Source: Bdellovibrionota bacterium (GTDB lineage Bacteria > Bdellovibrionota_G > JALEGL01 > JAGRMV01). Taken from it: a DNA stretch of 64,000 nucleotides. The DNA lies in NCBI GenBank assembly GCA_041391405.1, contig JAWKOB010000005.1, positions 6,297-70,296 of the forward strand, in the 5' to 3' direction. The position numbers and the translations under genes were made by a program. The notes beneath the pieces are model-generated. The model was not told where the DNA came from. It did no database searches and was given only the letters and a program-made list of their open reading frames with translations. The number at the start of each line of letters is the position of its first letter. Within the stretch, counting starts at the first letter, position 1. Below are positions 1 to 64,000 of this stretch, one piece after another.

Positions 1-1202
1 TCGTATCCTTGTTCATGTTGACTTCCATGATCAAGGCTTCCACAAAAACTTGCGGACGACGTACGTCAAGTTGTTCAATCACAGATTGAAGAGATGCATA
101 ATCGACTGGTGTTGCCGTGACCACCAACGAGTTCGTACCTGTGTCGGCCACAATCGCAATGGCATCTTGGAATAGAGCTCCACCGGCTTGACCGGATGAA
201 CCACCCACCGATGCAGGCACTGCACCTTCAGGAGAACCTGCTCCCGGAGCGGTTGGCGCTTTGACAGCTGTGGCTGATTTGCTGTTTTTCTTCTTCGAAG
301 AAGTTGTTCCGTTGAGAAGATTGGTCAGAAGTTCTGCCATTTCTTCAGCATCGGCGTGTTTCAAATGACGGACGTGAATGCGTCCCTGATTCATTTCATT
401 GGCCACTTGTTTGTCGAGTTCCGCGATCAAATCCAGAACATTGCTCAAACCTTTGCGATTCGCGGTCACGATCAATGAGTTCGTGCGTGTATCCGGAATC
501 ACGGTGGAAACTTCCGCACCACGTTCAATGTTGTACGAGAATGAGTTGTCGGATGAACCTTTCTTGCCGGTATTGTAAATGGTCAAAATCTTTTCGGCGA
601 TATCCGTAGCTTGAGCATATTGCAATGGGACCACTTCCACGGATTTTTCAAAACCTTGTTTGTCGAGCTTTTGAATGATCTTAATAAGTCGACGGATGTT
701 CGAAGCGGTGTCGGTCACGATGAGCGAGTTGGTCGGATCAAGAACCTGTGGTTTGTGAAATCATGAGTTTCAACGCTTTTTGAATTTCGTTGGCGTCGAT
801 GTATTGGATCGGAATGATTCGTGTGATCATTTCATCCCCTTGCGCAACCGTGAATTCTTCCACTGGAATACCGCACTCACGTTTGGCTGCGGATTTTTTC
901 ATGATCTTGTAAACTTTGCCTTCTTCACAGACGGCATAACCCTTCATCGAAATGGCGGAAAGAAACGCTTGATAAGCTTCGTCGACAGAAACAGGTGTTG
1001 GTGACATGATAGAAATTTTTCCGGAGGCGGAAGATTCGATGACGAAATTTTTACCCGTGATCTCCGCGATCGACTTCACCATGTCTTTGATTTCCACATC
1101 GGGAAAATCCATGCTGACCATGGCACTTTGCGCGTAAACATTCGGTACCATCGATGTTACCATCGAGGCAATACGACCACAAGTAAGAATATTGCGTTTC
1201 AT
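1..1202 (-). pseudogene. Second GspD-family secretin (signal peptide, N0-N3 domains); 3' part runs off left edge; frame broken near 740-760 as sequenced
   Basis: ORF 738..1202 has an N0 domain (MDFPDVEIKDMVKSIAEITGKNFVIESS...SPTPVSVDEAYQAFLSAISMKGYAV) that parallels GspD at 3285. Region 1..737 continues in another frame (DPTNSLIVTDTASNIRRLIKIIQKLD, GRIHVRHLKHADAEEMAELL, NSLVVTATPVDYASLQSVIEQLDVRRPQVFVEALIMEV). Confidence 0.8.
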
Positions 1203-1382
1203 ATATAGTTCTCCCGAAGAGACTTTTTCTCCTCACCCACTATAGAGCAAGGCCCATGCCTAAATGTGGATTTTTAAGCTATTGTTTAATTGACTATTTT
1301 TTTGATTTTATGCGTTAATGTATGCCTAAATTACGGCACACAGGGACGCTGAGTTACCCTTATGAAGCCATATATATATGGT

Positions 1383-2235
1383 CAATTATTCGGCTTTGGT
1401 TCACTTTTTTGAATCGCTTCGACCATTCGAACCACGCGAACGGTTTCTTCACGTCGTGCACGCGAAGCATTTTGGCACCACACGATCCACGCAATGGCCG
1501 CAGCTGCAAGACTGCCTTCCAAACGATCCTGAACTTCCAAATTCAAGGTCGTTCCGATGAAAGAATTTGCAGGAAGCGCCGATCAAAATCGGCAATCCCA
1601 GCGCGGTAGAAACTCATCCAACCGATTCAGAAGCGCCAAATTGTACCACGCTTTTCCCGAATCCGATTCCTGGATCAAGCACCACATTGCTTTTCAATCG
1701 GCAGTCGTTGAGTCTTTTCTTGAAAAAATCGATGATGTCGGTGACCACATCATCGTAATGATAATCTTCCTGCATGGTCTGCGGATTGCCAAACATATGC
1801 ATGATGATCACAGGTATCTGATGCGTGACCACGGCCAGAACCATCGCAGGATTTCGAAGACCCGTGATGTCGTTGGCGATTTGAATCAGACCATTTTTGC
1901 AAGCTTCGACGACAATTTCAGGCTTGGTTGAATCCAATGATACTGGAAGCGGAAAGTTTTCCGTTTTGAGCTTTTCCAGAACGGGGAAAAGACGTTTTTC
2001 TTTCCTGATCCAGAGAGATTTGAGGCGCGCCAGGACGAGAACTTTCTGCCCCGATATCGATCAAGTCTGCCCCTTCATCAACCATGGACCAAGCTCGATC
2101 CACCGCTTGGGATGGATCAACAAAATCTCCGCCGTCGTAGAATGAATCTGGGGTGATGTTGAGAACCCCCATAATTCTGCATTTATGCAGAGACAGCGAA
2201 CCCGTTTTCCAGGTGAGTACGAATTTATCCGACAT
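1383..2235 (-). pseudogene. folP: Dihydropteroate synthase, 2-3 frame breaks as sequenced
   Basis: The N-terminus has RIMGVLNITPDSFYDGG and ADLIDIGAESSRPGA. The middle piece has VLDPGIGFGKS. The C-terminal piece in a third frame has SFIG...RLEGSLAAAAIAW...RVHDVKETV, with stop at 1383-1385. Confidence 0.85.
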
Positions 2236-2332
2236 TGGCGGCTATTTTGTACGAAACGGTAAAAAAAACCAGCGCTATTTTACACCCCGAAATAATGGTA
2301 AAATCCAATGATTTCCCTATAATATAGACCAC

Positions 2333-3274
2333 ATGAACGCAGAGTACATCGAGTACGTCGTCGAGAGACAACAGAAAATCGCCAACATGGTTGGAACGAT
2401 TTTGGTGGCGTGGATTTTATCCGCTCTGGTGTGCAGTTTCATTGGCTTGTTTCTTCCGTCGCCTTCACCGATTGCGGCTGCCCGTGCATCCGTAGACTCT
2501 TCCACTGCCGCTCCAGCCTTCGATCCGATGCAGCGAAACATCGCATTCTACATGCCCATCTGCGAACGGAATCTGTTTGATTCCGCCAAACAATCTTCGT
2601 GCGACAATCGCCCGGCATTTTCACCCATCCAAGACGAATCTCCGCAATTTGATTCAGATGCTGATCCAGTGAAAAGCTCCATCAATGCGAAACTACTGGG
2701 CACGATGGTCTCCACTAATGATAAATTCTCCTTTGCGACGGTCAGCGAAGGCGGAAAGAAAGAACCGGAAACCTACAAAATCGGCGATTTGATCAGTGGT
2801 ATCGCGAAGATTTATGCGATCGAACGCAACCGCGTATACTTCACCAATGCCGGAAGAAAAGAATATCTCGAAGTCGATCGCCTTCCGAATATCTACCGAA
2901 CGCCGCAACCTTCGACGGCAGCTCCAGCAGCATCTTCCGGAGTGAAAGTCGACGGCAACAAAGTCACCATCTCCAAAGCAAAAGTCGATTCCACGCTGCA
3001 AGATCTCAATCAGGTCATTCAGCAAGCCCGCATGGTACCCAACTACGAAAACGGTCAAGTGGATGGATTCAAGGTATTCGGCATTCGAAGCGGAAGCATT
3101 TTTCAAGACTTGGGATTGCAAAACGGCGATGTAATCAACAACATCAACGGCACGCAGATCGACAGCTTGGAAAAAGCATTGCCGATGTTACAGCTTTTGA
3201 AAACGGAAAGTTCCTATACGATCGACATCACTCGTAAAGGTGCTAAGCAAACGATGAGTATTAATATTCAGTAG
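2333..3274 (+). CDS. gspC: Type II secretion system protein C (TM + HR + PDZ)
   Basis: N-terminal TM (MVGTILVAWILSALVCSFIGLFL), HR-like block (YKIGDLISGIAKIYAIERNRVYFTNAGRKEYLEV) and C-terminal PDZ (VDGFKVFGIRSGSIFQDLGLQNGDVINNINGTQI). It is the first gene of the gsp operon. Confidence 0.8.
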   Translation: MNAEYIEYVVERQQKIANMVGTILVAWILSALVCSFIGLFLPSPSPIAAARASVDSSTAAPAFDPMQRNIAFYMPICERNLFDSAKQSSCDNRPAFSPIQDESPQFDSDADPVKSSINAKLLGTMVSTNDKFSFATVSEGGKKEPETYKIGDLISGIAKIYAIERNRVYFTNAGRKEYLEVDRLPNIYRTPQPSTAAPAASSGVKVDGNKVTISKAKVDSTLQDLNQVIQQARMVPNYENGQVDGFKVFGIRSGSIFQDLGLQNGDVINNINGTQIDSLEKALPMLQLLKTESSYTIDITRKGAKQTMSINIQ

Positions 3275-3284
3275 GGAGAGAGAA

Positions 3285-5540
3285 ATGAAAAATTGGGTCA
3301 TTCGTTTTGTATTGGTTTGTGCGGTTCCATTTGCGGGATTTGCGCAAAATCAAACTCCACCTGATGCCAACACCAATATGCCTGTTCCTCCAGCCCCGGA
3401 AGTCACAGAGCAGCCTGCTTCGACCCAAGAAACGGTGGCCATCACACCTTCCACACCTCCAAGTGAGCCAACGCCAAGCAAACGCTCAGCCAAAAAATCC
3501 AATCAACCGAACATTGTCGACGATCGCATCAAGATGAACGACAAAGGCAAAATCCAACTCGATTTCGTGAATGCCGAAATCTCTGATCTTGCGCAATCCA
3601 TCGGTGAATTGACCAAAAGAAACTTCATCATCGACGACAAAGTCCGCGGTACCATCACGATCATTTCCCCTCAACCCGTCACTATCGACGAAGCATACTC
3701 CGCTTTCATTTCCGCTCTCGAAGTCAAAGGCTTCGCGGTGACCAAAGTCGGTCAAATGCACAAGATCGTTCCGCTTCGTGAGATGAACAAACTTCCGATT
3801 CCTACCGATGTTTCTGGAACCGCAGGCGGAGATGATGCCTTCATCACTCGGCTGATTCCTGTTCAAAATACCCGTTCATCTGAAATCGCCAAGACCTTGA
3901 AAAACCTGCTCACCAAAAACGGCGACATGATTTCTTATGATCCAACCAACACCCTGATCATCACAGATTCCGTTTCCAATCTTCGCCGCTTGGTGCGCAT
4001 CATTGAACGCCTGGACCAGTCTGGTCTTGAAGCCAACATCAACATCCTTAAACTTCAGTTTGCTCCTGCCGTGGATACGGCTGAGAAAGTGAAAAAACTG
4101 TTCAACATGGATGGCCCTGCCGGCGCACCGGCTGCTGGAGGTGAAGCCTCTTTGCAATACGCTTCCAAAATCATTCCTGACGAACGAACCAATTCGCTCA
4201 TCGTGGTTTCCAGCCAAGAGGCGTTTGAAAAAATTTCGGCCTTCGTCAGACGTTTGGACTCAGCGATTGCTGATGCCGCAAGCTCGGGTCGCATTCATGT
4301 GCATTATCTGAACTATGCCGATTCCAAAGAACTGGCAACCACACTGGCTGGCGTATCCGCATCAGCTTCTAAACGGAACTCAAGTAGCAATCAAGGCCCC
4401 ATCAATCGCAGAAATCAAACTCCACCTGCGCAACCGGCTGAAGGCGCTTCAGCTCCAGTGGTGGCGGGTCTGTTGGGTGGCGATGTTGAAATCGTGGCAG
4501 ATGAGCAAACCAACGCGCTCATCATCACTGCTTCGGCCAACGATTATCAATCGCTGATCCCTGTGATCAACAAACTCGACAAACGCATTCCACAAGCCTT
4601 CGTCGAAGCGATGATCCTTGAGGTCGATGTCGACAAAATCACCGATGTCGGCTTCTCGGCAAACCTTGGCGCAGAATATGGCAGCAATCAACAGGTAGAT
4701 GTATTTGGTGCCACCACATTCGGCAGCTTGAGTTCGATTTTACTTCCGAACTCTACTTCCAGCTTGCAAGGCTTGGTGGTTGGTGCTCGCGCTCAAACGA
4801 TCGAGGTTCCTGTCGCAGGCGGCACATTGAACATTCCAGTTTTCGGTGGTTTGTTCAAAGCGCTTCAGACCAGCGGTATCGTGAATGTACTTTCAACACC
4901 GAACATCCTCACGCGCGACAACAAAGAAGCTGAAATCGTGGTCGGTTCAAGGGTTCCATTCATCTCGACTCAAGGTCGTGACATCAACAACCAACCGATC
5001 AATCAAATTCAACGTGAAGACGTTGCCTTGACCTTGCGCGTGAAACCGCAGATCAACTCTTCGGATGAATTGACAATGGATATCTTCCAGGAAATCCAAG
5101 ACATCATTTCCAACTCCGACATCTACGGTCCAACCACATCGAAACGTTCGGCCAAAACAACCGTGCTTGTGAAAAATGGACAAACCGTGACCATCGGCGG
5201 ATTGATCAGTGATCGCGTATCACAATCCAAAAGCAAAGTTCCCCTTTTGGGCGACATTCCACTGATTGGATTCCTGTTCAGAAGTTCCAACAACCAGAAA
5301 AAAAGAATGAGTCTGATGATGATGCTCACACCGAACATCATTCGTTCTCCGGAAGATCTTGAAGCTGTTTCATTGCAGAAGAACTTTGAGCGTAAGGAGT
5401 TCATCCGCAAAAACCGTGCGGAAGAACACCCTGCGATCAACAACTACGGCTTGAACAGGGAACTCAAGGCACCGGTGACCCCTACGCCGCCAGATAGCCC
5501 AACTTCAGGCTTCCTGGGTGACGAACCGAAAAAGCAGTAA
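3285..5540 (+). CDS. gspD: Type II secretion system secretin GspD
   Basis: 751 aa with a signal peptide, N0 domain (LDFVNAEISDLAQSIGELTKRNFIIDDKV), repeated N domains and a secretin core (VLSTPNILTRDNKEAEIVVGSRVPF, TVLVKNGQTVTIGGLI, KVPLLGDIPLIGFLFR). Confidence 0.95.
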   Translation: MKNWVIRFVLVCAVPFAGFAQNQTPPDANTNMPVPPAPEVTEQPASTQETVAITPSTPPSEPTPSKRSAKKSNQPNIVDDRIKMNDKGKIQLDFVNAEISDLAQSIGELTKRNFIIDDKVRGTITIISPQPVTIDEAYSAFISALEVKGFAVTKVGQMHKIVPLREMNKLPIPTDVSGTAGGDDAFITRLIPVQNTRSSEIAKTLKNLLTKNGDMISYDPTNTLIITDSVSNLRRLVRIIERLDQSGLEANINILKLQFAPAVDTAEKVKKLFNMDGPAGAPAAGGEASLQYASKIIPDERTNSLIVVSSQEAFEKISAFVRRLDSAIADAASSGRIHVHYLNYADSKELATTLAGVSASASKRNSSSNQGPINRRNQTPPAQPAEGASAPVVAGLLGGDVEIVADEQTNALIITASANDYQSLIPVINKLDKRIPQAFVEAMILEVDVDKITDVGFSANLGAEYGSNQQVDVFGATTFGSLSSILLPNSTSSLQGLVVGARAQTIEVPVAGGTLNIPVFGGLFKALQTSGIVNVLSTPNILTRDNKEAEIVVGSRVPFISTQGRDINNQPINQIQREDVALTLRVKPQINSSDELTMDIFQEIQDIISNSDIYGPTTSKRSAKTTVLVKNGQTVTIGGLISDRVSQSKSKVPLLGDIPLIGFLFRSSNNQKKRMSLMMMLTPNIIRSPEDLEAVSLQKNFERKEFIRKNRAEEHPAINNYGLNRELKAPVTPTPPDSPTSGFLGDEPKKQ

Positions 5541-5620
5541 GCGGCGCGTAAAAAGCCTGTAAAAACAAGCTATTCGTAGGAGTAGAATTCCTGTGGATTG
5601 TGTATAATATATAGAGCGCC

Positions 5621-7530
5621 ATGAAAAATAACCCTTGGGATGATGACGAAAATCCGGAAGCGACGATCGCAATCGATCGCGACGAAGTGACCAAAACGCG
5701 AAGAGAGAAAGACTCGACCGTTCGCGCCGACATCAAAACCAACGGATCTTCTGCGTCCAATATCAAACAACCTTCGAAAGAAAAAATCGAAGACACGTTC
5801 CGCGGATTTTCCACCAAGCTTGGTGAAATCCTTCTGACAATCAACCCTGCCTTGAGTCGCGACCAGATCAATCAAGTCGCATCAATGAGCGGCGAAAGAA
5901 CCAGCTCGGAAAACATCGGGGACGTGCTGCTGAAAAAGAAACTCATCACTGAAGATGAACTTGTCAAAGCCTTGAGCATGCAGTCTGGAATTCCACTTGC
6001 AAAAAAACTTGAAGGTTTGGATATCGATTCTGAATTGACCGATAAAATCTCGATTGGCTTTGCAAAAAAACATCTCGTTCTTCCTTATGAACGACAAGGC
6101 AACACTGTTTACGTCGCCATTTCCAATCCCAATGATATCGCCATCATTGACGATCTGCGTATCCTTCTGCAATCCAACATCCGCGCAACGCTGGCCAAAA
6201 AAAATGACATCATGAATGGAATTCACCGCGCGTACGAACCTACCGCCGCCCAAGGTGATCCTGAACTGCACCAAGATCTGATGGATGACCTCGACTCTCA
6301 AGATCTCACAAGTGTGGATTTGAACGAAACTCAAGATCTTCTTGATAGTGATGACGAAGCGCCAATCATTCGACTCGTCAATACACTTTTGTTCCGCGCC
6401 ATCAAAGAGAAAGCCAGTGATATTCATATCGAACCGGCTGAAAAAGACATTACCGTACGCTTCCGCATCGATGGCATTCTGTATGAAATCATGCGTCCAC
6501 CAAAACGTGCGCAAGCCTCCATCACATCTCGTGTAAAAATTATGGCAGGCATCGATATCGCAGAGCGACGCATTCCGCAAGATGGTCGCATCAAAACCCG
6601 TCTGGGTGGCAAAAACATCGACATTCGTGTCTCCACACTGCCAACGTCATACGGTGAACGCATCGTGATGCGTATTCTGGACACGGCAAGTGTCGTCCTG
6701 GACCTTGAAGATCTTGGATTTGACGAACATCAACTCGCACTCATCAAAAAGATTACTCAACTTTCCCATGGAATTTTTCTGGTCACCGGTCCAACTGGTT
6801 CCGGTAAAACATCCACGCTCTATGCGTGTCTCACCAGCATCAACACACCAGACTTGAACATCATCACCGTTGAAAATCCGGTGGAAATTCAGTTGGCTGG
6901 ATTGGGGCAGATCCAAGTGGATGAGAAAGTGGGACTTACGTTTGCCGAAGGTTTGCGCTCCATCCTGCGTCAGGATCCGGATGTGATCATGGTGGGTGAG
7001 ATTCGTGATAAAGAAACGGCGGAAATCGCCATTCAAGCATCCTTGACGGGTCACTTTGTATTCTCCACCATCCACACCAACGACGCCGCAAGCTCGATCA
7101 CGCGTCTTGTGGACATGGGCGTAGAACCATTTTTGATTTCATCATCCCTGGTTGCAGCTATGGCACAACGTTTGGTCCGTCGACTTTGCCCAGTTTGCAA
7201 AGAGGCCTACATGCCAACACCTCAAGAGCTCAAAGAACTCAACATCACGCCTGAAAAAATGAAAGGCAAAACCATTTATAAAGCCAAAGGCTGTCCATCT
7301 TGCGCAAAAACGGGATACAAAGGACGTATGGCCATTTATGAAATCATGCCAGTAGACGACACCATTCGAAGCATGATTCTAAAAAACTTGGACGCTGGCA
7401 CCATTAAAAAAGCCGCGTCCCAAAACGGATTAACCACCCTGCGTGAAGACGGCGCAAAAAAATTCTCAATGGCCTCACTTCAATCGAAGAAGTTCTAAGA
7501 GCAACCCAAGAAGACACGTTGGTGGCGTAA
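5621..7530 (+). CDS. gspE: Type II secretion ATPase GspE (C-terminal 10 aa displaced by a homopolymer frame break)
   Basis: Walker A GPTGSGKTST, GspE N-domain (LLKKKLITEDELVKALSMQSGIP) and tetracysteine CPVC...CPSC. The ORF stops at 7498. Adding one A to the A7 run at 7456-7462 gives the canonical tail KKILNGLTSIEEVLRAT with a stop at 7528-7530. Confidence 0.95.
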
Positions 7531-7533
7531 CCG

Positions 7534-8748
7534 ATGCCAGTATTTGAATACAAAGGTGTAAACGCCAAGGGCAAAGCACTCAAAGATTTCATCGATGCTC
7601 CAAACATAAGCGAAGCGCGCACACGCCTGCGAAGAGAAAATATTTTCGTCACTGAAATCGTCGAATCCCTCAAAGCTCAAGCTGCTTCCAGCTCTCAAAA
7701 AATTTCCTTTTCCAGCGGCGTTTCTGTCCAAGATCTTTCCCTGATGACACAGCAACTTGGAACCCTTCTATCTTCGGGTGTCCGCCTGGTGGACTCCTTG
7801 AGTGCGCTTGTCGATCAGGTAGAAAGCATCAAACTCAAACAAGCACTTTCCGACATTCGCGGACGTGTGAACGAAGGTTCGTCCCTGGCTGATGCCATGA
7901 GACAGCATCCGAAAATTTTCAACAATCTCTACACCAATATGATCCGTGCTGGTGAAGCTTCGGGTGCATTGGAAGCGGTGTTGGACAGACTTTCCACGTT
8001 CACTGAAAATCAAAACAAACTCAAAGGCAAGATCGTGTCGGCCATGGCCTACCCGATTTTCATGATCATTATGGGTATCGCCTCGGTCATCATCATCATG
8101 ACAGTGGTGATGCCAAAGCTGATTGACTTGTATTCAGGACTGAACCAAGCACTTCCACTTCCTACGCGTATTCTCATCTGGTGCAGCAACTTCATGACGT
8201 CGTATTGGTATATTTTGCTCGCGCTTGCCGGCATCGCGGGATGGATGATCGTCAAATATCTTCGAACCGACAAAGGCGCTTACTGGCTCGACAACAAACT
8301 TCTGAATCTGCCACTGTTCGGTCCACTTTTCAGGATGGTGGCGGTTGCGCGCTTTGCCAACACGCTATCCACGCTTCTGGCTTCGGGTGTGAAAATTCTA
8401 CCCGCCATGGATATCGTAAAAAAAGTTGTGGATAATCGAGTCCTGGCTGAAGTCATTGAAAATGCGAGAGAGAACGTTTCTGAAGGTGCCACAATCGCTG
8501 AGCCACTCAAGAAATCAAAACAGTTTCCGCCTCTGGTGACCCACATGATCGCTGTCGGAGAAAAATCCGGGGAACTCGAAGCGATGCTTGAGAAAGTGGC
8601 GCAAACCTACAATCAACAAGTGGAAACCAAAGTCGAAACGCTAACTTCCCTGATCGAACCTCTTATGATATTACTCATGGTCGGCGTGATCGGGTCGATC
8701 ATCATGAGCGTGATGCTGCCGATCTTCCAAATGAGCAACGCACTATAG
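7534..8748 (+). CDS. gspF: Type II secretion inner-membrane platform protein GspF
   Basis: 404 aa with two T2SS-F repeats and three hydrophobic segments (e.g. AMAYPIFMIIMGIASVIIIMTVVMP; GEKSGELEAMLEKVAQTY). Positioned after gspE. Confidence 0.95.
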   Translation: MPVFEYKGVNAKGKALKDFIDAPNISEARTRLRRENIFVTEIVESLKAQAASSSQKISFSSGVSVQDLSLMTQQLGTLLSSGVRLVDSLSALVDQVESIKLKQALSDIRGRVNEGSSLADAMRQHPKIFNNLYTNMIRAGEASGALEAVLDRLSTFTENQNKLKGKIVSAMAYPIFMIIMGIASVIIIMTVVMPKLIDLYSGLNQALPLPTRILIWCSNFMTSYWYILLALAGIAGWMIVKYLRTDKGAYWLDNKLLNLPLFGPLFRMVAVARFANTLSTLLASGVKILPAMDIVKKVVDNRVLAEVIENARENVSEGATIAEPLKKSKQFPPLVTHMIAVGEKSGELEAMLEKVAQTYNQQVETKVETLTSLIEPLMILLMVGVIGSIIMSVMLPIFQMSNAL

Positions 8749-8788
8749 GAGTCACTATTGTTTTGGCGAGCCCGTCGGCCCGCATGAT

Positions 8789-9250
8789 ATGGAGAATAAA
8801 ATGTTGAGAAAAATGAACAAAAAAAATACCGCCTTCACCATCGTGGAAATTCTGGCTGTAACCCTTTTGATGGCTGGATTGATCGGTATCGCTGCCGTGG
8901 GCATCACATCCAACGTGAAAAAAGGAAAAATCCGTACTGCAAAAGCTCAAATCGGAACCTTTGAACAGGCGATTTCACTTTTCGAACTTGAATGCAGTTT
9001 CTACCCTTCTTCCCTTGAAGACTTGATCCAGAACAATTCCGGTCAAAAATGCAAAGACTTTCCAAAAGAAGGATTTCTTCGCAAACAAGAAATTCCGCTC
9101 GATCCGTGGAACAACGACTACAACTACAAAAAACCTGGCACGCACAACTCTTCAAGCTTTGACCTTTGGTCCAACGGTCCAAATGGTGAAGAAGGCGACG
9201 CAGATGACGTCACCAACTGGAAAAGCGAAGACGAAGAAACCGCTGAGTAA
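8789..9250 (+). CDS. gspG: Major pseudopilin GspG (true start probably ATG 8801)
   Basis: Prepilin leader plus hydrophobic helix (KKNTAFTIVEILAVTLLMAGLIGIAAVG) and GspG core (KAQIGTFEQAISLFELE, LDPWNNDYNYKKPG, FDLWSNGPNG). GGAGA lies 5 nt before ATG 8801. Confidence 0.9.
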   Translation: MENKMLRKMNKKNTAFTIVEILAVTLLMAGLIGIAAVGITSNVKKGKIRTAKAQIGTFEQAISLFELECSFYPSSLEDLIQNNSGQKCKDFPKEGFLRKQEIPLDPWNNDYNYKKPGTHNSSSFDLWSNGPNGEEGDADDVTNWKSEDEETAE

Positions 9251-9258
9251 TTATCCTT

Positions 9259-9903
9259 GTGGTAGTGAATCAAAGAAATTCACGTAACGCCTTCACATTA
9301 ATCGAACTTATTTTCGTGATCATTTTGGTCGCATTGATCACGACTGTCGCGATCCCGAAAGTTTCATCGACCCTGGGTTTGAACATCAAATCCAGCGTGC
9401 TTCGTGTTACTGGCTTTCTGCAAGCTGGCTATCAGCAAGCCATTCTGACGCACAAAAAAATCCGTGTGACCTTCAACATGGATACGGGTCAATACTGGGC
9501 CGAAAACATGGCCCCTGCTGAATCAATTCCATTGATCAATGAAACCACGAATTTGGACGAAGTTCTCAATACCTTTCGCAAACGCGAAGAAGAGGAAAAT
9601 TCCAACGATCCCGAAGAAATCAAGAAGCGCGAAGAGGCAAAGTTCCAAAAGATTGAATCGGTGGTGCTCAAATCCGGTCAAATCGAGCCTCCGCTGAAAA
9701 TCAAATCGATCATTTTCCCTGGCGAAGACAAGACAGAAACCCAAGGGACAGTTTCATTTTTCATTTCCGGATCTGGAATCAACGAAGAAGTCATCCTGTA
9801 CATCGCCCATGGCGACAGCGACAACGTTTACAGCATCATCTTCCCACCGATGACCGGCAAAGCCAAGATCGAGAAGGGAGAGTATGTCGCTTCCAAAAAA
9901 TAA
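9259..9903 (+). CDS. gspH: Minor pseudopilin, GspH-like
   Basis: Prepilin-type N-terminus RNAFTLIELIFVIILVALITTVAIP. Assigned by position directly after gspG. Confidence 0.6.
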   Translation: MVVNQRNSRNAFTLIELIFVIILVALITTVAIPKVSSTLGLNIKSSVLRVTGFLQAGYQQAILTHKKIRVTFNMDTGQYWAENMAPAESIPLINETTNLDEVLNTFRKREEEENSNDPEEIKKREEAKFQKIESVVLKSGQIEPPLKIKSIIFPGEDKTETQGTVSFFISGSGINEEVILYIAHGDSDNVYSIIFPPMTGKAKIEKGEYVASKK

Positions 9904-10468
9904 ACTCTCCGGCTTTACGATGGTTGAAGTGATGGCTGCAATGCTCATCCTTGCCATTGTGTGCGTCGCATATTCTGAAAATCAAGTCAGTGCGATCCAG
10001 CTGGTGAAAGCGACACGCTTTCGTGACACTGCTGTGATGCTGGCTCAGCAGCGTATGGCCGAAGTGAACTTTCTGGTTCAAAGCCGTGGTGTGGAGGAAA
10101 TCAAGGAAGATGAACGTGGTGACTTCGATTCCGAGAAATTCGAGGGATACACATGGCACATCACCAAGAAAATGGTTCCTGCTCCTGACTTTTCTGCCCT
10201 GCTTTCTGCCGCAGGCGCAGGTGACTCCGAAGAATCCGGTGGTCAACAACAACCAACCGATCTTTCAGGTCCAATGAAGATGATCATGGATGCCTGGGGC
10301 AAATCCATCATGGAAGTCAAACTTGAAGTCTTGTGGAAAGAAGGAGAGCAGGAAAAAAGTTATTCGATCATGACGCACTTCATGGCATCGAATGCCAATG
10401 CACAAATTCAGGGCGTGATCGGTGGATTGGCCGGAGCGGCAGCTCAGGCTGGTGGGGGCGCACAGTGA
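9884..10468 (+). CDS. gspI: Minor pseudopilin, GspI-like
   Basis: N-terminus LSGFTMVEVMAAMLILAIV. Assigned by operon position. Confidence 0.6.
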   Translation: MSLPKNKLSGFTMVEVMAAMLILAIVCVAYSENQVSAIQLVKATRFRDTAVMLAQQRMAEVNFLVQSRGVEEIKEDERGDFDSEKFEGYTWHITKKMVPAPDFSALLSAAGAGDSEESGGQQQPTDLSGPMKMIMDAWGKSIMEVKLEVLWKEGEQEKSYSIMTHFMASNANAQIQGVIGGLAGAAAQAGGGAQ

Positions 10469-11244
10469 CCCAACGACGAACAACCGGTTTTACACTTGTT
10501 GAGTTGATGCTTGTGATGCTTTTTCTGGCCATCATCGGCGTATACACATGGACCTATTTAAAAACGACACTCAACACGCAAAAAACCATCGAGCAGAAAA
10601 TTTCAATTCAGCAACTTGGACTTTCCGTGATGAGTCGCCTGCAAGAAGACATTTCCCAGGTATTTTTGGTTGAATCTTATCAAAGACTCAGCTTCTTCAA
10701 TGGTGAAGCACGCACCCTCACCTTTTCAACGCTTTCACATGATGCTCCGAATCCGGAGGACCGTGAATGCGAAGAGGCAGAAGTGACTTATTCCTTGGAC
10801 AGCGATCCTGAATCCACCGAGACCCAAGTCTTGCTTCGCAAAGAAGTTCCTTTTCTGGATGGTGAACAGGAAAAAAACGACACCTACCAACCTTTGATCG
10901 TGGCTCGTCAAATCAGCAGCCTGGAGTTTGCTTATTCAGATGATGGAGTGAAATACGTTGATGAGTGGAACACGGCCAATTCCGATCATTTGAACAAGCT
11001 TCCCAAACTCGTTCGCATTCAGCTCACCATCAAAGATCCGGAAGGGCGCGAAGAATACTTTGAAAGTCTGGTGGATCTGCCGATGACGGAAAATCTCAAT
11101 GTCACTGCACAAAACCTCGGCATGGGAGGTTCGGGTTCCAGCAGTAAAGGAAATTCAAAGAATCAACAGCAACAGCAACCCGATAGCTTGCTGACACCAA
11201 CCACACCAAGGAGAGGAGGAAACACCGGTGGCGTTCGCAAATAA
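10465..11244 (+). CDS. gspJ: Minor pseudopilin, GspJ-like (GTG start at 10465 inside ORF 10333..11244)
   Basis: VTQRRTTGFTLVELMLVMLFLAIIG follows GTG 10465, which overlaps the gspI stop. Size of about 260 aa and position fit GspJ. Confidence 0.6.
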   Translation: MTQRRTTGFTLVELMLVMLFLAIIGVYTWTYLKTTLNTQKTIEQKISIQQLGLSVMSRLQEDISQVFLVESYQRLSFFNGEARTLTFSTLSHDAPNPEDRECEEAEVTYSLDSDPESTETQVLLRKEVPFLDGEQEKNDTYQPLIVARQISSLEFAYSDDGVKYVDEWNTANSDHLNKLPKLVRIQLTIKDPEGREEYFESLVDLPMTENLNVTAQNLGMGGSGSSSKGNSKNQQQQQPDSLLTPTTPRRGGNTGGVRK

Positions 11245-12426
11245 ACTCCGCAAGAATTCCGGAATCGCCTTGATTTTCGTGCTTGGAACCGTGGCCATCA
11301 TCAGCGTGATCGCGATCGAAATGGCCCAAAAAGTTCAAATGGCCAAGATGATGGTGGTCGAACGTCGGGATAGTGTCAAAGCGCTGGAGTTGGCCAAGGC
11401 CGCCTATCGTTGGTCCTTGTTCAGATTGCAAATGGACACCACATTGGATCAGATCCCAGCCATTCCGGGAACCAACTATGGTGGCAAAAAAGACGACCTT
11501 TCTGAAATCCAGTGGACCTTTCCACTGTCTTACCCTTTTCCAGTGACCTCTATCCTCACCGGAACATCTTCCTCCGAAGAACAAACCACCCCATCTGATC
11601 CAGGTGAAGACGGCACATTTGCCAGCACCATCACAGTAGATGAAAGCTCTCGAATCAATTTGAATGATGTCGGATCCAGCACGATTCAAACCGGAACGCG
11701 CTGGTCCGGTGCCGCAAGTGTTCTTGTGGAATTTGCTGGCCTCCCTCGATTCCAATATTTATTTTCCGCCGCCTCCAACAAAAACATCCTCGACATCCTC
11801 GCGCGATCGATGACTGGACCGGATTCTGACACACAAGTGAACTATCTTCGCGGCGGCGATGAAGACACCGAATACAAAAACGAAAATGAACTTTCAAAGT
11901 CAAAAAAAACGGAAAATGTACACCGTGGACGAGATGCGCATGCTTGCACCCATGAACTACAAACTCTATGAAGAGCTCAAACCTTTTGTCACGGTCTACC
12001 CATTCGATGCGAAATTGCCGCGCGTGCGGCTTCTCCAGTGGTTCCGTTGGGAAAATCAACATCAAATACCGCGCCGGTGGAAATCCTCGCCGTGATTTTC
12101 GCCCAATCGGCCATGACCAGCAATCGTGCTCGTTTGGAATGCGCCCAGCTTTGGCCAAAATGAGAGGTGTGGCTGCATTTCGCTCCGTTAAACAGGGTAG
12201 CACCGAGCCGAACCTGTTTACCTTCCTTCAATCCAATTGCGGCGGGGGTACCCCAGAGAATGTTAAATCCTTTATCGATAGCGAAGTTCTTGGTATTTTA
12301 GATGTGCGTTCGGATGTGTTTCGCATCGAAGCCAGCGGGTTTGCTGGAGATATCGAGAAAAAGATCGAAGCCGTGGTGCTCAGATCTGGAGACAAGCCGA
12401 AAGTCCTCTACTGGAAAGTATATTAA
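11228..12426 (+). pseudogene. gspK: Minor pseudopilin GspK, at least 3 frame changes as sequenced
   Basis: The N-terminus SGIALIFVLGTVAIISVIAIEMA is typical of GspK. Later segments sit in other frames (YTVDEMRMLAPMNYKLYEELKPFVTVYP; GKINI..TAPVEILAVIF). The C-terminus is DVFRIEASGFAGDIEKKIEAVVLRSGDKPKVLYWKVY. Confidence 0.7.
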
Positions 12427-12429
12427 GGA

Positions 12430-14074
12430 ATGGCACAAAAGATCTTAGGCCTGGACATTGGCTCTCATTCGATCAAAGCAGCGCTCTTTGACACAGCGTT
12501 CCGCGTCTATACATTGACCGATCTTTTCCAATCCGCCCCATTGCATCTGGATGAAGCTCCACCCGAAGAGCACGACATCATCATCACAGAGTCGATTCAG
12601 CAGATGCTTCAAAAACAACATCGACACCAAAAACGTCATCACGGCATTGTCCGGGAAATTCATCAGCAATCGCATGCTCAAGCTTCCGCTTCCGCCAAAA
12701 CAATTGAGCAAAGTTCTGCCTTTTGAAATTGAGAACTACATTCCCTTTCCGTTGGAAGACTTGATCATCGATCATCACATCATCCAATCCAGCAAGACCG
12801 AAACGGTTTGTTTGGCTGCAGCTGCACAAAAAAACATCATCGAACATCACATTCATCTGCTTGGGAAAGTGGGCATACAACCTTCTTTCATCACATTTGA
12901 TACTCCTTTGCTTTACAACCTGAATCAACTGATCGGCGGTTCCGTCAAAACCTATGCAATCATCGATCTTGGCTATCAAAAAATCATCCATTTGTGATCG
13001 CCGATGGCAAACTTCTGCGCTGATCCGAACGCTCTACACCGAGTGTGTCATGATATCGACGAGGCGATTCGCAATGACATGAATCTCACCTTGAACAAGC
13101 CAGATAGTGAGGTAAAAGAAAAACACGGCATCCTCGAACTGGACAATCAACCACTCCGCAGCGGAGACCTGCAACGCCTCTCCACCAGTATCAAAAGCGT
13201 GATCGAATCCGCTTTTCCAAGAAATTTACCAATCCATGCATCTGTTCCGTTCACAAGATTGATTCCGGAAGATTCACAGCGCAATAACACGTTTTGTTCA
13301 GCGGAGGAACGTCTCTTCTTCGCACCTGCCGTGGAATACTTCACTCAATTGATCAACATTCCTTCCCAGCGATTGCATTTGCTCGAAGATCAAGATCCAG
13401 AACGTGCTTCACGTCCGAAAGAACCTCTCTTTGCCACGGCCGTAGGCATCGGCATGAAGGTTTCCGCGCGCGGAAAAAACGCGGCGCTCATCGAATCCAT
13501 CAATTTCCGCAAAGGCATTTTCGCATTCAATAAATCTCTGGGAGATTTCGAAGATAAACTCTGGTTCATCGGCAAATGGGTTCTTGTGATCTTCGCTGTG
13601 GCCTTCCTCCAGCTTCTTTTCCGGAATTACAACCTTCGCCATGAAAACAGCGTCGTCGAAAAAGCGGCCATCTCCGAGGTGAAGAAAATCATCCCGGATG
13701 ACAAATCCAAGTCGGGCAAAGCCGCACTCAAGAAGCTAGAAACCAAAATTCAAGAACTGCAGCAAAAACAGGAAGTCCTGACAGCCGGATTGAATCGCAC
13801 CACAGCGCTTGGCATTCTTCGCCAACTTTCCGTTCTTATCACCGAAGATATCCGTGTGGACACCAAAGAGCTTTCGATCGAACGCAACAAAATCACCATG
13901 CGCGGCGATACCGATGCATTCTCTTCGGTGGATCGCATCGTGACGAGTTTGCAAACCTTCCCTGAATTCACGCGTGTTGAAAAAGGTGATGTTCGGGACA
14001 CGTCGGATGGAAAAAAATCTTTTCAATTGACGATCCTCGTCGGTGAAGAAGGCGAAGAAAAGGGAAAAAAATGA
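12430..14074 (+). pseudogene. gspL: GspL (actin-like cytoplasmic domain, TM, periplasmic domain), split into 3 ORF pieces
   Basis: MAQKILGLDIGSHSIKAALFD at the start, TM WFIGKWVLVIFAVAFLQLLF, and C-terminal domain KELSIERNKITMRGDTDAFSSVDRIVTSLQTFPEF. The pieces are 12430-12726, 12551-12997 and 13004-14074. Confidence 0.7.
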
Positions 14075-14649
14075 TTCAGAATCTCATCGCCAAAATCGGT
14101 CTGGATCGACATATCGACAATGTGAAGAATTATTACTCGCGTTTGTCGGAACGTGAGCAGATGATGTTTCTATTGATTTGCTCCGGCGGCGCCGTTTTCG
14201 TATTGGCATTGATCTATTTCGCTGTAGCCGCTTCCAATGCCTCTCTTGCTTCGGACATCAAGAACAACCGAAAAGGGCTGCAGAATGTTGCTGAACTCGG
14301 TGCGAAGTATCGCGGATTGAGTCAAAACATTGATGATATCGAACGCATGATCGCCCAACTTCCACCCAACTTCCAACTCGGAACCGAACTGGAGGGTTTG
14401 GCCCAATCCAATTCAGTCAAAATCGAATCGATCAAAAATCGCCCCGGTTCTCCACATGAATTTTATGTTGAAAACCAGGCGCTGGTGACTGTCGAACAAG
14501 TTCAGATCAGGCCTCTGATCGATTTTCTTTTTGCAATCGAGAACTCAGGCAAACCAATGAGGATTTCGACATTGCAGATCAAACCAAACTTCAAGGATGC
14601 AAAACTGTTGAACGCCAACTTCATTGTTTCGGTGTTCCAGCAAAAATAA
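14071..14649 (+). CDS. gspM: GspM-like bitopic protein
   Basis: 192 aa with a single TM (MMFLLICSGGAVFVLALIYFAV). ATGA start/stop overlap with gspL. Assigned by operon position. Confidence 0.6.
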   Translation: MIQNLIAKIGLDRHIDNVKNYYSRLSEREQMMFLLICSGGAVFVLALIYFAVAASNASLASDIKNNRKGLQNVAELGAKYRGLSQNIDDIERMIAQLPPNFQLGTELEGLAQSNSVKIESIKNRPGSPHEFYVENQALVTVEQVQIRPLIDFLFAIENSGKPMRISTLQIKPNFKDAKLLNANFIVSVFQQK

Positions 14650-14662
14650 CAGAGGCAAACAC

Positions 14663-15613
14663 GTGGGAATTTTTTCAAAATTAGGACCCTGGATCAAATC
14701 GCTCAGGCAGCAAGGCAAATACCTTGTGATTGGTGGAATCGTGTTTGTCATGGGATTGTTCGTACATTTCCCGCTGGAACGCTTCGGAAACATCATCACT
14801 TCCACCATCCAAAAAAATACTGGCTACATTGTTCAGATGGAAAAACTCTCCCTAACGCTTCCGATTGGCGTTCATGGAGAGAATGTAACGATTCAACCGC
14901 CAATGAATGCAGGCCAACCTTTTCTGCTGACCATTGATGAATTAACAATTCGTCCATCGATCTTGGCCCTCATCACGTATCCATTTCGAAAAAATATCGG
15001 GTTTTCCTACAAAGCCAAACGTGGCAAAGAAATCTGGTCGGGCTCTGCGGACATGGGTAGCACCACTTCCAGCTTAGCGGTGAATGTAAAAAACTTTGAA
15101 TGGACCGGCAGTTTTCCATTGGACGCCAACCCTATGTTTCAGGGTCAATCCGTGAATATTCAAACCACGGTGAATTTGGATTTGGAGCTCGAAGGAAAAA
15201 CAATTTCACTTCAGCAAGGCAACTTGTCCGAAGCCAATGGCTTTTTGGAAATTACATCCAAAAAACTGGATATCGAAGCTCCCATGGTCAAAATGCTCAA
15301 CATCAATCAGTTCAACCTGGATACCAAACTCGACAAAGGAACGCTGAATATCAAAAAACTCGATTTCTCCGCGCCCAACGTGTCGGGCAAAAGCAAGGGC
15401 AACATCAAACTTTCACCGTCCTTTATTGATAGCCAGCTGGATTTGGAGGCTGTTCTGAAGGCTGATCCTTCCGATGCCAATATATCCTCGCTTTTATCGC
15501 TATTTGGGTCGTTTTATAACATTGTTCCAGGGGCAGATGGCTCTATATCGCTCAAGATAAATGGCCCCTTGAATTCGCCGGAAGGATTGACTATAAGAAG
15601 CTTCACTAATTAA
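14663..15613 (+). CDS. gspN: GspN-like protein (GTG 14663 within ORF 14624..15613)
   Basis: AGAGG lies 7 nt before GTG. N-terminal TM (YLVIGGIVFVMGLFVHF) and about 315 aa. It is the last gene of the operon. The call rests on position and size. Confidence 0.55.
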   Translation: MGIFSKLGPWIKSLRQQGKYLVIGGIVFVMGLFVHFPLERFGNIITSTIQKNTGYIVQMEKLSLTLPIGVHGENVTIQPPMNAGQPFLLTIDELTIRPSILALITYPFRKNIGFSYKAKRGKEIWSGSADMGSTTSSLAVNVKNFEWTGSFPLDANPMFQGQSVNIQTTVNLDLELEGKTISLQQGNLSEANGFLEITSKKLDIEAPMVKMLNINQFNLDTKLDKGTLNIKKLDFSAPNVSGKSKGNIKLSPSFIDSQLDLEAVLKADPSDANISSLLSLFGSFYNIVPGADGSISLKINGPLNSPEGLTIRSFTN

Positions 15614-15616
15614 TTG

Positions 15617-15682
15617 GCGAGGCCGTCGCCTCGCTTGGGGAGCTTATCTGTGGCGGGTTACAGCTCCAACAGGAGCTTTTTT
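15617..15682 (+). terminator. Two hairpins ending the gsp operon; the second is rho-independent
   Basis: GCGAGGC-cgtc-GCCTCGC at 15617-15634. AGCTCC-aaca-GGAGCT at 15662-15677, followed by a T run to 15682. Confidence 0.7.
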
Positions 15683-16271
15683 GACCAATATTGAACATAT
15701 CAATCGACGTAAGTACGATCGTTTTGCGTTCGAAAATGTTTTCGTCCTTGAAACCGAAAATTTCTCTGGAATTTCAAATACTTCCTCGATTAACCTTTCT
15801 CAAAAAGGTGCTCATCTCGTTTCCAAAACTCCCCTGACCAAAGGCTCTATTGTTTCCATTGAGATGCCTTCGGAACGTATCCAATTGATGGGCGAAGTTT
15901 GTTGGGTTGGAGAAAAAGGCGATCAACACTATAACGTTGGCGTCGCTTTTCATGAATTTATTCCTGTGACCAAAACCAAAATCGCAAATCTGATTCAGCG
16001 TATTCAAACAGAACCTGAAACTGCTGAAGGCCAAACATTTTCATTCGAATTGGAAAACAAAGTTTCGAACTTTTTGGACAAATATGTGGAGGAAGTTCGT
16101 CCGGATCCAATCGTACATGCACCGGTTTCATATCGTCGTCTTGGCACGCCGACCGAAAAAACACTTTCATTCTATACACCATCCAAACCTCAAACTTTAC
16201 GGAAGGAACAACCACATCTTTCCGCATTGACGAAGAAAAAACACCGGCTTCGCTTCCATTGCGCGCAATGA
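15681..16271 (+). CDS. PilZ-domain c-di-GMP receptor
   Basis: RRKYDR (RxxxR) and NLSQKG (D/NxSxxG) motifs lie in the first 45 aa. The start codon and the C-terminal tail are uncertain. Confidence 0.8.
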   Translation: MTNIEHINRRKYDRFAFENVFVLETENFSGISNTSSINLSQKGAHLVSKTPLTKGSIVSIEMPSERIQLMGEVCWVGEKGDQHYNVGVAFHEFIPVTKTKIANLIQRIQTEPETAEGQTFSFELENKVSNFLDKYVEEVRPDPIVHAPVSYRRLGTPTEKTLSFYTPSKPQTLRKEQPHLSALTKKKHRLRFHCAQ

Positions 16272-16372
16272 TTCTTTCACTTGTACAATGATCTTTTCCT
16301 TCAAAAATTCTTTACCACCAGTTTGACCCAATACTTGACCCATCGAAATACTACTGCGAAGCGACCAATAAA

Positions 16373-16786
16373 ATGGCTCTGAGAAAGACTTTGCCGACGA
16401 ATCAGAACCACAAATCAAGCCATTAGCTTTTGGATGGATTGATCGAGAAAATTCAATGGAAAGGTGCTGCAGATCGCATTGAAGTAAAGTTTGATTTCCG
16501 CGAACCTGTGACAACCGACCAACTGCAGATTTCCAAAATCGAGTTTGTGATCACCCTCACTAATTGCTGAAAATTGCAAATGCAAATGGCGGCCTGGAAG
16601 TTTAAAAATATTTTCATTGGTCATGCGCTACTCAATCAAATCCGCATGGGCATCCATGAAGAAAACAATCAAAAAGATCTTCATGTGGTCATGGATCTGA
16701 CCAATGCCAACGTAACAGTTGTTGATACGCAACAAACCGCACAAAGCCTCACCCTTTCTTTGCAATACGCTCCAGTTAAAGAATAA
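16373..16786 (+). pseudogene. Possible AMIN-like domain protein fragment, frame-broken
   Basis: WIDREIQWKGAADRIEVKFDFREPVTTDQLQISKIEFVITLTN, then in another frame HALLNQIRMGIHEENNQKDLHVVMDLTNANVTVVD. This resembles the two conserved AMIN blocks. The evidence is weak. Confidence 0.3.
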
Positions 16787-16843
16787 AGCTGCTACAGTAA
16801 TCATTAAGACATTGACTGATCTGTGTGGGAACAGCTCACTTGA

Positions 16844-16916
16844 GGCGGCGTACCCATTGGCTAAAGGGATCGGTCTGCAAAACCGCTATTCGCCAGTTCA
16901 ACTCCGGCGTATATCA
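16844..16916 (+). tRNA. tRNA-Cys(GCA)-like sequence, probably a non-functional remnant
   Basis: Good 5' acceptor strand GGCGGCG, D arm CCCA/AGGG, anticodon arm tcggt-CTGCAAA-accgc and T arm gccag-TTCAACT-ccggc. The 3' acceptor strand is GTATATC, where CGCCGCC is expected, and there is no CCA. Confidence 0.5.
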
Positions 16917-17008
16917 AGCAACTGTCTTCCAATAAAATCCATTAGTTGACAGTGGGCCGCAGGTTATATCTACCATGCGACCATTTAGGTTCTTTGAGCC
17001 TAACGACC

Positions 17009-17085
17009 GCGGGAGTAGCTCAGCTGGTAGAGCATCACGTTGCCAACGTGAGGGTCGAGGGTTTCGAATCCCTTCTCCCGCTCCA
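17009..17085 (+). tRNA. tRNA-Gly (anticodon GCC)
   Basis: GCGGGAG-ta-GCTC-agctggta-GAGC-a-TCACG-ttGCCaa-CGTGA-gggtc-GAGGG-tttcgaat-CCCTT-CTCCCGC-t-CCA. The cloverleaf is near-perfect but the T loop is 8 nt, one extra T. Confidence 0.9.
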
Positions 17086-17212
17086 AATATCTTCAATCAT
17101 TCTAATAGCAACGCGTCATTATCAGGTCAGAAATTCAAATTTCAACCCTCGAAAAAACCTGTATAATCATAAGATTATCCCAACTGAAAATTTGAAAAGG
17201 TAACGCACGTTC

Positions 17213-19979
17213 ATGTTCAAAAAATTTCAAGACCTCCTTCTCTTGTTTTTGTTTTCTTCTTCACGTGCTTCAGACCACAGACGACACACCCCCTTCAGTT
17301 GTCGGCCAGAGTTTCTCCCTTTCAAGGTGGTTCCCTTCCAGGAACTCACCCGTCTTGAACGACTCAGCAAAGTTCTGTACCTGATCCAGAAAGCTACGTC
17401 GATCCTGAACGCGTGAATTTCACCGAAATGTACGAAGACTCCATCGATCTGATCGCCACCAACATTCCAAAGCTTTCGATTGATCACAGCAAAACCAAAA
17501 CCACACTTTTGATCAACGGCAAAAAAAGGACTTCCCGACCGAAGTGGCCGATGTTTGCACTTCGTGGAAACCTGCTTGAATCAGTCAAATTCATCCTGGA
17601 AAAGCGTTCAACCTGAATTTACAAGCAGCCAACTTGAAAGAACTTGCCATCGCTGGACTTCTCAACACCTTGGACCCTCACTCTACATTTTGTCTGAAGA
17701 ATTTTACAAAGAGATGCAAGTTGGCACCTCCGGTAAATTCGGTGGATTGGGTATCGTCATCGGTTTGCGTGACACGCGTTTGACCGTCATCTCCCCGATT
17801 GATGATACACCTGCCTCCAAAGCAGGAATTATGGCCGGTGACTTCATCACCAAAATCGATGATGAAACCACCGTCGGTATGACCCTGACAGAGGCCGTTG
17901 AAAGAATGCGTGGACCCAAAGGCGCCCCGGTTACCATCACCATCGAACGCAAAGGCTGGACTGAGAACAAAAACTTCAAGATCATTCGCGACATCATCCG
18001 TGTGGAAAGTGTTGAATCCGCGCTTCTGAGCAACAACATTGGTTATGTGAAACTCAAAAACTTTCAGGAGGACTCCACCAAACAGATGAAAAAAGCGCTG
18101 GCGCAGCTCACTGACAAAGCTCAAGGCGGTCTCAAAGGTTTGATTCTGGACCTAAGAAACAATCCGGGTGGCTTGCTGGATCAAGCGATCGAAATTTCCA
18201 ATTTGTTCCTGGAAGAAGGAACCATCGTGACCACAGTTGGTTTGAAAAACAAGATGCGAGACACGCAAGTCGCTGAATTGAAAAACACGCAGCCGATGTA
18301 TCCGATGATCGTAGTGGTCAATGAAGGTAGCGCCAGCGCGTCTGAAATTGTTGCAGGTGCCTTGCAACGCAATGAACGTGCGATTGTGCTGGGTCAAAAA
18401 ACCTTCGGCAAAGGAACCGTACAAACACTGTACGACCTTCCTCAAAAATCTGCGCTGAAACTCACTGTTGCGAAGTACCTGACTCCGGGGGACATCTCGA
18501 TTCAATCCATCGGTATCGTTCCGGATATCCAAACCGTTCCGGTGGTGATCGACAAAGAACAAATCACTTTCTTCTATTCTGAAGAAGAACACGGGGAAGC
18601 TGAATTGGAACGACACTTCACCAGCAAAGATCAACGCACGCTCAAAATGGAGCCGTTGGCCAGCATTGAATATTTCTTTCCGAAACCGAGCCAGGAAGAA
18701 ATGGAAAAAGAATATTCCTTCAATCGACTTTCCGCAGAAGGGAAACAAAAACGTCTACTGGAAGATTTCGAAACCAGGACCGCGTACGACATTCTCAAAA
18801 TGAGCACGGATCGATCTAAAAAAACTTTGCTTGAAACGGCCCAAAAAGAACTTCTTCTGATCGCCAAAACTCAGGAAGGCCTCATTGACTCTGCGATGCA
18901 AAAGCAAGGCATCGATTGGTCCACGGCATCGAACGCCAAAGATCAAAAAGACTGCAAGCAACCGGAAGTTTCCTTCATCGTTCTTCCAGCGACCAAAGAA
19001 GCCACCATCTATTCTGGAGACAAGATCGAAATCCAAGCCATCATGAAAAACACCGGCGATTGCACTTTGTATCAAGCTAAAGCCACTTCGAAATCCGATT
19101 CCAATTTCTTTGATCATCGAGAAGTGTTTTTCGGCAAATTGACTCCGAACCAGAGTGTGATGAGAAAAATTCCGCTGACACTTCCCAAGTATTTGCCTGC
19201 CGGCGCTTACTCGATGACATTCAAATTCGAAAATGCTGTGAATGCAAATCCGAAGGACCAGGACCTTCTGATCTCTGTATTTCCAAACAAACAACCCATG
19301 TTCACCATGGACTATGACATTCGTGATCAGGTTGACAAACAATCCGGCTTCCTTGCTCCAAACACACCCGAACGCGGTGAAAAATTCTTCCTGAATCTGA
19401 AAATCAAAAACATCGGCGAAGTTCCTTCGAAAGAAGCATATGTTTCCATCAAGCAAGATGGAGACAAAACGCTACAGTTTGACAAAGCCCGTGAAAAACT
19501 TGAGCAATTCGCTCCGAACCAAGAACGCAATGTGAAGTTTTGGTCGAAGTTCCTCAAAAATTTGATGAGCCATCCTTTAATCTTGTCGTGTCAGTTTCCG
19601 ACCTGGATTATCAAAGTTTCATTCAAAAAAGATCAACATGAAATTGTTCCAGGCCAAAATTGCCGAACCAAAAGAATCCAAGATGGTGCGCTATTTCCAA
19701 GAACCTACAATCTCCTTGAGCAACATGAATGCGCTAACCCAAGTTCAACAAGGTCATGCGACGTTTACAGGAACGATCAAGGATGATGTGCAAGTTCAGG
19801 ATATGTACATCATGGTCAACGGCAAAAAAACCGTCTACCACGCGTTTGACGACAAGAAAAAAACAGAGAACTTTAACTTGTCAGTTCCTTTGAAAAAAGG
19901 GAAAAACGAGATCATTGTTGTGGCGAGAGATGACCAAGATCTGGTTCAAACCGTCCAGCTCAATCTATTCAGTCAATAA
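17213..19979 (+). pseudogene. Large S41 carboxyl-terminal processing protease (Ctp/Prc family, PDZ) with long C-terminal extension; several frame breaks
   Basis: LDPHS, GKFGGLGIVIG, PDZ (SPIDDTPASKAGIMAGDFITKIDD), GLILDLRNNPGGLL and VNEGSASASEIVAGALQ...TFGKGTVQ. The N-terminal pieces are 17213-17416 and 17413-17616. The C-terminal piece is 19638-19979. Confidence 0.85.
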
Positions 19980-20125
19980 ACTGCAAACTCCTTTGCTAAT
20001 TTTCCCTTCTACCCTGTGGAAAGGAACCGACGTGGAGTGATCGCCAGGCCGACGACACGATACTCACAAACTCCTGTTACCCTCAGGTAGAAGTCCCAAC
20101 ATGCCTGAATGTTTTCAAATCAGCT

Positions 20126-20202
20126 GGTGAGCGTTTTTGAGATTTCCCGAGGTGAATGCGAAGCTTTGAAACCGAGGGAAATACTCAAAAAAGTAGCTCA
20201 CC
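20126..20202. repeat. 77-nt long imperfect inverted repeat in a convergent intergenic gap
   Basis: GGTGAGC-g-TTTTTGAG-ATTTCCC...GGGAAAT-a-CTCAAAAA-agta-GCTCACC. That gives 22 paired positions in three stem segments. Confidence 0.5.
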
Positions 20203-20247
20203 CAAATGAAAGTGTGGTTTCAAATTGGCAAATGGGCTTGTGATTGA

Positions 20248-21135
20248 TTATTTTTTTGGAGCTGGAACGATTGCCGCTGGTTTTGCTGCGGTTTTTTCTT
20301 CTGGTTTTTTCACAGCGGGCTTCGCAGGAATTTTTTCAGGTTTTGGTGCAGTGACAGGAACAGGTCTTGGCTGCGCAAGAACTTCAAAAGAGTCATAGTC
20401 CCCGATGGATTTACTTTTGCTGTCGTCAGAATCACTCAAAAAACCAAATGCTACAGGATTCGGAGGATTGCGTCCGAATAATTTTTTGTAATCTTCATAG
20501 ACATTGCGCTCTTCGGTCACCCATTCGCCCTGTTTGTCCTTTCCAGCACGAATCACGATGGCCGGAAAATTATCTTTCTTGCGCAAGAGGCGATCTTTTT
20601 GCAAATCACTGTTCCAAATATACTTGATCGTTTCAGGCATGAACCAACGCGCCGGAAAGACGACATAAATGCCGACGGCATTGTCATTTTTCACCACATG
20701 CTTGGTATCTGAGTAAGGAAACTCGCGAATTCTCCATTTCCAAGAAAGGATCGGGTTTTCTTTGATATTCCATCCCTTTTTGCGGAACAGTTGCACGGAA
20801 TTGCTCACCGTTCGAGCTTCAAGAAATGTGTTGTCTCCCTCTTTGACAAAAGAATAAATCGTAGATGGATTGCCGTTTCGACTTTTCCAATAGCTGTCTG
20901 AAAACTTGGAACCTGAGAAACTGGAGAAGTCCTCCAACATTTCTGCCCCCGCTTTTTTCACGACGCAAAGCGATGCAGTTAAAAAAACTGCAATTAAGAT
21001 TATGAAACTTTTTGAATTGATGTATTCAACACGTGCTCTATAATAACTTAATTTTAAAGGGAAAACTACATTGTTGAGAAAATACTTCCCATTCTTTTTC
21101 TCCGACCTAGCCATCGATCTAGGCACAGCAAACAC
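20248..21135 (-). CDS. Secreted DUF3047-like protein with Pro/Lys-rich tail (true start probably near 21030)
   Basis: Signal-like FIILIAVFLTASLCVV. Conserved-looking core SWKWRIREFP...AVGIYVVF...IKYIWNS...PVAFGFLSDSDDS. The ORF's 5' end overlaps the mreB start, so an internal start is likely. Confidence 0.55.
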   Translation of the reverse strand: MFAVPRSMARSEKKNGKYFLNNVVFPLKLSYYRARVEYINSKSFIILIAVFLTASLCVVKKAGAEMLEDFSSFSGSKFSDSYWKSRNGNPSTIYSFVKEGDNTFLEARTVSNSVQLFRKKGWNIKENPILSWKWRIREFPYSDTKHVVKNDNAVGIYVVFPARWFMPETIKYIWNSDLQKDRLLRKKDNFPAIVIRAGKDKQGEWVTEERNVYEDYKKLFGRNPPNPVAFGFLSDSDDSKSKSIGDYDSFEVLAQPRPVPVTAPKPEKIPAKPAVKKPEEKTAAKPAAIVPAPKK

Positions 21136-22120
21136 CCTTGTTTATCATTTCGACAAAGGCATCGTCATCAATGAACCATCTGTGGTTGCCATTTCCGATG
21201 ATCCCAACGACACCAACGAAGAAAAAAAAGTTCTAGCCATCGGACATAAAGCCAAAAACATGATCGGCAAAGCTCCACCGAATATTCGCGTGGTTCGTCC
21301 AATCAAAGATGGCGTGATCGCGGATTTCTCTGTGACCGAAGCGATGCTCAAACACTTCATCGGACAAGTCATCGAAAAAAAAGCTTTCATACGTCCACGT
21401 ATCATCATCTGCGTTCCTTCGGGTGTGACTGAAGTTGAACGCCGTGCAGTTGAAGAATCAGCGCTCTCTGCTGGCGCACGCGAAGTGCATCTCGTTGAAG
21501 AACCGATTGCTGCGGCGATCGGAGCCAACATGCCAATCACCGATCCATCCGGCAACATGGTCGTGGATATCGGCGGTGGAACAACCGAAGTAGCCGTCAT
21601 TTCCCTCTCGGGCATCGTGATTTCCAAGTCCTTGCGCATGGCAGGCGACCAGATGGATGAAGCCATCGTCAATCACATGAAGAAAAAATATTCTCTACTC
21701 ATCGGTGAGGCAACCGCTGAGCAAATTAAAAAAGCTTACGGCGAAGCCTATCCAACCGAAAGCAATGAAGTGATTCCTGTCAAAGGTCGTGATTTGATCC
21801 GCGGCGTTCCAAGAACAGTTCAAATCAAATCTTCTGAAATTCGTGAAGCACTTCAAGAGCCGATCCGAGCGATTGTCGATACAATCAAAAGCACACTTGA
21901 AAAAACTCCACCGGAACTCGCAGCGGACATCCATGACCGCGGAATTGTTTTGACTGGCGGTGTCGCTCAATTGAAAAACTTGGATCACTTGATCAAGAAG
22001 GAAACGGATCTTCCGGTTCAGATCGCGGAAGAACCTTTGCTGAGTGTAGTTCTTGGAACAGGCAAAATTCTCAAAGAATTCGACACCTACAAAAATCTTC
22101 TCGTCAAAAAATACTACTAG
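21071..22120 (+). CDS. mreB: Rod-shape determining actin homologue MreB
   Basis: DLAIDLGTANTLVY, VVDIGGGTTEVAVISL and GIVLTGGVAQLKNLD. 349 aa. Confidence 0.95.
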   Translation: MLRKYFPFFFSDLAIDLGTANTLVYHFDKGIVINEPSVVAISDDPNDTNEEKKVLAIGHKAKNMIGKAPPNIRVVRPIKDGVIADFSVTEAMLKHFIGQVIEKKAFIRPRIIICVPSGVTEVERRAVEESALSAGAREVHLVEEPIAAAIGANMPITDPSGNMVVDIGGGTTEVAVISLSGIVISKSLRMAGDQMDEAIVNHMKKKYSLLIGEATAEQIKKAYGEAYPTESNEVIPVKGRDLIRGVPRTVQIKSSEIREALQEPIRAIVDTIKSTLEKTPPELAADIHDRGIVLTGGVAQLKNLDHLIKKETDLPVQIAEEPLLSVVLGTGKILKEFDTYKNLLVKKYY

Positions 22121-23532
22121 GCTTCTAGCTGAGCGATTAGCTTGCGGGGGTTGTTCTGGAAGTCTCCATTGGACATGAACAACACAACATCACCCTTTTG
22201 AACCAAACTCATCAAGGTTGGAATGATTTCCTGGGTTTCAAGGTAACGAGCTGATTTTCCATCAGCCTTGAGTTGATTCACCACGTCTTGAGGATCGAGC
22301 ATTTCATCACTGGAGAGCGAATCGGCTTTCTTGAATACATTGGCCATAACGATCTCATCGGCTTTCATAAAACTTTTCGGCAGTACATCCTGAAAAACTT
22401 TTCGGCGAACCGTATTGGAACGTGGCTCGAACAACGCCCAGAGCTTTCCTCCACGTGCACGTGCCATCGGGACAAAAGCCTCGATGGTTTCGGCAATCGC
22501 CGTGGGATGATGGGCGAAGTCCTCATACACAACGACATCATTCACTTCACCAATGCGCTCTTGACGTTTTTTCACGCCTTTGAATTTCGTGATGGCCTCG
22601 ATCATTTGATCCAATGGCAAACCTAAATTTTCACCCATGCACAGACAGGCCACAACATTGAGCACATTGTGCTTGCCCATAAGCGGAGCTTCAATGCTTT
22701 TGACGAATTCGGATTTGCGATAAATATCGAACACCATGCCTTTGCCAGTGTTGCGAAGATTTTGAGCATTAAAATCATGCTCCTTGGCAAATCCATAATA
22801 TTTCACTTTGGAATATTTGCTGGAGATTTTTTTAACCAGTGCGCTTTCGCCACAAGCGACCAGTGAACCGTCGCTTGGAATGATCGCAACGAGTTTTTCA
22901 AACTGCTCGATGACATGATCCAAATCACGATAGATATCTGCGTGATCGAACTCCACGCTGGTCATGACCACATGTTGCGCACCATAATGAAGGAATTTGG
23001 GCGTCTTTTCCCAGAATGCCGTGTCGTACTCGTCGCCCTCAAGCACAAACTCATTTCCGGCACCGACACGGAAACCTTGTCCAAAATTGAGTGGAACACC
23101 ACCGACAAAATAACCTGGTTTGCGACCGCAATAATCCAAAATCCACGTCATCAGTGATGTTGTCGTGGTTTTACCGTGTGTTCCGCTGATGACCACGCGA
23201 CGGTGGCCTTGTAGAAAATATTTTTCAAGTGCCTGCGGCATCGAAACATACGGAATGTCAGATTTAAGAAGTTCCTGCGCTTCAAGATTTGGACGAGAAA
23301 TCACGTTACCGACCACAACCAGATCTGGTTTTGGATGAAGGTTTTTTGCATCATAGCCTTCGAACACTTTGATACCAAGTCGTTCAAGCGTGGTGGAAGC
23401 CGGTGGATAGATTTTTCCGTCGGTGCCCTGCACATTCCAGCCAATTTCCTTGAACATACCCGCAAGGCAAGCCATTGCCGATCCACCAATACCCATCAAA
23501 TGCACAGTTTTCATTTGAAACACGTCTCCCAA
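22117..23532 (-). CDS. mpl: UDP-N-acetylmuramate:L-Ala-gamma-D-Glu-meso-DAP ligase (start may be ATG at 23514)
   Basis: MKTVHLMGIGGSAMACLAGMF, VISGTHGKTTTTS and LEGDEYDTAFWEKTPKFLHY match the Mur-ligase fold with Mpl-type blocks. Confidence 0.9.
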   Translation of the reverse strand: MGDVFQMKTVHLMGIGGSAMACLAGMFKEIGWNVQGTDGKIYPPASTTLERLGIKVFEGYDAKNLHPKPDLVVVGNVISRPNLEAQELLKSDIPYVSMPQALEKYFLQGHRRVVISGTHGKTTTTSLMTWILDYCGRKPGYFVGGVPLNFGQGFRVGAGNEFVLEGDEYDTAFWEKTPKFLHYGAQHVVMTSVEFDHADIYRDLDHVIEQFEKLVAIIPSDGSLVACGESALVKKISSKYSKVKYYGFAKEHDFNAQNLRNTGKGMVFDIYRKSEFVKSIEAPLMGKHNVLNVVACLCMGENLGLPLDQMIEAITKFKGVKKRQERIGEVNDVVVYEDFAHHPTAIAETIEAFVPMARARGGKLWALFEPRSNTVRRKVFQDVLPKSFMKADEIVMANVFKKADSLSSDEMLDPQDVVNQLKADGKSARYLETQEIIPTLMSLVQKGDVVLFMSNGDFQNNPRKLIAQLEA

Positions 23533-24587
23533 ACACTTTGGTGGACCTCACGACGAAATGCATTCATCGCGCCCACTCGTTTTTTAAATTCCTCTTCGTT
23601 TCCTTTTCCAAATCCCATGATCACACGATTGGTCAACAGCGAAACAATGCGTTTTTTTTCCAAGTCCACCCATATGGATGTGCCCGTGAACCCGAGGTGT
23701 CCAATCGATTTTTTCGAGATGGCACCAGCTGTGGAATTGGCTGATGGAATATCCCAGCCCAATGCTCTATCATGTCCAACGTACGGATCAATGAATCGTC
23801 GCATGGTTTGCTCCTGGAATCTTCTTTTTTTGCCGAAATAATCATCCATCCAGATGGATCCAAATTTCACCACATCCTCGATGCTGGAGAAAAGACCGGC
23901 ATGTCCACAGAGTTTACCCAGATATAGCGCATCGGGATCGTGAACTTCTCCCCGTTTGAGTTCCATGTCCGAAGCCACAACGATATCCTGATCGCTGATC
24001 TGAGCGGTGGTTTTGGTTGTAGTGAATCCCATTGACTCTTGAAGCTTTTTCCAAGAATCTTCTGAAGATTCTCCTGCAACATTAGAAAGAATTTCTGCAA
24101 GAAGAATAAAACCTGGATCACTATAAATCATTTTTTGAGGAGCAGCCGCGATGCTGCTTTTGGAAATCGCGCTCACAATGCGGTTTGAAATTGATTTGTA
24201 ATCGTTTGGTTTTTGATGAAGATTTGGATCAGCAACGGCAAATCTCAGGCCCGGTCGGAAACGAGCGTGATGGAGCATCAATTGCTCGATGGTGTAATTC
24301 GCATAAAAACTATTGGGTATCCATTTGCCGAGTTTGTCATCGAGTTTGAATTTTTCTTTTTCGAACAAATCGGCTGCAAGGTTGGTGGTGAACATCACCT
24401 TGGTGATGGATGCGATATCAAACAGAGATTTTGAATCGATTTCCTGAGCATTTGCATCAAGTGAAACTTTACCCACAGTGTGAAATTCAGGTTTTTCACC
24501 AAAGGATTGAATGCCGATCGCACACGCAGAAAACATTTTCTCATCCAGATACTTTTGAATGATTTTTTTTACGTCCGCGCTAATCAT
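23511..24587 (-). CDS. Serine hydrolase of the beta-lactamase/PBP4-like family
   Basis: SxxK motif (DIASITKV). 358 aa. It sits between mpl and ldcA with overlapping stops and starts. Confidence 0.8.
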   Translation of the reverse strand: MISADVKKIIQKYLDEKMFSACAIGIQSFGEKPEFHTVGKVSLDANAQEIDSKSLFDIASITKVMFTTNLAADLFEKEKFKLDDKLGKWIPNSFYANYTIEQLMLHHARFRPGLRFAVADPNLHQKPNDYKSISNRIVSAISKSSIAAAPQKMIYSDPGFILLAEILSNVAGESSEDSWKKLQESMGFTTTKTTAQISDQDIVVASDMELKRGEVHDPDALYLGKLCGHAGLFSSIEDVVKFGSIWMDDYFGKKRRFQEQTMRRFIDPYVGHDRALGWDIPSANSTAGAISKKSIGHLGFTGTSIWVDLEKKRIVSLLTNRVIMGFGKGNEEEFKKRVGAMNAFRREVHQSVWETCFK

Positions 24588-25513
24588 ACAATCGAATCGA
24601 TTTCCAAAGTTTTCCCCCGATTTTTTATTGAAATGCCACCGCCAATGGGGAGAACGACATCGCCGTGTCGATGACCGGCTTTGACTTTGGCGAGCACTGG
24701 AATCTTTGAGGGGACATATCTCTGAACAATACGCTGAAGAAACTCAATGGAATGTTCATTGTTTTCTCTGTCGGTAAAATCTCCGAGAATCAGCCCTTTG
24801 ATCTCTTTCAGGTGACCGGTCAGATACAAATGCGCAAAAATCCGGTCGATTCGATATTCCATTTCGTTGGTATCTTCCAGGAACAAAATTCCATTTTTCC
24901 AGGAATTTTCGAATGGAGTGCCAAAGGTAGTCTGCAGCATGGACAAGTTTCCACCCCACAATTTTCCTAAAGCATTGCCCGGCTGAAGGACTTGATAATC
25001 CCCTTCTTTCAAAACCTGCTTACCTTTTTTTTCCAATCGATCGAAAATTTTATTTTTATCCTGATCTGGCATCGAACGAAACATCTCACTGGTGATGATT
25101 GGCGCATGTACGGTCACCAAATGATTCTTGCGAGCCAGCTGATTCAGAATGAACGTATGGTCACTCATACCCATCACGATCTTGGGATGGCTGACTTTGA
25201 AATTTTTGATCGGAAACTGAAACATACGTGCCGCGCCAAAGCCTCCGCGAAGAAGAAAAATTCCGTCGATTTCCGGATCTTTCAGATAGTCGGTCAGCTC
25301 CGCCAATCTGCGCTGATCACTTCCAGCAAGGTAATGTTCACGGGCAAACACTTCGTCCTGATAGGTGATACGATAGCCGCGGCTTGTCAAATAGGCCAAG
25401 GCCACATCAAAATGTTCACGACGAAAGTGGCTTGAAGGCGCCGCCAGAGCGATATGGGACCCCCTCTTCAAGGGTCTGGATTTGAGCATGCGTTGCGAGT
25501 TCGACTTCATCAT
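24584..25513 (-). CDS. ldcA: LD-carboxypeptidase (muramoyl-tetrapeptide carboxypeptidase, S66)
   Basis: LKRGSHIALAAPSS, LAGSDQRRLAELTDYL, IFLLRGGFGAARM and a C-terminal GHRHGDVVLPIG block. Confidence 0.85.
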   Translation of the reverse strand: MMKSNSQRMLKSRPLKRGSHIALAAPSSHFRREHFDVALAYLTSRGYRITYQDEVFAREHYLAGSDQRRLAELTDYLKDPEIDGIFLLRGGFGAARMFQFPIKNFKVSHPKIVMGMSDHTFILNQLARKNHLVTVHAPIITSEMFRSMPDQDKNKIFDRLEKKGKQVLKEGDYQVLQPGNALGKLWGGNLSMLQTTFGTPFENSWKNGILFLEDTNEMEYRIDRIFAHLYLTGHLKEIKGLILGDFTDRENNEHSIEFLQRIVQRYVPSKIPVLAKVKAGHRHGDVVLPIGGGISIKNRGKTLEIDSIV

Positions 25514-25553
25514 GTTTAGTGGTATAAATTATACCGAGAATCAATAACTTATC

Positions 25554-27092
25554 ATGAAAATTCTAGGGAAAAACGTGGTCGGATTCGTGGATTATGGGCG
25601 CAAGCGCATCATTGAATCGATCTTGAGCAGCCCCGATGCCCAAACTATTTTCACCGAACTCCAGGAGAAAAAAAATCAATCTCCGGATGCTTCAAGAAAA
25701 AAGGCCCGGGAAATCCTCCTTGAACTCTCTTCCAATTACAACAGTGGAACGTTGAAGCTTTGTTACTGGATCGTTCGTGCGTTGAAAAAACTCATGTTCA
25801 AAAACACGCTGACGTACGGCGATGAACTCCAGACGATTCACGATCTGACATCCCAAGGCAAAATCATCTTCTATCTTCCAAATCACAAAAGCCACATGGA
25901 TTATCTTTTGCTTTCCTACATTCTGTTCAATCACGGAATCGCCCCACCCCACATCGCTGCTGGTGTGAATTTATCCTTCTTTCCGGTTGGGTGGCTTTTT
26001 CGAAATACGGGTGCTTACTTCATTCGCAGAAAAATCGCGGGCAATTTTCTCTACACTAAATTTTTGCAGCTTTATTTTGACTGGATGCTCAAGGAAAAAA
26101 TTTCCCAGGAATTCTACATGGAGGGCGGACGTTCACGTGACGGCAAGATTCGGGAAGCGCAATCCGGAATTTTCACACTTTTTGTCGAGCGAATTTTGGC
26201 TCGCGGCCTCGCATCGGAAATTTACATGGTGCCAACCGCGATCACGTACGATCGACTCCCTGAGATGAGAGGCATTCTCAGCGAACTTCAAGGCGGCGAG
26301 AAAGAAAAGGAAAGCGCTTTTTCACTTCTGGGGTCACTTTCGATTCTCTGGACCAAACATGAAAATGTTCATGTCCAATTCGGAAAACCAATTCAACTGT
26401 CTTCCGTTCTTCAAGGAGAATTCACAAAACAAAAATTTCAAGAACTCTCCAATGAAGTATTCAGCCGCGTTCAACAGCAAAAAACCACGACCGTCTCCAG
26501 CCTGATCGCGCTCATACTTCTGACAACACGAACCTTTCTGGATGAGAAAAATGTTCAGAACCGAATGGATTGGCTGATGAATTTTCTCAAACCATGCCGA
26601 CAATGCATCTCGGAAGAACTCGCCAACATCCATAAAGACTGGGGAAATATTCTGCAACGCTATGAAAAACTCGGCTGGTTCGAGCAACGAAGCCAATCTC
26701 TGCATGTTGAAAAATCGAAACGTCTGGAAATGAACTACTACAAAAACGACCTTCTACCCGCTCTTCTCCCATTTTTTGGATTCATGGGTGAGCGAACGCA
26801 AAACATTTTAAAGCACGAGTTTCCTTACGCATCGACTCAAGGATGGTCTTACCGAATGGAGGATACCGATCGTGAGTTTTTGTCGAGCACCATCGAACCT
26901 TTGATTTTCTTGTACGACGAAGTTGAAAAACTGATTCAAACTGATGGAATTCAAAACATCATGAACAAAGAAGTGCAGCGTACAATGCTTACCAAACTCA
27001 AAATGAACGAAAAATTCCACTACTCAGAAATGCTGAATACGGAAGCACTAAAGTCCGCATGCGCTTACTTTCACACCAATAAATTAAACTAA
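25554..27092 (+). CDS. PlsB-like glycerol-3-phosphate acyltransferase (short form, 512 aa)
   Basis: Acyltransferase block I NHKSHMDYLLLSYIL (HxxxxD), FRNTGAYFIRR and YMEGGRSRDGK. Confidence 0.75.
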   Translation: MKILGKNVVGFVDYGRKRIIESILSSPDAQTIFTELQEKKNQSPDASRKKAREILLELSSNYNSGTLKLCYWIVRALKKLMFKNTLTYGDELQTIHDLTSQGKIIFYLPNHKSHMDYLLLSYILFNHGIAPPHIAAGVNLSFFPVGWLFRNTGAYFIRRKIAGNFLYTKFLQLYFDWMLKEKISQEFYMEGGRSRDGKIREAQSGIFTLFVERILARGLASEIYMVPTAITYDRLPEMRGILSELQGGEKEKESAFSLLGSLSILWTKHENVHVQFGKPIQLSSVLQGEFTKQKFQELSNEVFSRVQQQKTTTVSSLIALILLTTRTFLDEKNVQNRMDWLMNFLKPCRQCISEELANIHKDWGNILQRYEKLGWFEQRSQSLHVEKSKRLEMNYYKNDLLPALLPFFGFMGERTQNILKHEFPYASTQGWSYRMEDTDREFLSSTIEPLIFLYDEVEKLIQTDGIQNIMNKEVQRTMLTKLKMNEKFHYSEMLNTEALKSACAYFHTNKLN

Positions 27093-27359
27093 GAATTCGA
27101 CGCCGATTCCGGTGTTATCTACGTCTTCTTTTTCATCGCCGGAAATGCTCAAGTGAACCACGCGCGCTCTTTTTTCAATGGGCTGTGGTGCTTCCATGTG
27201 AAGTGTGATTTCCGTTCCCGGAGTCAAAATGTAATGGGTTGATATGAAAGCGCCGCTTTGACTGATGTCGCGCGTTTTGGAATAAATGGAAAAATCTTCG
27301 CCCTCGAAACATACAAGAACCTTCTGGGCTGTTCGCTCTTCTTTACGTTTGTTCGACAT
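27084..27359 (-). CDS. Small PilZ-domain protein (ATG 27359 inside ORF 27084..27431)
   Basis: KRKEER (RxxxR) and DISQSG (DxSxxG). About 91 aa. Confidence 0.8.
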   Translation of the reverse strand: MSNKRKEERTAQKVLVCFEGEDFSIYSKTRDISQSGAFISTHYILTPGTEITLHMEAPQPIEKRARVVHLSISGDEKEDVDNTGIGVEFLV

Positions 27360-27571
27360 ATTCTTTCTCCTGCAATCGACCATAGCAAAACGCCGAATGC
27401 GCATACAAGCCTTTTGTAGAGCAGTTTCCATGCCACCCTAACTTATCAAAACCAAAGGGATTTTTTGTTGGCTGTGACAAGGGTTCTGGGGCATAATGAA
27501 AAAATCCGGGACAAGGTTCGGCCAGCCATCTCCCTTGTGCTACGAACAAAAGTCCCTAATATTAGAGAGAT

Positions 27572-28279
27572 ATGTCATCTAAAGAGCAACGCAGATTTCC
27601 CAAACGATACGCGACACAAATTCCCGTAGAGTTCTTGGACAAAACAAAAGCGAAGGGAACGCTGATCAATCTGTCGCGCGATGGAATTTTGATCGTTGCC
27701 AAAAAACTCAAACCCATCAATTCCTTCGTCCGTATTTTGGTGTATGTCCCGGGAGTGGCCAGAGGCGTTGAAATCAACGGCAAGGTTGTCCGCCATACGA
27801 CGGTAAGAGAAGAAAATGCCATGGGCATTCGCTTTCTGGAAATGAATGCGGCTGATCGCGATGTTTGGATGAAACACATCTCATCTCTGACCCAAAGCTC
27901 TTTTTCCCTGGCGCTCATGGAACAGTCGATCATGGATGAAAAAAGCATCAACATTGAACCGTTTGATGGCAAAGAATCCCAATTCATCGTCAAATTCAAA
28001 TCCGTCACCCGCATGGAAGACTTCTTCCCCCAAGATTGGAAAAGTGAAGACTTCTTCATTCGAACCAACATCAAAAAAAATCCCGGCGACAAGGTCATCA
28101 TCAAATTGATCCACCCTGTCACCAATGAAGAGCTCAAACTCAATGTTTTGGTTCGTAAACATGGTCGTCACCCACTCAAGGTGCACAAAGAAGGTTTGTT
28201 CTTCAATATCATCGGCTACAATTCCAAGATCGAGGCCAAAATCCGCAAATTTTTGCAGATCGAAGCCTACGAAAACTAA
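27572..28279 (+). CDS. PilZ-domain protein with additional C-terminal beta-rich domain
   Basis: RRFPKR and NLSRDG motifs at the N-terminus. 235 aa. Confidence 0.75.
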   Translation: MSSKEQRRFPKRYATQIPVEFLDKTKAKGTLINLSRDGILIVAKKLKPINSFVRILVYVPGVARGVEINGKVVRHTTVREENAMGIRFLEMNAADRDVWMKHISSLTQSSFSLALMEQSIMDEKSINIEPFDGKESQFIVKFKSVTRMEDFFPQDWKSEDFFIRTNIKKNPGDKVIIKLIHPVTNEELKLNVLVRKHGRHPLKVHKEGLFFNIIGYNSKIEAKIRKFLQIEAYEN

Positions 28280-28380
28280 TCGTAACTCATTGATATTATT
28301 CAATCTGAACCTTCTAACAAGGCTGCGTCAAACAAAGTCCTTTACCCAGGTGGACCTGTCGGCTAGGTTTCAATCTCTTC

Positions 28381-29337
28381 ATGGAAACACCTGTTCTCAA
28401 AACGCAATCCAGCTTGAATTTTTTGCTGGTTGAACATGACCTCGGCGCGCCCACCAATGGTGCTGCTCAGGGCCCACAGGCTGTGCTTGCTCACTTGTTC
28501 GCCAAGATTCCGCAGGCCCAAACGCAGGCAGTCTCCACCATCACCCAAACCACCACACCTCCCAAAGAACAAACTCCACATGCCAAAAGTCTGGAACAAA
28601 CGTTGGAGACGTGCAAATCCCTTCGCGATGCCGTCAGCAAAAGCCTGAAGAAAAAAAATTTCACCATAGTCCTTTCTGGAGATCACAGCACAGCCATCGG
28701 AACCATCGCTGGCATCAAAACAGCATTTCCTTCACTGGAAATCGGTATTGTGTGGTTTGACGCTCACACAGACATTCATTCCCCCTACACAACCCACTCC
28801 GGCAATTTGCATGGCATGCCGCTGTCGGCTGCAACTCAACTCGACAACACCGCCGATCGCAGACAAGTCCCAACAGATCATGAGAAAAAACTTTGGAAAG
28901 AGATGAAAGGCTTGGCTCCAACCAAACCGATGGTTGAACTGGAAAACATCGTATTTGTCGGCATTCGCGACATGGAACAGGAAGAAAAAAATCTCGTCAA
29001 AGGTAGAGATTGTCTGATTTTGGATGCAGCGTATGTTAAGCATGAATCATCCAATGCTCTTGTCACAAAAATCAAACATCACCTTCGTCACTGCGATATC
29101 ATTTACATGAGCTTTGACATCGACTGTCTCGACAAATCCATCGTTCCAGGAACCGGAACACCGGTTGAAAACGGACCAGACGCCGAAAAAGTCCTGGATA
29201 TCGTATCTCAATTGTCGACATGGGAACGCGTGGTATGTTTTGAACTTTCCGAGGTTAATCCCACCCTGGATCCTTCTGGCAAAACCACAGAAGTCGCCAC
29301 CAACATCGCCCGCAACGCCCTGTCTTTCTTAAGTTAG
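28381..29337 (+). CDS. Arginase/agmatinase/formiminoglutamase family (ureohydrolase)
   Basis: Metal-ligand blocks GDHSTAIG, WFDAHTDIHSP and SFDIDCLD...PGTGTP. Confidence 0.85.
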   Translation: METPVLKTQSSLNFLLVEHDLGAPTNGAAQGPQAVLAHLFAKIPQAQTQAVSTITQTTTPPKEQTPHAKSLEQTLETCKSLRDAVSKSLKKKNFTIVLSGDHSTAIGTIAGIKTAFPSLEIGIVWFDAHTDIHSPYTTHSGNLHGMPLSAATQLDNTADRRQVPTDHEKKLWKEMKGLAPTKPMVELENIVFVGIRDMEQEEKNLVKGRDCLILDAAYVKHESSNALVTKIKHHLRHCDIIYMSFDIDCLDKSIVPGTGTPVENGPDAEKVLDIVSQLSTWERVVCFELSEVNPTLDPSGKTTEVATNIARNALSFLS

Positions 29338-29363
29338 ACTAAAAAATAAAGCGCAGTTTAAAT

Positions 29364-30703
29364 TCAAATCGCAGATCTGAATCTGATTTCTTCGATGATT
29401 GCGGCGGCGGCGAGGTGCCCGCTGAAGACTGCACTTTCAATCGTGCAAGGAAGACCCGTATCCGTCCAGTCTCCGGCAAAGTACAAGCCTTTGACTGGTG
29501 TGCGCGTTTTGAGTCTTGAGGAGGAGTTGGACAGCGGCGGTACCCAGGTGGCTTCAAGCTCACGAACCAATTTGGCGCGGGTGATTTTTACGGATTCAAA
29601 TCCAGGAATGGTACGGAGTTCGTCTTCCGCAACCTGAATCATTTTTTGTTTGTCATGCTCCTCGAAATGAACGGCACTGGAAGCAACGAGCGTCCAGTGT
29701 TTCGTATCTTCATGACCATACACACTGCTTTTTTGAAAGGCCCAGTGAAAGTTCGTTCCCCAAAATCCCATGTACGGAAAATCGACTTTTGGAAACTCTC
29801 CCCACACGTGCAAAGAAAGAATCGGAGAAGGTTTCAATTCGGAAGTTTTGAAAACAAGCTTTTGAACTGCCTCATGATTGAATTTGATTTTTTGCAAGGC
29901 TGATGGCGGAACGGTCACGACAACTCGACTGCATGGAATGGTTTCACCAGAGTGCAAGCGAACGCCCTGGACTTGATCGCCTTCGATCAAAACTTCATCC
30001 ACTCCCTCACGTGAGCGAACTTCCCCTCGATGCGCCTCAATGTAAACTTTGGCGGGATTGGCGTACATATCGCTCAATCCGACATTCGCCAAACCCACGC
30101 GGGAGTTTTCCCTGGATTTCAAAAATCCCTCTTGCAAAACAACTGCGAGCAAATTCGCCGGTGCCTGATCTGGATCGATGTTGAGCGTCGCCAAAATGAT
30201 CAAGTCCCAGAATTTTTCTCGTGAGGCCTTGAAAACCCCATCGATGTCAGCCATTGCGTACAACTCATGTTTCCCAGATTTTTTGCATTTCGTAGCGCTA
30301 GCGCAACCTTGAAAATTCGCAATCGATCCATCCAAGGAATGGCCGTGTATTTCAAAAATCCGAAAAGCAAATGAAACGGAGCGGGCACATTCCAAGTTCG
30401 CAAGTGATGAATGACTCGATCAGGCCCCACCATCGGTGTGCTGAATCCATCCTGGAATGGGAGTGCATGGGTCTGCCCAAGTCGTTCCAAAAATAAACGC
30501 GTTTCCTTGTAGCACCCGAGCAAAAGGTGCTGACCATTGTCCACGATTTCACCCGTTTGCGGATCAGGATAAGAACAAGCGCGTCCACCCAGCATATTGC
30601 GCTTTTCCAACACCAGCACATGCTGTCCTTCGTCGGACAAAGCTGTGGCACATGAAAGTCCTGCACATCCAGCACCTATGACAACGGTGTCAAAACTCAT
30701 CAA
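29364..30703 (-). pseudogene. hpnE: Hydroxysqualene dehydroxylase HpnE (FAD amine-oxidase fold), one frame break at a homopolymer
   Basis: FAD motif VVIGAGCAGLSCA...LEKRNMLGGRA and C-terminal GLYFAGDWTDTGLPCTIESAVFSG. The break is at the T5 run 30213-30217. One more base would give SRPHEKKFWDLIILATLN. Confidence 0.8.
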
Positions 30704-31522
30704 GCTCTCGGTTGGGAAAGAGCGATCCAGACTTTCTTGAATTTGCTGATGCTCACTTTTTTGGAAAACACATCAAAGTTTTTTTCACGGATCTTGTTGA
30801 AAATTTGGAAGTAGGTTTTGCGCATGACTTCCGCTGGCCAGATTTTTTTGATCGGAAGTTTTTTCGCTTCAATTTCTGCCTCGCGATAATACCCTTCGAT
30901 TGCATGAGCGAATCCATTGGCCATGTTCATGAAATCTTCATTGTATGTGGGAGATTCAAGATCTTGAGGTTTCAAGCCTGCTCCTGTCAGAAACGTATGC
31001 GGAATGTAGAGACGACCGCGTTTGGCATCGGATTCGATATCACGCAAAATGTTGGTGAGTTGAAGCGCTCGGCCAGTGGCAAACGCATACCTCTCAGCGT
31101 CTTTGCGTTCCACACCGAAAATATTCATACAACAGAGCCCTACGGCTGAAGCCACACCATCGCAGTACACCAGCAGTTCTTCCAAGGTTCTGTAATAGGT
31201 CGGACGAAGATCCTTCTCCACACCCTCCAAAATCCAAAGCAGATCGGATTTCAAAATTGGGAATTGTTGAACTGCCCATTCCAATTCCTGGGCAACCTGA
31301 ATCGGAAGCACGGAAGAAAAATGCGGCCATTTGGCCAGCGCACTTTTCCAGTGATTCAATTCAGCCTTGGCCTGATCAACCGTCGGCGATTCATCGACAA
31401 TATCGTCGACGATTCGGCAATAGGCGTAGATGGCCTCCATGGCCCGGCGTTGATCTTTTGGTAGCCCCAGAAAGGCCAACACGAAGTTGGATTTACTTTT
31501 TTAAAATCGAATTGGTATTCAT
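30700..31522 (-). CDS. hpnD: Presqualene diphosphate synthase HpnD (N-terminal 13 aa displaced by a homopolymer frame break)
   Basis: Squalene/phytoene synthase blocks YAYCRIVDDIVDE and NILRDIESD. ATG 31522 overlaps the hpnC stop (ATGA). The run at 31497-31502 breaks the frame before SKSNFVLAFLGLP. Confidence 0.85.
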
Positions 31523-32385
31523 CGGGATGGCTTCCAGAAGATCATTTGCCAGAGCATGGTGAGTTTGTCGAACATTCCAAGCTTTGGACGACGATTGAAC
31601 ACATCATAATCCACGGCTTCGATCTTCTTTAGAATGGTTGTTCCTCCGGCATAGACCAAGCGTAGCTCTTTGCGCAGGGATGGCTCCACCAAATCACAGA
31701 GCGCTCGCCCCTTTTCAAACAATTCCCAGGTTTTTTTCACCTCATGCGCCAGAAGGTTTCGGAAAGTTTCATTGTAGGTGTGAGCAAACAGTTCCTTTTC
31801 GGAGTATCCAAATTTGGCCATATCTTCGAGTGGCAGATAGACACGATCCTTTTTCAAGTCGATGGCTACGTCTTGCCAGAAGTTCGCCAGCTGAAGTGCT
31901 GTACAAATGAAATCCGAAAGTTCGAACAAATGCTCATCCCGAACGCCGTGCAACCAAAGCACCAAGCGCCCCACTGGATTGGCCGAACGTTTGGAGTAAT
32001 CCAGAATCGACGCAAAATCCTTGTGCCGGTTTTGAACGACATCTTGCTCAAAGGCCTGAATCAATTGGTCCAGCCAAGGAATCGGCAATTTGTGAATTTC
32101 AATGGAATGCGCAAGCGCTTGGAAGACTGGATCACTGGCTTTCCCGATTGCTGAGTCATTGAGCTTGGATCGAAAGGCCGAAAGTAGTTCCAAACGCTGA
32201 CCTTCGAACTGCGGTTCATCCGCAAAGTCATCGGCCGTGCGAGAGAACAAGTAAACGGCGTGCATATGAGGCCGGATTTCCTTTTTGATCCATCTTGAGC
32301 CCACTGGAAAGTTTTCATAGTGGGTCATCGCGGCTTCAGAACAGGCTTCGAAGGCACTTTTGAGATTCTTGACAGGCTCATTCAT
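31519..32385 (-). CDS. hpnC: Hydroxysqualene synthase HpnC
   Basis: ENFPVGS, YLFSRTADDFADE and NFWQDVAIDLKKDRVYLP. It is the first gene of the hpnCDE order. Confidence 0.85.
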   Translation of the reverse strand: MNEPVKNLKSAFEACSEAAMTHYENFPVGSRWIKKEIRPHMHAVYLFSRTADDFADEPQFEGQRLELLSAFRSKLNDSAIGKASDPVFQALAHSIEIHKLPIPWLDQLIQAFEQDVVQNRHKDFASILDYSKRSANPVGRLVLWLHGVRDEHLFELSDFICTALQLANFWQDVAIDLKKDRVYLPLEDMAKFGYSEKELFAHTYNETFRNLLAHEVKKTWELFEKGRALCDLVEPSLRKELRLVYAGGTTILKKIEAVDYDVFNRRPKLGMFDKLTMLWQMIFWKPSR

Positions 32386-32557
32386 GATGGTTAAAAGACA
32401 TACCAGAGCTTGAAGGGGAAAACCAAGTAAACAGATTACATTCGTAAATAACTGATATTATTGTCTAAAATCCATTTTCATCCAACAAAAGAAGCATTGA
32501 GTCAAAAACCAAAATCTGATATGTTGCGAGCAAATTCAATAGAATTTAGGTCCTGCA

Positions 32558-32627
32558 GAAAATCTTCCCGCAGTCGAGGCGGTAGCCGGTTGGCCAGTGT
32601 TCAACCACCTTTGACAAGGAAGTTTTC
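32558..32627 (+). promoter_or_regulatory. Copy A of a conserved hairpin element (20-mer GTCGAGGCGGTAGCCGGTTG inside a 10-bp closing stem) in the 5' region of the lipoprotein gene
   Basis: GAAAA(t)CTTCC at 32558-32568 pairs with GGAAGTTTTC at 32618-32627. The 20-mer at 32573-32592 is identical to 47911-47930. Confidence 0.45.
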
Positions 32628-32659
32628 GAAAGGCCCTTTAAAGGAGTATCTGTCGTCGT

Positions 32660-33310
32660 ATGAATTTTGCAAAAAAGCTCGCGTGGGGGGTCATCATGAT
32701 GCAAGTCATGGGTAGTTCCTGCGCAAAAATTGATGATTTCGGAACAGCCTACCAATTGGAAGGTTTTACGGGTGTGGTTAAAGTCACACCGGGCATTCAA
32801 GGTGTAACAGCCAAAACTTATGCACCAGGAATCGTGTTTTTTAATAGCAACAAAAGCGGTACCGAGGTCGTTTTATCTCTTAGCCCAGATAACTTCTCGA
32901 TCTACTCCATTCTCCCGGAAGGTGACAATCAGGATCAATTCCGCAATGAAATGAAGAAAAAAGGTGTCAGCCGCCTGGATAAGCTTGATTTCTCAGGCTT
33001 TCGCGCAAAGGTTGATCCAAATGATTCCAAAAAAGTAAAATTTTATGACTTTGGTGACCAAAGTGAAGGCATGAAAAAGTTCAAATGGAAAGTCGAAGGC
33101 ACCGGTTTGATCGCTGGTCCGGATACTCACATTCAGTTGAAAATCTCAACCACAGTTGGGACTCTAAAAGAACTACTTCCGCGCCAAGTTTTGGAGGAAC
33201 TCGCTGCTCCAGAGGCAAACGAGTCCATGTATGAATCGGAAGACCTTGACGCAGTGGTCTATTTGGCTCGCATCGACATCCTCGGAGAATCCCTAACATT
33301 TGGATATTAA
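32660..33310 (+). CDS. Hypothetical lipoprotein
   Basis: Lipobox-like MMQVMGSSC near the N-terminus. 216 aa. I recognise no family. Confidence 0.55.
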   Translation: MNFAKKLAWGVIMMQVMGSSCAKIDDFGTAYQLEGFTGVVKVTPGIQGVTAKTYAPGIVFFNSNKSGTEVVLSLSPDNFSIYSILPEGDNQDQFRNEMKKKGVSRLDKLDFSGFRAKVDPNDSKKVKFYDFGDQSEGMKKFKWKVEGTGLIAGPDTHIQLKISTTVGTLKELLPRQVLEELAAPEANESMYESEDLDAVVYLARIDILGESLTFGY

Positions 33311-33319
33311 GAAGAATTT

Positions 33320-35858
33320 ATGTACAATCGCTCTAGGGGAAATATGAATCGTCAAATTCGAAAGCTGTCGCTCGCTGCACTGTCCGTCAGCCTTTGTGCT
33401 TGTTCAATGTTGGGTGAACGCAAGGACTCTACTCGCTTGGACATTGATCAAGACTCGCTTCCTCAGATCAAAGTTCTTTCAAAATCAACTTCCGGCTCTG
33501 ACAGCGTTTTGACTGCAGATAACTCCGGCAAAGATCCATTTAAGGTGGTTAACCTTACCACCAAGTACCTTCACCCATCATTAGATGCTTCCAAAGTTGT
33601 CCGAGACAAAAAGATCGGTCTCTTGCATGTCATGCAGGAAGAAGTCGATGGTGAGAAAAAATCTCTGCCCCCTGAGATAGACACCGCATCCCTGTTCTTT
33701 GGCTTGGGAGGTAAAATCACCGGTGACCTCGATATCATCGAAAATCCGGATGATGATTTGAAAGAATTGATCAAATTCGATGAGACAGCAGCTCAAACCA
33801 AACGCGAAGAAATGATTCAAAAAAACCCTTCATGTGAAGGCCACATCACCGATTTATTTGCACAAGGACAAGTGCAGTTTGATCTTAGCCAAACTCAAAT
33901 CTCCGACCTTGCCGCAAACACCATCAATGAGGGCAAATCCCTTAGTGCTGATGTGGAAAACGAAATCAAAGAGGAGCTTGCGAAAAGAGATCCATCCAAA
34001 GCGGATGATCCAATCGATGTCACTGAAAAAATATTCGGCAATCTTTCATCTGAAACTCAGAAAAACATTCGAGCTCTTTTCAAGCCAGATGTCGGATTGT
34101 TTTTCCTGGTGGAAACGAAACACTTTTCAATTTGTATTCCTGAATCCCGAAAAGATCTTCAAGCGTACTTACTTGATAAAAATGGACTTCAATCCATTCT
34201 CCCTGAAAACGTCAAAATCGAGGAATCTGCCGATGGTCTGATCGTCACCATCCGAACCATCCGCCAAAACGTCACCAAATCTGATCTAGATCAGATCAAG
34301 TTGGCCATGAAAGGCCAGGAAGATGAATCGATTCCATTCGGCCAACTTAAATTCGGAGACAAAGAAGTTCCCGTTTTCAGCAGCACACATAACGAAGTGA
34401 CTGAATATACTTTTCATGTGAATCTGCCTAAAAAAGAATCTGCTGAACAAGCATCCGACAACCCTGATGAACCTGAAAAAAAAGACGAGACAACACCACC
34501 CTCTGATTCTCAAACGGGACAAGTCTCTGAAGTTACCACCGCGGTTGAACCGTCTAACAAAGAACCTGTAACCGTGGAACACCCGAGCAAACACACTCTG
34601 CCGATCGATCAAAAAACCAAAGTTCAAGACGACATTTTGACACCAGTGATGCCAGCTCGTTCTGACAGCACTTTTACCAAAAGACTTCGACGGTTACACG
34701 CCGCGATTCGATTCCATCCACTCCAACGACCCTGAAAGGCGACAGCGCCAGGTCAGACACCTCAAAAACACGAACATCAGTTACCACTTCCGTAAAACTG
34801 GATGCACCCGTCGTTTCAAAATACAAACTCTCAAGTACGCCGATTTGGTATAGCCCACTTCACAATGGCTATGAACAGAACTTTTACGTGCAAGACGGTA
34901 AAAAATGGAAGTATGACCCTCAAGGTGGAAACTCCAATTTTTGGGATGATACCAAATTTAAGAAAGACGGTTTAACCGATGAAGAAGTCGAACAAAAATG
35001 CGCCGGATACGAATACATCCGAAACATGGTTTTCAACGTTGAGTTGCTTACTCCGGCTGAATTCAACAAATCAGACTACATCCAAACCCCAAACTTCACC
35101 AAAAGCTACCAAGATGTATTGTTTGACCAATTAAGACCAGAAATCGGCTATGACCAAATCACTGAACAAATGGTTCAAGCTTCCACTCATACACCAGCAG
35201 GTGCTCGTACCCAAGATTCAGAAGTCAAAGTATGCTTGGACTCAAAAAACCATTTCTCGCATTCTGGTCTACCAAAGAAACACGTTCTACCAACTTTAAA
35301 TATGAAGGATCGACCGTTGTATTCACGGGCAATGATTCCAAACATTGGTATCCACATTCGAATCAAGACCATTTCGTCAATAAGGGCAAACCTAGGGGAT
35401 TCAATCCTCAACGCATTCAAAATCCGCTCTCAAATATCACCATCATTCAAAATCCTATCACCAAAGAATATGCTGTATTGATGCAACTTGGATTCAAACG
35501 TAGCATCCCTGCCCGATTACTGATGGCATATATCAATCGCGATATGGTGACTGGATATTTGATCAGAGGCAGAGATTTTGTGCTGAACGAAATTGAAAAA
35601 GGATTCGCGGCAGGACCGGGACGGACCGGAAACGCTTATCTATGGCGGATTTACATTCGATCCGAATCAAAAGGTGAGCAATACGTGAATCTGCAATCAC
35701 CTAATCAGTTATCTTCGGCTGGCTATATAAGCCCCACCGATAACTACATTCCTTGGTCCATTGGTCACATTACATTCCCGGGTGAAAGCAACGTTTTGAA
35801 TCTTCCTATTCAACTCAACAAAAATATTCAAGCAAACAACGTTCTCGCCAAAAAGTAA
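33320..35858 (+). pseudogene. Large hypothetical lipoprotein (about 840 aa if joined), 2-3 frame breaks
   Basis: Signal/lipobox LSLAALSVSLCAC. ORF pieces 33320-34735, 34888-35481 and 35232-35858 read through in adjacent frames with no intergenic signals. Confidence 0.5.
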
Positions 35859-35867
35859 TTCAATCTG

Positions 35868-37259
35868 TTAAAAATTGCCGTTGTTGTTGACGATGATGGA
35901 AGATCCGTCGGTGCCACCGAGTTGGGAGATTCCCAAATACGCGCCTACAGCCAAAGCACCAACACCTGCCCAGAACCACCACTGCTTGTAGATCTTTTCT
36001 TTGGGTGCGACGTTTTCTTGCATGGCTTGAGGCTGCCCCTCACCAACGCGAGAAGGATCCATACCCATCAAATTGGTGGCTTGCGCGGATGAGGACAAAT
36101 AGCCATCATATCGAATCATCGAGGCGAGTGCCTCGGCCATTTCATAAGCTGCAGGTTCAAATTCTTCCAATGGGCCGACATGTACGATCGCAACTTGCGA
36201 AAATTCATGCGTACGGGAGTCATATAGTTGCCCCAAAAGTCTCCAGTCATTGGCCGGCTTTTCCAGATTTGCGAGCAACACCATTTCACCACCAACTGCA
36301 GCAGCCATGCCATCGATTTCTTCCATATTGGCGGTTTGCTGATCCATACCTTCTTGAATCTGGAACATACCGTTCCAGTCTGCGTTTTCGGTCGCTGTTT
36401 CCATGTTGGCTGTCAGATGTTCGACCGTATTTTCAAACTTGGAAAGCTTGGACCAAGATTTCATTCCTTTGCGTTCCACCAAAACATAATACTGTCCCGG
36501 AATCAGGTTCACTTTCACAGGCGTTGGGCCGATCAGCTTGCCGTTGATGAAAACCTTGGCCTGAGGGACATTCGCATCGACTTTCACTGTGATGCGGTTG
36601 CCGGAAACCAACTTGCGTTTGGCCTTCTCATACATTTCAATCACTTTGGGGGAATAACTTCGTGGCGCAAGTTCACGTTGTGGATCTAGCATCACCACTT
36701 TTTCAAATTCAGCCGTGGCCAAAGTTTCATTTTTTTTGGTTTCATCCGCCGACTTGTTTTTTTTACCTAGCGCGATGTAGGTCATCCCCAGATACAGGTG
36801 CGCTTCCAGAAGATCTCGATTGGCGCGAAGATGGGAAAGGTTCAGGATGAATTCTTTGCGGGAATCAGTCAGATCCGTTAAAGCTTTTTCGAAATCGAGT
36901 TCCTGATAAGCCTTTTTACCACTGGCCAGTGCTGCCCGTGCACGTACCAGATAACTGTCATGCACGTTTTGCTCATTGAATTTGAATTTCTTTTTCCACT
37001 CCGCAACTTGCCCATAATCGACCATTCGAAGTTGCGGTTGCTGGGCGAATCCACGATACAAATGAGCACGATAGGTCGGCAAATTCACAAGTTCATCATC
37101 GGGAACAAGTACACCATCGACAACCATGTGCGGTTTGTAAGGTTGCGGCGGTTTGGCAGCCTGGGAACTGGTGGCAGGTTTTCCAGCCTGAACCTGTGCA
37201 AAGACAGATGCCGGAAAAATCATTTGTAGCGTCAGTAGTAGAGTAAGAATTTTTTTCAT
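35868..37259 (-). CDS. TPR/PEGA-domain protein with C-terminal membrane anchor (paralog 1)
   Basis: Signal peptide, TPR-like LEAHLYLGMTYIALGK, PEGA block ITVKVDANVPQAKVFINGKLIGPTPVKVNLIPGQYYVLVERKG, and C-terminal WWFWAGVGALAVGAYLGI. Confidence 0.8.
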   Translation of the reverse strand: MKKILTLLLTLQMIFPASVFAQVQAGKPATSSQAAKPPQPYKPHMVVDGVLVPDDELVNLPTYRAHLYRGFAQQPQLRMVDYGQVAEWKKKFKFNEQNVHDSYLVRARAALASGKKAYQELDFEKALTDLTDSRKEFILNLSHLRANRDLLEAHLYLGMTYIALGKKNKSADETKKNETLATAEFEKVVMLDPQRELAPRSYSPKVIEMYEKAKRKLVSGNRITVKVDANVPQAKVFINGKLIGPTPVKVNLIPGQYYVLVERKGMKSWSKLSKFENTVEHLTANMETATENADWNGMFQIQEGMDQQTANMEEIDGMAAAVGGEMVLLANLEKPANDWRLLGQLYDSRTHEFSQVAIVHVGPLEEFEPAAYEMAEALASMIRYDGYLSSSAQATNLMGMDPSRVGEGQPQAMQENVAPKEKIYKQWWFWAGVGALAVGAYLGISQLGGTDGSSIIVNNNGNF

Positions 37260-38625
37260 TACGGGATCACGGCCCTCACCGTGCTTTTGTTGGAATCAAA
37301 TTTAAGCACTCCACCAAAATACAATCCCAAACCAGCGGCAAGTGCTCCACCGGCAATCGCACCCCAAACCCAAGGCTTTTCATACCACTCACGATTGTCT
37401 GGAGAAACAACGGCTTGTTGTGGCTGCTCGTTGAATGCGATACCCGGAGTGTTCTCCACATTCGGTCTGGAAAGTTTGGATCGCGGTTTCAAATCCACAC
37501 CAACGCCCGAATCGTCTTCCATGGTTGGATCGATTATGTCAGGTTGTGCCATCGGGGCCGAGGTCGGTGTGTGCTCTGACGGAACGACATAACCATCCGG
37601 TCCCAACGATTTCAGAAGTTCAGCGACCAGCGCTTGCGGATTGCTTTGGGTCACTTCGCGCGAAATTTCCTGGCTACGTTGATCGTACAATTGTCCTTTG
37701 ACCTTACCCGAGAGCGGCGTAAGGAAGACAAACAAGTCGGCTCCCAAAGCCAATCCCATCTCATCCAAATAGGTCGCGCGCGGTTGATCGAGTTCTTTTT
37801 CTCACCCAAGGTTTGGAAATACATGTCGGTGTCATTGGTTGCGATCTGCGAAAAGGTGTGTTCGATTTCGTTGTTCCCTGCAACAATGAACTTCTCCATG
37901 AATTCTTCCTGATCGTTCAACACCAAACGGAAGTAGTGTCGTCCTGGAGGAAGGTCCCGAAGATCGAGTGGCGTTTTGCCGACGGAAGCGCCATCCATAA
38001 ATACGCTGGCTTGAGCCGGAGTTGTCGTGATTTGAATTTTACCTGGATCGGCAGCTTTTACTTCCTTCAATACTTTTTGATAGAGCGCGCGAATTTGAGG
38101 AGAATAATATTTTTCAGACAACGTTGTATCGGAACGCGATGGATCGATCAGGATCACTTCTTGAAGCTCGAGTTTGGCCTGAGTATCCTTCTTGTCAGCT
38201 TGGTACGCCATGGCTAGGTAAAATTTCGTAGTCCTCAACCCTTCAAACGTTGACTGGTCCCACAAAGCATCTTGATAAAGCATCTTGGACTTTTCCAAAG
38301 CTTCGATCGCTTCCTTGATATTGAGATTTTCGTAGGCTTTTTTTCCTTTTTCAAAGGCAGCGACGGCATCCTTGGTGGATTTTTTGGTTTTTTTGGTCGC
38401 CTTGGATTTGGTGTATTCCAGAACTTTTTCGAAATCCACGACAAACACTTGTCCGGATTTTTTGAATTCACTTCCGATCGCGTCCATGGCCGCTTTTGTA
38501 TTTTTTCCTCTGAGAGGAGAAACGATCAAAGATGGTTTATTTTGCGCAATCGCCGAGGACTGAAATAGAAAAACCGAAGCCAGTGCAATTGAGAAAATCT
38601 TTTTGGTTCTATTTTTCACACGCAT
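37259..38625 (-). pseudogene. TPR/PEGA-domain protein with C-terminal anchor (paralog 2), one homopolymer frame break
   Basis: KIQITTTPAQASVFMDGASVGKTPLDLRDLPPGRHYFRLV, with C-terminal WVWGAIAGGALAAGLGLYFGG. The break is at the T5 run 37796-37800. The stop overlaps the paralog 1 start (TAATG). Confidence 0.75.
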
Positions 38626-38646
38626 GCCCCGTATTACTTCCTTATT

Positions 38647-40064
38647 TTACAGTGGATTTGGGATGGTGACGATGTTGGAATCGGCGCTTCGATCTTGCAT
38701 CAGATAATACGCCGCCCCTCCACCGACCACTGCCACACCCACAATGCCCCAAAACCACCACGTTTTGTAAAATGGTGACGAATCATTGTTGCTCATGGAA
38801 GATTTCTTGGATGGTTTATCGTTGAAATCAGCGACATTGATTTCATTTTGCGAACCCATTGTTTCGCGCGGTTTGATTTTTTCCTCTTTGACTTCTTTGA
38901 TCAAAGATTTTTCGGTTTTTTTATTCTTTGCCACAGGAGCTACTGCTGGTTTTTCAAAATCAGGTTTGTCGACATTGTCGTAACCTTCTCGAATCTCTGA
39001 AATCAATTTTTGAAACTTCGGTTTTTTGTTCGGCACGGTTTCTTCAAAAATGTTTGAAAAACTGGAACTGCGAGCATCAAACAGCTGAGCTTGCGCGGTT
39101 ACATTGCTGGTATCCTTCAACAGGGTTTGACCCAGAATCAAGATATCCACACCCAATTTTTCTGCGATGACTTTGAGTTCGGCTTTTGCGGAGTCTGTCT
39201 GCATGTCTGCTCCATAAACTTGAAATACATTTTTTTCCTTGAGCGCCGTGGTGAAGGTCTGTGTACCTGCATTCACTTGGATGGGGGCACCGTAATACTG
39301 GTAGCCTTGCAGATCCAGCGCCAGAAAATGCTGGCCGGCAGGAATGTCCTTGATTTGAAACGGTGTGCGCCCCACTTCGGAACCATCGAACATGATCTTT
39401 GCTCCCGTAGGGGTGCTGTCCACACTCAATGTGGAAGAAGGACGAGCCAAAACTTCTTTGGTGATCTGTTTATGAAGTTCGACAATTTTAGGTGGGAAAT
39501 CGCGCAGCGGCAAAACGCGCGTTTTTCGTTGCGCGTCCAACATCACCATTTCCTGGATGAATTTTTTACCTTCTGGAACACGACCCAGGAAGTGCAGAAT
39601 GATGCCCAAATACAGGTGTGAAAACAAAAGATAATGATTGTCCCGAAGGATGGAAATCCCTTCGCGATACCCACGAACAGCGATGTTGAATTCCTTGAGG
39701 GCGTTGGTCAGGTCCAGTTTTCGATAGAATTGCAAACCCGTGTTGAAATGCTCATAAGCGTTGGCGGTCACAGCCGAAGACTTCGGATCCACCGTGGCGG
39801 AGGTGTATTCCTGAAGTTTGGTGGCCACCGTCGCATCGTCTTCGATCTGCATGTTTTTATTGGATGAAAGCTGCTCGGTTAAGGCTTTTCGAACCTTCTC
39901 CTCCTGGGAGCTTTTTCCGGATCGAAACCCTGTAATGGCACTTGGTGGCAATGGGGCAGCCAAAGCCTGGAGAGATGCATGGATTGGGTTATAAGAACGG
40001 CTACAATTGTTTTGGCGGTAAAACGATGCAATTTGGAGCTGAAACGGGAGCTCGAATAAACCAT
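38647..40064 (-). pseudogene. TPR/PEGA-domain protein with C-terminal anchor (paralog 3), N-terminal frame break
   Basis: TLSVDSTPTGAKIMFDGSEVGRTPFQIKDIPAGQHFLALDLQGY, with C-terminal WWFWGIVGVAVVGGGAAYYL. The signal-peptide piece lies in ORF 39879-40064. Confidence 0.75.
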
Positions 40065-40172
40065 ATTATTTTTCCAATCGTAGATCTTAAATGTACAATG
40101 GTTTGAAGAATCTCAACTACTTACCCATTTATAGATTAACATAAAAAGGGTAAAATAGAGATATAAAAACAG

Positions 40173-41125
40173 ATGAGCCAACTCCTCAACATATTGTTTT
40201 CTTCGGTTTTTCTGAAGATCATTTTATTCGCCATGTCATTTGTGGCGGTAATCATGCTGGTCTATTATTTGTTTCCTGACGAAGACCAATTGGCTGCTCA
40301 AAAACGCCTTGGCATGGAAGAAGACCGTATTCGTCCCAAAAACATTGCCCTTCTACGTTGGTTTTATCCGATCTACACCAACATCAATGCCTTGATTCCT
40401 CAGTACGCTCCCGAAAAAACCCTCAAGTGGATCGAGAATAAAAAGCCTTATTATCAACAGCGTTTGATTGTGGCCAACGTGCGTGGTGAAATCGGACCCG
40501 AAGAATTTGTGGCGTTTAAGGTTTGTATGGCGATTGTTGTGCCGATTTTGTTCTTTTATTTCGGTGGAGCACTCGGATATTCGATTTCACCTTTCTATAT
40601 TCCACTGATCATGGTTTTGGGATTTTTCTCGGCGGACATTTGGCTCAGGAAAAAGCCATTCTTCGCCAGAAGGCCATTTTGAAATCTCTACCGTACACTT
40701 TGGACCTTCTCACACTGTCCGTGGAAGCGGGTATGGATTTTATCGCAGCCATTCAACGTCTCACTCAACGCACCACCAACAACCCAATGGCGGAAGAATT
40801 CGGTCACATGCTCAAGGAAATTCGCTTGGGTACTGCGCGTTCCGATGCGCTTCGCAACCTGAGCAATCGCCTGGAAATCGAAGAAGTCTCTTCATTCACA
40901 ACGCTTTTGATTCAAGCCGATCAACTTGGCGCCTCAATTGGGGATGTGTTGCGCGCTCAATCCGATCAGCTTCGCACCAAGCGTTTTCAAAATGCGGAAG
41001 CTGCTGGCGCCAGAGCTTCTCAACTGATTTTGTTTCCGTTGATTTTTTGCATTTTCCCGGCCGTATTCATCGTGATTCTGGGACCGACATTGCTCAACAT
41101 GCTCACGCAAGGAATCTTCAGATAA
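40173..41125 (+). pseudogene. tadC: Tad/Flp pilus platform protein TadC (T2SS-F family), one frame break near 40620-40630
   Basis: LPYTLDLLTLSVEAGMDFIAAIQRL and GASIGDVLRAQSDQLRTKRFQNAEAAGARASQLILFPLIFCIFPAVFIVILGP. The pieces are 40173-40682 and 40523-41125. Confidence 0.85.
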
Positions 41126-41469
41126 TGCAAGCGTACAATCAAACTCGTCAAACCACCATCGCTCACCACGTTGAAAAAGCCCACACGATGTTTTCACGCA
41201 TGCGTGGATTGCTCGGCAAAAAAACCATGCCTGAAGGTTTTGGAATGTGGATTTCCCCCTGTTCCTCGATCCATACCTTCTTCATGAAGTTTCCGATCGA
41301 CGTTGCATTTCTATCCTCAGACCAACATGTGGTGAAAGTTCTACACTCTTTCAAGCCTTTCCGTTTATCATCATGGGAGCACTCTTCCTTAAGCGTACTC
41401 GAATTGGCGAGCGGAACGCTTCAGCAAAGTGGTACCCAAGTGGGTGACCGGGTGGTGTTCATCGCATGA
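41125..41469 (+). CDS. DUF192-family protein
   Basis: RMRGLLGKK...GMWISPCSSIHTFFMKFPIDVAFL...VLELASGTL...VGDRVVF. The ATG shares a base with the tadC stop. Confidence 0.75.
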   Translation: MQAYNQTRQTTIAHHVEKAHTMFSRMRGLLGKKTMPEGFGMWISPCSSIHTFFMKFPIDVAFLSSDQHVVKVLHSFKPFRLSSWEHSSLSVLELASGTLQQSGTQVGDRVVFIA

Positions 41470-42566
41470 AAAAAGCATCGTTACATATTATTTCAGGAAC
41501 ACCTGAGCGTCGGGTCACACCACTGGATGTGGGTACCTATATCCTTGGACGTGGCAGTCAGGCCAATGTTCAGATTCCTTCCCGCGAAATTTCACGCAAG
41601 CACGCACAGATCATCGTCAGCGAAGATGAAATCATTTTGCAGGACTGCGGCAGCGCCAATGGAACGCTGCTCAATGGCAACAAGATCATGTTGGAAAAAC
41701 TTAAATCTGGGGACCAGATCACCGTAGCCAACGTGACACTTGAACTGCGCATCGACGATGATTCGGATCAACCCACCGGCAATAAACAATCTTTTGCAAA
41801 TCAAGCCACACTCTATCTCGCCGCGACCAAAGTGACCCAAAAGCTTCGCCCGAAACAACTTTGGCCATTTTTCGTGGCTCTGTTTGGCGTTGCCTTCGTG
41901 GCCTTGTCGATTTTCGGACGTTTGTCGTTCAAGAGCCTTCTCAAACAGCGCCTGCATCGCGATGCCATTTCCCGCGCGCAAGGTCTGGTGAAATATCTCG
42001 CCGAAAAAAACCGCGAGGACGTGAAGCTCAACAATCAGCTTTTGCTGGACGTGGACAGCATCACCAAAGAACGCGGTGTGGTCAAAGCTTACATCATCAA
42101 CAACAAGGGGCGTATCCTGGCTCCGATTCGCAACATCGATGAAAACAATTCAGATCCATTTGTCATGGAAGCACTGGCCCATGATTCGGATCAATCCATG
42201 CTGCCGAGCCCTCCGCTTCCGGATGGAACCCAGATTTTGGTACATCCGATCCGTAGCTACAACGATACCACCGGCAAATACGAAAATATCGGCGTGGCCA
42301 AAATTGTTTTCTCGGCCGACAAATCCATCGGCGAACTCAAAGAAGCCAATCAGCTGATGATTGTTTTGATCATGCTGTCGGTTTTGTTGTCAGTACTGCT
42401 GGGATGGATGGCTTCCAAAACGCTGATCAATCCGATTCAACAACTGGCCGAAAAAATCCAACAGTGGCGCACGGGTCAGAGTTACACTCAAGATACTCCT
42501 CCCTTTGAGGATTTCAAACCCCTGTATGAAGCTGTCGAAAGGGCCATCGAGGAAGTCGATCAATGA
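41466..42566 (+). CDS. FHA-domain membrane protein 1 (FHA, TM, periplasmic domain, TM, HAMP-like helix)
   Basis: FHA: YILGRGSQANVQIPSREISRKHAQIIVSEDEIILQDCGSANGTLLNGNKI. TMs LWPFFVALFGVAFVALSIFG and LMIVLIMLSVLLSVLLGWMA, followed by SKTLINPIQQLAEKIQQW. Confidence 0.85.
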   Translation: MKKASLHIISGTPERRVTPLDVGTYILGRGSQANVQIPSREISRKHAQIIVSEDEIILQDCGSANGTLLNGNKIMLEKLKSGDQITVANVTLELRIDDDSDQPTGNKQSFANQATLYLAATKVTQKLRPKQLWPFFVALFGVAFVALSIFGRLSFKSLLKQRLHRDAISRAQGLVKYLAEKNREDVKLNNQLLLDVDSITKERGVVKAYIINNKGRILAPIRNIDENNSDPFVMEALAHDSDQSMLPSPPLPDGTQILVHPIRSYNDTTGKYENIGVAKIVFSADKSIGELKEANQLMIVLIMLSVLLSVLLGWMASKTLINPIQQLAEKIQQWRTGQSYTQDTPPFEDFKPLYEAVERAIEEVDQ

Positions 42567-43534
42567 GCCAGATCGTAATTTGGACGATCAAAGGCATCGC
42601 CGGAGAATTCGAAGGAAACACCCTTCCCCTCAAAGCCCCCATGATGACCGTGGGTCGCACGCACCAAAACCATATCGTCATCTCTGACACCAACATTTCC
42701 CGCCATCATGCGACTTTTTTCGTCGAAGGCGATCAACTATTTATCCAGGATGAAAAGAGCCGCAATGGCATCTTTGTCAACGACAAGAAAATCGATGCAG
42801 GAATTCGCGTCTTATTGAAACACAACGATCGCATCATGATCGGCCCTCACGGTTTTGCCGTTGAGGTCGAAGAAAAAACACACACCGAGATCCAGCATGC
42901 ACCCACCCGCGAAATGCAATCCACACCGCGCAAAGAGCAAACCCAGTTCCAACCGACCACCCTCCTGAAACACACCGCTTTATTGGAGAAACTCAAAGGT
43001 TTGAAACTGCCGTCCAATATGCCCAAGATCCAATTGAATCGTCGAACCATCATGTACGGAGTGATGGGACTCTTTGTTTTGATGATGATCATGACCAAAC
43101 TTCCCAAAAGCTCCGGAACCAAGAGTAAACCTCAAACCACGCCTTCGGTCGAAATTTTGACCAACAGTTCCGACAGCACCAATACTTCTCCCCTGGACGA
43201 TGCCGAAGTCGATGCATTGAAAGCCCAGGCCAAAGCAGCCTTACAATTTCAGGATTACTTGGCAGCGACGCAGCTTTATGAAAAAATTGTGAAAGCAAAC
43301 CCGAAAGACGAGTACATCAAGACGCAATATGAGTTTTCGAAGAAACAACTCAAGCGCCTGATTGAAAAACATCTCGAGTTTGCCAAACGTGAGTATGAGA
43401 AGCTCAATTATGAGCGCGCCATCATCGAGTGGAAACAGGTTCTCGCACTCACGCTGGAAACAAACCCGGAAGTGTATCAACAAACAGAAACCAAAATCCG
43501 GGATGCTGAGCGGGAAATGCAAAAGAGAAGATGA
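42563..43534 (+). CDS. FHA-domain membrane protein 2 (FHA, TM, TPR-like C-terminus)
   Basis: MTVGRTHQNHIVISDTNISRHHATFFVEGDQLFIQDEKSRNGIFVND, TM IMYGVMGLFVLMMIMT, and TPR-like FQDYLAATQLYEKIVKANPKDEY. Confidence 0.85.
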   Translation: MSQIVIWTIKGIAGEFEGNTLPLKAPMMTVGRTHQNHIVISDTNISRHHATFFVEGDQLFIQDEKSRNGIFVNDKKIDAGIRVLLKHNDRIMIGPHGFAVEVEEKTHTEIQHAPTREMQSTPRKEQTQFQPTTLLKHTALLEKLKGLKLPSNMPKIQLNRRTIMYGVMGLFVLMMIMTKLPKSSGTKSKPQTTPSVEILTNSSDSTNTSPLDDAEVDALKAQAKAALQFQDYLAATQLYEKIVKANPKDEYIKTQYEFSKKQLKRLIEKHLEFAKREYEKLNYERAIIEWKQVLALTLETNPEVYQQTETKIRDAEREMQKRR

Positions 43535-45862
43535 AATTAATTATTCGAAAAGACGGCCAGTTCTTCAAAGAAGTGGATTTTTCCGGATCTGAATTGATTA
43601 TCGGCAGATCCAATGAGGCCGGCGTGCAGCTTCTGCACGAAGATATTTCCCGAAAACACGTCAAGATCAGCCGAACATCCAACAAAATCATCATCGAAGA
43701 CTTGGGCAGCAAAAACGGCACCATGCTTCAAGGTGCGCCCATCCAAAAAAGCGAGATCCAAGAAGGTGAAGTATTCACCATGGGCCCTTTCAGCATTTCC
43801 ATCGAAAGTGTGGCACCTCAGGCTCAACGAACCGTTGTTGAGCATTCGATCGAAGACGAACCTTCCACTCGCTCGTTCAATGAAGATACCAACCTTTCGC
43901 GTCCGAAGATCAAATCCGATGATTTTCCTTCGGCATCATCCCCCGAAGAGGAAGAAGAACCCAACAGCGACTCATTTTTGGATGCCATTGCCGTATCCAA
44001 AAAACAGGATGAAGACATTGAATCGGAAGCTTTCATCGAAGCCGAGCCCGAATCTGAACAAGTCGACCCAGATTCTGAACCCGTGATCGAATATTCAAAA
44101 CCGACCGATCCCTACAAAAAAGTCCCCGAATATCTGGAAGAGGCAAAAGCCCGTAAAAAGAAGGGCAAGAAAAAACCAAAACCTGAGGACGAGGATTACA
44201 AAACAACACCTTATCAGACTTTCAGTCCGAATTGGATGAGGAAGAAAAGCCTGAGTCAGTGGATAGACCCGATGAAGCTCAAATCAAAACCAGGTGAAGC
44301 ATCCTGAATCCACGATGGAGCGTTCTTTGAAAGACTTTCCTTCATTGAGCGAAGAGAATGAAGACGAACCTTCAGATGTCGAAGAGTTTTCCTGAATCGC
44401 GAAATCGACGAGGAAGATCAAACAAGCGTTGAAAGACTTCCCGGACACCAACAAAGTCAGGAAGCAGCCAGGAAGCCGCTGAATCTTCTTCGTTCTCAAT
44501 GGCCTCTGAAGGAGAAATTCAATCCGAAGAACATGTGCCGACCGATCCCATCGAACTTTCTTCACCGAAAATGATCGATGAATCACGAAATTCCGATGCG
44601 ATACCGACGGAATCTTTCTCGACACCTGAAACTGAAATATCGCCACCGGATGAAAGAGATCACATCAAAACCTTCATGTACGATTCAAAAGATCTGCCTT
44701 CCGATCTGTCCGAAAAAACAGACGAATTCAGCTCCAAACCTGGAAACAAAAAATCAATCGTTCTGGCTTTGACCGAAAAATTGAAATTGGTCAAACCGAT
44801 GGTCCAAAAAGTCTTGCAAGATCCAAAAAAGAAGAAGATTGCCTTCATCTCCAGTGCATTGGTGCTTGGTTTTGCAATGTTCTTCATGATGGAAGGTGGA
44901 TCGATCTTCAAAAGAGAACCGGTGGATCCGGAACAGGCCATCAATAGCGAAGAGAAGTTTCGACAAGCTCGGCCGAAGTGAAAAAACGCGTGATCCAAAT
45001 CGATCAAATCAAAAAAGTGATCAACAACAAAGAAGGAAGTCGAAGAAGCCGATGCGCGCATGAAAAAGCTCATGACCCTGGCTGCCAACAACGAATCGTT
45101 CATTCAGTTCGAAAAAGAATATCAAAAACAACGCGATCAGATCACAAATCGAAGCCCGCAAGCAAAAAGAAGCCGAAGAAAAATTGGCTCAAAAAAATGC
45201 GGCGCTGGACGAGGCAAAAAAAATGATGGACGACAAGCAGTATGAGTTGGCCAAGAAAACCTATATGCGTCTACTTGAGACCTATCCAGATGATCCCGAC
45301 GTTCAAGAAAAAATCAGACACTGGAACTTCTGCAGGAACAGGAAGATCGCAAATCGTTCGCCAAAAAACAGCGCTACGACATGCTTTCTCGCATTTATAC
45401 CGAAGGTGTTCAAAAATATGAATCTGGACAAATTGGCCAGGCGCAAAAGCTATTGAAACAGGTCGCTGCTGAAAAAGGGCATCCGGAAATTATAAAGTGC
45501 CAATCAATACCTCGCGAATCGAAAGCTCAACACGGATAAAAAATCAACCAGCGCGTCGCCGCTGCCAAAACCATGATTCAAAACCCCGACACGCTGGTCG
45601 CCGGCTACAACGAGTCAAAAAAATCGTGAGCCCCACAATTTCCTGCGTTCCGGATGCCAAAAAATTGTTGTCGGATGCGAAAATCAAAATGGATAAAAAA
45701 AGCCCGCGAGCTTTATGCCGATGCTCTGGCGCAGGAAGAGCTCGCTGGGGACCCCTGCTGCCGCACTTGATCTATACGAGAAGTCCTTCGTTACGCTCCG
45801 GACAAATCGAACAAGTATCATCAAAAAGCCAAAAGAAAAAAATCGGCAGTTTGCAACTATAG
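43531..45862 (+). pseudogene. FHA-domain membrane protein 3 (FHA, acidic linker, TM, coiled-coil/TPR); many frame breaks; could alternatively be two genes
   Basis: FHA: LIIGRSNEAGVQLLHEDISRKHVKISRTSNKIIIEDLGSKNGTML. Downstream frames give the E/D-rich linker, TM IAFISSALVLGFAMFFMM, and TPR-like KQYELAKKTYMRLLETYPDDPDV and YESGQIGQAQKLLKQV. Confidence 0.6.
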
Positions 45863-45901
45863 CTGACTGGGTTCCGGTCTTTTTAAGAATCTTGAATAAA
45901 G

Positions 45902-45930
45902 GCGAGGTGCACTTTTGGAGTGCACCTCGC
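45902..45930. terminator. Bidirectional hairpin between convergent genes
   Basis: GCGAGGTGCACT-tttgg-AGTGCACCTCGC, a 12-bp perfect stem. Confidence 0.7.
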
Positions 45931-45952
45931 TTCGAACTCGTATCTATGGGCA

Positions 45953-46985
45953 GAGCGTTGAATTGGATCTGACCGAGTTGGAGTTGAACAATACACCGTT
46001 GTAAGCCAAGGCACGGATTCGATACTCAACTGTCAAACCATCTATTGCAGTTAGGTGGCGTGAAGTACATTTGGGATTGGTTGTTGTTGACCGAATGATA
46101 CGTCGGACTAAAACCAATCACTGTGGGCCTCGACTTGCATCCCGATGTATCCGTTAGGTTGGTTGTATGGCCCACCCGGTATAATCATCCCAATTCAAAT
46201 ATTCTGCTGTGGATGTATACTGTGGTGTACTCAAACCAGTTGGGGTTGCAATGTTGGTATAGGCCGTAACCACGTTGCACTAGCTCCAGATGCATGGTCG
46301 CCGGAATCACAAACTGTGATAACGATAGTGAGATCGGACCACCAATCGGCGACATATCGTTGTAAGACGTGCCCGGAACACCGAACCCAGTTTGTGTGGA
46401 AATGTTGCTCCGTGGTTGCTGTTTGGGTCTTGCGTTGAATTTTATAACTGGTCATTTCAGCATAATCTGACGAGTTCCAAGACCATTGCACCTGAGCGTT
46501 ACTTTGCGAAATCACGGAAGCCGAAACACCTGTAGCGACAGGGCATGTGCCCGAACGCCTCCACCGACGGTCAAGTTGGCAAATCCATATTCAGATGCAT
46601 CGCCATCTTCAGTGGTTGCCTTGAGTTTGAAATTATAATCTTGAGTTTGATCGATATCGGACGTGATCACATGGGATGTTTCCGTACCCACATCTACAGT
46701 TTCGTAAACAGACTCGCTGGCTTTTTTATATTCCAACTGAATCGTGTATTCAGCCGCCGTGTAGGTCGGGTTGACCCAGGTCACTTTGATTACGGGCGCC
46801 GTTGCGTTAAGCTCCGTTACTCCAGCTTCCACCTGCGGTTGTAAATTGTGCCGCAATGGAGCTTGGCGGAAGAATAGCTCTGTTCCCAGGTCTTCGCCTC
46901 CCATAGAATTGGAACGGCAACCTGTAATCTGTATCGCAGCCAAAATTGCCGCAATACTAAAGAAGAGCCTGGAATCTTTGTTTCA
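45953..46985 (-). pseudogene. Lipoprotein with about 3 fibronectin type III-like domains, several frame breaks
   Basis: MKQRFQALL(f)SIAAILAAIQITGC signal/lipobox. FN3-like VTELNATAPVIKVTWVNPTYTAAEYTIQLEYKKASESVYETVDVGT...YNFKLKATTEDGDASEYG, plus two further similar units in shifting frames. Confidence 0.65.
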
Positions 46986-47137
46986 TCATTGTCATAAATC
47001 ATCGTGCCTCTCATGCATATGAATATGGCAACGTCCGTGCCAATCAAAATCGATCTAACTTATTGAATTTATAGCTACTTCATAGGTAGGGTGTTTTGGC
47101 GGCTTTGCGCATCACCCAGCCCCTGCGACATCCCTAG

Positions 47138-47160
47138 GTACCCGGTACGGTACCGGGTAC
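47138..47160. promoter_or_regulatory. Perfect 23-bp palindrome (11-1-11) in the divergent region upstream of the flp genes
   Basis: GTACCCGGTAC-G-GTACCGGGTAC, read directly from the sequence. Confidence 0.5.
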
Positions 47161-47264
47161 ACGACGCGCAATGTCGTCAAGGTGATACATACCTTTTCAT
47201 AACGCATTCGGGCTTTCGGAAAAATTCAGCTCTATATATAATAGACACTAAGGAGGTGGCGCCC

Positions 47265-47327
47265 ATGAAGTGCTATTTTTTTGCCCATACGTATAAGCAA
47301 ATTGAATCCGCCATATCAAATAAATAA
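47265..47327 (+). CDS. Candidate 20-codon micro-ORF (MKCYFFAHTYKQIESAISNK) with consensus Shine-Dalgarno
   Basis: AAGGAGG at 47250-47256 lies 8 nt before the ATG. TATAAT-like box at 47237-47242. There is no homology evidence. Confidence 0.3.
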   Translation: MKCYFFAHTYKQIESAISNK

Positions 47328-47413
47328 TCAATGATATCAATATTTTATAATCGGTTGCTGATTTTTTGAACAGTGGCTAACTATTTACATAGGAATAAGG
47401 AAATAGGTGAAAC

Positions 47414-47608
47414 TTGAGCGATATAAAGCCCGGAAATAAAGGGCAAACGCTGGTTGAGTATGTGTTGCTTGTACCGGTGGTAAGTCTGTTCATTTATATG
47501 AGCTTCTTATTTTATCAAGGCTTCGTTCAAGGCAACCTCTATGGACGTACAGCACAGAACTATAACTATTACTCGGCGGAAGAAAATCCGGCCTACGGTC
47601 GAAAATGA
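47414..47608 (+). CDS. flp: Flp-family type IVb/c pilin 1 (TTG start)
   Basis: NKG-QTLVEYVLLVPVVSLFIY matches the Flp motif (G/xTxxEY followed by a hydrophobic stretch). 64 aa. Confidence 0.7.
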   Translation: MSDIKPGNKGQTLVEYVLLVPVVSLFIYMSFLFYQGFVQGNLYGRTAQNYNYYSAEENPAYGRK

Positions 47609-47663
47609 CAGTAGCGCTGCCGTTTCCATAAGCCAGGGATGAAGAAAACAAAAGGAGTAACAA

Positions 47664-47852
47664 ATGATTAAGGTACTTAAAAAAATCAAAAACAAAGAAG
47701 GTCAGACCACACTTGAATACGCACTTGTGATCGGCGTTATCGTCGTCGGCGCAATCATGATGGGTCAACATTTCTTCGGTAAAGATGGCGCAGCCAAAGA
47801 TGTATTCGGCAACGCAATCAAAAACGCTCAAGACACTTTGAAAACAGAGTAA
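47664..47852 (+). CDS. flp: Flp-family type IVb/c pilin 2
   Basis: NKEG-QTTLEYALVIGVIVVGAIMM. AAGGAG lies 7 nt before the ATG. 62 aa. Confidence 0.9.
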   Translation: MIKVLKKIKNKEGQTTLEYALVIGVIVVGAIMMGQHFFGKDGAAKDVFGNAIKNAQDTLKTE

Positions 47853-47895
47853 CTCGAGAGGTTTTCTTCTACCGGGCAAAAAAGGTGGGCTTGGA

Positions 47896-47963
47896 GAATC
47901 ATTCCCACTGTCGAGGCGGTAGCCGGTTGATAAGTTCACGGTTACTTGGAACAGGAATGATTC
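47896..47963 (+). promoter_or_regulatory. Copy B of the conserved hairpin element, between flp2 and tadE
   Basis: GAATCATTCC at 47896-47905 pairs perfectly with GGAATGATTC at 47954-47963. The 20-mer GTCGAGGCGGTAGCCGGTTG lies at 47911-47930. Confidence 0.45.
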
Positions 47964-47990
47964 GCAAAGACCCAAATGATTATCTCCTCT

Positions 47991-48040
47991 CCGCTTGGAG
48001 TGGAAAGTTCTCGAGACTTTTCATTTCAAGCGGAGTTTTT
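47991..48040 (+). terminator. Terminator/attenuator-like hairpin between the pilin genes and tadE
   Basis: CCGCTTG...CAAGCGG with inner stem GAAAGT/ACTTTT, followed by agTTTTT just before ATG 48062. Confidence 0.5.
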
Positions 48041-48061
48041 ATGCAAGAGAGTTATAATTCT

Positions 48062-48679
48062 ATGATGAAGCGAGTGAAAAAATTCAGGTCAAGGCACGAC
48101 CGAACTCGCATTACTTCTCCCCGTTCTATTTCTTCTATTCTTCGATGCCGTTCAGGTCATCATTTTTTCTGCAATCTTCCACCATGACTCAGTATGCAGC
48201 GTTTGTTTCGGCACGCGCATTTCAGGTGTATGGCGAATCGAAATCTTCAAAGCATCAACTACCACAAAGTCGCCAGCCCTCATACACCAACGAGGGACAA
48301 ACCATCGCTGAAGCTGCAGCTGAAGCCGTGATTTGAAAGTTTGATGTGGGAGCAACGCGTCGTGTGAGAAGTTCTGGATCAGGTCAACTACCTCAATCGC
48401 GTGTATGAAGACGGAAACAACACCACCCATGGCGGTGGATTTTCACAAAAGCTCGACGGGTGTCGTTCGGGTGAATTTTGTGCCCATCCTCCTGAGTTGC
48501 GACCAAGGCAGCGGGTTGAGGTTCAATACTGCATGCCGATTGTATTTCAGGTATTGACAGTTTTCTTTGAAGCCGTCAAAGGCGAATCTCCATACACGGT
48601 CACTCAAGATGGTCGCACCTATTCTGGAGTCGCAATTTCACACAAAACCAAGTTCGGCCGCGAACCGGTGGAGCCATAA
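48062..48679 (+). pseudogene. tadE: TadE-like pseudopilin, frame breaks (first at the A6 run 48077-48082)
   Basis: MMKRVKK then, after a 1-nt shift, NSGQGTTELALLLPVLFLLFFDAVQVIIFSAI (TadE N-terminal motif). Later pieces lie in two other frames. Confidence 0.7.
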
Positions 48680-49954
48680 TGAAAAATTTTTCCGACATAA
48701 TTCCGGACAACTTGCTGTCGGTTTAGCCTTTGCCTTTGCGGGCATTCTGGCGATGTTTGGTTTGGTGTTTCAATCCACACTCAACACCATCGACAAAGCC
48801 CAACTTCAAACCACATCCGACTACGCAGTTCTGATGGCTTCGCAAAATCAAGCAGCCAATTTGAACGAAATCAAAAAAATCAATGAAGGCATTCAGGCAG
48901 GATTTGCCCTTACTCAATCTGACATTCAACCTTCCTTTGCTCAAATGTACAGCGTTGCCGAACCCTCAGGTCAAAGCATTTTGAAGGAGGCTGCTGCTAT
49001 CGCAGCGTCAACTGCAACTCTAGGACAAGTTGCATCTGGAACTTGCAATGAAATGGGCCAGGCGTGGACAAATGGTATCGCGCAAAAATGATCGGCGCTT
49101 ACACCACAGCTCGAAACCAAGCGGCTTCGGCCATTGTCACCATTGTCACCGATTCCAATGAGCTCAGCTTTCAGCGTGCTTTGGATTATTTTTTGGAGCC
49201 TGGCGGACTTCCACACGGCATGTATTTGAAACTCAAACAAATCTTGGGTGCAAATTTCACTGTGAATCAAGTCAAACATGAATACGAAAAAGGAACGCTA
49301 ACCAATGATGAAGACTTTACCTATCAAATTTTGGACGAAAACCGAGAAGACCCGTTGTTCATTCCGAAAAACGAACCGCGAATGTTTACATACATGAAAT
49401 ATACTTATTCAGAATCTGCCTGCTATTGTTCTCCGACATCGGGCTGTCAAACATGCTGCATGGGAGCACTCATCGGTGCTCCCGGAGCAACTCCGGCCAA
49501 TGCTCGTGTCACCAAGGCCACCGATGACGTTGCTTACTTCTTTGCTGGCGTTCGCTACACACCAGCCTTGAGCATCATTCAAAAAACATTCAAACTGGGC
49601 GTGAAAAATCCCGACGTGCAAAGCTCATCATTTGGTCAAGACATTGACGGAACGTTGAGCGAAGAAAAACTTTTTCGCGAGCGGGACAAACATCAACGCA
49701 CCACCTTCCAAGTCATGTCTGCGGCCAAACCGTATGGTGGAACGTATCCAGAATCTGGCAACTTGATGGACTCAACCGGAATCTCTGGTTCCAATGGAGA
49801 TTCGTTTCTCGGCGCCAAACTTTTTGGTATCGCGGATTTTGATGAAATCGGCGGCGTACGATTGCATCGTGCTGATGGATCCATTGCCAATCGCGACTAC
49901 CAAGGCAACATCAACGGCGAAGTACCGTTCTATGCGGAGGATTTTCTACACTAG
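48679..49954 (+). pseudogene. tadG: TadG-like Flp pilus assembly protein (Tad N-terminal motif), frame breaks
   Basis: HNSGQLAVGLAFAFAGILAMFGLVFQSTLNTIDKAQLQTTSDYAVLMAS. The start ATG overlaps the tadE stop (TAATG). The second piece is 49064-49954. Confidence 0.7.
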
Positions 49955-49998
49955 TGTTTGGGGACACACTCAAACACATAGAAAGACATTTAGAACTT

Positions 49999-51453
49999 AT
50001 GTTTAGATTCAAAACAAAAATACTTGAGTGTGTCCCCGGACGCCAAGCACGTGCCGACCGACGGGTCGGGCAAAGCACGGTAGAACTTGCTTTGTTGCTG
50101 CCAACCCTCGCCTTCATGCTGGGCATGATCATCTACGCCTACAAAGTGAATTACAAAACCAATCAAATCACTACGGAAGCTTTCTCCGAGCGCATGTACA
50201 AATATCACATGGAAGGAAAATTCTATGACCCGATTCAGGGTGTGTATTTTCCCAATGGACAATATTCCGAGTTGATTCCTCCTGATGCTCTCATCGATCC
50301 AGGTGCAATTGCAGGAGAACTCGGCTTACAACTCATCACACAGCTTGGCTTAAGCAAGCTCTTTGATGCGCTCAACATCGACAACTCCACATACTATGGC
50401 GCTTTCGCGCAAGGTTTCACCTATTCGATCGCAGACTCCGCCGTGAATACTTATGTTCAAGATGGATCTCTTCAACAAATGAGCGCGGAAGATTTGGAAA
50501 ATGCAACCTGGGCAGGCTTGGCAAGTGCAGCGGCCAGCCACAATACCAGCGGAGATGGACGCACAGATAATGCAACGAGCACGTTCCAAGGTACAGATCC
50601 AACTGGCTCCAGTCTTCGAGAGTTTTTGGGGTCAGGCGTGCAAGCAGGTTTGATTGGATTTTTCAACAGCCACGGTGACTGGGGAGCAGCTGGCGCCAGC
50701 GCGGTGGGCGGCATGCTCAACTCTGACAGTTCCAAAAATTGGGTATCCACAGGAACCGACGGATTGACCGACTCCAACGGAACAGAAATTTTGCGTGGCG
50801 CGACCAAGGGCGCGGTTCAATCTTCCGTCAGTGGAATCTTTGGTGGAAACTGGGATGCCAAGACTGTCCGCAATTGGTGCCGCATCGGGCACCGTTCAAA
50901 CCGAAACTTTTGCCGAAACCTTCCACTCACCGGCGATGATCAAAAAACTCCGCGATGTACGGCACGTTCAATGGCGTTTTCCAGCGTGGTCAGCGGTGGT
51001 GATGGAACCAGCACACTTGTCTCTGCAGGTATGGGTGCACTCGGCAGTCCAGCAAACCGCCGGAGCACTCGGCGGAAGCGACACATTCAAATACCGCGCA
51101 GTCTCTACCATCGGCGGCGCAGCCAGGACAGATATGTTCAAGGCAATAGTCTGGAAGCCATTGGTATGGGCGCGCTCTCCGGCGCTGTGGGCCAAGGGAT
51201 GGGCTGGGCCGGAAACCAGGTTTCCACTTCTCTTTCCAACAGTTTCAATTCTTCGTCCTCAGGTTCCAATGGAACAAGCGTCAATGGCGCAACCACCGTT
51301 CTGGGCACAGAGCAAACCTCAGATGATCTGGCCAGCGACGACACATTCAACATCAGTATCGATGAAATTTTGAACGGTGCAAACGAAGGCGTGCTCAACG
51401 CTGAGACACTCGAATCATTCGAAGGGCTTCCTCCAGAGGGAGGTTCGGCATGA
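49999..51453 (+). CDS. Large TadE-domain protein with long Gly/Ser/Thr/Ala-rich C-terminal region (internal compensating frame shifts likely around 50790-51200)
   Basis: RRVGQSTVELALLLPTLAFMLGMIIYAY (TadE motif). The C-terminal 300 aa are low-complexity (GSGVQAGLIGFFNSHGDWGAAGASAVGG, SSSGSNGTSVNGATTVLG). The overlapping ORF 50795-51373 reads better locally. Confidence 0.6.
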   Translation: MFRFKTKILECVPGRQARADRRVGQSTVELALLLPTLAFMLGMIIYAYKVNYKTNQITTEAFSERMYKYHMEGKFYDPIQGVYFPNGQYSELIPPDALIDPGAIAGELGLQLITQLGLSKLFDALNIDNSTYYGAFAQGFTYSIADSAVNTYVQDGSLQQMSAEDLENATWAGLASAAASHNTSGDGRTDNATSTFQGTDPTGSSLREFLGSGVQAGLIGFFNSHGDWGAAGASAVGGMLNSDSSKNWVSTGTDGLTDSNGTEILRGATKGAVQSSVSGIFGGNWDAKTVRNWCRIGHRSNRNFCRNLPLTGDDQKTPRCTARSMAFSSVVSGGDGTSTLVSAGMGALGSPANRRSTRRKRHIQIPRSLYHRRRSQDRYVQGNSLEAIGMGALSGAVGQGMGWAGNQVSTSLSNSFNSSSSGSNGTSVNGATTVLGTEQTSDDLASDDTFNISIDEILNGANEGVLNAETLESFEGLPPEGGSA

Positions 51454-51989
51454 GAATCTTAAGCTGGATTTTGATTTTGGCCTTCACGGGATCGGCTTTT
51501 GCTCAAGGCAACCCGAGAATGAAGCTTCGTCCGAAAAAATATGCCGACATCGTCAAATCCGCGAACGAAATCCGTTCGCGTGAGCAACAAATTCGGGAAT
51601 ACTACATGCAGCTGGTGCTTCGCAAAGCTCAGATGGATGTGATCAAAATTTTAGAACGTCGTCGCATGTCCAACGACGACATTCAAAAAGTACTGGCCAG
51701 CGATCAGATGAAATCGTTTCTTACACGATTGGAAAAAAATCCAAAAATCAAGGCACGCGTTGAAGCGCATGTTCAACGTCTGGTTCGTCCTGGAGCCATC
51801 GAAGCTCATGTCATGGCCCAACGAAACAAAATCATTCAAAAACAACATGAGCAACTGCTCGTGGCTCAAAACGAACTTCGCAAATCCAAAACCTTCCGCA
51901 CGGAAGAAAAAGTTCACGAAAAAATGGATGATCGATCGCTTGCTGAAAAAACATGGGATCATTTGATGAAGGATTTGTACAAAGAGTGA
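51450..51989 (+). CDS. Hypothetical secreted coiled-coil protein inside the tad operon
   Basis: Signal peptide MRILSWILILAFTGSAFA. The rest is K/E/Q-rich helical sequence. ATGA overlap with the upstream gene. Confidence 0.6.
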   Translation: MRILSWILILAFTGSAFAQGNPRMKLRPKKYADIVKSANEIRSREQQIREYYMQLVLRKAQMDVIKILERRRMSNDDIQKVLASDQMKSFLTRLEKNPKIKARVEAHVQRLVRPGAIEAHVMAQRNKIIQKQHEQLLVAQNELRKSKTFRTEEKVHEKMDDRSLAEKTWDHLMKDLYKE

Positions 51990-52058
51990 TGCGTCAAAAC
52001 AAGTCCCTAAACTTATTGAAAAAAACCAAGGAATGGCTCATCATATAAGGATAACGTT

Positions 52059-52907
52059 ATGAAAAATCGACGCGCTCTGACATTTGCGATTCTACTCGGT
52101 GTTCTTTCCTTTTTCTTCCTGTTTTTTTACGTCAATTCCATGGAAAAACGCTACCTTGGCAAGTTTGAACAAGTGGGCGTGCTTGTCGCCAAAAATGACA
52201 TCGTACAGTTTGAAGTTTTGGATGAAACGATGCTTGAAATCCGCCAAATCCCAAAACCATATGTTCAACCTTTGGCCGCCACAGCTGAAGATTTGGGACA
52301 AGTTCTTGGCTACGTTGCATCAAACACCATCAAAAAAGGCGAGCAGATCGTCAAAACAAAATTGAACCTTCTGGGTGAAGAAGGCATTTCCCCGATCGTT
52401 CCCAAGGGTTTTCGTGCATGCACCGTTTCTGTGAATGAAGTCACAGGCGTCGGTGGTCACATTCGCAATGGTGACACGGTCGACATCATCGGTACATTCA
52501 AAACTTTGACGGACAAACGCGTGACCAAAGGAATGGAAGCTGTCACGCTCTTTCAAAATGTCCCAGTAATCGCCACCGGAAAAAACTATCGCTTTGATCC
52601 GCGTGTGCAGGCCAACAAAACCAAAGGCTCAATTCTGTCGATGCCGACACAATCATCCGGATTTTCCACGGTCACGCTACAAGTGACTCCTCGCATGTGC
52701 ATGGATCTTTCCATCGCTCAGCAAAGTGGAACGCTCACACTCGCCCTTCGTTCCTTCCACGACCGTTTCTCGGGTGACGTGATTGAAAATCTTAAAAAAG
52801 AACGCAGCACCACTGAATCTGTAACCGGAATCAAAGAACCTATACAAATCAAGGAGACCCCACAATGGTTAGAACAACGCGGAGATCAATCTCTCATCGT
52901 TCCATAA
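52059..52907 (+). CDS. cpaB: Flp pilus assembly protein CpaB/RcpC (TM + SAF-like domain)
   Basis: N-terminal TM LTFAILLGVLSFFFLFFYV. VLVAKNDIVQFEVLDETMLEIRQIPKPYV...TIKKGEQIV. Confidence 0.85.
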   Translation: MKNRRALTFAILLGVLSFFFLFFYVNSMEKRYLGKFEQVGVLVAKNDIVQFEVLDETMLEIRQIPKPYVQPLAATAEDLGQVLGYVASNTIKKGEQIVKTKLNLLGEEGISPIVPKGFRACTVSVNEVTGVGGHIRNGDTVDIIGTFKTLTDKRVTKGMEAVTLFQNVPVIATGKNYRFDPRVQANKTKGSILSMPTQSSGFSTVTLQVTPRMCMDLSIAQQSGTLTLALRSFHDRFSGDVIENLKKERSTTESVTGIKEPIQIKETPQWLEQRGDQSLIVP

Positions 52908-54382
52908 TTTCATCGGCGTTTTTGCTGATCGCGAGCGTATTTTTTATTGCGCCCGCTTTCGCTCAGCAAAATCAACCTGCAGATGAATACTTGGTGACGA
53001 ACAATCCGAAAATCAAAAACGTTTCCTACAGCATCGGTAACATCACGGTGGGCGATCCCAACATCGTGAACTTCAAAGCCGACCGCAAAAAAAATCGCAT
53101 CACTCTTTTCCCGAAAAATCCGGGAACAACCTCGATGATCATTTTCGATCAAAAGGGATCTCAGAAGGAAGTGCTGACCTTGGCCGTATATTCCACTGAT
53201 CCAGAAAAGCTTTTGACGGACGTTCGACAGCTTTTGGTCGACATCGAAGGCATCACGATCAAACGCGTGGGTCAAAAAATCATCATCGATGGCTCGGTCT
53301 TGCTGGGCTCTGAACTCAGCCGTATTCAGAAAATCTCCGCCAACACCAATCAAATCGTGAACCTTGTGACGATCAATCCGGACACGGAACGTTTGCTCGC
53401 CAAACGCATCTCCAAAGAAATCGGCATGGATGAAGTCAATGTTCGTTCCGTCAAAGGAAAAATCCTTCTCGAAGGGGAAGTGTATTCACCTGAAGCCAAA
53501 GTGAAGGCCGAAAAAATCGCTTCGCTTTACGCTGGCGCAGTCATCAACACGTTGGAAGTTCGCGCTGTACCGAATCCTCCGGTTCGCAAAGACACCGTTC
53601 AAGTCACCGCGCACTTTGTGGAAGTGGCCAAAAACTTCTCCAAAAACTTCAACTTCAAATGGAGCCCAATTCCGCAAGTTGGCGTCAACGCATCTTACAG
53701 AATCAATCCAGTTACCGGTTCCGACAGCTTCACCGGCGCATTGACTGGAACGGCGATCGACTTGCTTCCTCGCTTGAACGCATTCAAAGCTTTGGGTGTG
53801 GCCCGCGTTCTTGAAAATCCAACCGTCTCGGTGAAAAGTGGTGACACAGCTACGATCGAGTCCGGCACACAAGTTGGTTTCCCTGTGATTCAACCCAATG
53901 GTTCCGCTGCAATTGAATTCAAAAACGTCGGCGCCCTTCTGAAAATCAAACCATATGTTCAAGGCACCGACATCGACATGGAAATTCAAGTGAAGATGAG
54001 TTCGCTCGGTTCACCTGAAGTTTCCGGAGGTATCGCGATTTCCCAAAACTCGATCGACACCACACAATTGGTTCGCTCCGGTGAATCCGTGGTGATCGGG
54101 GGTTTGGTTCGCAATTCTTACAGACAAGCACTTGATCGTCCACCCAACACTTCAGGCGGTTCTGGTGGCAGTGCCAATACCAGCATGCCGACCGCGACTT
54201 CGGGACAATACGTGGATCCTTTTCCGATGGGATCGCTCTTTACACTCTTCAAATCCACCGAAGAGAGCAAACAGCGTAGCCAATTCATGATCTTCATCAC
54301 CCCGACGATCTTGAAATTCTCGAAAGATGCAAACAAAGAGCTCAAAGACAGCTTCAATTTGTATGAGGTTTATCCAAACTAG
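52865..54382 (+). CDS. cpaC: Tad secretin CpaC/RcpA
   Basis: Signal peptide, pilus-N domain (ITVGDPNIVNFKADRKKNRITLFPKNPGTTSMIIFDQKG) and secretin core (VLENPTVSVKSGDTATIESGTQVGFPV, LVRSGESVVIGGLV). Confidence 0.9.
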   Translation: MVRTTRRSISHRSIISSAFLLIASVFFIAPAFAQQNQPADEYLVTNNPKIKNVSYSIGNITVGDPNIVNFKADRKKNRITLFPKNPGTTSMIIFDQKGSQKEVLTLAVYSTDPEKLLTDVRQLLVDIEGITIKRVGQKIIIDGSVLLGSELSRIQKISANTNQIVNLVTINPDTERLLAKRISKEIGMDEVNVRSVKGKILLEGEVYSPEAKVKAEKIASLYAGAVINTLEVRAVPNPPVRKDTVQVTAHFVEVAKNFSKNFNFKWSPIPQVGVNASYRINPVTGSDSFTGALTGTAIDLLPRLNAFKALGVARVLENPTVSVKSGDTATIESGTQVGFPVIQPNGSAAIEFKNVGALLKIKPYVQGTDIDMEIQVKMSSLGSPEVSGGIAISQNSIDTTQLVRSGESVVIGGLVRNSYRQALDRPPNTSGGSGGSANTSMPTATSGQYVDPFPMGSLFTLFKSTEESKQRSQFMIFITPTILKFSKDANKELKDSFNLYEVYPN

Positions 54383-54384
54383 TT

Positions 54385-56538
54385 GTGGCTGAGAATGAAA
54401 AGAAGAATTATGTAATTAGTGTGGCTGGCCGGTCCCAAGGGCGGGACCGGCTCCTCTGCTTTTGCCGTCAATCTCGCTGCACGCCCTCCTTCGTCAAACC
54501 AAAAGCAAAAGTCCCTGATCATCGATTTCGATCTGCACGATTGTGGAGACGTCGCGCTCTTCATGGGCGCCAAAGACTTGCCTTCGATTTGATTTCGCCC
54601 CAAAGCTCCACAAAATGTCGGAATCGGAAGTCGAGAAGAACATCTACAAAAGCAGAGAGAATTTATCTGCCGGCCATTCGAAAGATCAAACAAGCCGGAC
54701 TTCTGACCTACGACATGGTTTCCAGCATGATCGACATGTGCCGCAGCCAATTTCAATACATCGTGGTGGATTGTGGCAGCCATGTGTATCCGTCCATGAT
54801 CAAAGCGCTGGAAGTTTCATCAATTGTTCTTTTTTGCACCACCGCCGAGATTGTGACGTTGAATCGCTCTGTGCAGTCGCTGCAAGATTATCAAGAATTG
54901 GCGTTTCCTTCGGATTTGATTCAGCTCATCGTGAATCAATACGATCCCAAAGGCGTGATCAATGAGGAACTCATCACGCAAAAACTCAAGCGCAAATGCC
55001 TGGGCTTTTTGCCCAATGAGATCAAGGAAATGCAAAACGCTGTCAATCAAGGTACTGCGATTTTTCAAACGCAACCTCGTGCAATCTATAGCCGCGTGAT
55101 CGAGGATTTGACCCGCAAAATTCTGACCAAAAACATTTTGCAGCCGGTTCAAGCCTTGAGCCTCAAAACGGCCAACCTTGCAGGACCTCAACGAGCCGCC
55201 GTTTCTACGGAAACATCTATCGCTCCCATGTCGAAAAACATCACCAACAAAGACGCGGAACGCATCGACAGCATCAAACAAAGAATTCACGCGCGCTTGA
55301 TTGATGTGATGGATTTCAAAAAGCTTTCACCTGAAGAATTGATGAAGCAGGACGACGAATCTATGGATGCGCTCAAAACCAAAACACAAGAAGCGATCCT
55401 GGGCATCGTATCCCGCATGAATGAAATCACCTCACGGGATGAGCGACAATTGCTCGTCAAAGATGTGTTGGATGAAGCCATCGGACTTGGCCCACTTGAA
55501 GATCTTTTGAAAAATCCGGACGTCAGCGAAATCATGGTCAACCGCGCAGATCAAATCTTTGTGGAGCTCAAAGGAAAGCCAACACTCATTTCCTCGAGAT
55601 TTTCCGGAGATAAGCAATTGATGGGCGTGATCGAACGTATCGTTGCACCGATCGGTCGCCGAATCGATGAAAAAACACCGATGGTCGATGCGCGCTTGAG
55701 AGACGGTTCTCGTGTCCATGCGATCATTCCGCCTTTGGCTCTGGACGGTCCGGTTCTTACCATTCGTAAATTCAGCAAAGATATTTTGGGCCCCGAAACC
55801 TTGATCAAATTCGGCGCTATGACCGAAGAAATGTCGGACTTCCTGCGCGCATGTGTGCAAGCCAAACTCAACATCATCATCTCGGGTGGTACCGGAACAG
55901 GTAAAACGACGCTTCTAAACACGCTGGCGAGCTTCATTCCAAACAATGACCGCATCATCACCGTCGAGGATTCGGCGGAGCTTCGACTGGCGCAAGAACA
56001 CATCGTACGTCTGGAATCCAGACCCGCAAACCTTCAGGGCGAAGGTGCGATTCCGATCCGTGAACTTGTTCGAAATACGCTTCGCATGCGCCCGGACCGA
56101 ATTGTGGTGGGTGAATGTCGTGGCGCCGAAGCACTCGATATGCTTCAAGCCATGAATACAGGTCATGACGGCTCGATGACCACCATTCACTCCAACTCTC
56201 CGCGCGACTCCATCGCTCGTCTGGAAACACTGGTGATGTTTGCCGGAATGGATCTTCCATCCAAAGCCATTCGTGAACAAATTGCGTCCGCTGTTCAATT
56301 GATTGTGCAGTTGACACGAATGGGCGACGGATCCAGAAAAATCACCGCCATCACCGAGGTCACGGGGATGGAAAGCACCACAGTTTCATTGCAGGATATT
56401 TTCCAATTCAAGGAAAAAGGCGTAGATGAACAAGGTAAGGTGCTGGGAAGCTTCCTGGCCACGGGTCTCGTCCCGACCTTCGCACAAACATTCAAGAAAA
56501 AAGGCATCAAGCTGCCGAAAGGATTGATCGGTGGGTAG
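54385..56538 (+). CDS. cpaF: TadZ/CpaE-like ParA-type ATPase domain read in frame with the CpaF/TadA secretion ATPase (apparent fusion; first ~90 codons frame-broken)
   Basis: In a shifted frame: VISVAG-PKGGTGSSAFAVNLAA (deviant Walker A), then YIVVDCGSHVY...IVLFCTTAEIVTLNRS. After a linker comes CpaF: IKQRIHARLIDVMDF, ISGGTGTGKTTLLN, RIVVGECRGAEALDMLQAMNTGHDGSMTTIHSNS. There is no stop between the two halves. Confidence 0.8.
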   Translation: MAENEKKNYVISVAGRSQGRDRLLCFCRQSRCTPSFVKPKAKVPDHRFRSARLWRRRALHGRQRLAFDLISPQSSTKCRNRKSRRTSTKAERIYLPAIRKIKQAGLLTYDMVSSMIDMCRSQFQYIVVDCGSHVYPSMIKALEVSSIVLFCTTAEIVTLNRSVQSLQDYQELAFPSDLIQLIVNQYDPKGVINEELITQKLKRKCLGFLPNEIKEMQNAVNQGTAIFQTQPRAIYSRVIEDLTRKILTKNILQPVQALSLKTANLAGPQRAAVSTETSIAPMSKNITNKDAERIDSIKQRIHARLIDVMDFKKLSPEELMKQDDESMDALKTKTQEAILGIVSRMNEITSRDERQLLVKDVLDEAIGLGPLEDLLKNPDVSEIMVNRADQIFVELKGKPTLISSRFSGDKQLMGVIERIVAPIGRRIDEKTPMVDARLRDGSRVHAIIPPLALDGPVLTIRKFSKDILGPETLIKFGAMTEEMSDFLRACVQAKLNIIISGGTGTGKTTLLNTLASFIPNNDRIITVEDSAELRLAQEHIVRLESRPANLQGEGAIPIRELVRNTLRMRPDRIVVGECRGAEALDMLQAMNTGHDGSMTTIHSNSPRDSIARLETLVMFAGMDLPSKAIREQIASAVQLIVQLTRMGDGSRKITAITEVTGMESTTVSLQDIFQFKEKGVDEQGKVLGSFLATGLVPTFAQTFKKKGIKLPKGLIGG

Positions 56539-57402
56539 TTCATTCAGCATACTCAGTTCATTGATTGTCGTGATGTTCATTGGCGGGGCTGCTTTTTTTG
56601 GTTACCCGTGGGTGGAAGAATTCACACGCAAAAAACTCGAAGGTTACCTGCAAGAATGTGAACTTCTATTGCATCGCATGTTTAAGGAAATGCCGCGCAA
56701 GAAAATGATCATGATCATTGCCGGATCCACGTTTTTCTTGGGTTTGGTGGGTTTTGTTCTCACATTGGGGTTTGGGTGGATCAATATTTTGTTCACGGTC
56801 ACACTCGCGGCCATCGGCTATCAGTCTTTTCGCATGTGGCTGAAATTTTTCTGGGAACGTCGACTCAATGAATTCAACGAACAACTGGTGGATGCGCTGA
56901 ACCTTTTGGCCAATTCCCTGAAATCTGGATTGAACCTTTCGCAAGCATTGCAAGTGTTGATTCAGGAGAGCAAACCACCAATGTCCCAAGAATTTGGCTT
57001 GGTGCTATCCCAAAGAAAATTGGGGCTCACCATCGATGAGGGCCTTGGAAAAAATGCTCGAGCGCATTCCCAGCGACGATCTGGCCGTTGCTATCCACTC
57101 GGTTTTGATTCTGCGCGAAACGGGTGGCGTCTATCTGAAACATTTGAAACCATCGCCTCGACCATTCGCGAACGTAGAAAAGTTTCTGGAAAGATCAAAT
57201 CGATGACCCAACAAGGCAAGATGCAGGGCTTGATCCTCCTCCTTTGCCATTCGGTCTTGGTGCCATGCTTTACGTCGTCAACCACCGTACATCATTCCAC
57301 CTGGTCACCACCCAACTTGGCTGGATCATGATTTTTGTGATGCTGATGTTCCAGGGCGTTGGCGCCCTCTGGATCAAAAAAATCGTCAATATCGACGTTT
57401 AG
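56531..57402 (+). pseudogene. tadB: Tad/Flp pilus platform protein TadB (T2SS-F family), several frame breaks
   Basis: FNEQLVDALNLLANSLKSGLNLSQALQVL. Shifted frames give LEKMLERIPSDDLAVAIHSVLILRETGG and the C-terminal TM GWIMIFVMLMFQGVGALWIKKIV. Stop at 57400-57402. Confidence 0.8.
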
Positions 57403-57439
57403 ATCGCTATGATGTGATTTTGTTTTTATCTTCCTGTGA

Positions 57440-57889
57440 CTACGTAAAAATCATCGCTTTTTCGATTTGGATGATTTCCAACCAACAGGTGTTCGAATTT
57501 GAATTCGAAGGGTCGATGTAGCTGTATTGGATGTATTGATTCCAATGATTGCGGAATGAATAAAAATTCACATTCTCAATTTCTCTTTCGTAGATTCCCA
57601 AATTGGGGAAATCCTGACCTCGACGATCACTAGCATATTTTCGATAGCTTCCCGCCATGATCACATCCACAGATTGAACGACCTGGGCATTTTCCCATGA
57701 AAACCGTTTGAGCTGATTCATGATGTAAACGGTCTTTCCGATGGGATAAAACATCTTTCGAGTCTGATGCGAAACTAGCCAACGCAGGAAAAATCCAAAC
57801 CCTTCAAATCCTATACGTTGATTCATCGGAAAATGGGCCGATGCCACTTGAGTAACCCCATTACCCAATATAAAAATCACTTTTTTCAT
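57440..57889 (-). CDS. Hypothetical protein, 149 aa (ATG 57889 inside ORF 57440..57949)
   Basis: GGGGGAG lies 9 nt before the ATG. It starts MKKVIFILGNGVTQ. I recognise no family. Confidence 0.5.
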   Translation of the reverse strand: MKKVIFILGNGVTQVASAHFPMNQRIGFEGFGFFLRWLVSHQTRKMFYPIGKTVYIMNQLKRFSWENAQVVQSVDVIMAGSYRKYASDRRGQDFPNLGIYEREIENVNFYSFRNHWNQYIQYSYIDPSNSNSNTCWLEIIQIEKAMIFT

Positions 57890-58033
57890 TATATACACTC
57901 CCCCAACTATCTCTTGATAATGGCTATCATTAATAATGCAGTAGGTCAACCCACCAAAAATGCTTTTAAGCTATTGATATAGATGATATTTTACTGATTA
58001 TTCTCTTTGGGTTTTCGATCCGAATATGTTACA

Positions 58034-58305
58034 ATGAGGCTACTGAAATTAGCTTGCTGGAAATGCGTATATCTTTTGATGTCTGTAGCCTTTTTATTGG
58101 TTTCCAATTCAGCATTCGCAATTCTGCCGCCGCCAAGCAAGCCCTGGCTCAAAACACCACCAACGCGGTTTGCTCTTCCGGTTACAATGGCGCCAATCCT
58201 TTCGAAAACACCGAAATGTTCAAAAAAGATCAATTCAAAAACGGTTGCCCTGCTGGAATGTCGTATGTCGAATGTCTTCGCAAATCTTGGCAAGAACAAC
58301 GATAA
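58034..58305 (+). pseudogene. Small secreted Cys-containing protein (about 85 aa), one frame break after the signal peptide
   Basis: MRLLKLACWKCVYLLMSVAFLLVSNSAFA, then in the next frame AAAKQALAQNTTNAVCSSGYNGANPFENTEMFKKDQFKNGCPAGMSYVECLRKSWQEQR. Confidence 0.45.
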
Positions 58306-58327
58306 TTTTTTTAACTATACAATAAGG

Positions 58328-58359
58328 AAGCCCGCATCAAAGCGGGCTTTTTTTATTTT
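58328..58359 (+). terminator. Rho-independent terminator
   Basis: AAGCCCGC-atcaaa-GCGGGCTT followed by TTTTTATTTT. Confidence 0.8.
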
Positions 58360-58807
58360 CATCGTTACATATTTTTTCATTTTAGGTGAGCTGTTTTTTT
58401 TTTTGGTATTTCAGCTTCAAAGCACCGCGTTCTGCTGCGACCGTCTCAAAAACGCTCCCCTTCCCACGTTCCTAAAATCATAACTCTGAAAGGTGCCGGT
58501 TCGGGTGGCGCGATGGGTGGGATCTTCGAGGAGCTATGCACCGCAGAGGATGGGTCCCGATCGCGACCCTTGTCGACATGTGATAATTGGATCTTACAAA
58601 ATAAGTCTTGTGCTCGCCCCTGCACCTTAAATGAAAATGAGGATTAACTGGGAGCCCACTCCTTCGCCTCTCATGATTGCCGCTTTCCTGGCAAAGCGTT
58701 TCACTCGCTCAAACTCTGAATCCACTCTCAAAACCTCTTAACCTCAAAAGCTGAATCCTCCACTTCAGAACCCACAACATTCATTGGCCGACAGTTGACC
58801 AAAGAGC

Positions 58808-59411
58808 GTGAACAAAAAGGTTATTTGGATTCAGCATGAGCGGCAAAACCAACGCACACAAATCTTTTCCCACAAACCAATATTCGCACGATGGATTACA
58901 CTCGTCTTCAACAAGGATTGGACTCTCTTCAACACGCGGAAGGCCAAATTAAATTTCAACAACATCATCAAAATTCAGAAGCCGTTCAGCTTCCTGGATT
59001 TCAGCTTCATCAACCCGACATTTCCTGAATCGAATGGAAATGATCATCGATCGACGCGCGATTCAGCGCTTTCTGAACCAACAATTGAATCAATTCGCTC
59101 CCCTTGTATCATCCTGGGAAGGACATTTTGATTCCATGGGGCCGAAATCATCGTCAAGCCAATGTGACCTCCATCGTGGATATCCCGGCACTCTCTCAAA
59201 ATCTGTTCGCATATATCCAGCAAATCGGCTTCTTCTATCACCATTTAGTCGATTGGTCTACCCTTCAAAACATCGATTGGAGTCACATCTCTTTGGGCGA
59301 TTTTATTCATACGAAGATGCTCTTCAAGCCACACTGGATCAGCTCAGTGAAAGTGCGAACTTGAATCAGATCTCTGCGCAAAACTTTTGGATCAAACTCA
59401 AGCACAAATGA
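58808..59411 (+). pseudogene. Unknown gene X, frame-broken, no recognisable family
   Basis: Overlapping plus-strand ORFs 58808-59131, 59034-59411 and 59104-59364 carry locally protein-like stretches (ANVTSIVDIPALSQNLFAYIQQIGFFYHHLVDW; YEDALQATLDQLSESANLNQISAQNFW). Confidence 0.3.
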
Positions 59412-60651
59412 ATCAGTCGTTTCAAAACAAAACTGACCGGTACGGTAGCCACCATTCGTCAAAATGGTTTTTTCTCGATAGCAATAAGCTCATTTTCAGG
59501 ATCCCAAAAATCCCAACAACAGTTTTCTTTCCACAGCCAGCAATTCCAACGCATCCGGAAGCTGCACACTCACACACGCGACGGTGAATTCAGCGGATCG
59601 TTTTATCTGAATGCCGAGTGCGTAACCATTCAAGGCAGCGCCAATTTCCAGCACCCAAAGGCGCTGAATACACTGACGACGCAGGGTGAGCAAACGATCA
59701 AAACATCGTTTCAATGTTGCAAGATGGACTTCAAAATGGATCGTCCTTGATCAGCTTCTTTCCCAGATGCAAGGGCAATTGAATCAAATCTCCAGCGATG
59801 CTTTGCCTTTCGTGATCGCAGCCATACGCCAAAAATTTCGATTCCGACTTTTCCATCACGCTTGATTTGCAAAAGTATCCAGTGGATTCACAGGAACGGG
59901 TGATTACCAATACCTCGACATCATTAAAGCTTTGGGTCACGATGTTGGATCCATCACGCTCAACAAACGTCAGATCATTGATATCGCCACTTTCATGATG
60001 AATGGCGAAGAGGCGCGTGTTGGCGAATACATCCTGGAAGATGTGGCTGGTTGAAACGGACATTGTTGGATACAACATTGCTCGTGATGTCGCAACACCT
60101 ACCTTTCCGAACACTTTCAAAGCAATGTGATCGCTCTTCAGCTGGGAATCACCCAAACCGGAGGCATGATCCAAACCGGTCCAACCTATTTCGGTTCAGC
60201 TCTTTTGCGCAACGGTGAGAAATCCCGTTGGGTGGCCACTGGTAGCTACAACCAACGCAGCATCGCAATTCACCCGTTCTCAAAGAAGATGGATTGCTGC
60301 ATCTTCGAACGGAAATCGTTTCCCACTCCATTGGGCTGGCTTTCATTCCAAAAATCTGGAACCACTCTTTGACTCGAACTTCTTTGACTGGATTTGTACA
60401 ACTCGAAGGTTTGTTTGTCCGAGCCAACTCCGCAAGTGTCATGACCAAAACCAACTTGAACCAAAATGCGAATATGGAAGTGGTGGAACTGTACAAAATT
60501 CCATTGCAAGGAAATCAAAGAAGGTGCCACAAAAACCTATGCAGTACCGATGCTTTCAGTAGGCGCCAATGTACAGCAAGAATTGGCACGCGGCATAACT
60601 GTCAATGGTTACTTGATCACCTACCCAGGATGGCTCAGCAAGGCAGTTTGA
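59408..60651 (+). pseudogene. Unknown gene Y (about 410 aa if joined), at least 6 frame breaks, no recognisable family
   Basis: ATG 59408 overlaps the X stop (ATGA). Plus-strand pieces use genome-typical codons (AAA, GAA, ATC, TTC): GDYQYLDIIKALGHDVGSITLNKRQIIDIATFMMNGEEARVGEYILEDVA; VIALQLGITQTGGMIQTGPTYFGS; KEGATKTYAVPMLSVGANVQQELARGITVNGYLITYPGWLSKAV. Confidence 0.3.
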
Positions 60652-60883
60652 GCGAGATCGCAAAAAGCATTACTCCAAGATATCAAATTGGAGCTTCATG
60701 CATGATCAGAATGGAAAATCTTTCCAAATCAAAATCAGAATTCCACCCCGCCCGCTTTTAAGCGTTTAAGCAAACTCTTCCATATCATGCCTTTGTACTT
60801 GACGCAGGTGTCAGACACCTGCGCCATTCATATTGGCACAGCTTGTGCTCTTATGAATTGAATCATTCAACCAAGGGATTTAT

Positions 60884-61319
60884 ATGCAAACCATGTCTTT
60901 GAATCATTCGAAAATCGAACCCTTCGAGTTTCAAAATCGAACTATCTATAAAGATTTACTCAGATTGTTGAACACCACACGAAACAATCTCAACAAGGGA
61001 AACCACCTCAGATTTGGGTAAAAAATTCTGGAGATTTATTCAATGGATTGTTTTTTATCTCAAAAGAAATTGCCTTCACATCGAACAACGAGGACAAAAT
61101 CATGCATCAAATCCTCAACTCATCCTTGCCTAAATTTCCGATTGCATGACGGCGCTCGATATTTGCCATAAGCACATTGGATATCTTCACTTGAATACTT
61201 CGAATCCAAACAAATCCTGGAAAAGACTTATTGAGCTAACGAATGATCTTGAACATGTTTATGAACAACTCGAAACTTGCAAAAGTGAGTCCCAAAGTAA
61301 AATGGAGCAATTTCAATAG
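60884..61319 (+). pseudogene. Unknown gene Z (about 145 aa), frame-broken
   Basis: MQTMSLNHSKIEPFEFQNRTIYKDLLRLLNTTRNNLNKGNHLRFG, then shifted pieces ending LIELTNDLEHVYEQLETCKSESQSKMEQFQ. Confidence 0.3.
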
Positions 61320-61334
61320 GTTAATTCATAGATA

Positions 61335-61364
61335 TTGACTGGTCATTATGACTGGTCATATAAT
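61335..61364 (+). promoter_or_regulatory. Near-consensus sigma70-type promoter with two 10-bp direct repeats (probable antitoxin operator)
   Basis: TTGACT (61335-61340), an 18-nt spacer, then TATAAT (61359-64). GACTGGTCAT occurs at 61337-61346 and again at 61350-61359. Confidence 0.6.
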
Positions 61365-61370
61365 AGAAGG

Positions 61371-61601
61371 ATGAAAAACATGACCGCTTCAGAATTCAAG
61401 GCCAAGTGTCTCAAAGAACTCGATAACCTTCCCGATGAAGGAATTGTGATCACAAAACACGGAAAACCTGTGGCGAAAGTAGTACCGATCAAAAAGAAAA
61501 GAATGATCGACTATTACGGTTGTATGAAAGGCCAAATCAAAATCCATGGAAATATTTTTTCAACAGGCGCCTGGGATGATTGGACTCCAGATGATAATTA
61601 A
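61371..61601 (+). CDS. Phd/YefM-type antitoxin (start more likely ATG 61380)
   Basis: MTASEFKAKCLKELDNLPDEGIVITKHGKPVAKVVPI is a typical antitoxin N-terminus. It overlaps the PIN toxin start by 11 nt. Confidence 0.75.
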   Translation: MKNMTASEFKAKCLKELDNLPDEGIVITKHGKPVAKVVPIKKKRMIDYYGCMKGQIKIHGNIFSTGAWDDWTPDDN

Positions 61602-61959
61602 TCTTGATACCCATATCGTTTTGAAATTTCTCAATCGAGATCTGACAAAAACTGAATTCAGTCTTATGGAGAGTTTCGATCAATATTGCATTTCAGACAT
61701 GGTCTTGTGGGAACTTGCAATGCTTCGATCCAGGAAGGGAATAGACTTTCGATTCGATTCACCTGAATGGCTGGAATTTTCAAGAGATATTCAAGTTCTA
61801 CCCATCACTCAAGAAATTGCCCTGCAAACCACAAAAATGGATTTCAAGGCTGACCCTGCCGACCACATCATCGCGGCAACGAGCATTGTTCACCAAATTC
61901 CACTCATGACCCGTGACAAAACCATTTTGAAATCCAAAATCGTTCCGTTTCCAAAATAA
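61591..61959 (+). CDS. vapC: PIN-domain toxin, VapC family (ATG 61591 inside ORF 61546..61959)
   Basis: MIINLDTHIVLKFL, ISDMVLWELAML, DPADHIIAATSIVHQIPLMTRDK. The acidic PIN residues are in the expected order. Confidence 0.85.
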   Translation: MIINLDTHIVLKFLNRDLTKTEFSLMESFDQYCISDMVLWELAMLRSRKGIDFRFDSPEWLEFSRDIQVLPITQEIALQTTKMDFKADPADHIIAATSIVHQIPLMTRDKTILKSKIVPFPK

Positions 61960-61990
61960 AAAAGCCGCCCTTTCGAGCGGCTCTTTTTCA
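61960..61990. terminator. Bidirectional rho-independent terminator between vapC and hppA
   Basis: AAAAA-AGCCGC-cctttcga-GCGGCT-CTTTTT. Confidence 0.75.
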
Positions 61991-62005
61991 ATGATGTAAA
62001 ATGGA

Positions 62006-64000
62006 CTAACGCTGGATTGCGCCGGTAGCTTCGCCAGCTTCGTTTTTAACCATTTCTTCCATTTGTACAGGTTCTTTTTTCTCGGCATGACCGTGACCTT
62101 CGTGATTCATCGAAATGTGCGGAGCGATAATCAAGGAAACAATAGAAGTCAGTTTGATCAAAATGTTCATGGATGGGCCGGAAGTGTCCTTGAACGGATC
62201 ACCCACGGTATCACCGGTAACCGATGCTTTGTGTGCATCTGAACCTTTGAATTCGGTTTTGCCGTTGATTTCAACGCCTTTTTCAAAGGACTTCTTGGCA
62301 TTATCCCAAGCGCCCCCCGCGTTGGATTGGAACATACCCATAAGCACACCCGAAACGGTGATGCCCGCAAGCATACCACCCAGTACTTCAGGACCGAATG
62401 CGAAACCAACCACTACCGGAGCGATCAAGGCAATCGCACCAGGAAGGATCATTTCACGAATGCTGGCTTCAGTTGAAATTGCCACGCATTTTTCATATTC
62501 AGGTTTGGCTTTGTATTCCATAATGCCCGGAATTTCGCGGAACTGACGGCGAACTTCCTGAACCATCGCCATCGCTGCGCGTCCCACAGCTGAAATTGCA
62601 AGCGCGGAGAAGATAAACGGAATCATACCGCCGACGAAAAGTCCGGCAAGCACATCCGCTTTGTAAATATCGATGGTTTGAATTCCAGCGATACCCACGA
62701 AGGCTGCAAACAAAGCCAATGCTGTCAATGCAGCAGAAGCAATGGCAAACCCCTTCCCGGTTGCCGCAGTTGTATTTCCAACGGCATCCAAAATATCGGT
62801 ACGGCCACGCACTTCTTTGGGAAGTTGGCTCATCTCAGCGATACCGCCGGCGTTGTCGGCGATTGGACCAAAGGCATCGATCGCAAGTTGCATTGCTGTA
62901 GTGGCCATCATGCCAGAAGCTGCAATGGCAACTCCGTACAAACCTGCAAAAGTGGTGGGAAAGATAAATACCGAAGCCAAAACTAAATCGGCCATACCGT
63001 TGATTCCATACCGATTGCCAAACCGATGATGTTGGTGGCGTGACCGGTAGCAGATTTTTGAACGATTGAAAGCACAGGACGTTTGCCCATCGCTGTGTAG
63101 TACTCGGTGATCATGCTCATCAATGCGCCCACGATCAGGCTTCAAGGATCTGTAAAGAGGCCATCGACCGTTGAACGCATGACCGCGAAGTTCAAGCTGC
63201 GCTGAAGCATACAACGAACAGAAAAAACGAAGCAACCACTGTCAAAATATGAACGCAATTACCACGATTCAATGCGCTTTGAACATCAGCTGCAGAATCT
63301 TTGCTGATTTTGATGAAGAAGAATCCAATCATGGAGAACACGATACCCAAACTGCAATCACCATTGGAAGAAGAATAGGAGACAAACCGTTGTAGTTGTC
63401 GGTCACGGAAATTTCGCGACCAAGAACCATCGTGGCAAGAATCGTAGCCATACGAACCGAAAAGATCTGCGCCCATACCTGCCACGTCGCCCACGTTGTC
63501 GCCCACGTTGTCCGCGATGGTTGCAGGGTTACGAATGTCATCTTCTGGAATACCAGCTTCATTTACCGACAAGATCAGCGCCTACGTCAGCCGCTTTGGT
63601 GTAAATACCACCTACACGCGCGAAAAGAGCGATGGATTCAGCACCGAGGAAAACCCAGCAAGAACTTCGATGGCGCGTTCCATTTCAATGCTGGAAACGC
63701 CAGCACCTTGGGAAGTTACAAAGTAGTGATAGAAAATAATAAATAGGAAACCCAAAGCCCAAAACTGCCAACCCAGAAACACCAAGCCCCATCACCGATC
63801 CGCCGGTGAAAGAAACTTTAAGCGCATGCTGAAGGCTGGTACGTGCTGCTTGCGTGGTGCGAGCGTTTGGCGCTGGTCGCCCACTTTCATACCGATGTAC
63901 CCAGCAGTTGCGGAAAGCACTGCACCGATCCACGAAAGATACCGCAATCAACCAGTGAGAAGTTTCAGCAGAGTGCCTGACCATCAAGCAGAATTGCCGC
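62006..64000 (-). pseudogene. hppA: Membrane H+(or Na+)-translocating pyrophosphatase, 5' part off right edge, multiple frame breaks
   Basis: [32 protein letters not shown] and GGAWDNAKK in ORF 62006-63235. Upstream pieces ([22 protein letters not shown] in 63192-63572; 63685-63987) lie in other frames. Confidence 0.9.

Follow-up and report, generated by a model that had tools for sequence, protein, structure and literature searches.

Two covarying hairpins beside lipoprotein and flp pilin genes of a Bdellovibrionota bacterium are probably copies of a mobile palindromic repeat

The 64,000-nt stretch of Bdellovibrionota DNA analysed here (the window) carries two plus-strand hairpins built around the same 20-mer. 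The first, copy A, is located in a divergent intergenic region that separates hopanoid/squalene-synthase-like genes (minus strand) from a lipoprotein gene. The second, copy B, begins 35 nt after the stop codon of the flp pilin gene and lies between this stop codon and the flp terminator. The features of both loci are listed below, with bit scores from CM R1, a covariance model built from 18 copies of the element.

32497..32525, plus strand: putative sigma-70-type promoter of the lipoprotein gene, predicted from a -35 TTGAGT, a 17-nt spacer and an extended -10 TGaTATGTT
32549..32636, plus strand: full palindromic element of copy A, GGTCCTGCAGAAAATCTTCC ... GGAAGTTTTCGAAAGGCCC (sequence and folds; CM R1, 82.6 bits at 32540-32645)
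32558..32568, plus strand: 5' strand of the copy A inner stem, GAAAA(T)CTTCC (sequence and folds)
32569..32593, plus strand: conserved loop core of copy A, CGCAGTCGAGGCGGTAGCCGGTTGG, which includes the 20-mer (columns AGGCG..AGCC..TTG invariant in 18 copies)
32578-32587, plus strand: GGC-GGTA-GCC mini-hairpin (P2) within the copy A core; the P2 pairs never vary
32594..32617, plus strand: variable 3' part of the copy A loop, unconserved in sequence among copies and constant in length at 23-26 nt
32618..32627, plus strand: 3' strand of the copy A inner stem, GGAAGTTTTC (sequence and folds)
32660..33310, plus strand: lipoprotein-like gene, 216 aa, no Pfam domain, with the SD AGGAG at 32642-32646; its product has a 100% identical counterpart in a Bdellovibrionota MAG
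47664..47852, plus strand: flp pilin gene, 62 aa, 5' of copy B
47887..47973, plus strand: full palindromic element of copy B, GGGCTTGGAGAATCATTCC ... GGAATGATTCGCAAAGACCC (sequence and folds; CM R1, 84.5 bits at 47878-47981)
47896-47905 / 47954-47963, plus strand: copy B inner stem, GAATCATTCC/GGAATGATTC (sequence and folds)
47910..47929, plus strand: identical 20-mer of the copy B core (exact match)
47974..47982, plus strand: 3' tail of copy B, AAATGATTA (family consensus after the stem, (C)AAATG.TTA)
47989..48040, plus strand: flp intrinsic terminator, a 20-pair hairpin followed by a T run, conserved in orthologs with and without the element

The 20-mer, GTCGAGGCGGTAGCCGGTTG, occurs exactly twice on the plus strand of the window, at 32573-32592 and 47910-47929, and found no match in 100 dinucleotide-preserving shuffles, even when three mismatches were allowed. 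The first-pass annotation, which had reported the duplication, placed the 20-mer of copy A correctly and that of copy B one nucleotide too far, at 47911-47930. Its description of the surroundings holds in both copies: TTCCC plus 3 nt precede the 20-mer, and 24-25 nt followed by GGAA come after it. The enclosing 10-bp stem with three compensatory changes is also as described, the inner stems of copies A and B differing at three pairs, all of them compensated. The full stems are longer than had been noted; when more flank is folded, each hairpin gains an outer helix, GG.CC/GG.CC, beyond a 3x3 internal loop. The distance of 68 nt given between copy A and the lipoprotein ATG holds for the last base of the 20-mer; the hairpin stops 23 nt short of the ATG, which is at 32660. 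Copy B, described as lying between flp and tadE, is located in the flp 3'UTR, 5' of a strong intrinsic terminator, and is not a tadE leader. A scan of the 64-kb window with CM R1 revealed no copies beyond A and B.

Outside the window the element is dispersed. A degenerate pattern derived from five copies, TTCCN{6,9}AGGCGNNAGCCNNTTGRN{21,27}GGAA, identified a third copy, on the opposite strand, in the orthologous tad locus L142 (L numbers designate the loci compared), as well as 41 metagenome loci. CM R1 gave 74-101 bits for true copies and at most 20 bits for the other 24 pattern loci, and also found a diverged copy (49 bits) 5' of a PilZ gene in L123. From the orthologous loci and the metagenome scan, 16 distinct insertion sites of one family were obtained, at the following places.

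Lipoprotein 5'UTR (one old insertion point, or two)
flp 3'UTR
ftsQ/ftsA junction: L148 1362-1463, minus strand, overlapping the 3' end of ftsQ
Downstream of rplS
5' of ABC-F ATPase, AHSA1-family, DUF4412 and PilZ genes
Adjoining atpB
After an inositol monophosphatase gene
Within a tad-locus gene: L142 13875-13980, antisense and in frame inside the gene at 13869-14501 (also L143 and L168)
Beside tRNA genes: L145 1461-1564, L175 2513-2619 and L177 1097-1200 (= L179); Ser-GGA, Phe-GAA and Ser-GCT

The neighbouring genes are not of one functional class, and the positions occupied include a 3'UTR, an operon spacer and a CDS. Of the 13 sites whose context is clear, 12 have the element in the sense orientation with respect to local transcription (12:1; one-sided binomial p ~0.002). 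Copies in 5'UTRs stop short of the SD, their ends lying 23-30 nt upstream of the start codon. The three tRNA-linked copies, which are independent, run in the same direction as the tRNA, with 10-15 nt left before its mature 5' end (14 nt before a tRNA-Phe and 11 nt before a tRNA-Ser; one copy lies between tRNA-Arg and tRNA-Ser), an arrangement that could stem from preferential targeting or from a function in the processing of tRNA leaders.

Two of the 16 sites involve coding sequence. The L148 element supplies the last 12 codons and the stop codon of ftsQ, the TAG coming from the GGTAG of the core, and the ftsA start lies 102 nt downstream. In L142 (and in L143 and L168), an in-frame insertion adds 31-32 codons right after the start of a secreted protein of the tad locus, thereby lengthening the n-region of its signal peptide; the L142 protein is 210 aa long, against 179 aa for the window ortholog (51450-51989), which is devoid of the element. 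L142 thus contains two copies, on opposite strands and 3.6 kb apart.

As to the host, exact-sequence look-ups of the flanking FtsA, of the adenosine deaminase and of a 90%-cluster relative of the GST encoded beside the L177 copy led to the same 645,737-bp contig; at least three copies are probably present on this one 646-kb contig, in one genome. The 90% cluster of the flanking FtsA includes a Bdellovibrionota MAG protein. The degenerate pattern had no match in viral contigs, and blastn with the consensus found none in the plasmid and phage collections. The 17-mer GTCGAGGCGGTAGCCGG has at least 120 chance matches in genome contigs, from high-GC genomes (Streptomyces, Acidimicrobiia and others), and among the matches listed none carries the 20-mer or the TTCCC context. 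A search of the literature on Bdellovibrio repeats and MITEs turned up nothing relevant. With Rfam 15, the gathering threshold returned only a tRNA, and nothing overlapped the elements at E values up to 10, in keeping with the earlier statement that the hairpin was not recognised as a known riboswitch class. This is a previously undescribed repeat family of one clade of uncultured Bdellovibrionota. The first-pass annotation had named many copies at random genomic positions as the mark of a REP- or MITE-like repeat rather than a regulator, and many copies at unrelated positions are what the orthologous loci and the metagenome scan revealed.

Filled and empty alleles were found at four orthologous sites, namely A, B, the PilZ site and the tad gene, with conserved surroundings. 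At the A site, the element is present in the window, in L121/L122 (83% protein identity) and in L123/L124 (62%), and absent from L126 (66%), L125, L129 and L130, the promoter motif and the SD being kept regardless. At the B site, it is present in the window and in L142/L143/L165, while L144, L132-L141 and L187/L188 are empty, the terminator coming directly after flp. L129 and L130 lack the PilZ-site element of L123 in their orthologous spacers. Since terminator, promoter and SD are kept in filled and empty alleles alike, the surroundings work either way. At the B site, filled alleles are ~97-102 nt longer than empty ones, and the tail of copy B is counted as inserted DNA because the empty alleles lack it.

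The motif upstream of the lipoprotein gene (32493-32525), GAAGCATTGAGTCA-N-TCTGATATG / GAAGCATTGAGTCA-N10-TCTGATATGTT, is conserved in each of the seven orthologous upstream regions and occurs nowhere else in the window. A palindrome-like TGAGTCA is combined in it with the extended -10, and it is kept in orthologs down to 54-56% protein identity; judging from this pattern, it may comprise a promoter and a site for a transcription factor. When the L123 element (9877-9981) is compared with that of the window (32540-32645), the two lie ~10 nt apart relative to a common CAAATTCA flank. In both lineages, that of L123/L178 and that of the window, the element has a short direct repeat of its own (ATTCA and TTTA), and the closer relative L126 is empty. 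The lipoprotein leader has undergone either two independent insertions or one old insertion followed by precise losses.

The element consists of a hairpin of 88 nt and a tail of ~10 nt, which is within the size range of prokaryotic MITEs (~50-600 bp), and has no coding capacity. Every copy has arms of 17-20 bp, whose sequences drift widely yet stay complementary (14-24 pairs between the arms of each copy), so that terminal inverted repeats, as in MITEs, are present throughout. The arm consensus is 5' GGCTCTGCAGAATAATTCC and 3' GGAATTATTCTGCAGGCC(C). The best-conserved segment is the 5' part of the loop, a 25-nt core beside the left arm that reads CAAAGTCGA-GGC[GNNA]GCC-GGTTGR (short form CAAAGTCGAGGCG-GNNA-GCCGGTTGR). 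The 3' part of the loop (~23 nt, range 23-26) is A-rich and unconserved, and the 3' tail, (C)AAATG.., follows the consensus in 10 of 17 copies. Where the window copies have GTAG in the core, GGGAG, GTTAG or GAGAG stands elsewhere in the family.

Covariation was assessed on a MAFFT alignment of 18 family members. Paired cells amount to 88.6%, versus 77.7% in shuffled alignments and at most 50% in slid ones, and in 11 of the 18 stem pairs both partners have changed (43 cells). The score for covariation, 0.315 versus 0.115, was reached in none of 500 shuffles. The hairpin first proposed from two copies is consequently real, conserved and covarying, with its stem supported across the 18 members. 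Covariation is limited to the closing stem: the 3-bp P2 is invariant, and the minimum-energy folds of the interior differ from copy to copy. G.U pairs are rare in the stem (8 of 351), with no clear excess or strand asymmetry relative to A.C mismatches (4), and many of the double changes are transversions. The rarity and lack of bias of the G.U pairs, together with the transversions, fit a DNA-level process or a templated correction from one arm to the other.

Orthologous copies inform on how the element evolves in place. Compensated changes have arisen in situ, alongside uncompensated ones, in the pairs formed by copy B of the window and that of L142, and by the A-site copies of L123 and L178. 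Copy A of the window and its L121 ortholog have identical arms, and their loop interiors differ at 11 of 48 positions, about as much as the non-conserved upstream spacer. As the loop drifts at approximately the rate of a neutral spacer, the conservation of the core among copies, judged from these alignments, is probably owed to their descent from an active source and not to constraint acting on every locus.

Several candidate functions for the conserved positions were rejected. An outward promoter with the invariant TTG as its -35 is contradicted by the hexamers found 17 nt downstream (TAATAG, AAAAAG, GACAAG, etc.), in which the T6 of a -10 is missing. Pairing of CAA with TTG on either side of P2, as a helix or pseudoknot, was rejected as well, since the changes seen in CAA are not compensated in the invariant TTG. 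Likenesses to hammerhead, twister or boxA were discarded because the matching bases fall in the paired, variable stem.

Taken with their unrelated sites, their filled/empty polymorphism, their inverted arms, the in-frame insertion and the 3'-end fusion, both hairpins are probably copies of a non-autonomous palindromic mobile repeat of ~90-100 bp, similar to a MITE. Dispersal, filled and empty sites, inverted arms, intragenic insertion and gene fusion are hallmarks of such palindromic repeats (PMC10969869). The family would have spread through transcribed, non-coding DNA of one Bdellovibrionota clade; copy A would have landed between the conserved promoter and the SD of the lipoprotein gene, and copy B between the flp stop codon and its terminator. 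The element would be moved in trans by an enzyme encoded elsewhere, for which the leading candidate is a DDE transposase of the IS903/ISAba12-type (IS5-family) group, because the arms resemble the inverted repeats of that group. The complementarity of the arms might be kept because mobility or stability needs a hairpin or inverted repeat. Alternatively, it could result from quasi-palindrome (template-switch) correction of one arm by the other.

The resemblance to IS903 was quantified using the inverted repeat GGCTTTGTTGAATAAATC, which was verified on an IS5-family element of a Klebsiella plasmid. The arm consensus is identical to it at 14 of 18 positions, and the arms aligned to it score 6.25 on average, versus 2.3 +/- 1.3 for shuffled arms. 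A tblastn search of the ~0.5 Mb of loci examined found no autonomous parent IS and no IS903-like transposase. A permutation test for target-site duplications gave a weak signal at 3-5 nt (p ~0.01-0.02, uncorrected; ATTCA, TTTAT, TTTA and CAAT are cases), and the 9-bp duplication expected for the IS903 group is not supported, there being no signal at 7-9 nt.

Close parallels are found among MITEs derived from IS5-family/IS903-group elements, for example MITEAba12 of Acinetobacter, a 113-bp element with the TIR GGCTTTGTTGCACAAA that is mobilised by a GGCTTTGTTG-type repeat and has kept its target-site duplication in only 40% of copies (PMC6382973). Like it, the present element measures ~100 bp, is non-coding and AT-rich, has terminal repeats starting with GGCT.TG, is dispersed mainly in intergenic DNA, and has produced a 3'-end gene fusion with a new stop codon. 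Unlike MITEAba12-type elements, it shows no sign of a 9-bp duplication and no co-resident parent IS in the loci examined, and its arms are far more variable, yet always compensated, with a conserved core in the loop. These differences, the missing parent IS and the weak duplication signal among them, count against the reading as a mobile repeat. A single sequence-specific transposase could hardly recognise arms as divergent as these, and the best-conserved part is the loop core and not the termini, the reverse of a classical MITE. Moreover, the sense orientation at 12 of 13 sites and the compensated changes in place are a hint of selection on RNA.

This hint leads to an alternative that I consider possible although unlikely, namely that the element is mobile but functional at the RNA level, having spread by transposition and been kept as a putative generic RNA signal. 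The signal could be a site of RNase III or RNase E processing, a 5' or 3' stabiliser, or a protein-binding site that tunes or insulates neighbouring cistrons and tRNA precursors, and selection on the RNA would preserve the stem together with the sense orientation. With its 17-20 bp, the stem has the size of an RNase III substrate, which speaks for this alternative, as do the co-orientation of 12 of the 13 clearly placed copies with transcription, the position of the three tRNA-linked copies 10-15 nt before the mature 5' end, the 5'UTR copies that stop 23-30 nt before the start codon and spare the SD, and the compensated changes between orthologous copies. Correia and ERIC elements provide precedents (PMC10969869, PMC2649163). 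Several observations argue the other way: the near-neutral drift of interior and core between copy A and its L121 ortholog, the scarcity of G.U pairs and their lack of strand bias, the inconsistent fold of the interior, the absence of the element from the same sites in close lineages, and the one copy that is antisense within a CDS.

A second alternative, rather improbable in my view, concerns the mode of transposition: as in REP/REPIN systems, a single-stranded DNA hairpin would be moved by a Y1/HUH transposase (RAYT or IS200/IS605-like) that reads structure and a short motif, and not by a DDE enzyme. In its favour, the stem varies freely in sequence while pairing is kept, and a short motif beside or inside the hairpin is the conserved part; the asymmetric single-stranded tail recalls the tailed REPIN intermediate, compensatory changes are documented in the hairpins of RAYT-mobilised REPINs (PMC3116915), target-site duplication is not clear, and the cores of the window copies contain GTAG. 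The present element further shares with REPINs a hairpin size of ~70-110 nt, frequent compensatory changes, vertical persistence and restriction to extragenic DNA. However, the GTAG is not conserved in the other copies, and the 5' GT[AG]G and two conserved hairpin ends of a REP unit were not found. The architecture differs as well: REPINs have conserved REP ends around a variable spacer, hundreds of copies and a linked RAYT gene, whereas here the ends vary, the core is conserved, the copy number looks low and the loci examined showed no RAYT gene. Strict replication-strand specificity, for its part, is made unlikely by the opposite-strand copies of L142.

A more specific version of the RNA hypothesis, which I hold to be quite doubtful, is that the 25-nt core, CAAAGUCGA-GGC[GNNA]GCC-GGUUGR, borne by a long helix, constitutes a mobile structured-RNA module read by some cellular factor (RNA polymerase, an RNA chaperone or an RNase, for example). 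If so, sense copies would be portable signals for processing, stability or read-through in mRNAs and tRNA precursors, copy B might set the amount of transcription that passes the flp terminator into the tad genes, and the family would be one of transposable post-transcriptional control elements in predatory bacteria.

Finally, it is highly improbable that the hairpin is a dedicated cis-regulatory RNA, riboswitch-like or a leader bound by an sRNA or protein, for the lipoprotein and tad pilus genes, as first proposed: both window copies are indeed in sense beside envelope and pilus genes, their stem covaries, and the terminator after copy B could serve as an expression platform, but the family adjoins unrelated genes and tRNAs at 16 sites, with filled and empty alleles and an antisense in-frame copy, the flp terminator is complete and the lipoprotein promoter and SD are conserved in orthologs lacking the element, covariation is confined to the closing stem, and Rfam gives no match. 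The distribution largely refutes both a riboswitch and a regulator devoted to the lipoprotein or tad genes.

With the two hairpins read as copies of a mobile repeat, their effect on the lipoprotein and flp genes is most likely generic, that of a long hairpin in the lipoprotein leader and in the flp 3'UTR. Once transcribed, the element would add a long RNA hairpin to the message, which may incidentally alter its stability or processing, in the manner of Correia and ERIC. Correia elements (CREE/NEMIS) of Neisseria and ERIC/IRU of enterobacteria are palindromes of ~100-150 bp that are co-transcribed with their neighbours and form long RNA hairpins, processable by RNase III or RNase E, with changes in mRNA level as a result (PMC2649163, PMC10969869). 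Like the present family, they differ in presence and absence between strains, and by analogy they offer the best model for the action of copies A and B on host transcripts, where RNase processing would be the predicted event. The sequence is unrelated to that of Correia elements, which have conserved 26-bp inverted repeats and TA duplications, and the strong sense bias is particular to the present family. A likeness of another kind links the L142 copy at 13875-13980 to the Rickettsia palindromic elements (RPE), which insert in frame in a CDS without destroying the protein (PMC10969869). In contrast to RPE, a single in-frame case is seen here and most copies are extragenic, and sequence and host are unrelated.

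For annotation, recognition of the family guards against listing the two hairpins as a candidate new riboswitch, and provides a covariance-model-ready description of a repeat that is new to Rfam and to the plasmid and phage collections. The family remodels the leaders of tRNAs and the UTRs of genes for the envelope, the pilus and cell division, gives ftsQ its stop codon and extends a signal peptide in frame. Its combination of sense bias and compensatory evolution in place makes it a reasonable test case for selection on RNA versus palindrome correction at the DNA level.

Some further features of the tad locus and of the window may be recorded. A second small Flp-like ORF (64 aa, MSDIKPGNKGQTLVEYVLLV...) is located just 5' of flp, at 47414-47608. 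The long flp terminator is conserved in all orthologous tad loci (window 47989-48040; L142 ~10360-10415; L144; L188), a conservation that, as far as sequence comparison goes, implies that read-through from flp is attenuated before tadE and the other genes of the operon. The tadE-like gene of the window (48061-48676) is split over frames 1, 2 and 3, as judged by tblastn against the intact L142 and L132 orthologs, and is either a pseudogene or the product of frameshift errors in the MAG assembly. Lastly, GC skew is negative (C>G on the plus strand) in nearly every 4-kb bin of the window (1-64000), whatever the orientation of the genes.

Follow-up and report, generated by a model that had tools for sequence, protein, structure and literature searches.

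A Kil-like Tad/Flp pilus gene cluster with FHA-domain accessory proteins in a Bdellovibrionota genome

In the Bdellovibrionota MAG studied here, positions 40173-57402 of the contig stretch that was analysed (64 kb, hereafter the window) encode a Kil-like Tad/Flp pilus together with accessory proteins that carry FHA domains. The parts and coordinates of the cluster were verified by Pfam and against an intact relative that is 88% identical (L001/L088), and all core Tad parts listed by the first-pass annotation were recovered in this way (Table 1). The cluster is best explained, with good confidence, as a Bdellovibrionota Tad pilus system (type IVc, Flp) of the Kil-like subtype found in Myxococcus, Bradymonadales and Bdellovibrio. 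It is a fresh example of a known machine and no novel kind: the Kil-like assignment made at first reading is right, yet it was already in print, as such clusters with FHA proteins have been published for most Bdellovibrio-group bacteria and mutants link them to prey killing. The details new here are a PDC/Cache sensor domain in FHA1, the TadZ::CpaF fusion, the DUF192 gene following tadC across phyla, and the presence of the module in MAGs labelled as phyla without known predators.

Table 1. Features of the Tad cluster and its flanks, in window positions
Feature	Position	Strand	Evidence
Three divergent PEGA-domain envelope proteins	35868-40064	-	Pfam PEGA matches
PEGA3	35868-37259	-	
PEGA2, frameshifted	~37262-38625	-	
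PEGA1	38647-40064	-	
tadC, inner-membrane platform, T2SSF family	40173-41125	+	Pfam T2SSF 9.9e-20; 85-95% identity to intact 317-aa L001 TadC
DUF192 protein, 113 aa	41125-41469	+	Pfam DUF192 2.3e-20
FHA1	41466-42566	+	Pfam FHA 2.3e-16
FHA2	42563-43534	+	Pfam FHA 7.8e-19
FHA3, 818 aa in relatives	43531-45862	+	Pfam FHA 3.6e-15; several frameshifts in window
FN3-domain lipoprotein, 351 aa in relatives, frameshifted	~45944-47010	-	Weak fn3 matches; lipobox ITGC
Flp-type prepilin 1, KG/QTLVEY motif	47414-47608	+	ORF translation; 83% identity to L001 Flp1
Flp-type prepilin 2, EG/QTTLEY motif	47664-47852	+	ORF translation; 76% identity to L001 Flp2
TadE-like minor pilin, 213 aa in relatives, frameshifted	48041-48679	+	tblastn to L001 TadE
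Large TadG/KilN-like minor pilin candidate, 452 aa in relatives	48567-49954	+	N-terminal pilin-like hydrophobic helix; frameshift near 49060
Large TadE-domain minor pilin, 482 aa in relatives	49954-51453	+	Pfam TadE N-terminal match; 69% identity to L001
179-aa periplasmic protein, signal peptide, helical and charged	51450-51989	+	ATGA overlap with preceding gene
CpaB/RcpC periplasmic alignment protein	52059-52907	+	Pfam RcpC 2.1e-24 and SAF
CpaC/RcpA secretin	52865-54382	+	Pfam pil_N, BON and Secretin domains
TadZ(ParA/MinD-like)::CpaF fusion ATPase, ~717 aa	54385-56538	+	Pfam T2SSE 2.2e-63, weak CbiA
tadB, second T2SSF platform protein	56531-57402	+	Pfam T2SSF 4.6e-11; tblastn to intact 290-aa L088 TadB

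The block from flp to tadB codes for the pilins, secretin and ATPase. The L001 orthologue of the TadE-like protein matches Pfam TadE at 4.9e-8, the 482-aa minor pilin ends in a Gly/Ser/Ala-rich region, and neither the 452-aa TadG/KilN-like candidate nor the 179-aa protein has a Pfam match. The Pfam search of the secretin found neither N0 nor Secretin_N. TadZ and CpaF, listed initially as TadZ/CpaF, are both present and form a single fused reading frame. The amino-terminal 100 codons of the fusion are frameshifted in the window; the frame is unbroken in L085 and in Terriglobia L054, whose 819-aa protein matches CbiA/AAA_31 and T2SSE. P0164 likewise holds both domains, and L088 is split by a frameshift only.

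In the operon headed by tadC the overlapping stop and start codons read as the first-pass annotation had claimed for a translationally coupled module, with TAATG at the tadC/DUF192 junction and ATGA at DUF192/FHA1, FHA1/FHA2 and FHA2/FHA3. The DUF192 protein has neither a signal peptide nor a transmembrane segment. FHA1 is composed of a cytoplasmic FHA domain, a transmembrane segment, a periplasmic PDC/Cache-like sensor domain, a second transmembrane segment and HAMP-like helices; its sequence is 100% identical to that of a protein deposited at NCBI for a Bdellovibrionota MAG. FHA2 has a cytoplasmic FHA domain, a single transmembrane segment and a short periplasmic helical domain, described as TPR-like from a weak TPR_14 match in the L001 orthologue. 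In FHA3 the FHA domain is followed by an acidic disordered linker of ~380 aa, then by a transmembrane segment and a TPR region in the periplasm; the intact 818-aa orthologue matches FHA and TPR models in Pfam. The window gene was recovered as tblastn pieces 43531-44415 and 44493-45839. The carboxyl terminus of ORF 45497-45862 matches that of L001 FHA3, and the supposed separate coiled-coil gene is actually the frameshifted carboxyl-terminal part of FHA3 (~800 aa).

All three FHA proteins sit in the inner membrane, with the FHA domain at the amino terminus on the cytoplasmic side and the periplasmic domain towards the carboxyl end. Sequence reading and alignment show canonical phosphothreonine-binding residues (GR ... 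S-x-x-H ... N-G) in all three FHA domains. The same three domains also match the Yop-YscD_cpl model, as would suit a secretion or effector-delivery device, T2SS-like or a T3SS partner, in which the FHA proteins are ring components like YscD/PrgH rather than parts of an adhesive fibre. In Myxococcus, MXAN_4649 was given a PrgH-like annotation, and the Kil system needs a T3SS that has no needle. Such a device is nevertheless improbable here. The AlphaFold2 models of FHA1 (pLDDT 82 and 84) suggest a periplasmic domain resembling the PDC/Cache domain of sensor kinases; its Foldseek matches are the sensor domains of WalK, CitA and DcuS, with none to ring-building motifs of secretion systems. T3SS genes were not found in the window, which already has a T2SS cluster of its own.

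Frameshifts interrupt FHA3, TadE, the gene for the 452-aa protein, tadB (near 57240), the FN3 lipoprotein gene and the TadZ portion of the fusion ATPase, and tadC is split by the loss of one nucleotide from an AA run near 40647. With at least seven cluster genes interrupted, the locus might be read as decaying, the frameshifts being real and the pilus no longer made in this organism. This is very unlikely. PEGA2 and the H+-pyrophosphatase (H+-PPase) gene are frameshifted as well, and it is likely that the lesions in the window are assembly noise because genes outside the cluster, including housekeeping ones, are broken too. In tadC the lesion amounts to a single-nucleotide indel in a homopolymer and, away from the indels, the proteins are 70-95% identical to those of intact relatives. 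L001 and L002, two assemblies from a related population, have identical proteins with frameshifts in different genes, which shows that assembly indels do occur in such data.

The pilus cluster is closely akin to that of B. bacteriovorus HD100, a member of the same phylum. There, two flp genes, a TadE-like gene, cpaB, cpaC, cpaF and tadB form one block (Bd0110-0119), while a detached tadC heads a separate operon, Bd0470-0475, coding FHA proteins that include the large FHA-TPR membrane protein Bd0474. The tadC-DUF192-FHA operon of the window appears to be the counterpart of Bd0470-Bd0475, judging from the gene order and domains published for the latter, and FHA3 resembles both Bd0474 and Myxococcus KilD in its domains. 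CpaF is 55% identical to its HD100 homologue over 229 aligned columns and TadC 41-43% over 161. The two systems differ in that the blocks lie ~350 genes apart in HD100 but 1-2 kb apart and on one strand in the window, that Bd0474 has two FHA domains whereas FHA3 has one and a long acidic linker, and that the putative peptidase-like Bd0114 precedes cpaB where the window has the 179-aa soluble protein.

The layout, first judged atypical, is not so for this group: relatives of the MAG keep the same order, and in B. bacteriovorus too tadC (Bd0470) stands away from tadB with its FHA operon. The antisense FN3 gene does split the locus in the window, but this does not extend beyond the genus. The gene is found in this genus only (window and L001-L003), while in L004, L006, L008 and L015 a flp gene directly follows FHA3 on the same strand. 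The FN3 lipoprotein gene is a genus-specific insertion between two operons, and its product probably does not belong to the machine. The reported absence of a prepilin peptidase and TadD was borne out, the search giving no Peptidase_A24 match or GxGDVK motif anywhere in the 64 kb and no TadD-like match; applied to related loci, the same motif scan did detect a prepilin peptidase in L065, L068 and L082.

The M. xanthus Kil system (MXAN_3102-3108 and MXAN_4648-4661) shares the Tad core spread over more than one operon, several FHA proteins, FHA and FHA-TPR genes (the latter coding KilD) adjoining the tadC homologue kilH, a secretin with pil_N, BON and Secretin domains, and TadE/F/G-like minor-pilin triads. 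It differs in the amino-terminal FHA domain of KilF, where the window ATPase has a TadZ/ParA-like domain, and is described as lacking TadZ; its listed genes include no DUF192, its cluster encodes the prepilin peptidase KilA, and the Tip1-4 families are confined to Myxococcota. The classical Tad/Cpa systems (Aggregatibacter tad, Caulobacter cpa) have in common with the window the Flp pilins with their G/XXXXEY site, CpaF/TadA, TadB, TadC, CpaB/RcpC, CpaC/RcpA, the TadZ/CpaE-type ParA domain and TadE/F/G pseudopilins. In contrast, they have no FHA or DUF192 genes, their TadZ/CpaE is free-standing, and both the pilotin TadD and the peptidase TadV/CpaA are encoded in the locus.

A neighbour-joining tree of TadC, built with a published supermatrix, separates the alpha-proteobacterial and Desulfovibrio-type Tad genes from the window system in 200 of 200 replicates. 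The clade of the window is recovered in 194/200, and the closest reference taxon is always (200/200) a Myxococcales or Bdellovibrio-group (BALO) species. CpaF gives the same major split in 192/200 replicates, with its placement inside the large Kil-containing clade supported by less than 25%.

In B. bacteriovorus, Bd0470::tn and Bd0474::tn mutants are unable to kill prey (PMC6561027), Bd0474 binds Bd0075 (PMC12034629) and TadE/F/G-like minor-pilin tip complexes have been modelled in Bdellovibrio (PMC12075869). Calling the components functionally undescribed was thus an overstatement, since the Bdellovibrio counterpart is already published. By analogy with the two mutants, the pilus would most likely serve prey attachment and killing or invasion in this organism.

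The first-pass annotation proposed a predation machine, a reading against which the same FHA/DUF192 module in non-predators would count, and this was found in part. A tadC-DUF192-FHA module with two to four FHA genes follows cpaB-cpaC-tadZ::cpaF-tadB in MAGs labelled Terriglobia (two; verified by Pfam in L054), Vicinamibacteria (one) and Schekmanbacteria (one). MAGs labelled Acidobacteriota, KSB1 and WOR-3 have FHA genes after tadC without a detected DUF192. No predators are known in any of these groups. Their presence there weakens the predation-specific reading, and a predation role can be drawn by analogy only and not from the gene set alone. DUF192 directly follows tadC in 39 of 62 informative loci, and both DUF192 and FHA genes occur in 38 of the 62. 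An ordinary Tad pilus for adhesion or surface sensing, in which FHA/DUF192 is a general Ser/Thr-phosphorylation switch of an old Tad subclass with no special link to predation, is a less likely alternative. At 57-69%, the GC content of the non-Bdellovibrionota loci agrees with their labels and does not suit Bdellovibrionota; however, the MAG taxonomy rests on public labels, several of which are plainly wrong in this locus set. Moreover, B. bacteriovorus, the sole genetically tested relative, cannot kill prey without tadC and the operon's FHA-TPR gene. The predation and ordinary-pilus readings are compatible because a general switch could serve predation here.

The suggested phosphothreonine regulation is favoured by the intact binding residues and by the Hanks kinases and PP2C phosphatases that adjoin the tadC-DUF192-FHA module in L030, L032, L044, L063, L065 and L069, neighbours consistent with phospho-regulation; against it, no kinase or phosphatase gene was found within the 64-kb window. 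For the Kil-like pilus a working scheme can be proposed. An unlinked prepilin peptidase would process the pilins, and the minor-pilin triad would prime the Flp filament and then cap it as a tip. All three FHA proteins may act as a regulatory layer that crosses the membrane and surrounds the TadBC-CpaF platform, the periplasmic domains reporting cues from the envelope or from contact. On the cytoplasmic side, the FHA domains would bind partners phosphorylated on Ser/Thr, with a Hanks kinase writing and a PP2C phosphatase erasing the mark, both encoded elsewhere in the genome, so that pilus assembly would be turned on at the proper place and time. Such a switch recalls T6SS PpkA/PppA/Fha1 and T3SS YscD/PrgH, with FHA modules anchored in the inner membrane or at it, beside a secretion or pilus ATPase and, in related loci, a Hanks kinase and PP2C. 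The resemblance is one of possible working mode and not of family membership: those are other machines, and FHA1 has a sensor-kinase-type PDC domain and HAMP-like helices with no enzymatic output.

All three PEGA genes are found upstream of tadC in L001-L004, L007, L008 and L015 and are partly kept in L005, L006 and L009, while they are missing from more distant loci. Their products are possible lineage-specific accessory proteins. The window also codes for a separate T2SS cluster that looks complete.

The pilus locus of the window is very probably a Kil-like Tad machine. The first-pass annotation was right to propose this identity, yet systems of this kind are already published (PMC8460266, PMC6561027, PMC12075869). 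The Kil prey-killing system of Myxococcus is a Tad-like apparatus encoded in two clusters; it has many FHA proteins, among them the FHA-TPR protein KilD, and its motor is FHA::CpaF. Related systems were found in Bdellovibrionales and Bradymonadales, and the core of the one in B. bacteriovorus HD100 maps to Bd0110-Bd0119, with Bd0470 as TadC homologue (Seef et al. 2021, PMC8460266). The operon Bd0470-Bd0475, described in a 2025 study, codes for the 386-aa FHA protein Bd0473 and for Bd0474, a polypeptide of 674 aa with two FHA domains, a transmembrane segment and an extracytoplasmic TPR region (PMC12034629). Prey killing is lost in Bd0470::tn and Bd0474::tn mutants (Duncan et al. 2019, PMC6561027); the mutant in Bd0474, an FHA protein of the Bd0470 operon, still attaches to prey but neither kills nor rounds it (PMC6561027). 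As in HD100, the window tadC lies apart from tadB and heads an FHA operon that matches the published operon description. The detached tadC operon, read earlier as an atypical layout, is the normal state in the phylum (cf. Bd0470-Bd0475).

The gene order was established from Pfam matches of window ORFs and of their intact orthologues from the relatives L001 and L088, which were also mapped back by tblastn.

Genes of the pilus locus and its left flank (window positions)
Feature	Position	Strand	Remark
three PEGA-domain genes	35868-40064	minus	
tadC	40173-41125	plus	Pfam T2SSF 9.9e-20
DUF192	41125-41469	plus	
FHA1	41466-42566	plus	
FHA2	42563-43534	plus	
FHA3	43531-45862	plus	818 aa in relatives
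FN3 lipoprotein gene	about 45944-47010	minus	
Flp prepilins, two	47414-47608, 47664-47852	plus	
TadE	48041-48679	plus	
TadG-like 452-aa protein	ends 49954	plus	
482-aa TadE-domain protein	49954-51453	plus	
p179, 179-aa signal-peptide protein	51450-51989	plus	
CpaB	52059-52907	plus	Pfam RcpC 2.1e-24
CpaC	52865-54382	plus	Pfam Secretin 1.1e-24, also pil_N and BON
TadZ-CpaF, single long frame	54385-56538	plus	Pfam T2SSE 2.2e-63
tadB	56531-57402	plus	Pfam T2SSF 4.6e-11

The overlapping junctions reported for the tadC operon, TAATG once followed by ATGA three times, are indeed read from the sequence. The FN3 lipoprotein gene said to split the locus is present between its two halves, but among the loci listed it is confined to the genus of the window, and on this ground it was rejected as a component of the machine. 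In the relatives L004, L006, L008 and L015 flp is found directly 3' of FHA3 with no FN3 gene between them; the ancestral layout in the clade is therefore one co-directional cluster from tadC to tadB.

Reading frames are broken at many sites within the pilus locus and outside it, for example at 40647, 44300-46000, 48000-49100, 54400-54700, 57240 and 62006-63987. The "coiled-coil" gene distinguished earlier is not a separate gene: it is the frameshifted carboxyl-terminal half of FHA3. Such lesions might be taken as the mark of a decayed pilus locus, a reading that is highly improbable. Outside the locus the gene of PEGA2 and a housekeeping H+-pyrophosphatase gene (three ORF pieces) are also broken; against an 88%-identical relative, the tadC lesion shows as a 1-base deletion in an AA run; and the two JGI assemblies L001 and L002, which stem from a related population, code for identical proteins with frameshifts in different genes. 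On these sequence grounds the interruptions are treated as assembly noise. Frameshifts of this type are typical of unpolished long-read assemblies, and public databases probably contain a fragmented set of proteins for this MAG.

According to Pfam the Tad core is complete for the CpaF ATPase, the platform proteins TadB and TadC, CpaB/RcpC and the CpaC/RcpA secretin, while the ParA-like TadZ/CpaE part is present as the amino-terminal domain of the ATPase gene, a domain that gives CbiA/AAA_31 matches in relatives. The two Flp prepilins carry the processing motifs KG/QTLVEY and EG/QTTLEY (G/XXXXEY type), both kept in L001. Pilin-type amino termini are found in three consecutive genes (213, 452 and 482 aa), which form a candidate minor-pilin triad of the KilL/M/N kind. 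TadE/F/G-like minor pilins build pilus "tips", and such tips were predicted in Bdellovibrio (Herrou et al. 2025, PMC12075869).

The first-pass annotation also noted correctly the lack of a prepilin peptidase and of TadD. None of the large ORFs of the 64-kb window matches Peptidase_A24, and a six-frame scan of the window found no GxGDVK motif; the same motif scan recovered the peptidase in the related loci L065, L068 and L082. The enzyme may be encoded elsewhere in the genome. The protein p179, which sits at the position of Bd0114, was considered as the missing peptidase and discarded, having a signal peptide and no further transmembrane segments. No match to a TadD-type TPR pilotin lipoprotein was found by Pfam within the cluster, and Kil systems likewise lack TadD (PMC8460266). 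A separate, complete-looking T2SS cluster at 2333-15613 codes for GspC with a PDZ domain, GspD with N0 and Secretin_N domains, GspE, GspF, GspG, minor pseudopilins and PilM-like and GspM-like proteins. It is also devoid of a prepilin peptidase gene, and it is therefore likely that both clusters share a peptidase encoded elsewhere. Genes for PilZ-domain proteins follow the T2SS cluster at 15681-16271 and 27572-28279.

TadZ and CpaF, listed initially as two proteins, are a single fused one. The window frame is unbroken from mid-TadZ onward. A metagenome scan with CpaC yielded four short contigs, among them L085, in which an intact TadZ::CpaF frame runs unbroken from its start codon (amino terminus MAENKNFVISVAGPKGGSGVTT) and the TadZ domain shows the Walker-A variant GPKGGSGVTT. 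The homologue from the Terriglobia locus L054 is an unbroken 819-aa protein with CbiA/AAA_31 and T2SSE matches. The right half of the locus in relatives was recovered through P0163 and L088; in L088 the TadZ and CpaF parts are separated by nothing but a frameshift. A search for TadZ-domain homologues returned 8 proteins, too few to gauge the frequency of the fusion. The TadZ/ParA-like amino terminus of the window motor differs from that of Myxococcus KilF, whose hallmark is an FHA domain in this position. An FHA match is found just upstream of cpaF in L060, L062, L065, L068, L069, L074, L076, L079 and L082, where it may correspond to an FHA::CpaF fusion.

The window cluster resembles Myxococcus Kil in having several FHA proteins, here three, with FHA3 as an FHA-TPR protein. 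FHA1 is 100% identical to an NCBI entry for an FHA domain-containing protein of a Bdellovibrionota MAG. The phosphothreonine-pocket residues Arg, Ser, His and Asn are conserved in each of the three FHA domains in the alignment. Hydropathy places these domains in the cytoplasm, with two transmembrane segments in FHA1 and one each in FHA2 and FHA3. The carboxyl termini of FHA2 and FHA3 are periplasmic TPR-like regions, and the FHA3 orthologue gives both FHA and TPR matches in Pfam. Because Foldseek searches with full-length FHA1 were swamped by FHA-domain matches, residues 126-366 were modelled alone (AlphaFold pLDDT 84, versus 82 for FHA1). In the FHA1 model an alpha/beta periplasmic domain lies between two transmembrane helices, the first of them long, and cytoplasmic helices follow. 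Residues 126-366 match the sensor modules of WalK (E 2e-8; erWalK TM 0.65) and CitA (TM 0.71), as well as DcuS and dCache chemoreceptors, and gave no Foldseek match to secretion-system ring proteins. For the periplasmic part, the reading as a PrgH/YscD-like ring protein is rejected because of these matches to PDC/Cache sensor domains. Judging from these structural matches, FHA1 looks like a sensor kinase with an FHA domain in the place of the kinase. DUF192 is small and soluble; its comparison to PDB sequences gave nothing significant (best 3m7a, E 0.26) and no functional lead. The three FHA membrane proteins would gate pilus assembly by linking cues from the periplasm to contacts at the platform and the motor that depend on phosphothreonine.

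For phylogenetic placement, the window CpaF, the TadC of a relative and homologues from the 80 loci listed were added to the columns of a published supermatrix; comparison to B. bacteriovorus and M. xanthus rests on this supermatrix and on published tables. Trees were built by neighbour joining, a distance method, with 200 bootstrap replicates of short alignments. Alpha-proteobacterial and Desulfovibrio-type Tad systems split off in 200/200 replicates for TadC and in 192/200 for CpaF. A TadC clade joining the window to the Bdellovibrionota/Oligoflexia MAGs L004-L010 and L015 was recovered in 194/200, and the nearest TadC reference was a Myxococcales or Bdellovibrio-group species in all 200 replicates, while the position of the window CpaF inside the large clade has support below 25%. 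In these trees the core proteins place with the systems of Myxococcales, Bdellovibrionales and Bradymonadales and not with alpha-proteobacterial Tad.

The killing role is assigned by analogy to the transposon mutants of B. bacteriovorus and to M. xanthus genetics, and the odds that the window pilus serves predation appear about even. A secretion-type function is improbable. The first-pass annotation had held that the FHA/DUF192 module in non-predatory relatives would point to an ordinary adhesion pilus. The same module does occur in phyla without known predators, with taxonomic labels taken as deposited. A general adhesion pilus under the same switch is rather unlikely, and it overlaps with the preferred reading of a Kil-like machine gated by FHA proteins.

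The TadC profile scan (one genome per species) gave at least 80 loci, B. bacteriovorus and M. xanthus not being among those listed. Within this list, 62 loci extend far enough downstream to be scored: DUF192 is directly 3' of tadC in 39 of them, at least one FHA gene is present in 51 and both in 38. Where the downstream sequence is 5 kb or longer (51 loci), three or more FHA domains are found in 32. The module was seen in MAGs that bear the labels Bdellovibrionota, Oligoflexia, Bacteriovoracaceae, Bradymonadales and Myxococcota. Full tadC-DUF192-FHA is also found in Terriglobia (two MAGs), Vicinamibacteria (one) and Schekmanbacteria (one), while in Acidobacteriota, KSB1 and WOR-3 MAGs FHA genes follow tadC with no DUF192 detected. 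Except in KSB1, the loci of these phyla without known predators have the contiguous order cpaB-cpaC-tadZ::cpaF (or FHA upstream of cpaF)-tadB-tadC-(DUF192)-FHA genes, confirmed by Pfam for L054. Their GC content of 57-69% is in keeping with the labels; that of the window is 46%. Genes for Hanks kinases and/or PP2C phosphatases lie no more than a few kb from the module in L030, L032, L044, L063, L065 and L069, and none was found in the 64-kb window or in the loci of its closest relatives.

A wider proposal is tentative. The combination tadC-DUF192-FHA(n), usually with TadZ::CpaF or FHA::CpaF, might define an old phospho-gated Tad subclass spanning Bdellovibrionota, Myxococcota, Bradymonadales, Acidobacteriota, Schekmanbacteria, KSB1 and WOR-3. 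Kil would be one predatory use of it and no marker of predation, DUF192 an overlooked core accessory, and FHA1 a sensor-kinase-like receptor (transmembrane segment, PDC/Cache domain, transmembrane segment, HAMP-like helices) with an FHA domain, not a kinase, as its output.

The window itself changes little, adding one genome to the roughly 80% of Bdellovibrionota already reported with Kil-like Tad. The new points are modest: the layout is contiguous, TadZ is fused to CpaF, FHA1 has a sensor-like build, DUF192 is conserved, and the module occurs in phyla without known predators. The last point calls for caution where a predatory lifestyle is deduced from Kil genes in a genome (e.g. PMC13200544). 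FHA proteins were already named candidate signalling elements (2025 review, PMC12428579); the module-linked kinase and phosphatase genes of other lineages can be named as candidates for the phospho-signalling step, which has long been proposed, and FHA1 and DUF192 point to two candidate genes in the Bd0471-0473 region.

The most complete version within one locus was found in the unclassified MAGs L065 (397-16407) and L069 (about 39% GC). Its order is PP2C, prepilin peptidase, cpaB, cpaC, an FHA match before cpaF (possible FHA::CpaF fusion), tadB, tadC, DUF192, FHA genes and a Hanks kinase with an NHL beta-propeller; this locus would be well suited as a model for the proposed phospho-gating. 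In L054 (16661-20148) the FHA genes are followed by a second T2SSE ATPase, of PilB/MshE type with an MshEN domain, which may be a second motor tied to the cluster, and by a large TPR protein. Labels such as "uncultured Enterobacterales", "Klebsiella pneumoniae" and "Kuenenia stuttgartiensis" (62% GC) are unreliable and look wrong for the tadC-DUF192-FHA loci L018, L021, L026, L031, L032, L035, L036, L038, L042-L045, L052, L066 and L082, which, L082 apart, group with Myxococcota-labelled MAGs in the TadC tree.

The three PEGA-domain proteins encoded divergently from tadC are paralogous and have carboxyl-terminal hydrophobic stretches, scored as transmembrane in PEGA2 alone. Their synteny is kept in L001-L004, L007, L008 and L015, and in part in L005, L006 and L009; the trio may serve the pilus as an envelope accessory specific to this clade. 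Downstream of tadB, 58738-60758 (L088 13571-15667) codes for a secreted 698-aa protein with no Pfam match that is 30-47% identical between window and L088, compared to 70-90% for neighbouring genes; the gene is fast-evolving, heavily frameshifted, or both. A Phd/YefM-type antitoxin and PIN-domain toxin pair (61371-61959), kept in L088, lies between the pilus locus and the H+-pyrophosphatase gene. At 29364-32385 (minus strand) two squalene/phytoene-synthase-family genes and an amine-oxidase-family gene look like a squalene synthesis set of HpnC/HpnD/HpnE type.

Follow-up and report, generated by a model that had tools for sequence, protein, structure and literature searches.

The tad locus and the domains of its ATPase gene

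The window analysed here, a stretch of 64 kb, comes from a MAG of an uncultured Bdellovibrionota bacterium that is 58% complete. It contains at 52059-57402 the tad genes cpaB, cpaC, tadZA and tadB in this order (Table 1). The products of cpaB and cpaC are each 92% identical to those of genes in the syntenic relative L015, in which Pfam recognised RcpC/SAF and Secretin respectively. The GTG start of tadZA lies 2 nt past the cpaC stop (TAG 54380-54382), and tadC is found away from tadZA, as a T2SSF gene followed by a DUF192 gene (40523-41469). An earlier note on this DNA had described one frame that joins a ParA-type ATPase to a complete CpaF with no intervening stop. This is indeed how the gene is assembled: zero stop codons separate the two modules of the ORF, and the junction lies in a clean stretch where DNA alignments with relatives showed as sole indel an in-frame +3 at 55194.

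Table 1. Positions of genes, modules and motifs at the tad locus of the window
Feature	Position	Strand	Remark
cpaB/rcpC	52059..52907	+	282-aa ORF; upstream gene of the tad locus
cpaC/rcpA secretin	52865..54382	+	505-aa ORF
tadZA as assembled	54385..56538	+	717 aa plus stop, GTG start (ORF list)
TadZ-like ParA/MinD module	54385..55134	+	aa 1-250; no receiver domain ahead
Burst of five frame-breaking indels	about 54422..54668	.	DNA alignments with L013, L014 and L015
Walker A-like PKGGTGSS (K-G-G-x-G-x-S)	54434..54457	+	one frame off the assembled ORF (three-frame translation)
Walker B-type strand YIVVDCGSHVY	54757..54789	+	ParA module
ParA motif IVLFCTTAEIVTLNRS	54823-54870	+	same frame as the complete CpaF
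Linker	55135..55251	+	aa 251-289; variable, A/P/S/T/Q-rich
Internal in-frame ATG (MSKNITNK)	55228..55230	+	proposed alternative CpaF start
TadA/CpaF motor	55252..56535	+	three-helix NTD1, NTD2, CTD
CpaF Walker A GGTGTGKTT	55885..55911	+	aligned to GGTGSGKTT of CpaF
CpaF Asp box ITVEDSAEL	55957-55983	+	aligned to C. crescentus CpaF box
CpaF Walker B region RPDRIVVGECRG	56089..56124	+	aligned to C. crescentus CpaF box
CpaF His box NTGHDGSMTTIHSN	56155-56196	+	aligned to C. crescentus CpaF box
tadB	56531..57402	+	overlaps tadZA stop; orthologues intact, 290 aa, Pfam T2SSF

The C-terminal module of the ORF is matched by Pfam T2SSE (aa 367-651, E 2e-63) and aligns to residues 68-480 of C. crescentus CpaF with an E value of 1.7e-123. 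It is 97% identical to that of P0001, an intact 716-aa orthologue from the relative L014 that is 94% identical to the window product as a whole, and the codon differences between the two motor modules are 183 synonymous versus 11 non-synonymous. In the predicted structure of P0001 helices at 286-365 are followed by alpha/beta domains, matching the layout of the NTD1 three-helix motif, NTD2 and CTD as defined for CpaF (PMC11300603). Homology would predict hexameric bidirectional motor activity for the CpaF half.

The N-terminal ParA/MinD module begins about 10 residues past the initiator, and Pfam CbiA/AAA_31 covers aa 10-211 of P0001, the ParA module of which is predicted to adopt a ParA/MinD fold (pLDDT 91.9). 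Within its Walker B-type strand D129 and G131 are invariant in 13 fused proteins (alignment A1) and D129 is kept in at least 90% of 58 TadZ modules (alignment A2). The Walker A-like motif of the window fits both the range of these 58 modules and the consensus K/RGGXGXS/T quoted for TadZ (bioRxiv 10.64898/2026.07.08.737194). The fold alone cannot tell TadZ from MinD or Soj. The best match to the TadZ module in sequence (E 1e-35) as well as in structure (TM 0.86/0.92, rmsd 1.8 A) is PDB 3ea0, a ParA-family ATPase of Chlorobium tepidum that is likewise a bare ParA fold of about 245 aa with no receiver domain but, unlike our module, is a stand-alone protein. To our knowledge the only solved TadZ is PDB 3fkq from Eubacterium rectale. 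[quoted passage not shown]

Since the solved TadZ is the weaker structural match, membership in the TadZ family rests on genomic context, profile scores and the tree, and on the same grounds we rejected a MinD identity of the module. An HMM built for the fused ParA module gave 75-183 bits on separate TadZ proteins of tad loci and 40-52 bits on Soj-like paralogues from the same genomes. In the tree the Soj-like paralogues are set apart from TadZ at 100/100, and 20 of the 22 fused ParA modules fall into one clade among TadZ (support 90/90), with the window module joining that of Bdellovibrio sp. HCB288 in a well-supported Bdellovibrionota clade.

Frame breaks at the 5' end of tadZA

Three-frame translation confirmed that the PKGGTGSS motif, which the earlier note had placed about 15 codons from the GTG, is in a shifted frame. 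A sequence problem had also been suspected around 54380-54700, and our DNA alignments revealed more breaks there than had been seen. Relative to intact L014 and to L013 they are +4 (~54422-54430, a tandem duplication of TGGC), +1 (54478), +2 (54511-54514), -2 (54589) and -5 (54665). These five indels sum to 0, which leaves a single frame open from the GTG onwards, and because of them most of the first 93 codons in the 717-aa ORF are out-of-frame text. A sum of exactly 0 could suggest selection; the chance of an open frame is 1 in 3. KGGTGSS (54437-54457) is out of the ORF frame in the window assembly while every relative carries the equivalent motif in frame. Once the indels are set aside, the stretch shares 77% identity with P0001, shows 26 synonymous versus 19 non-synonymous codon differences and has both KGGTGSS and DFDLHDCGD intact.

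The burst is one of several. Alignment of about 12 kb to the syntenic L015 gave 46 indels of a length not divisible by three, clustered at 48014-48514, 49057-49480, 50870-51124, 54430-54665, 57040-57300 and 62952-63982 (hppA) with clean kilobases between them. The bursts span patches of 250-1000 bp and affect tadB, hppA, a tadE-like gene and others within about 16 kb; the one in the 3' part of tadB (57040-57300) consists of five 1-bp indels and causes a frame switch in tblastn. The equally diverged pair L014/L013 has 2 frame-breaking indels in 5.3 kb. A simple homopolymer error model fails because the indels are not linked to homopolymers and one of them is a 4-bp tandem duplication. All indels were judged solely against relatives with 80-94% identity: no same-species sequence turned up when metagenome contigs were searched for an exact 38-mer, and the closest database relative among the matches listed is 94% identical. 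hppA within the window served as the conserved control for the bursts; rpoB and rpoC, the essential-gene control, are absent from the 58%-complete MAG. Not every ORF overlap in the window is an error, since the three regions of same-strand overlapping ORFs at 9259-12426, 34888-35858 and 40173-41469 gave no evidence of frame breaks and resolved into separate genes where Pfam recognised them (pseudopilins with N_methyl motifs, T2SSJ, tadC and DUF192).

Judged from these alignments, the Walker A frame shift is most probably an error of the assembly and not biological. Because it belongs to one of several local indel bursts, the correct sequence of the gene is probably MAENEKKNYVISV-AGPKGGTGSS..., read in a single frame. 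If the breaks were instead real, the nucleotide-binding start of the TadZ module would have decayed in this lineage, leaving a 717-aa product in which about 93 out-of-frame residues precede two-thirds of a ParA fold, with CpaF intact. Such decay could account for an uninterrupted frame that starts from a GTG coupled to cpaC, for indels that cancel out and ignore homopolymers, and for the 1-bp insertion at the linker that also breaks the gene in the close JGI relative L013. We nevertheless consider it improbable: the indel-discounted stretch still encodes the conserved TadZ N-terminus with 77% identity and synonymous differences exceeding non-synonymous ones, and five indels without substitutional decay are unlike the ageing of a pseudogene. 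Moreover bursts of the same type are found in tadB, hppA, the tadE-like gene and others, and all 12 of the closest relatives among the database matches listed are intact. Decoding of the changes by a recoding rule such as programmed ribosomal frameshifting could draw on the three +1 moves of the frame within the first 280 nt, seen in the window's three frames. We rejected it as next to impossible since the five indels are of different sizes and signs with no slippery motif in common, the protein is encoded in one frame in relatives, and equivalent bursts occur in unrelated genes. The bursts caution against taking frame breaks in this MAG for biology without the reads.

One polypeptide and its spread

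A separate CpaF starting from the internal ATG at 55228 had also been put forward, and this part of the earlier note found no support. It would mean that each module is made as its own protein, with CpaF initiated there or nearby, and that the fusion is only apparent. An in-frame ATG does exist within the linker, and in L013, where the 1-bp insertion divides the gene, ParA (306 aa) and CpaF (409 aa) are called separately. Yet the 12-nt window upstream of the ATG holds no SD-like motif, and the matching Met is confined to the closest relatives (alignment A1 and start scan). Across 21 orthologues we found no consistent linker position at which in-frame starts that have an SD-like motif recur, and none of 14 relatives (0/14) has a stop between the modules. 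In B. bacteriovorus, furthermore, full-length TadZA-msfGFP was detected and the functional RomR-binding unit consists of TadZ plus the linker (bioRxiv 10.64898/2026.07.08.737194). Synthesis as two proteins is thus very unlikely, even more so than decay of the TadZ start.

The linker is gapped and poorly conserved among the fused proteins in alignment A1. In the model of P0001 (pTM 0.41) residues 9-248 and 286-716 are folded, whereas residues 249-285 lack secondary structure and 263-286 have a pLDDT below 50. NTD0 (residues 1-79) of Caulobacter CpaF is disordered (PMC11300603), and the linker of about 40 aa, predicted to be unstructured, replaces this segment of the stand-alone CpaF and is positionally equivalent to it.

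The covalent fusion of a TadZ/CpaE-like module to CpaF was borne out when orthologues were compared for the same architecture. They consistently have one two-domain gene and not two: 14 relatives, drawn from the family, the order and the phylum, carry single stop-free frames of 704-738 aa across both modules, with the Walker A in frame at their N-termini. Twelve orthologues (P0001-P0012) of 716-719 aa are 82-94% identical to the window product. Most of the 120 matches listed are 700-755 aa long, cover 95-100% of the query and contain both domains, that is ParA-type PF01656, mostly also PF13614, plus PF00437. The identity of P0001 to the copy of Bdellovibrio sp. HCB288 is 44% (best segment). 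By these sequence comparisons the fusion is real and conserved, and the gene should be annotated as tadZA, a single gene, and not as a novel architecture or a pseudogene. For the window our result mainly settles the annotation, with the 5' end flagged as probably mis-assembled.

The missing receiver-like domain, likewise pointed out before, proved to be a general feature. Among the 80 named genome loci compared, none of the 11 fused copies has more than 36 residues ahead of the Walker A, while all 45 complete separate tadZ/cpaE genes have N-terminal extensions of 98-391 aa, and fusion and loss of the ARD coincide without exception in the 56 complete loci. The canonical pairs such as CpaE/CpaF of C. 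crescentus and TadZ/TadA of Aggregatibacter have these two folds as well, in the same order and immediately behind the secretin gene, and homologues of the ParA half of the fusion include tad-locus TadZ from many phyla. Canonical TadZ is however encoded by a separate gene upstream of tadA, with the ARD held in the N-terminal extension. In TadZA the receiver domain and the intergenic stop are gone and a linker stands in place of the CpaF NTD0.

TadZA of Bdellovibrio bacteriovorus and a possible docking mechanism

A TadZA hybrid ATPase was described in tad locus 1 of B. bacteriovorus HD100 by Tesseur, Denise, Santin and Laloux in July 2026 (bioRxiv 10.64898/2026.07.08.737194). It lacks the ARD, has a flexible linker and was detected at full length by immunoblot of the tagged protein; tadZA and tadB form an operon and tadC is separate. 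POLAR assays and imaging indicated that TadZ plus the linker binds the polarity hub RomR and that TadZA is enriched at the invasive pole. The fusion is therefore not new, having been described in B. bacteriovorus with the same locus layout: it is unusual among Tad systems, as had been suggested, yet already on record. The window gene belongs to the same phylum, adjoins tadB and has its tadC elsewhere. Most probably it is the orthologue of this TadZA and encodes a single ARD-less polypeptide of about 716 aa, its 5' frame shift being artefactual.

In the mechanism that we propose the CpaF part would act as a hexameric motor for extension and retraction of the Flp pilus at the TadB/TadC platform, and the tethered TadZ modules with the linker would dock this motor to a polar landmark, which in B. 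bacteriovorus is RomR; the degenerate receiver domain of RomR may substitute for the ARD that was lost. This would hold positioning and motor activity at a 1:1 stoichiometry at the prey-invading pole. Among 10 receiver-domain matches in the 58%-complete MAG we found no RomR-like protein, a result that is uninformative given the incompleteness, so RomR as docking partner is inferred from B. bacteriovorus only. None of the three matches that we read through looks RomR-like, and 2 more are of NtrC-type lengths.

The preprint covers the fusion in B. bacteriovorus only and does not discuss its spread (bioRxiv 10.64898/2026.07.08.737194). Our comparison of predicted proteins shows that TadZA, known from one model predator, is a phylum-wide trait that is common to Omnitrophota too. 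The constant pairing of fusion with loss of the receiver domain supports the preprint's idea of a partner protein having taken on the polarity function, and it provides a simple sequence marker for this predator-type Tad machine. Given that 20 of the 22 fused ParA modules group in one clade and that ARD loss goes with fusion throughout the 56 complete loci, we speculate, at about even chances, that the ARD-less TadZ-TadA fusion goes back to a single ancient event. It would then define a distinct Tad subtype in Bdellovibrionota and Omnitrophota, possibly also in scattered WOR-3 or unclassified genomes, in which the ARD was lost and the motor tethered together while docking passed to a receiver-type hub (RomR-like). 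The window gene differs from that of B. bacteriovorus in coming from a different, uncultured lineage and in its frame-broken N-terminus as assembled. A further difference lies in the P-loop, where the Lys position is occupied by Thr or Ser (KGGTGTT / KGGTGSS) in the genus-level clade of the window, most other proteins having KGGVGKS/T.

The tadZA open frame and its interrupted 5' end

The earlier note had described for tadZA the ParA and CpaF motifs, a shifted Walker A, a linker of about 40-45 aa and an internal ATG (55228), and all of these are present in the sequence. In the 717-aa product the CbiA/ParA signal of Pfam at aa 103-212 stays below threshold because the text of the ParA N-terminus is scattered across the other two frames: three-frame translation placed LAGPKGGTGSSAFAVNLA... 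LIIDFDLHDCGDVALFMGAKDLPSI and then DFAPKLHKMSESEVEKNIYKSRENL outside the long ORF, with a return to the 717-aa frame at ...LPAIRKIKQAGLLTYDMV.

Window DNA was aligned with L014, the Logan contig encoding an intact 716-aa orthologue (P0001), and with L013/L015, a 437-kb JGI contig of a close relative. Against both, the 5' end of tadZA carries five frame-breaking indels within 245 bp whose net length is zero. When they are left out of account, this stretch is 77% identical to P0001, with KGGTGSS and DFDLHDCGD unbroken, and has 26 synonymous and 19 non-synonymous codon differences, several of the 19 being alignment edges beside indels; the CpaF half has 183 and 11, respectively. The last 16 kb of the window showed 46 indels not divisible by three in about 12 kb aligned to syntenic L015, with bursts of 250-1000 bp holding 3 to 15 indels each (about one per 65 bp) and clean kilobases between them. 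Besides tadZA the bursts strike a tadE-like gene, two large TadE/TadG-type genes, tadB and hppA; deletions outnumber insertions and homopolymers are not the setting. The equally diverged control pair L014/L013 has just two such indels in 5.3 kb. Patches with some 1.5% indels, in genes otherwise under strong constraint as in the CpaF half, have the look of assembly segments left unpolished or of low coverage rather than of gene decay, and from these alignments the frame breaks in tadZA are very likely an assembly artefact. No same-species sequence for comparison was found in the protein collection or by exact-match search of metagenome contigs. Patchy indel error may also be lowering the completeness estimate of the MAG (58%).

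Features of the tadZA region and indels relative to close relatives (window coordinates unless marked aa)
Feature	Position	Strand	Remark
tadZA open frame, 717 aa	54385..56538	+	GTG start; ORF listing
cpaC, secretin gene	52865..54382	+	stop 2 nt before tadZA GTG
tadB	56531..		start overlapped by 3' end of tadZA frame
T2SSE (Pfam)	aa 367-651 of product		E 2e-63
Indel +4, TGGC tandem duplication	about 54422-54430		DNA alignment with L014, L013/L015
Indel +1	54478		DNA alignment with L014, L013/L015
Indel +2	54511-54514		DNA alignment with L014, L013/L015
Indel -2	54589		DNA alignment with L014, L013/L015
Indel -5	54665		DNA alignment with L014, L013/L015
Cluster, 10 indels	48014-48514		tadE-like gene; vs L015
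Cluster, 3 indels	49057-49480		vs L015
Cluster, 6 indels	50870-51124		vs L015
Cluster, 5 indels	54430-54665		tadZA 5' part; vs L015
Cluster, 5 indels	57040-57300		tadB; vs L015
Cluster, 15 indels	62952-63982		H+-pyrophosphatase gene hppA; vs L015

Occurrence of the fusion

That a TadZ/CpaE-like ATPase is fused to CpaF, as first read from the sequence, is borne out by the relatives. When 30 related genomes were searched in six frames with aa 94-717, the part that is in frame, both modules lay in one stop-free frame of 704-738 aa in all five same-family genomes, most same-order genomes, one of the same phylum and at least one outside it. In the fused relatives translation begins 5-25 residues ahead of an in-frame GPKGGVGKT-type Walker A and continues into CpaF. 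In a collection of 5.8 billion proteins, most of the 120 matches listed are 700-755 aa long and cover 95-100% of the query, and most carry PF01656 (ParA-type), mostly with PF13614, plus PF00437; the orthologues whose architecture the earlier note had proposed to compare are mostly full-length two-domain proteins among these matches. The nearest listed are 716-719 aa at 82-94% identity. Names among the matches, where given, are solely "TadA", "CpaF" or "MinD". At the junction (55100-55300) the sole difference from the closest relative is an in-frame +3, and the fused reading is therefore independent of the damaged 5' stretch. Nothing supports the alternative that CpaF is initiated separately at ATG 55228: no Shine-Dalgarno-like motif lies upstream, its Met is confined to the closest relatives, and the linkers of 21 orthologues contain no in-frame start with such a motif at a consistent recurring position.

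In one genome of the same order (96% complete) the best match was a free-standing CpaF of 489 aa that covers just the motor part, and no fused tadZA was seen; this genome may have lost the fusion gene, or the search may have missed it. Another contig of the window's own genome (G000:C2:54105-55142) encodes a second, short CpaF/TadA paralogue, a 368-aa open frame with 48% identity to the motor core that lacks the three-helix N-terminus; B. bacteriovorus is likewise reported to have additional tadA paralogues.

The N-terminal module and the receiver domain

The N-terminal module is predicted to adopt a generic ParA/MinD ATPase fold. A model built from the intact relative (pLDDT 91.9) was closest to 3ea0, a ParA-family ATPase from Chlorobium tepidum that consists of the bare fold (TM 0.86/0.92), followed by MinD, Soj and FlhG (TM about 0.75), whereas the only solved TadZ, 3fkq, reached 0.65. 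Homology, as judged from HMM scores and a maximum-likelihood tree, places the module with TadZ. With an HMM of the fused ParA module, separate tad-locus TadZ scored 75-183 bits but Soj-like paralogues of the same Bdellovibrionota genomes just 40-52 bits; these paralogues separate in the tree at 100/100. One clade (90/90) holds 20 of the 22 fused modules, from Bdellovibrionota (100/96) and Omnitrophota; the remaining two are long branches without placement. The window's module falls in the Bdellovibrionota clade with a named Bdellovibrio.

Canonical TadZ proteins have a Walker A of the form KGG.G[KTSAC][ST], a range that includes both KGGTGSS of the window and KGGTGTT of its closest relatives. 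In the window (54437-54457) and P0001-P0008, a genus-level clade, the P-loop Lys position is Thr/Ser (KGGTGTT, KGGSGTT, KGGTGSS); KGGVGKT/S is retained in fused orthologues at greater distance. Because this position varies, equally so in canonical TadZ, the module may in some lineages bind ATP without hydrolysing it. The structural-genomics protein 3ea0, whose function is not stated, leads the other matches by a wide margin in sequence (E 1e-35) as well as structure and may be a stand-alone TadZ relative without the atypical receiver domain (ARD).

Eighty named genome loci, retrieved with the alignment of fused proteins, were scored for ParA-like and CpaF matches in one stop-to-stop frame and for the open frame length ahead of the ParA module. 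In eleven the two are fused; these loci come from Bdellovibrionota, two Omnitrophota, one WOR-3 and one unclassified genome, and none has more than 36 residues ahead of the module. A separate tadZ/cpaE adjoins cpaF in 46 (Bacillota, Actinomycetota, Acidobacteriota, Chloroflexota, Planctomycetota and others); one ends at a contig edge, and the 45 complete genes all have 98-391 residues there, the seat of the ARD. The missing receiver-like domain is thus confirmed, and fusion and receiver-domain loss went together without exception in the sampled loci.

Motor, linker and relation to the described TadZA

The C-terminal 469 aa align to residues 68-480 of the solved Caulobacter CpaF (E 1.7e-123) with all four boxes conserved (Walker A, Asp box, Walker B, His box). 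In Caulobacter CpaF, NTD0 (residues 1-79) is disordered and not needed for extension; a three-helix motif spans residues 80-149 (PMC11300603). The TadZA linker, variable and gapped among orthologues, occupies the place of NTD0. In the full-length P0001 model, residues 9-248 and 286-716 are folded and the stretch that joins them lacks secondary structure (pLDDT below 50 at 263-286); with this unstructured linker and a pTM of 0.41 the mutual orientation of the two modules is therefore undefined.

In the otherwise clean JGI relative (3300056827, contig Ga0558118_00156; L013:3954 = L015:9954) a single extra C (CGCCC vs CGCC) at the linker/CpaF boundary breaks tadZA, which is called there as two genes, a ParA of 306 aa and a CpaF of 409 aa (P0032). 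As called, this CpaF would be without the first helix of the three-helix motif. The extra base points either to a homopolymer error or to natural fission of the gene. The same contig carries a terminator- or MITE-like 86-bp insertion with a long inverted repeat between the cpaC stop and the tadZA start (L013:2989-3074); the window and L014 are without it, with a spacing of only 2 nt.

The architecture is already known from B. bacteriovorus, where tad locus 1 includes a tadZA-tadB operon, tadC is encoded elsewhere, and the protein has a Walker A-like K/RGGXGXS/T, a flexible linker and a TadZ region without ARD (bioRxiv 10.64898/2026.07.08.737194). Tagged TadZA was detected at full length, a heterologous assay showed the TadZ region plus linker to be necessary and sufficient for binding RomR, the polarity hub, and tadZA-tadB depletion blocked prey invasion (same preprint). 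The window has the same layout, with cpaB, cpaC, tadZA and tadB grouped and tadC, followed by a DUF192 gene, apart at 40523-41469; from this and the clade of its ParA module, the window gene is therefore an orthologue of the described protein. The preprint does not discuss the fusion's breadth of occurrence, and the distribution given here with its strict tie to ARD loss is a modest extension of it.

Taken together, the conserved Tad locus contains a single gene whose product joins a TadZ module devoid of the receiver domain, through a disordered tether, to a CpaF with complete catalytic boxes; the frame shift in this gene is probably technical in origin. The fusion reading of the earlier note is upheld, for an architecture that was not new. 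ParA/MinD proteins dimerise around nucleotide. Reasoning from the protein families and the B. bacteriovorus work, a CpaF hexamer beneath the TadB/TadC platform would drive Flp pilus extension and retraction, while six tethered TadZ modules could, via the TadZ-plus-linker surface, recruit the motor to a landmark at the pole, which in B. bacteriovorus is RomR. The landmark's own degenerate receiver domain may stand in for the lost ARD; the tether would set a 1:1 stoichiometry and may link positioning with motor state. At 9259-11244 the window also has several successive genes whose products show N-terminal methylation motifs and a T2SSJ domain; they are predicted minor pseudopilins of a type II secretion or type IVa system.
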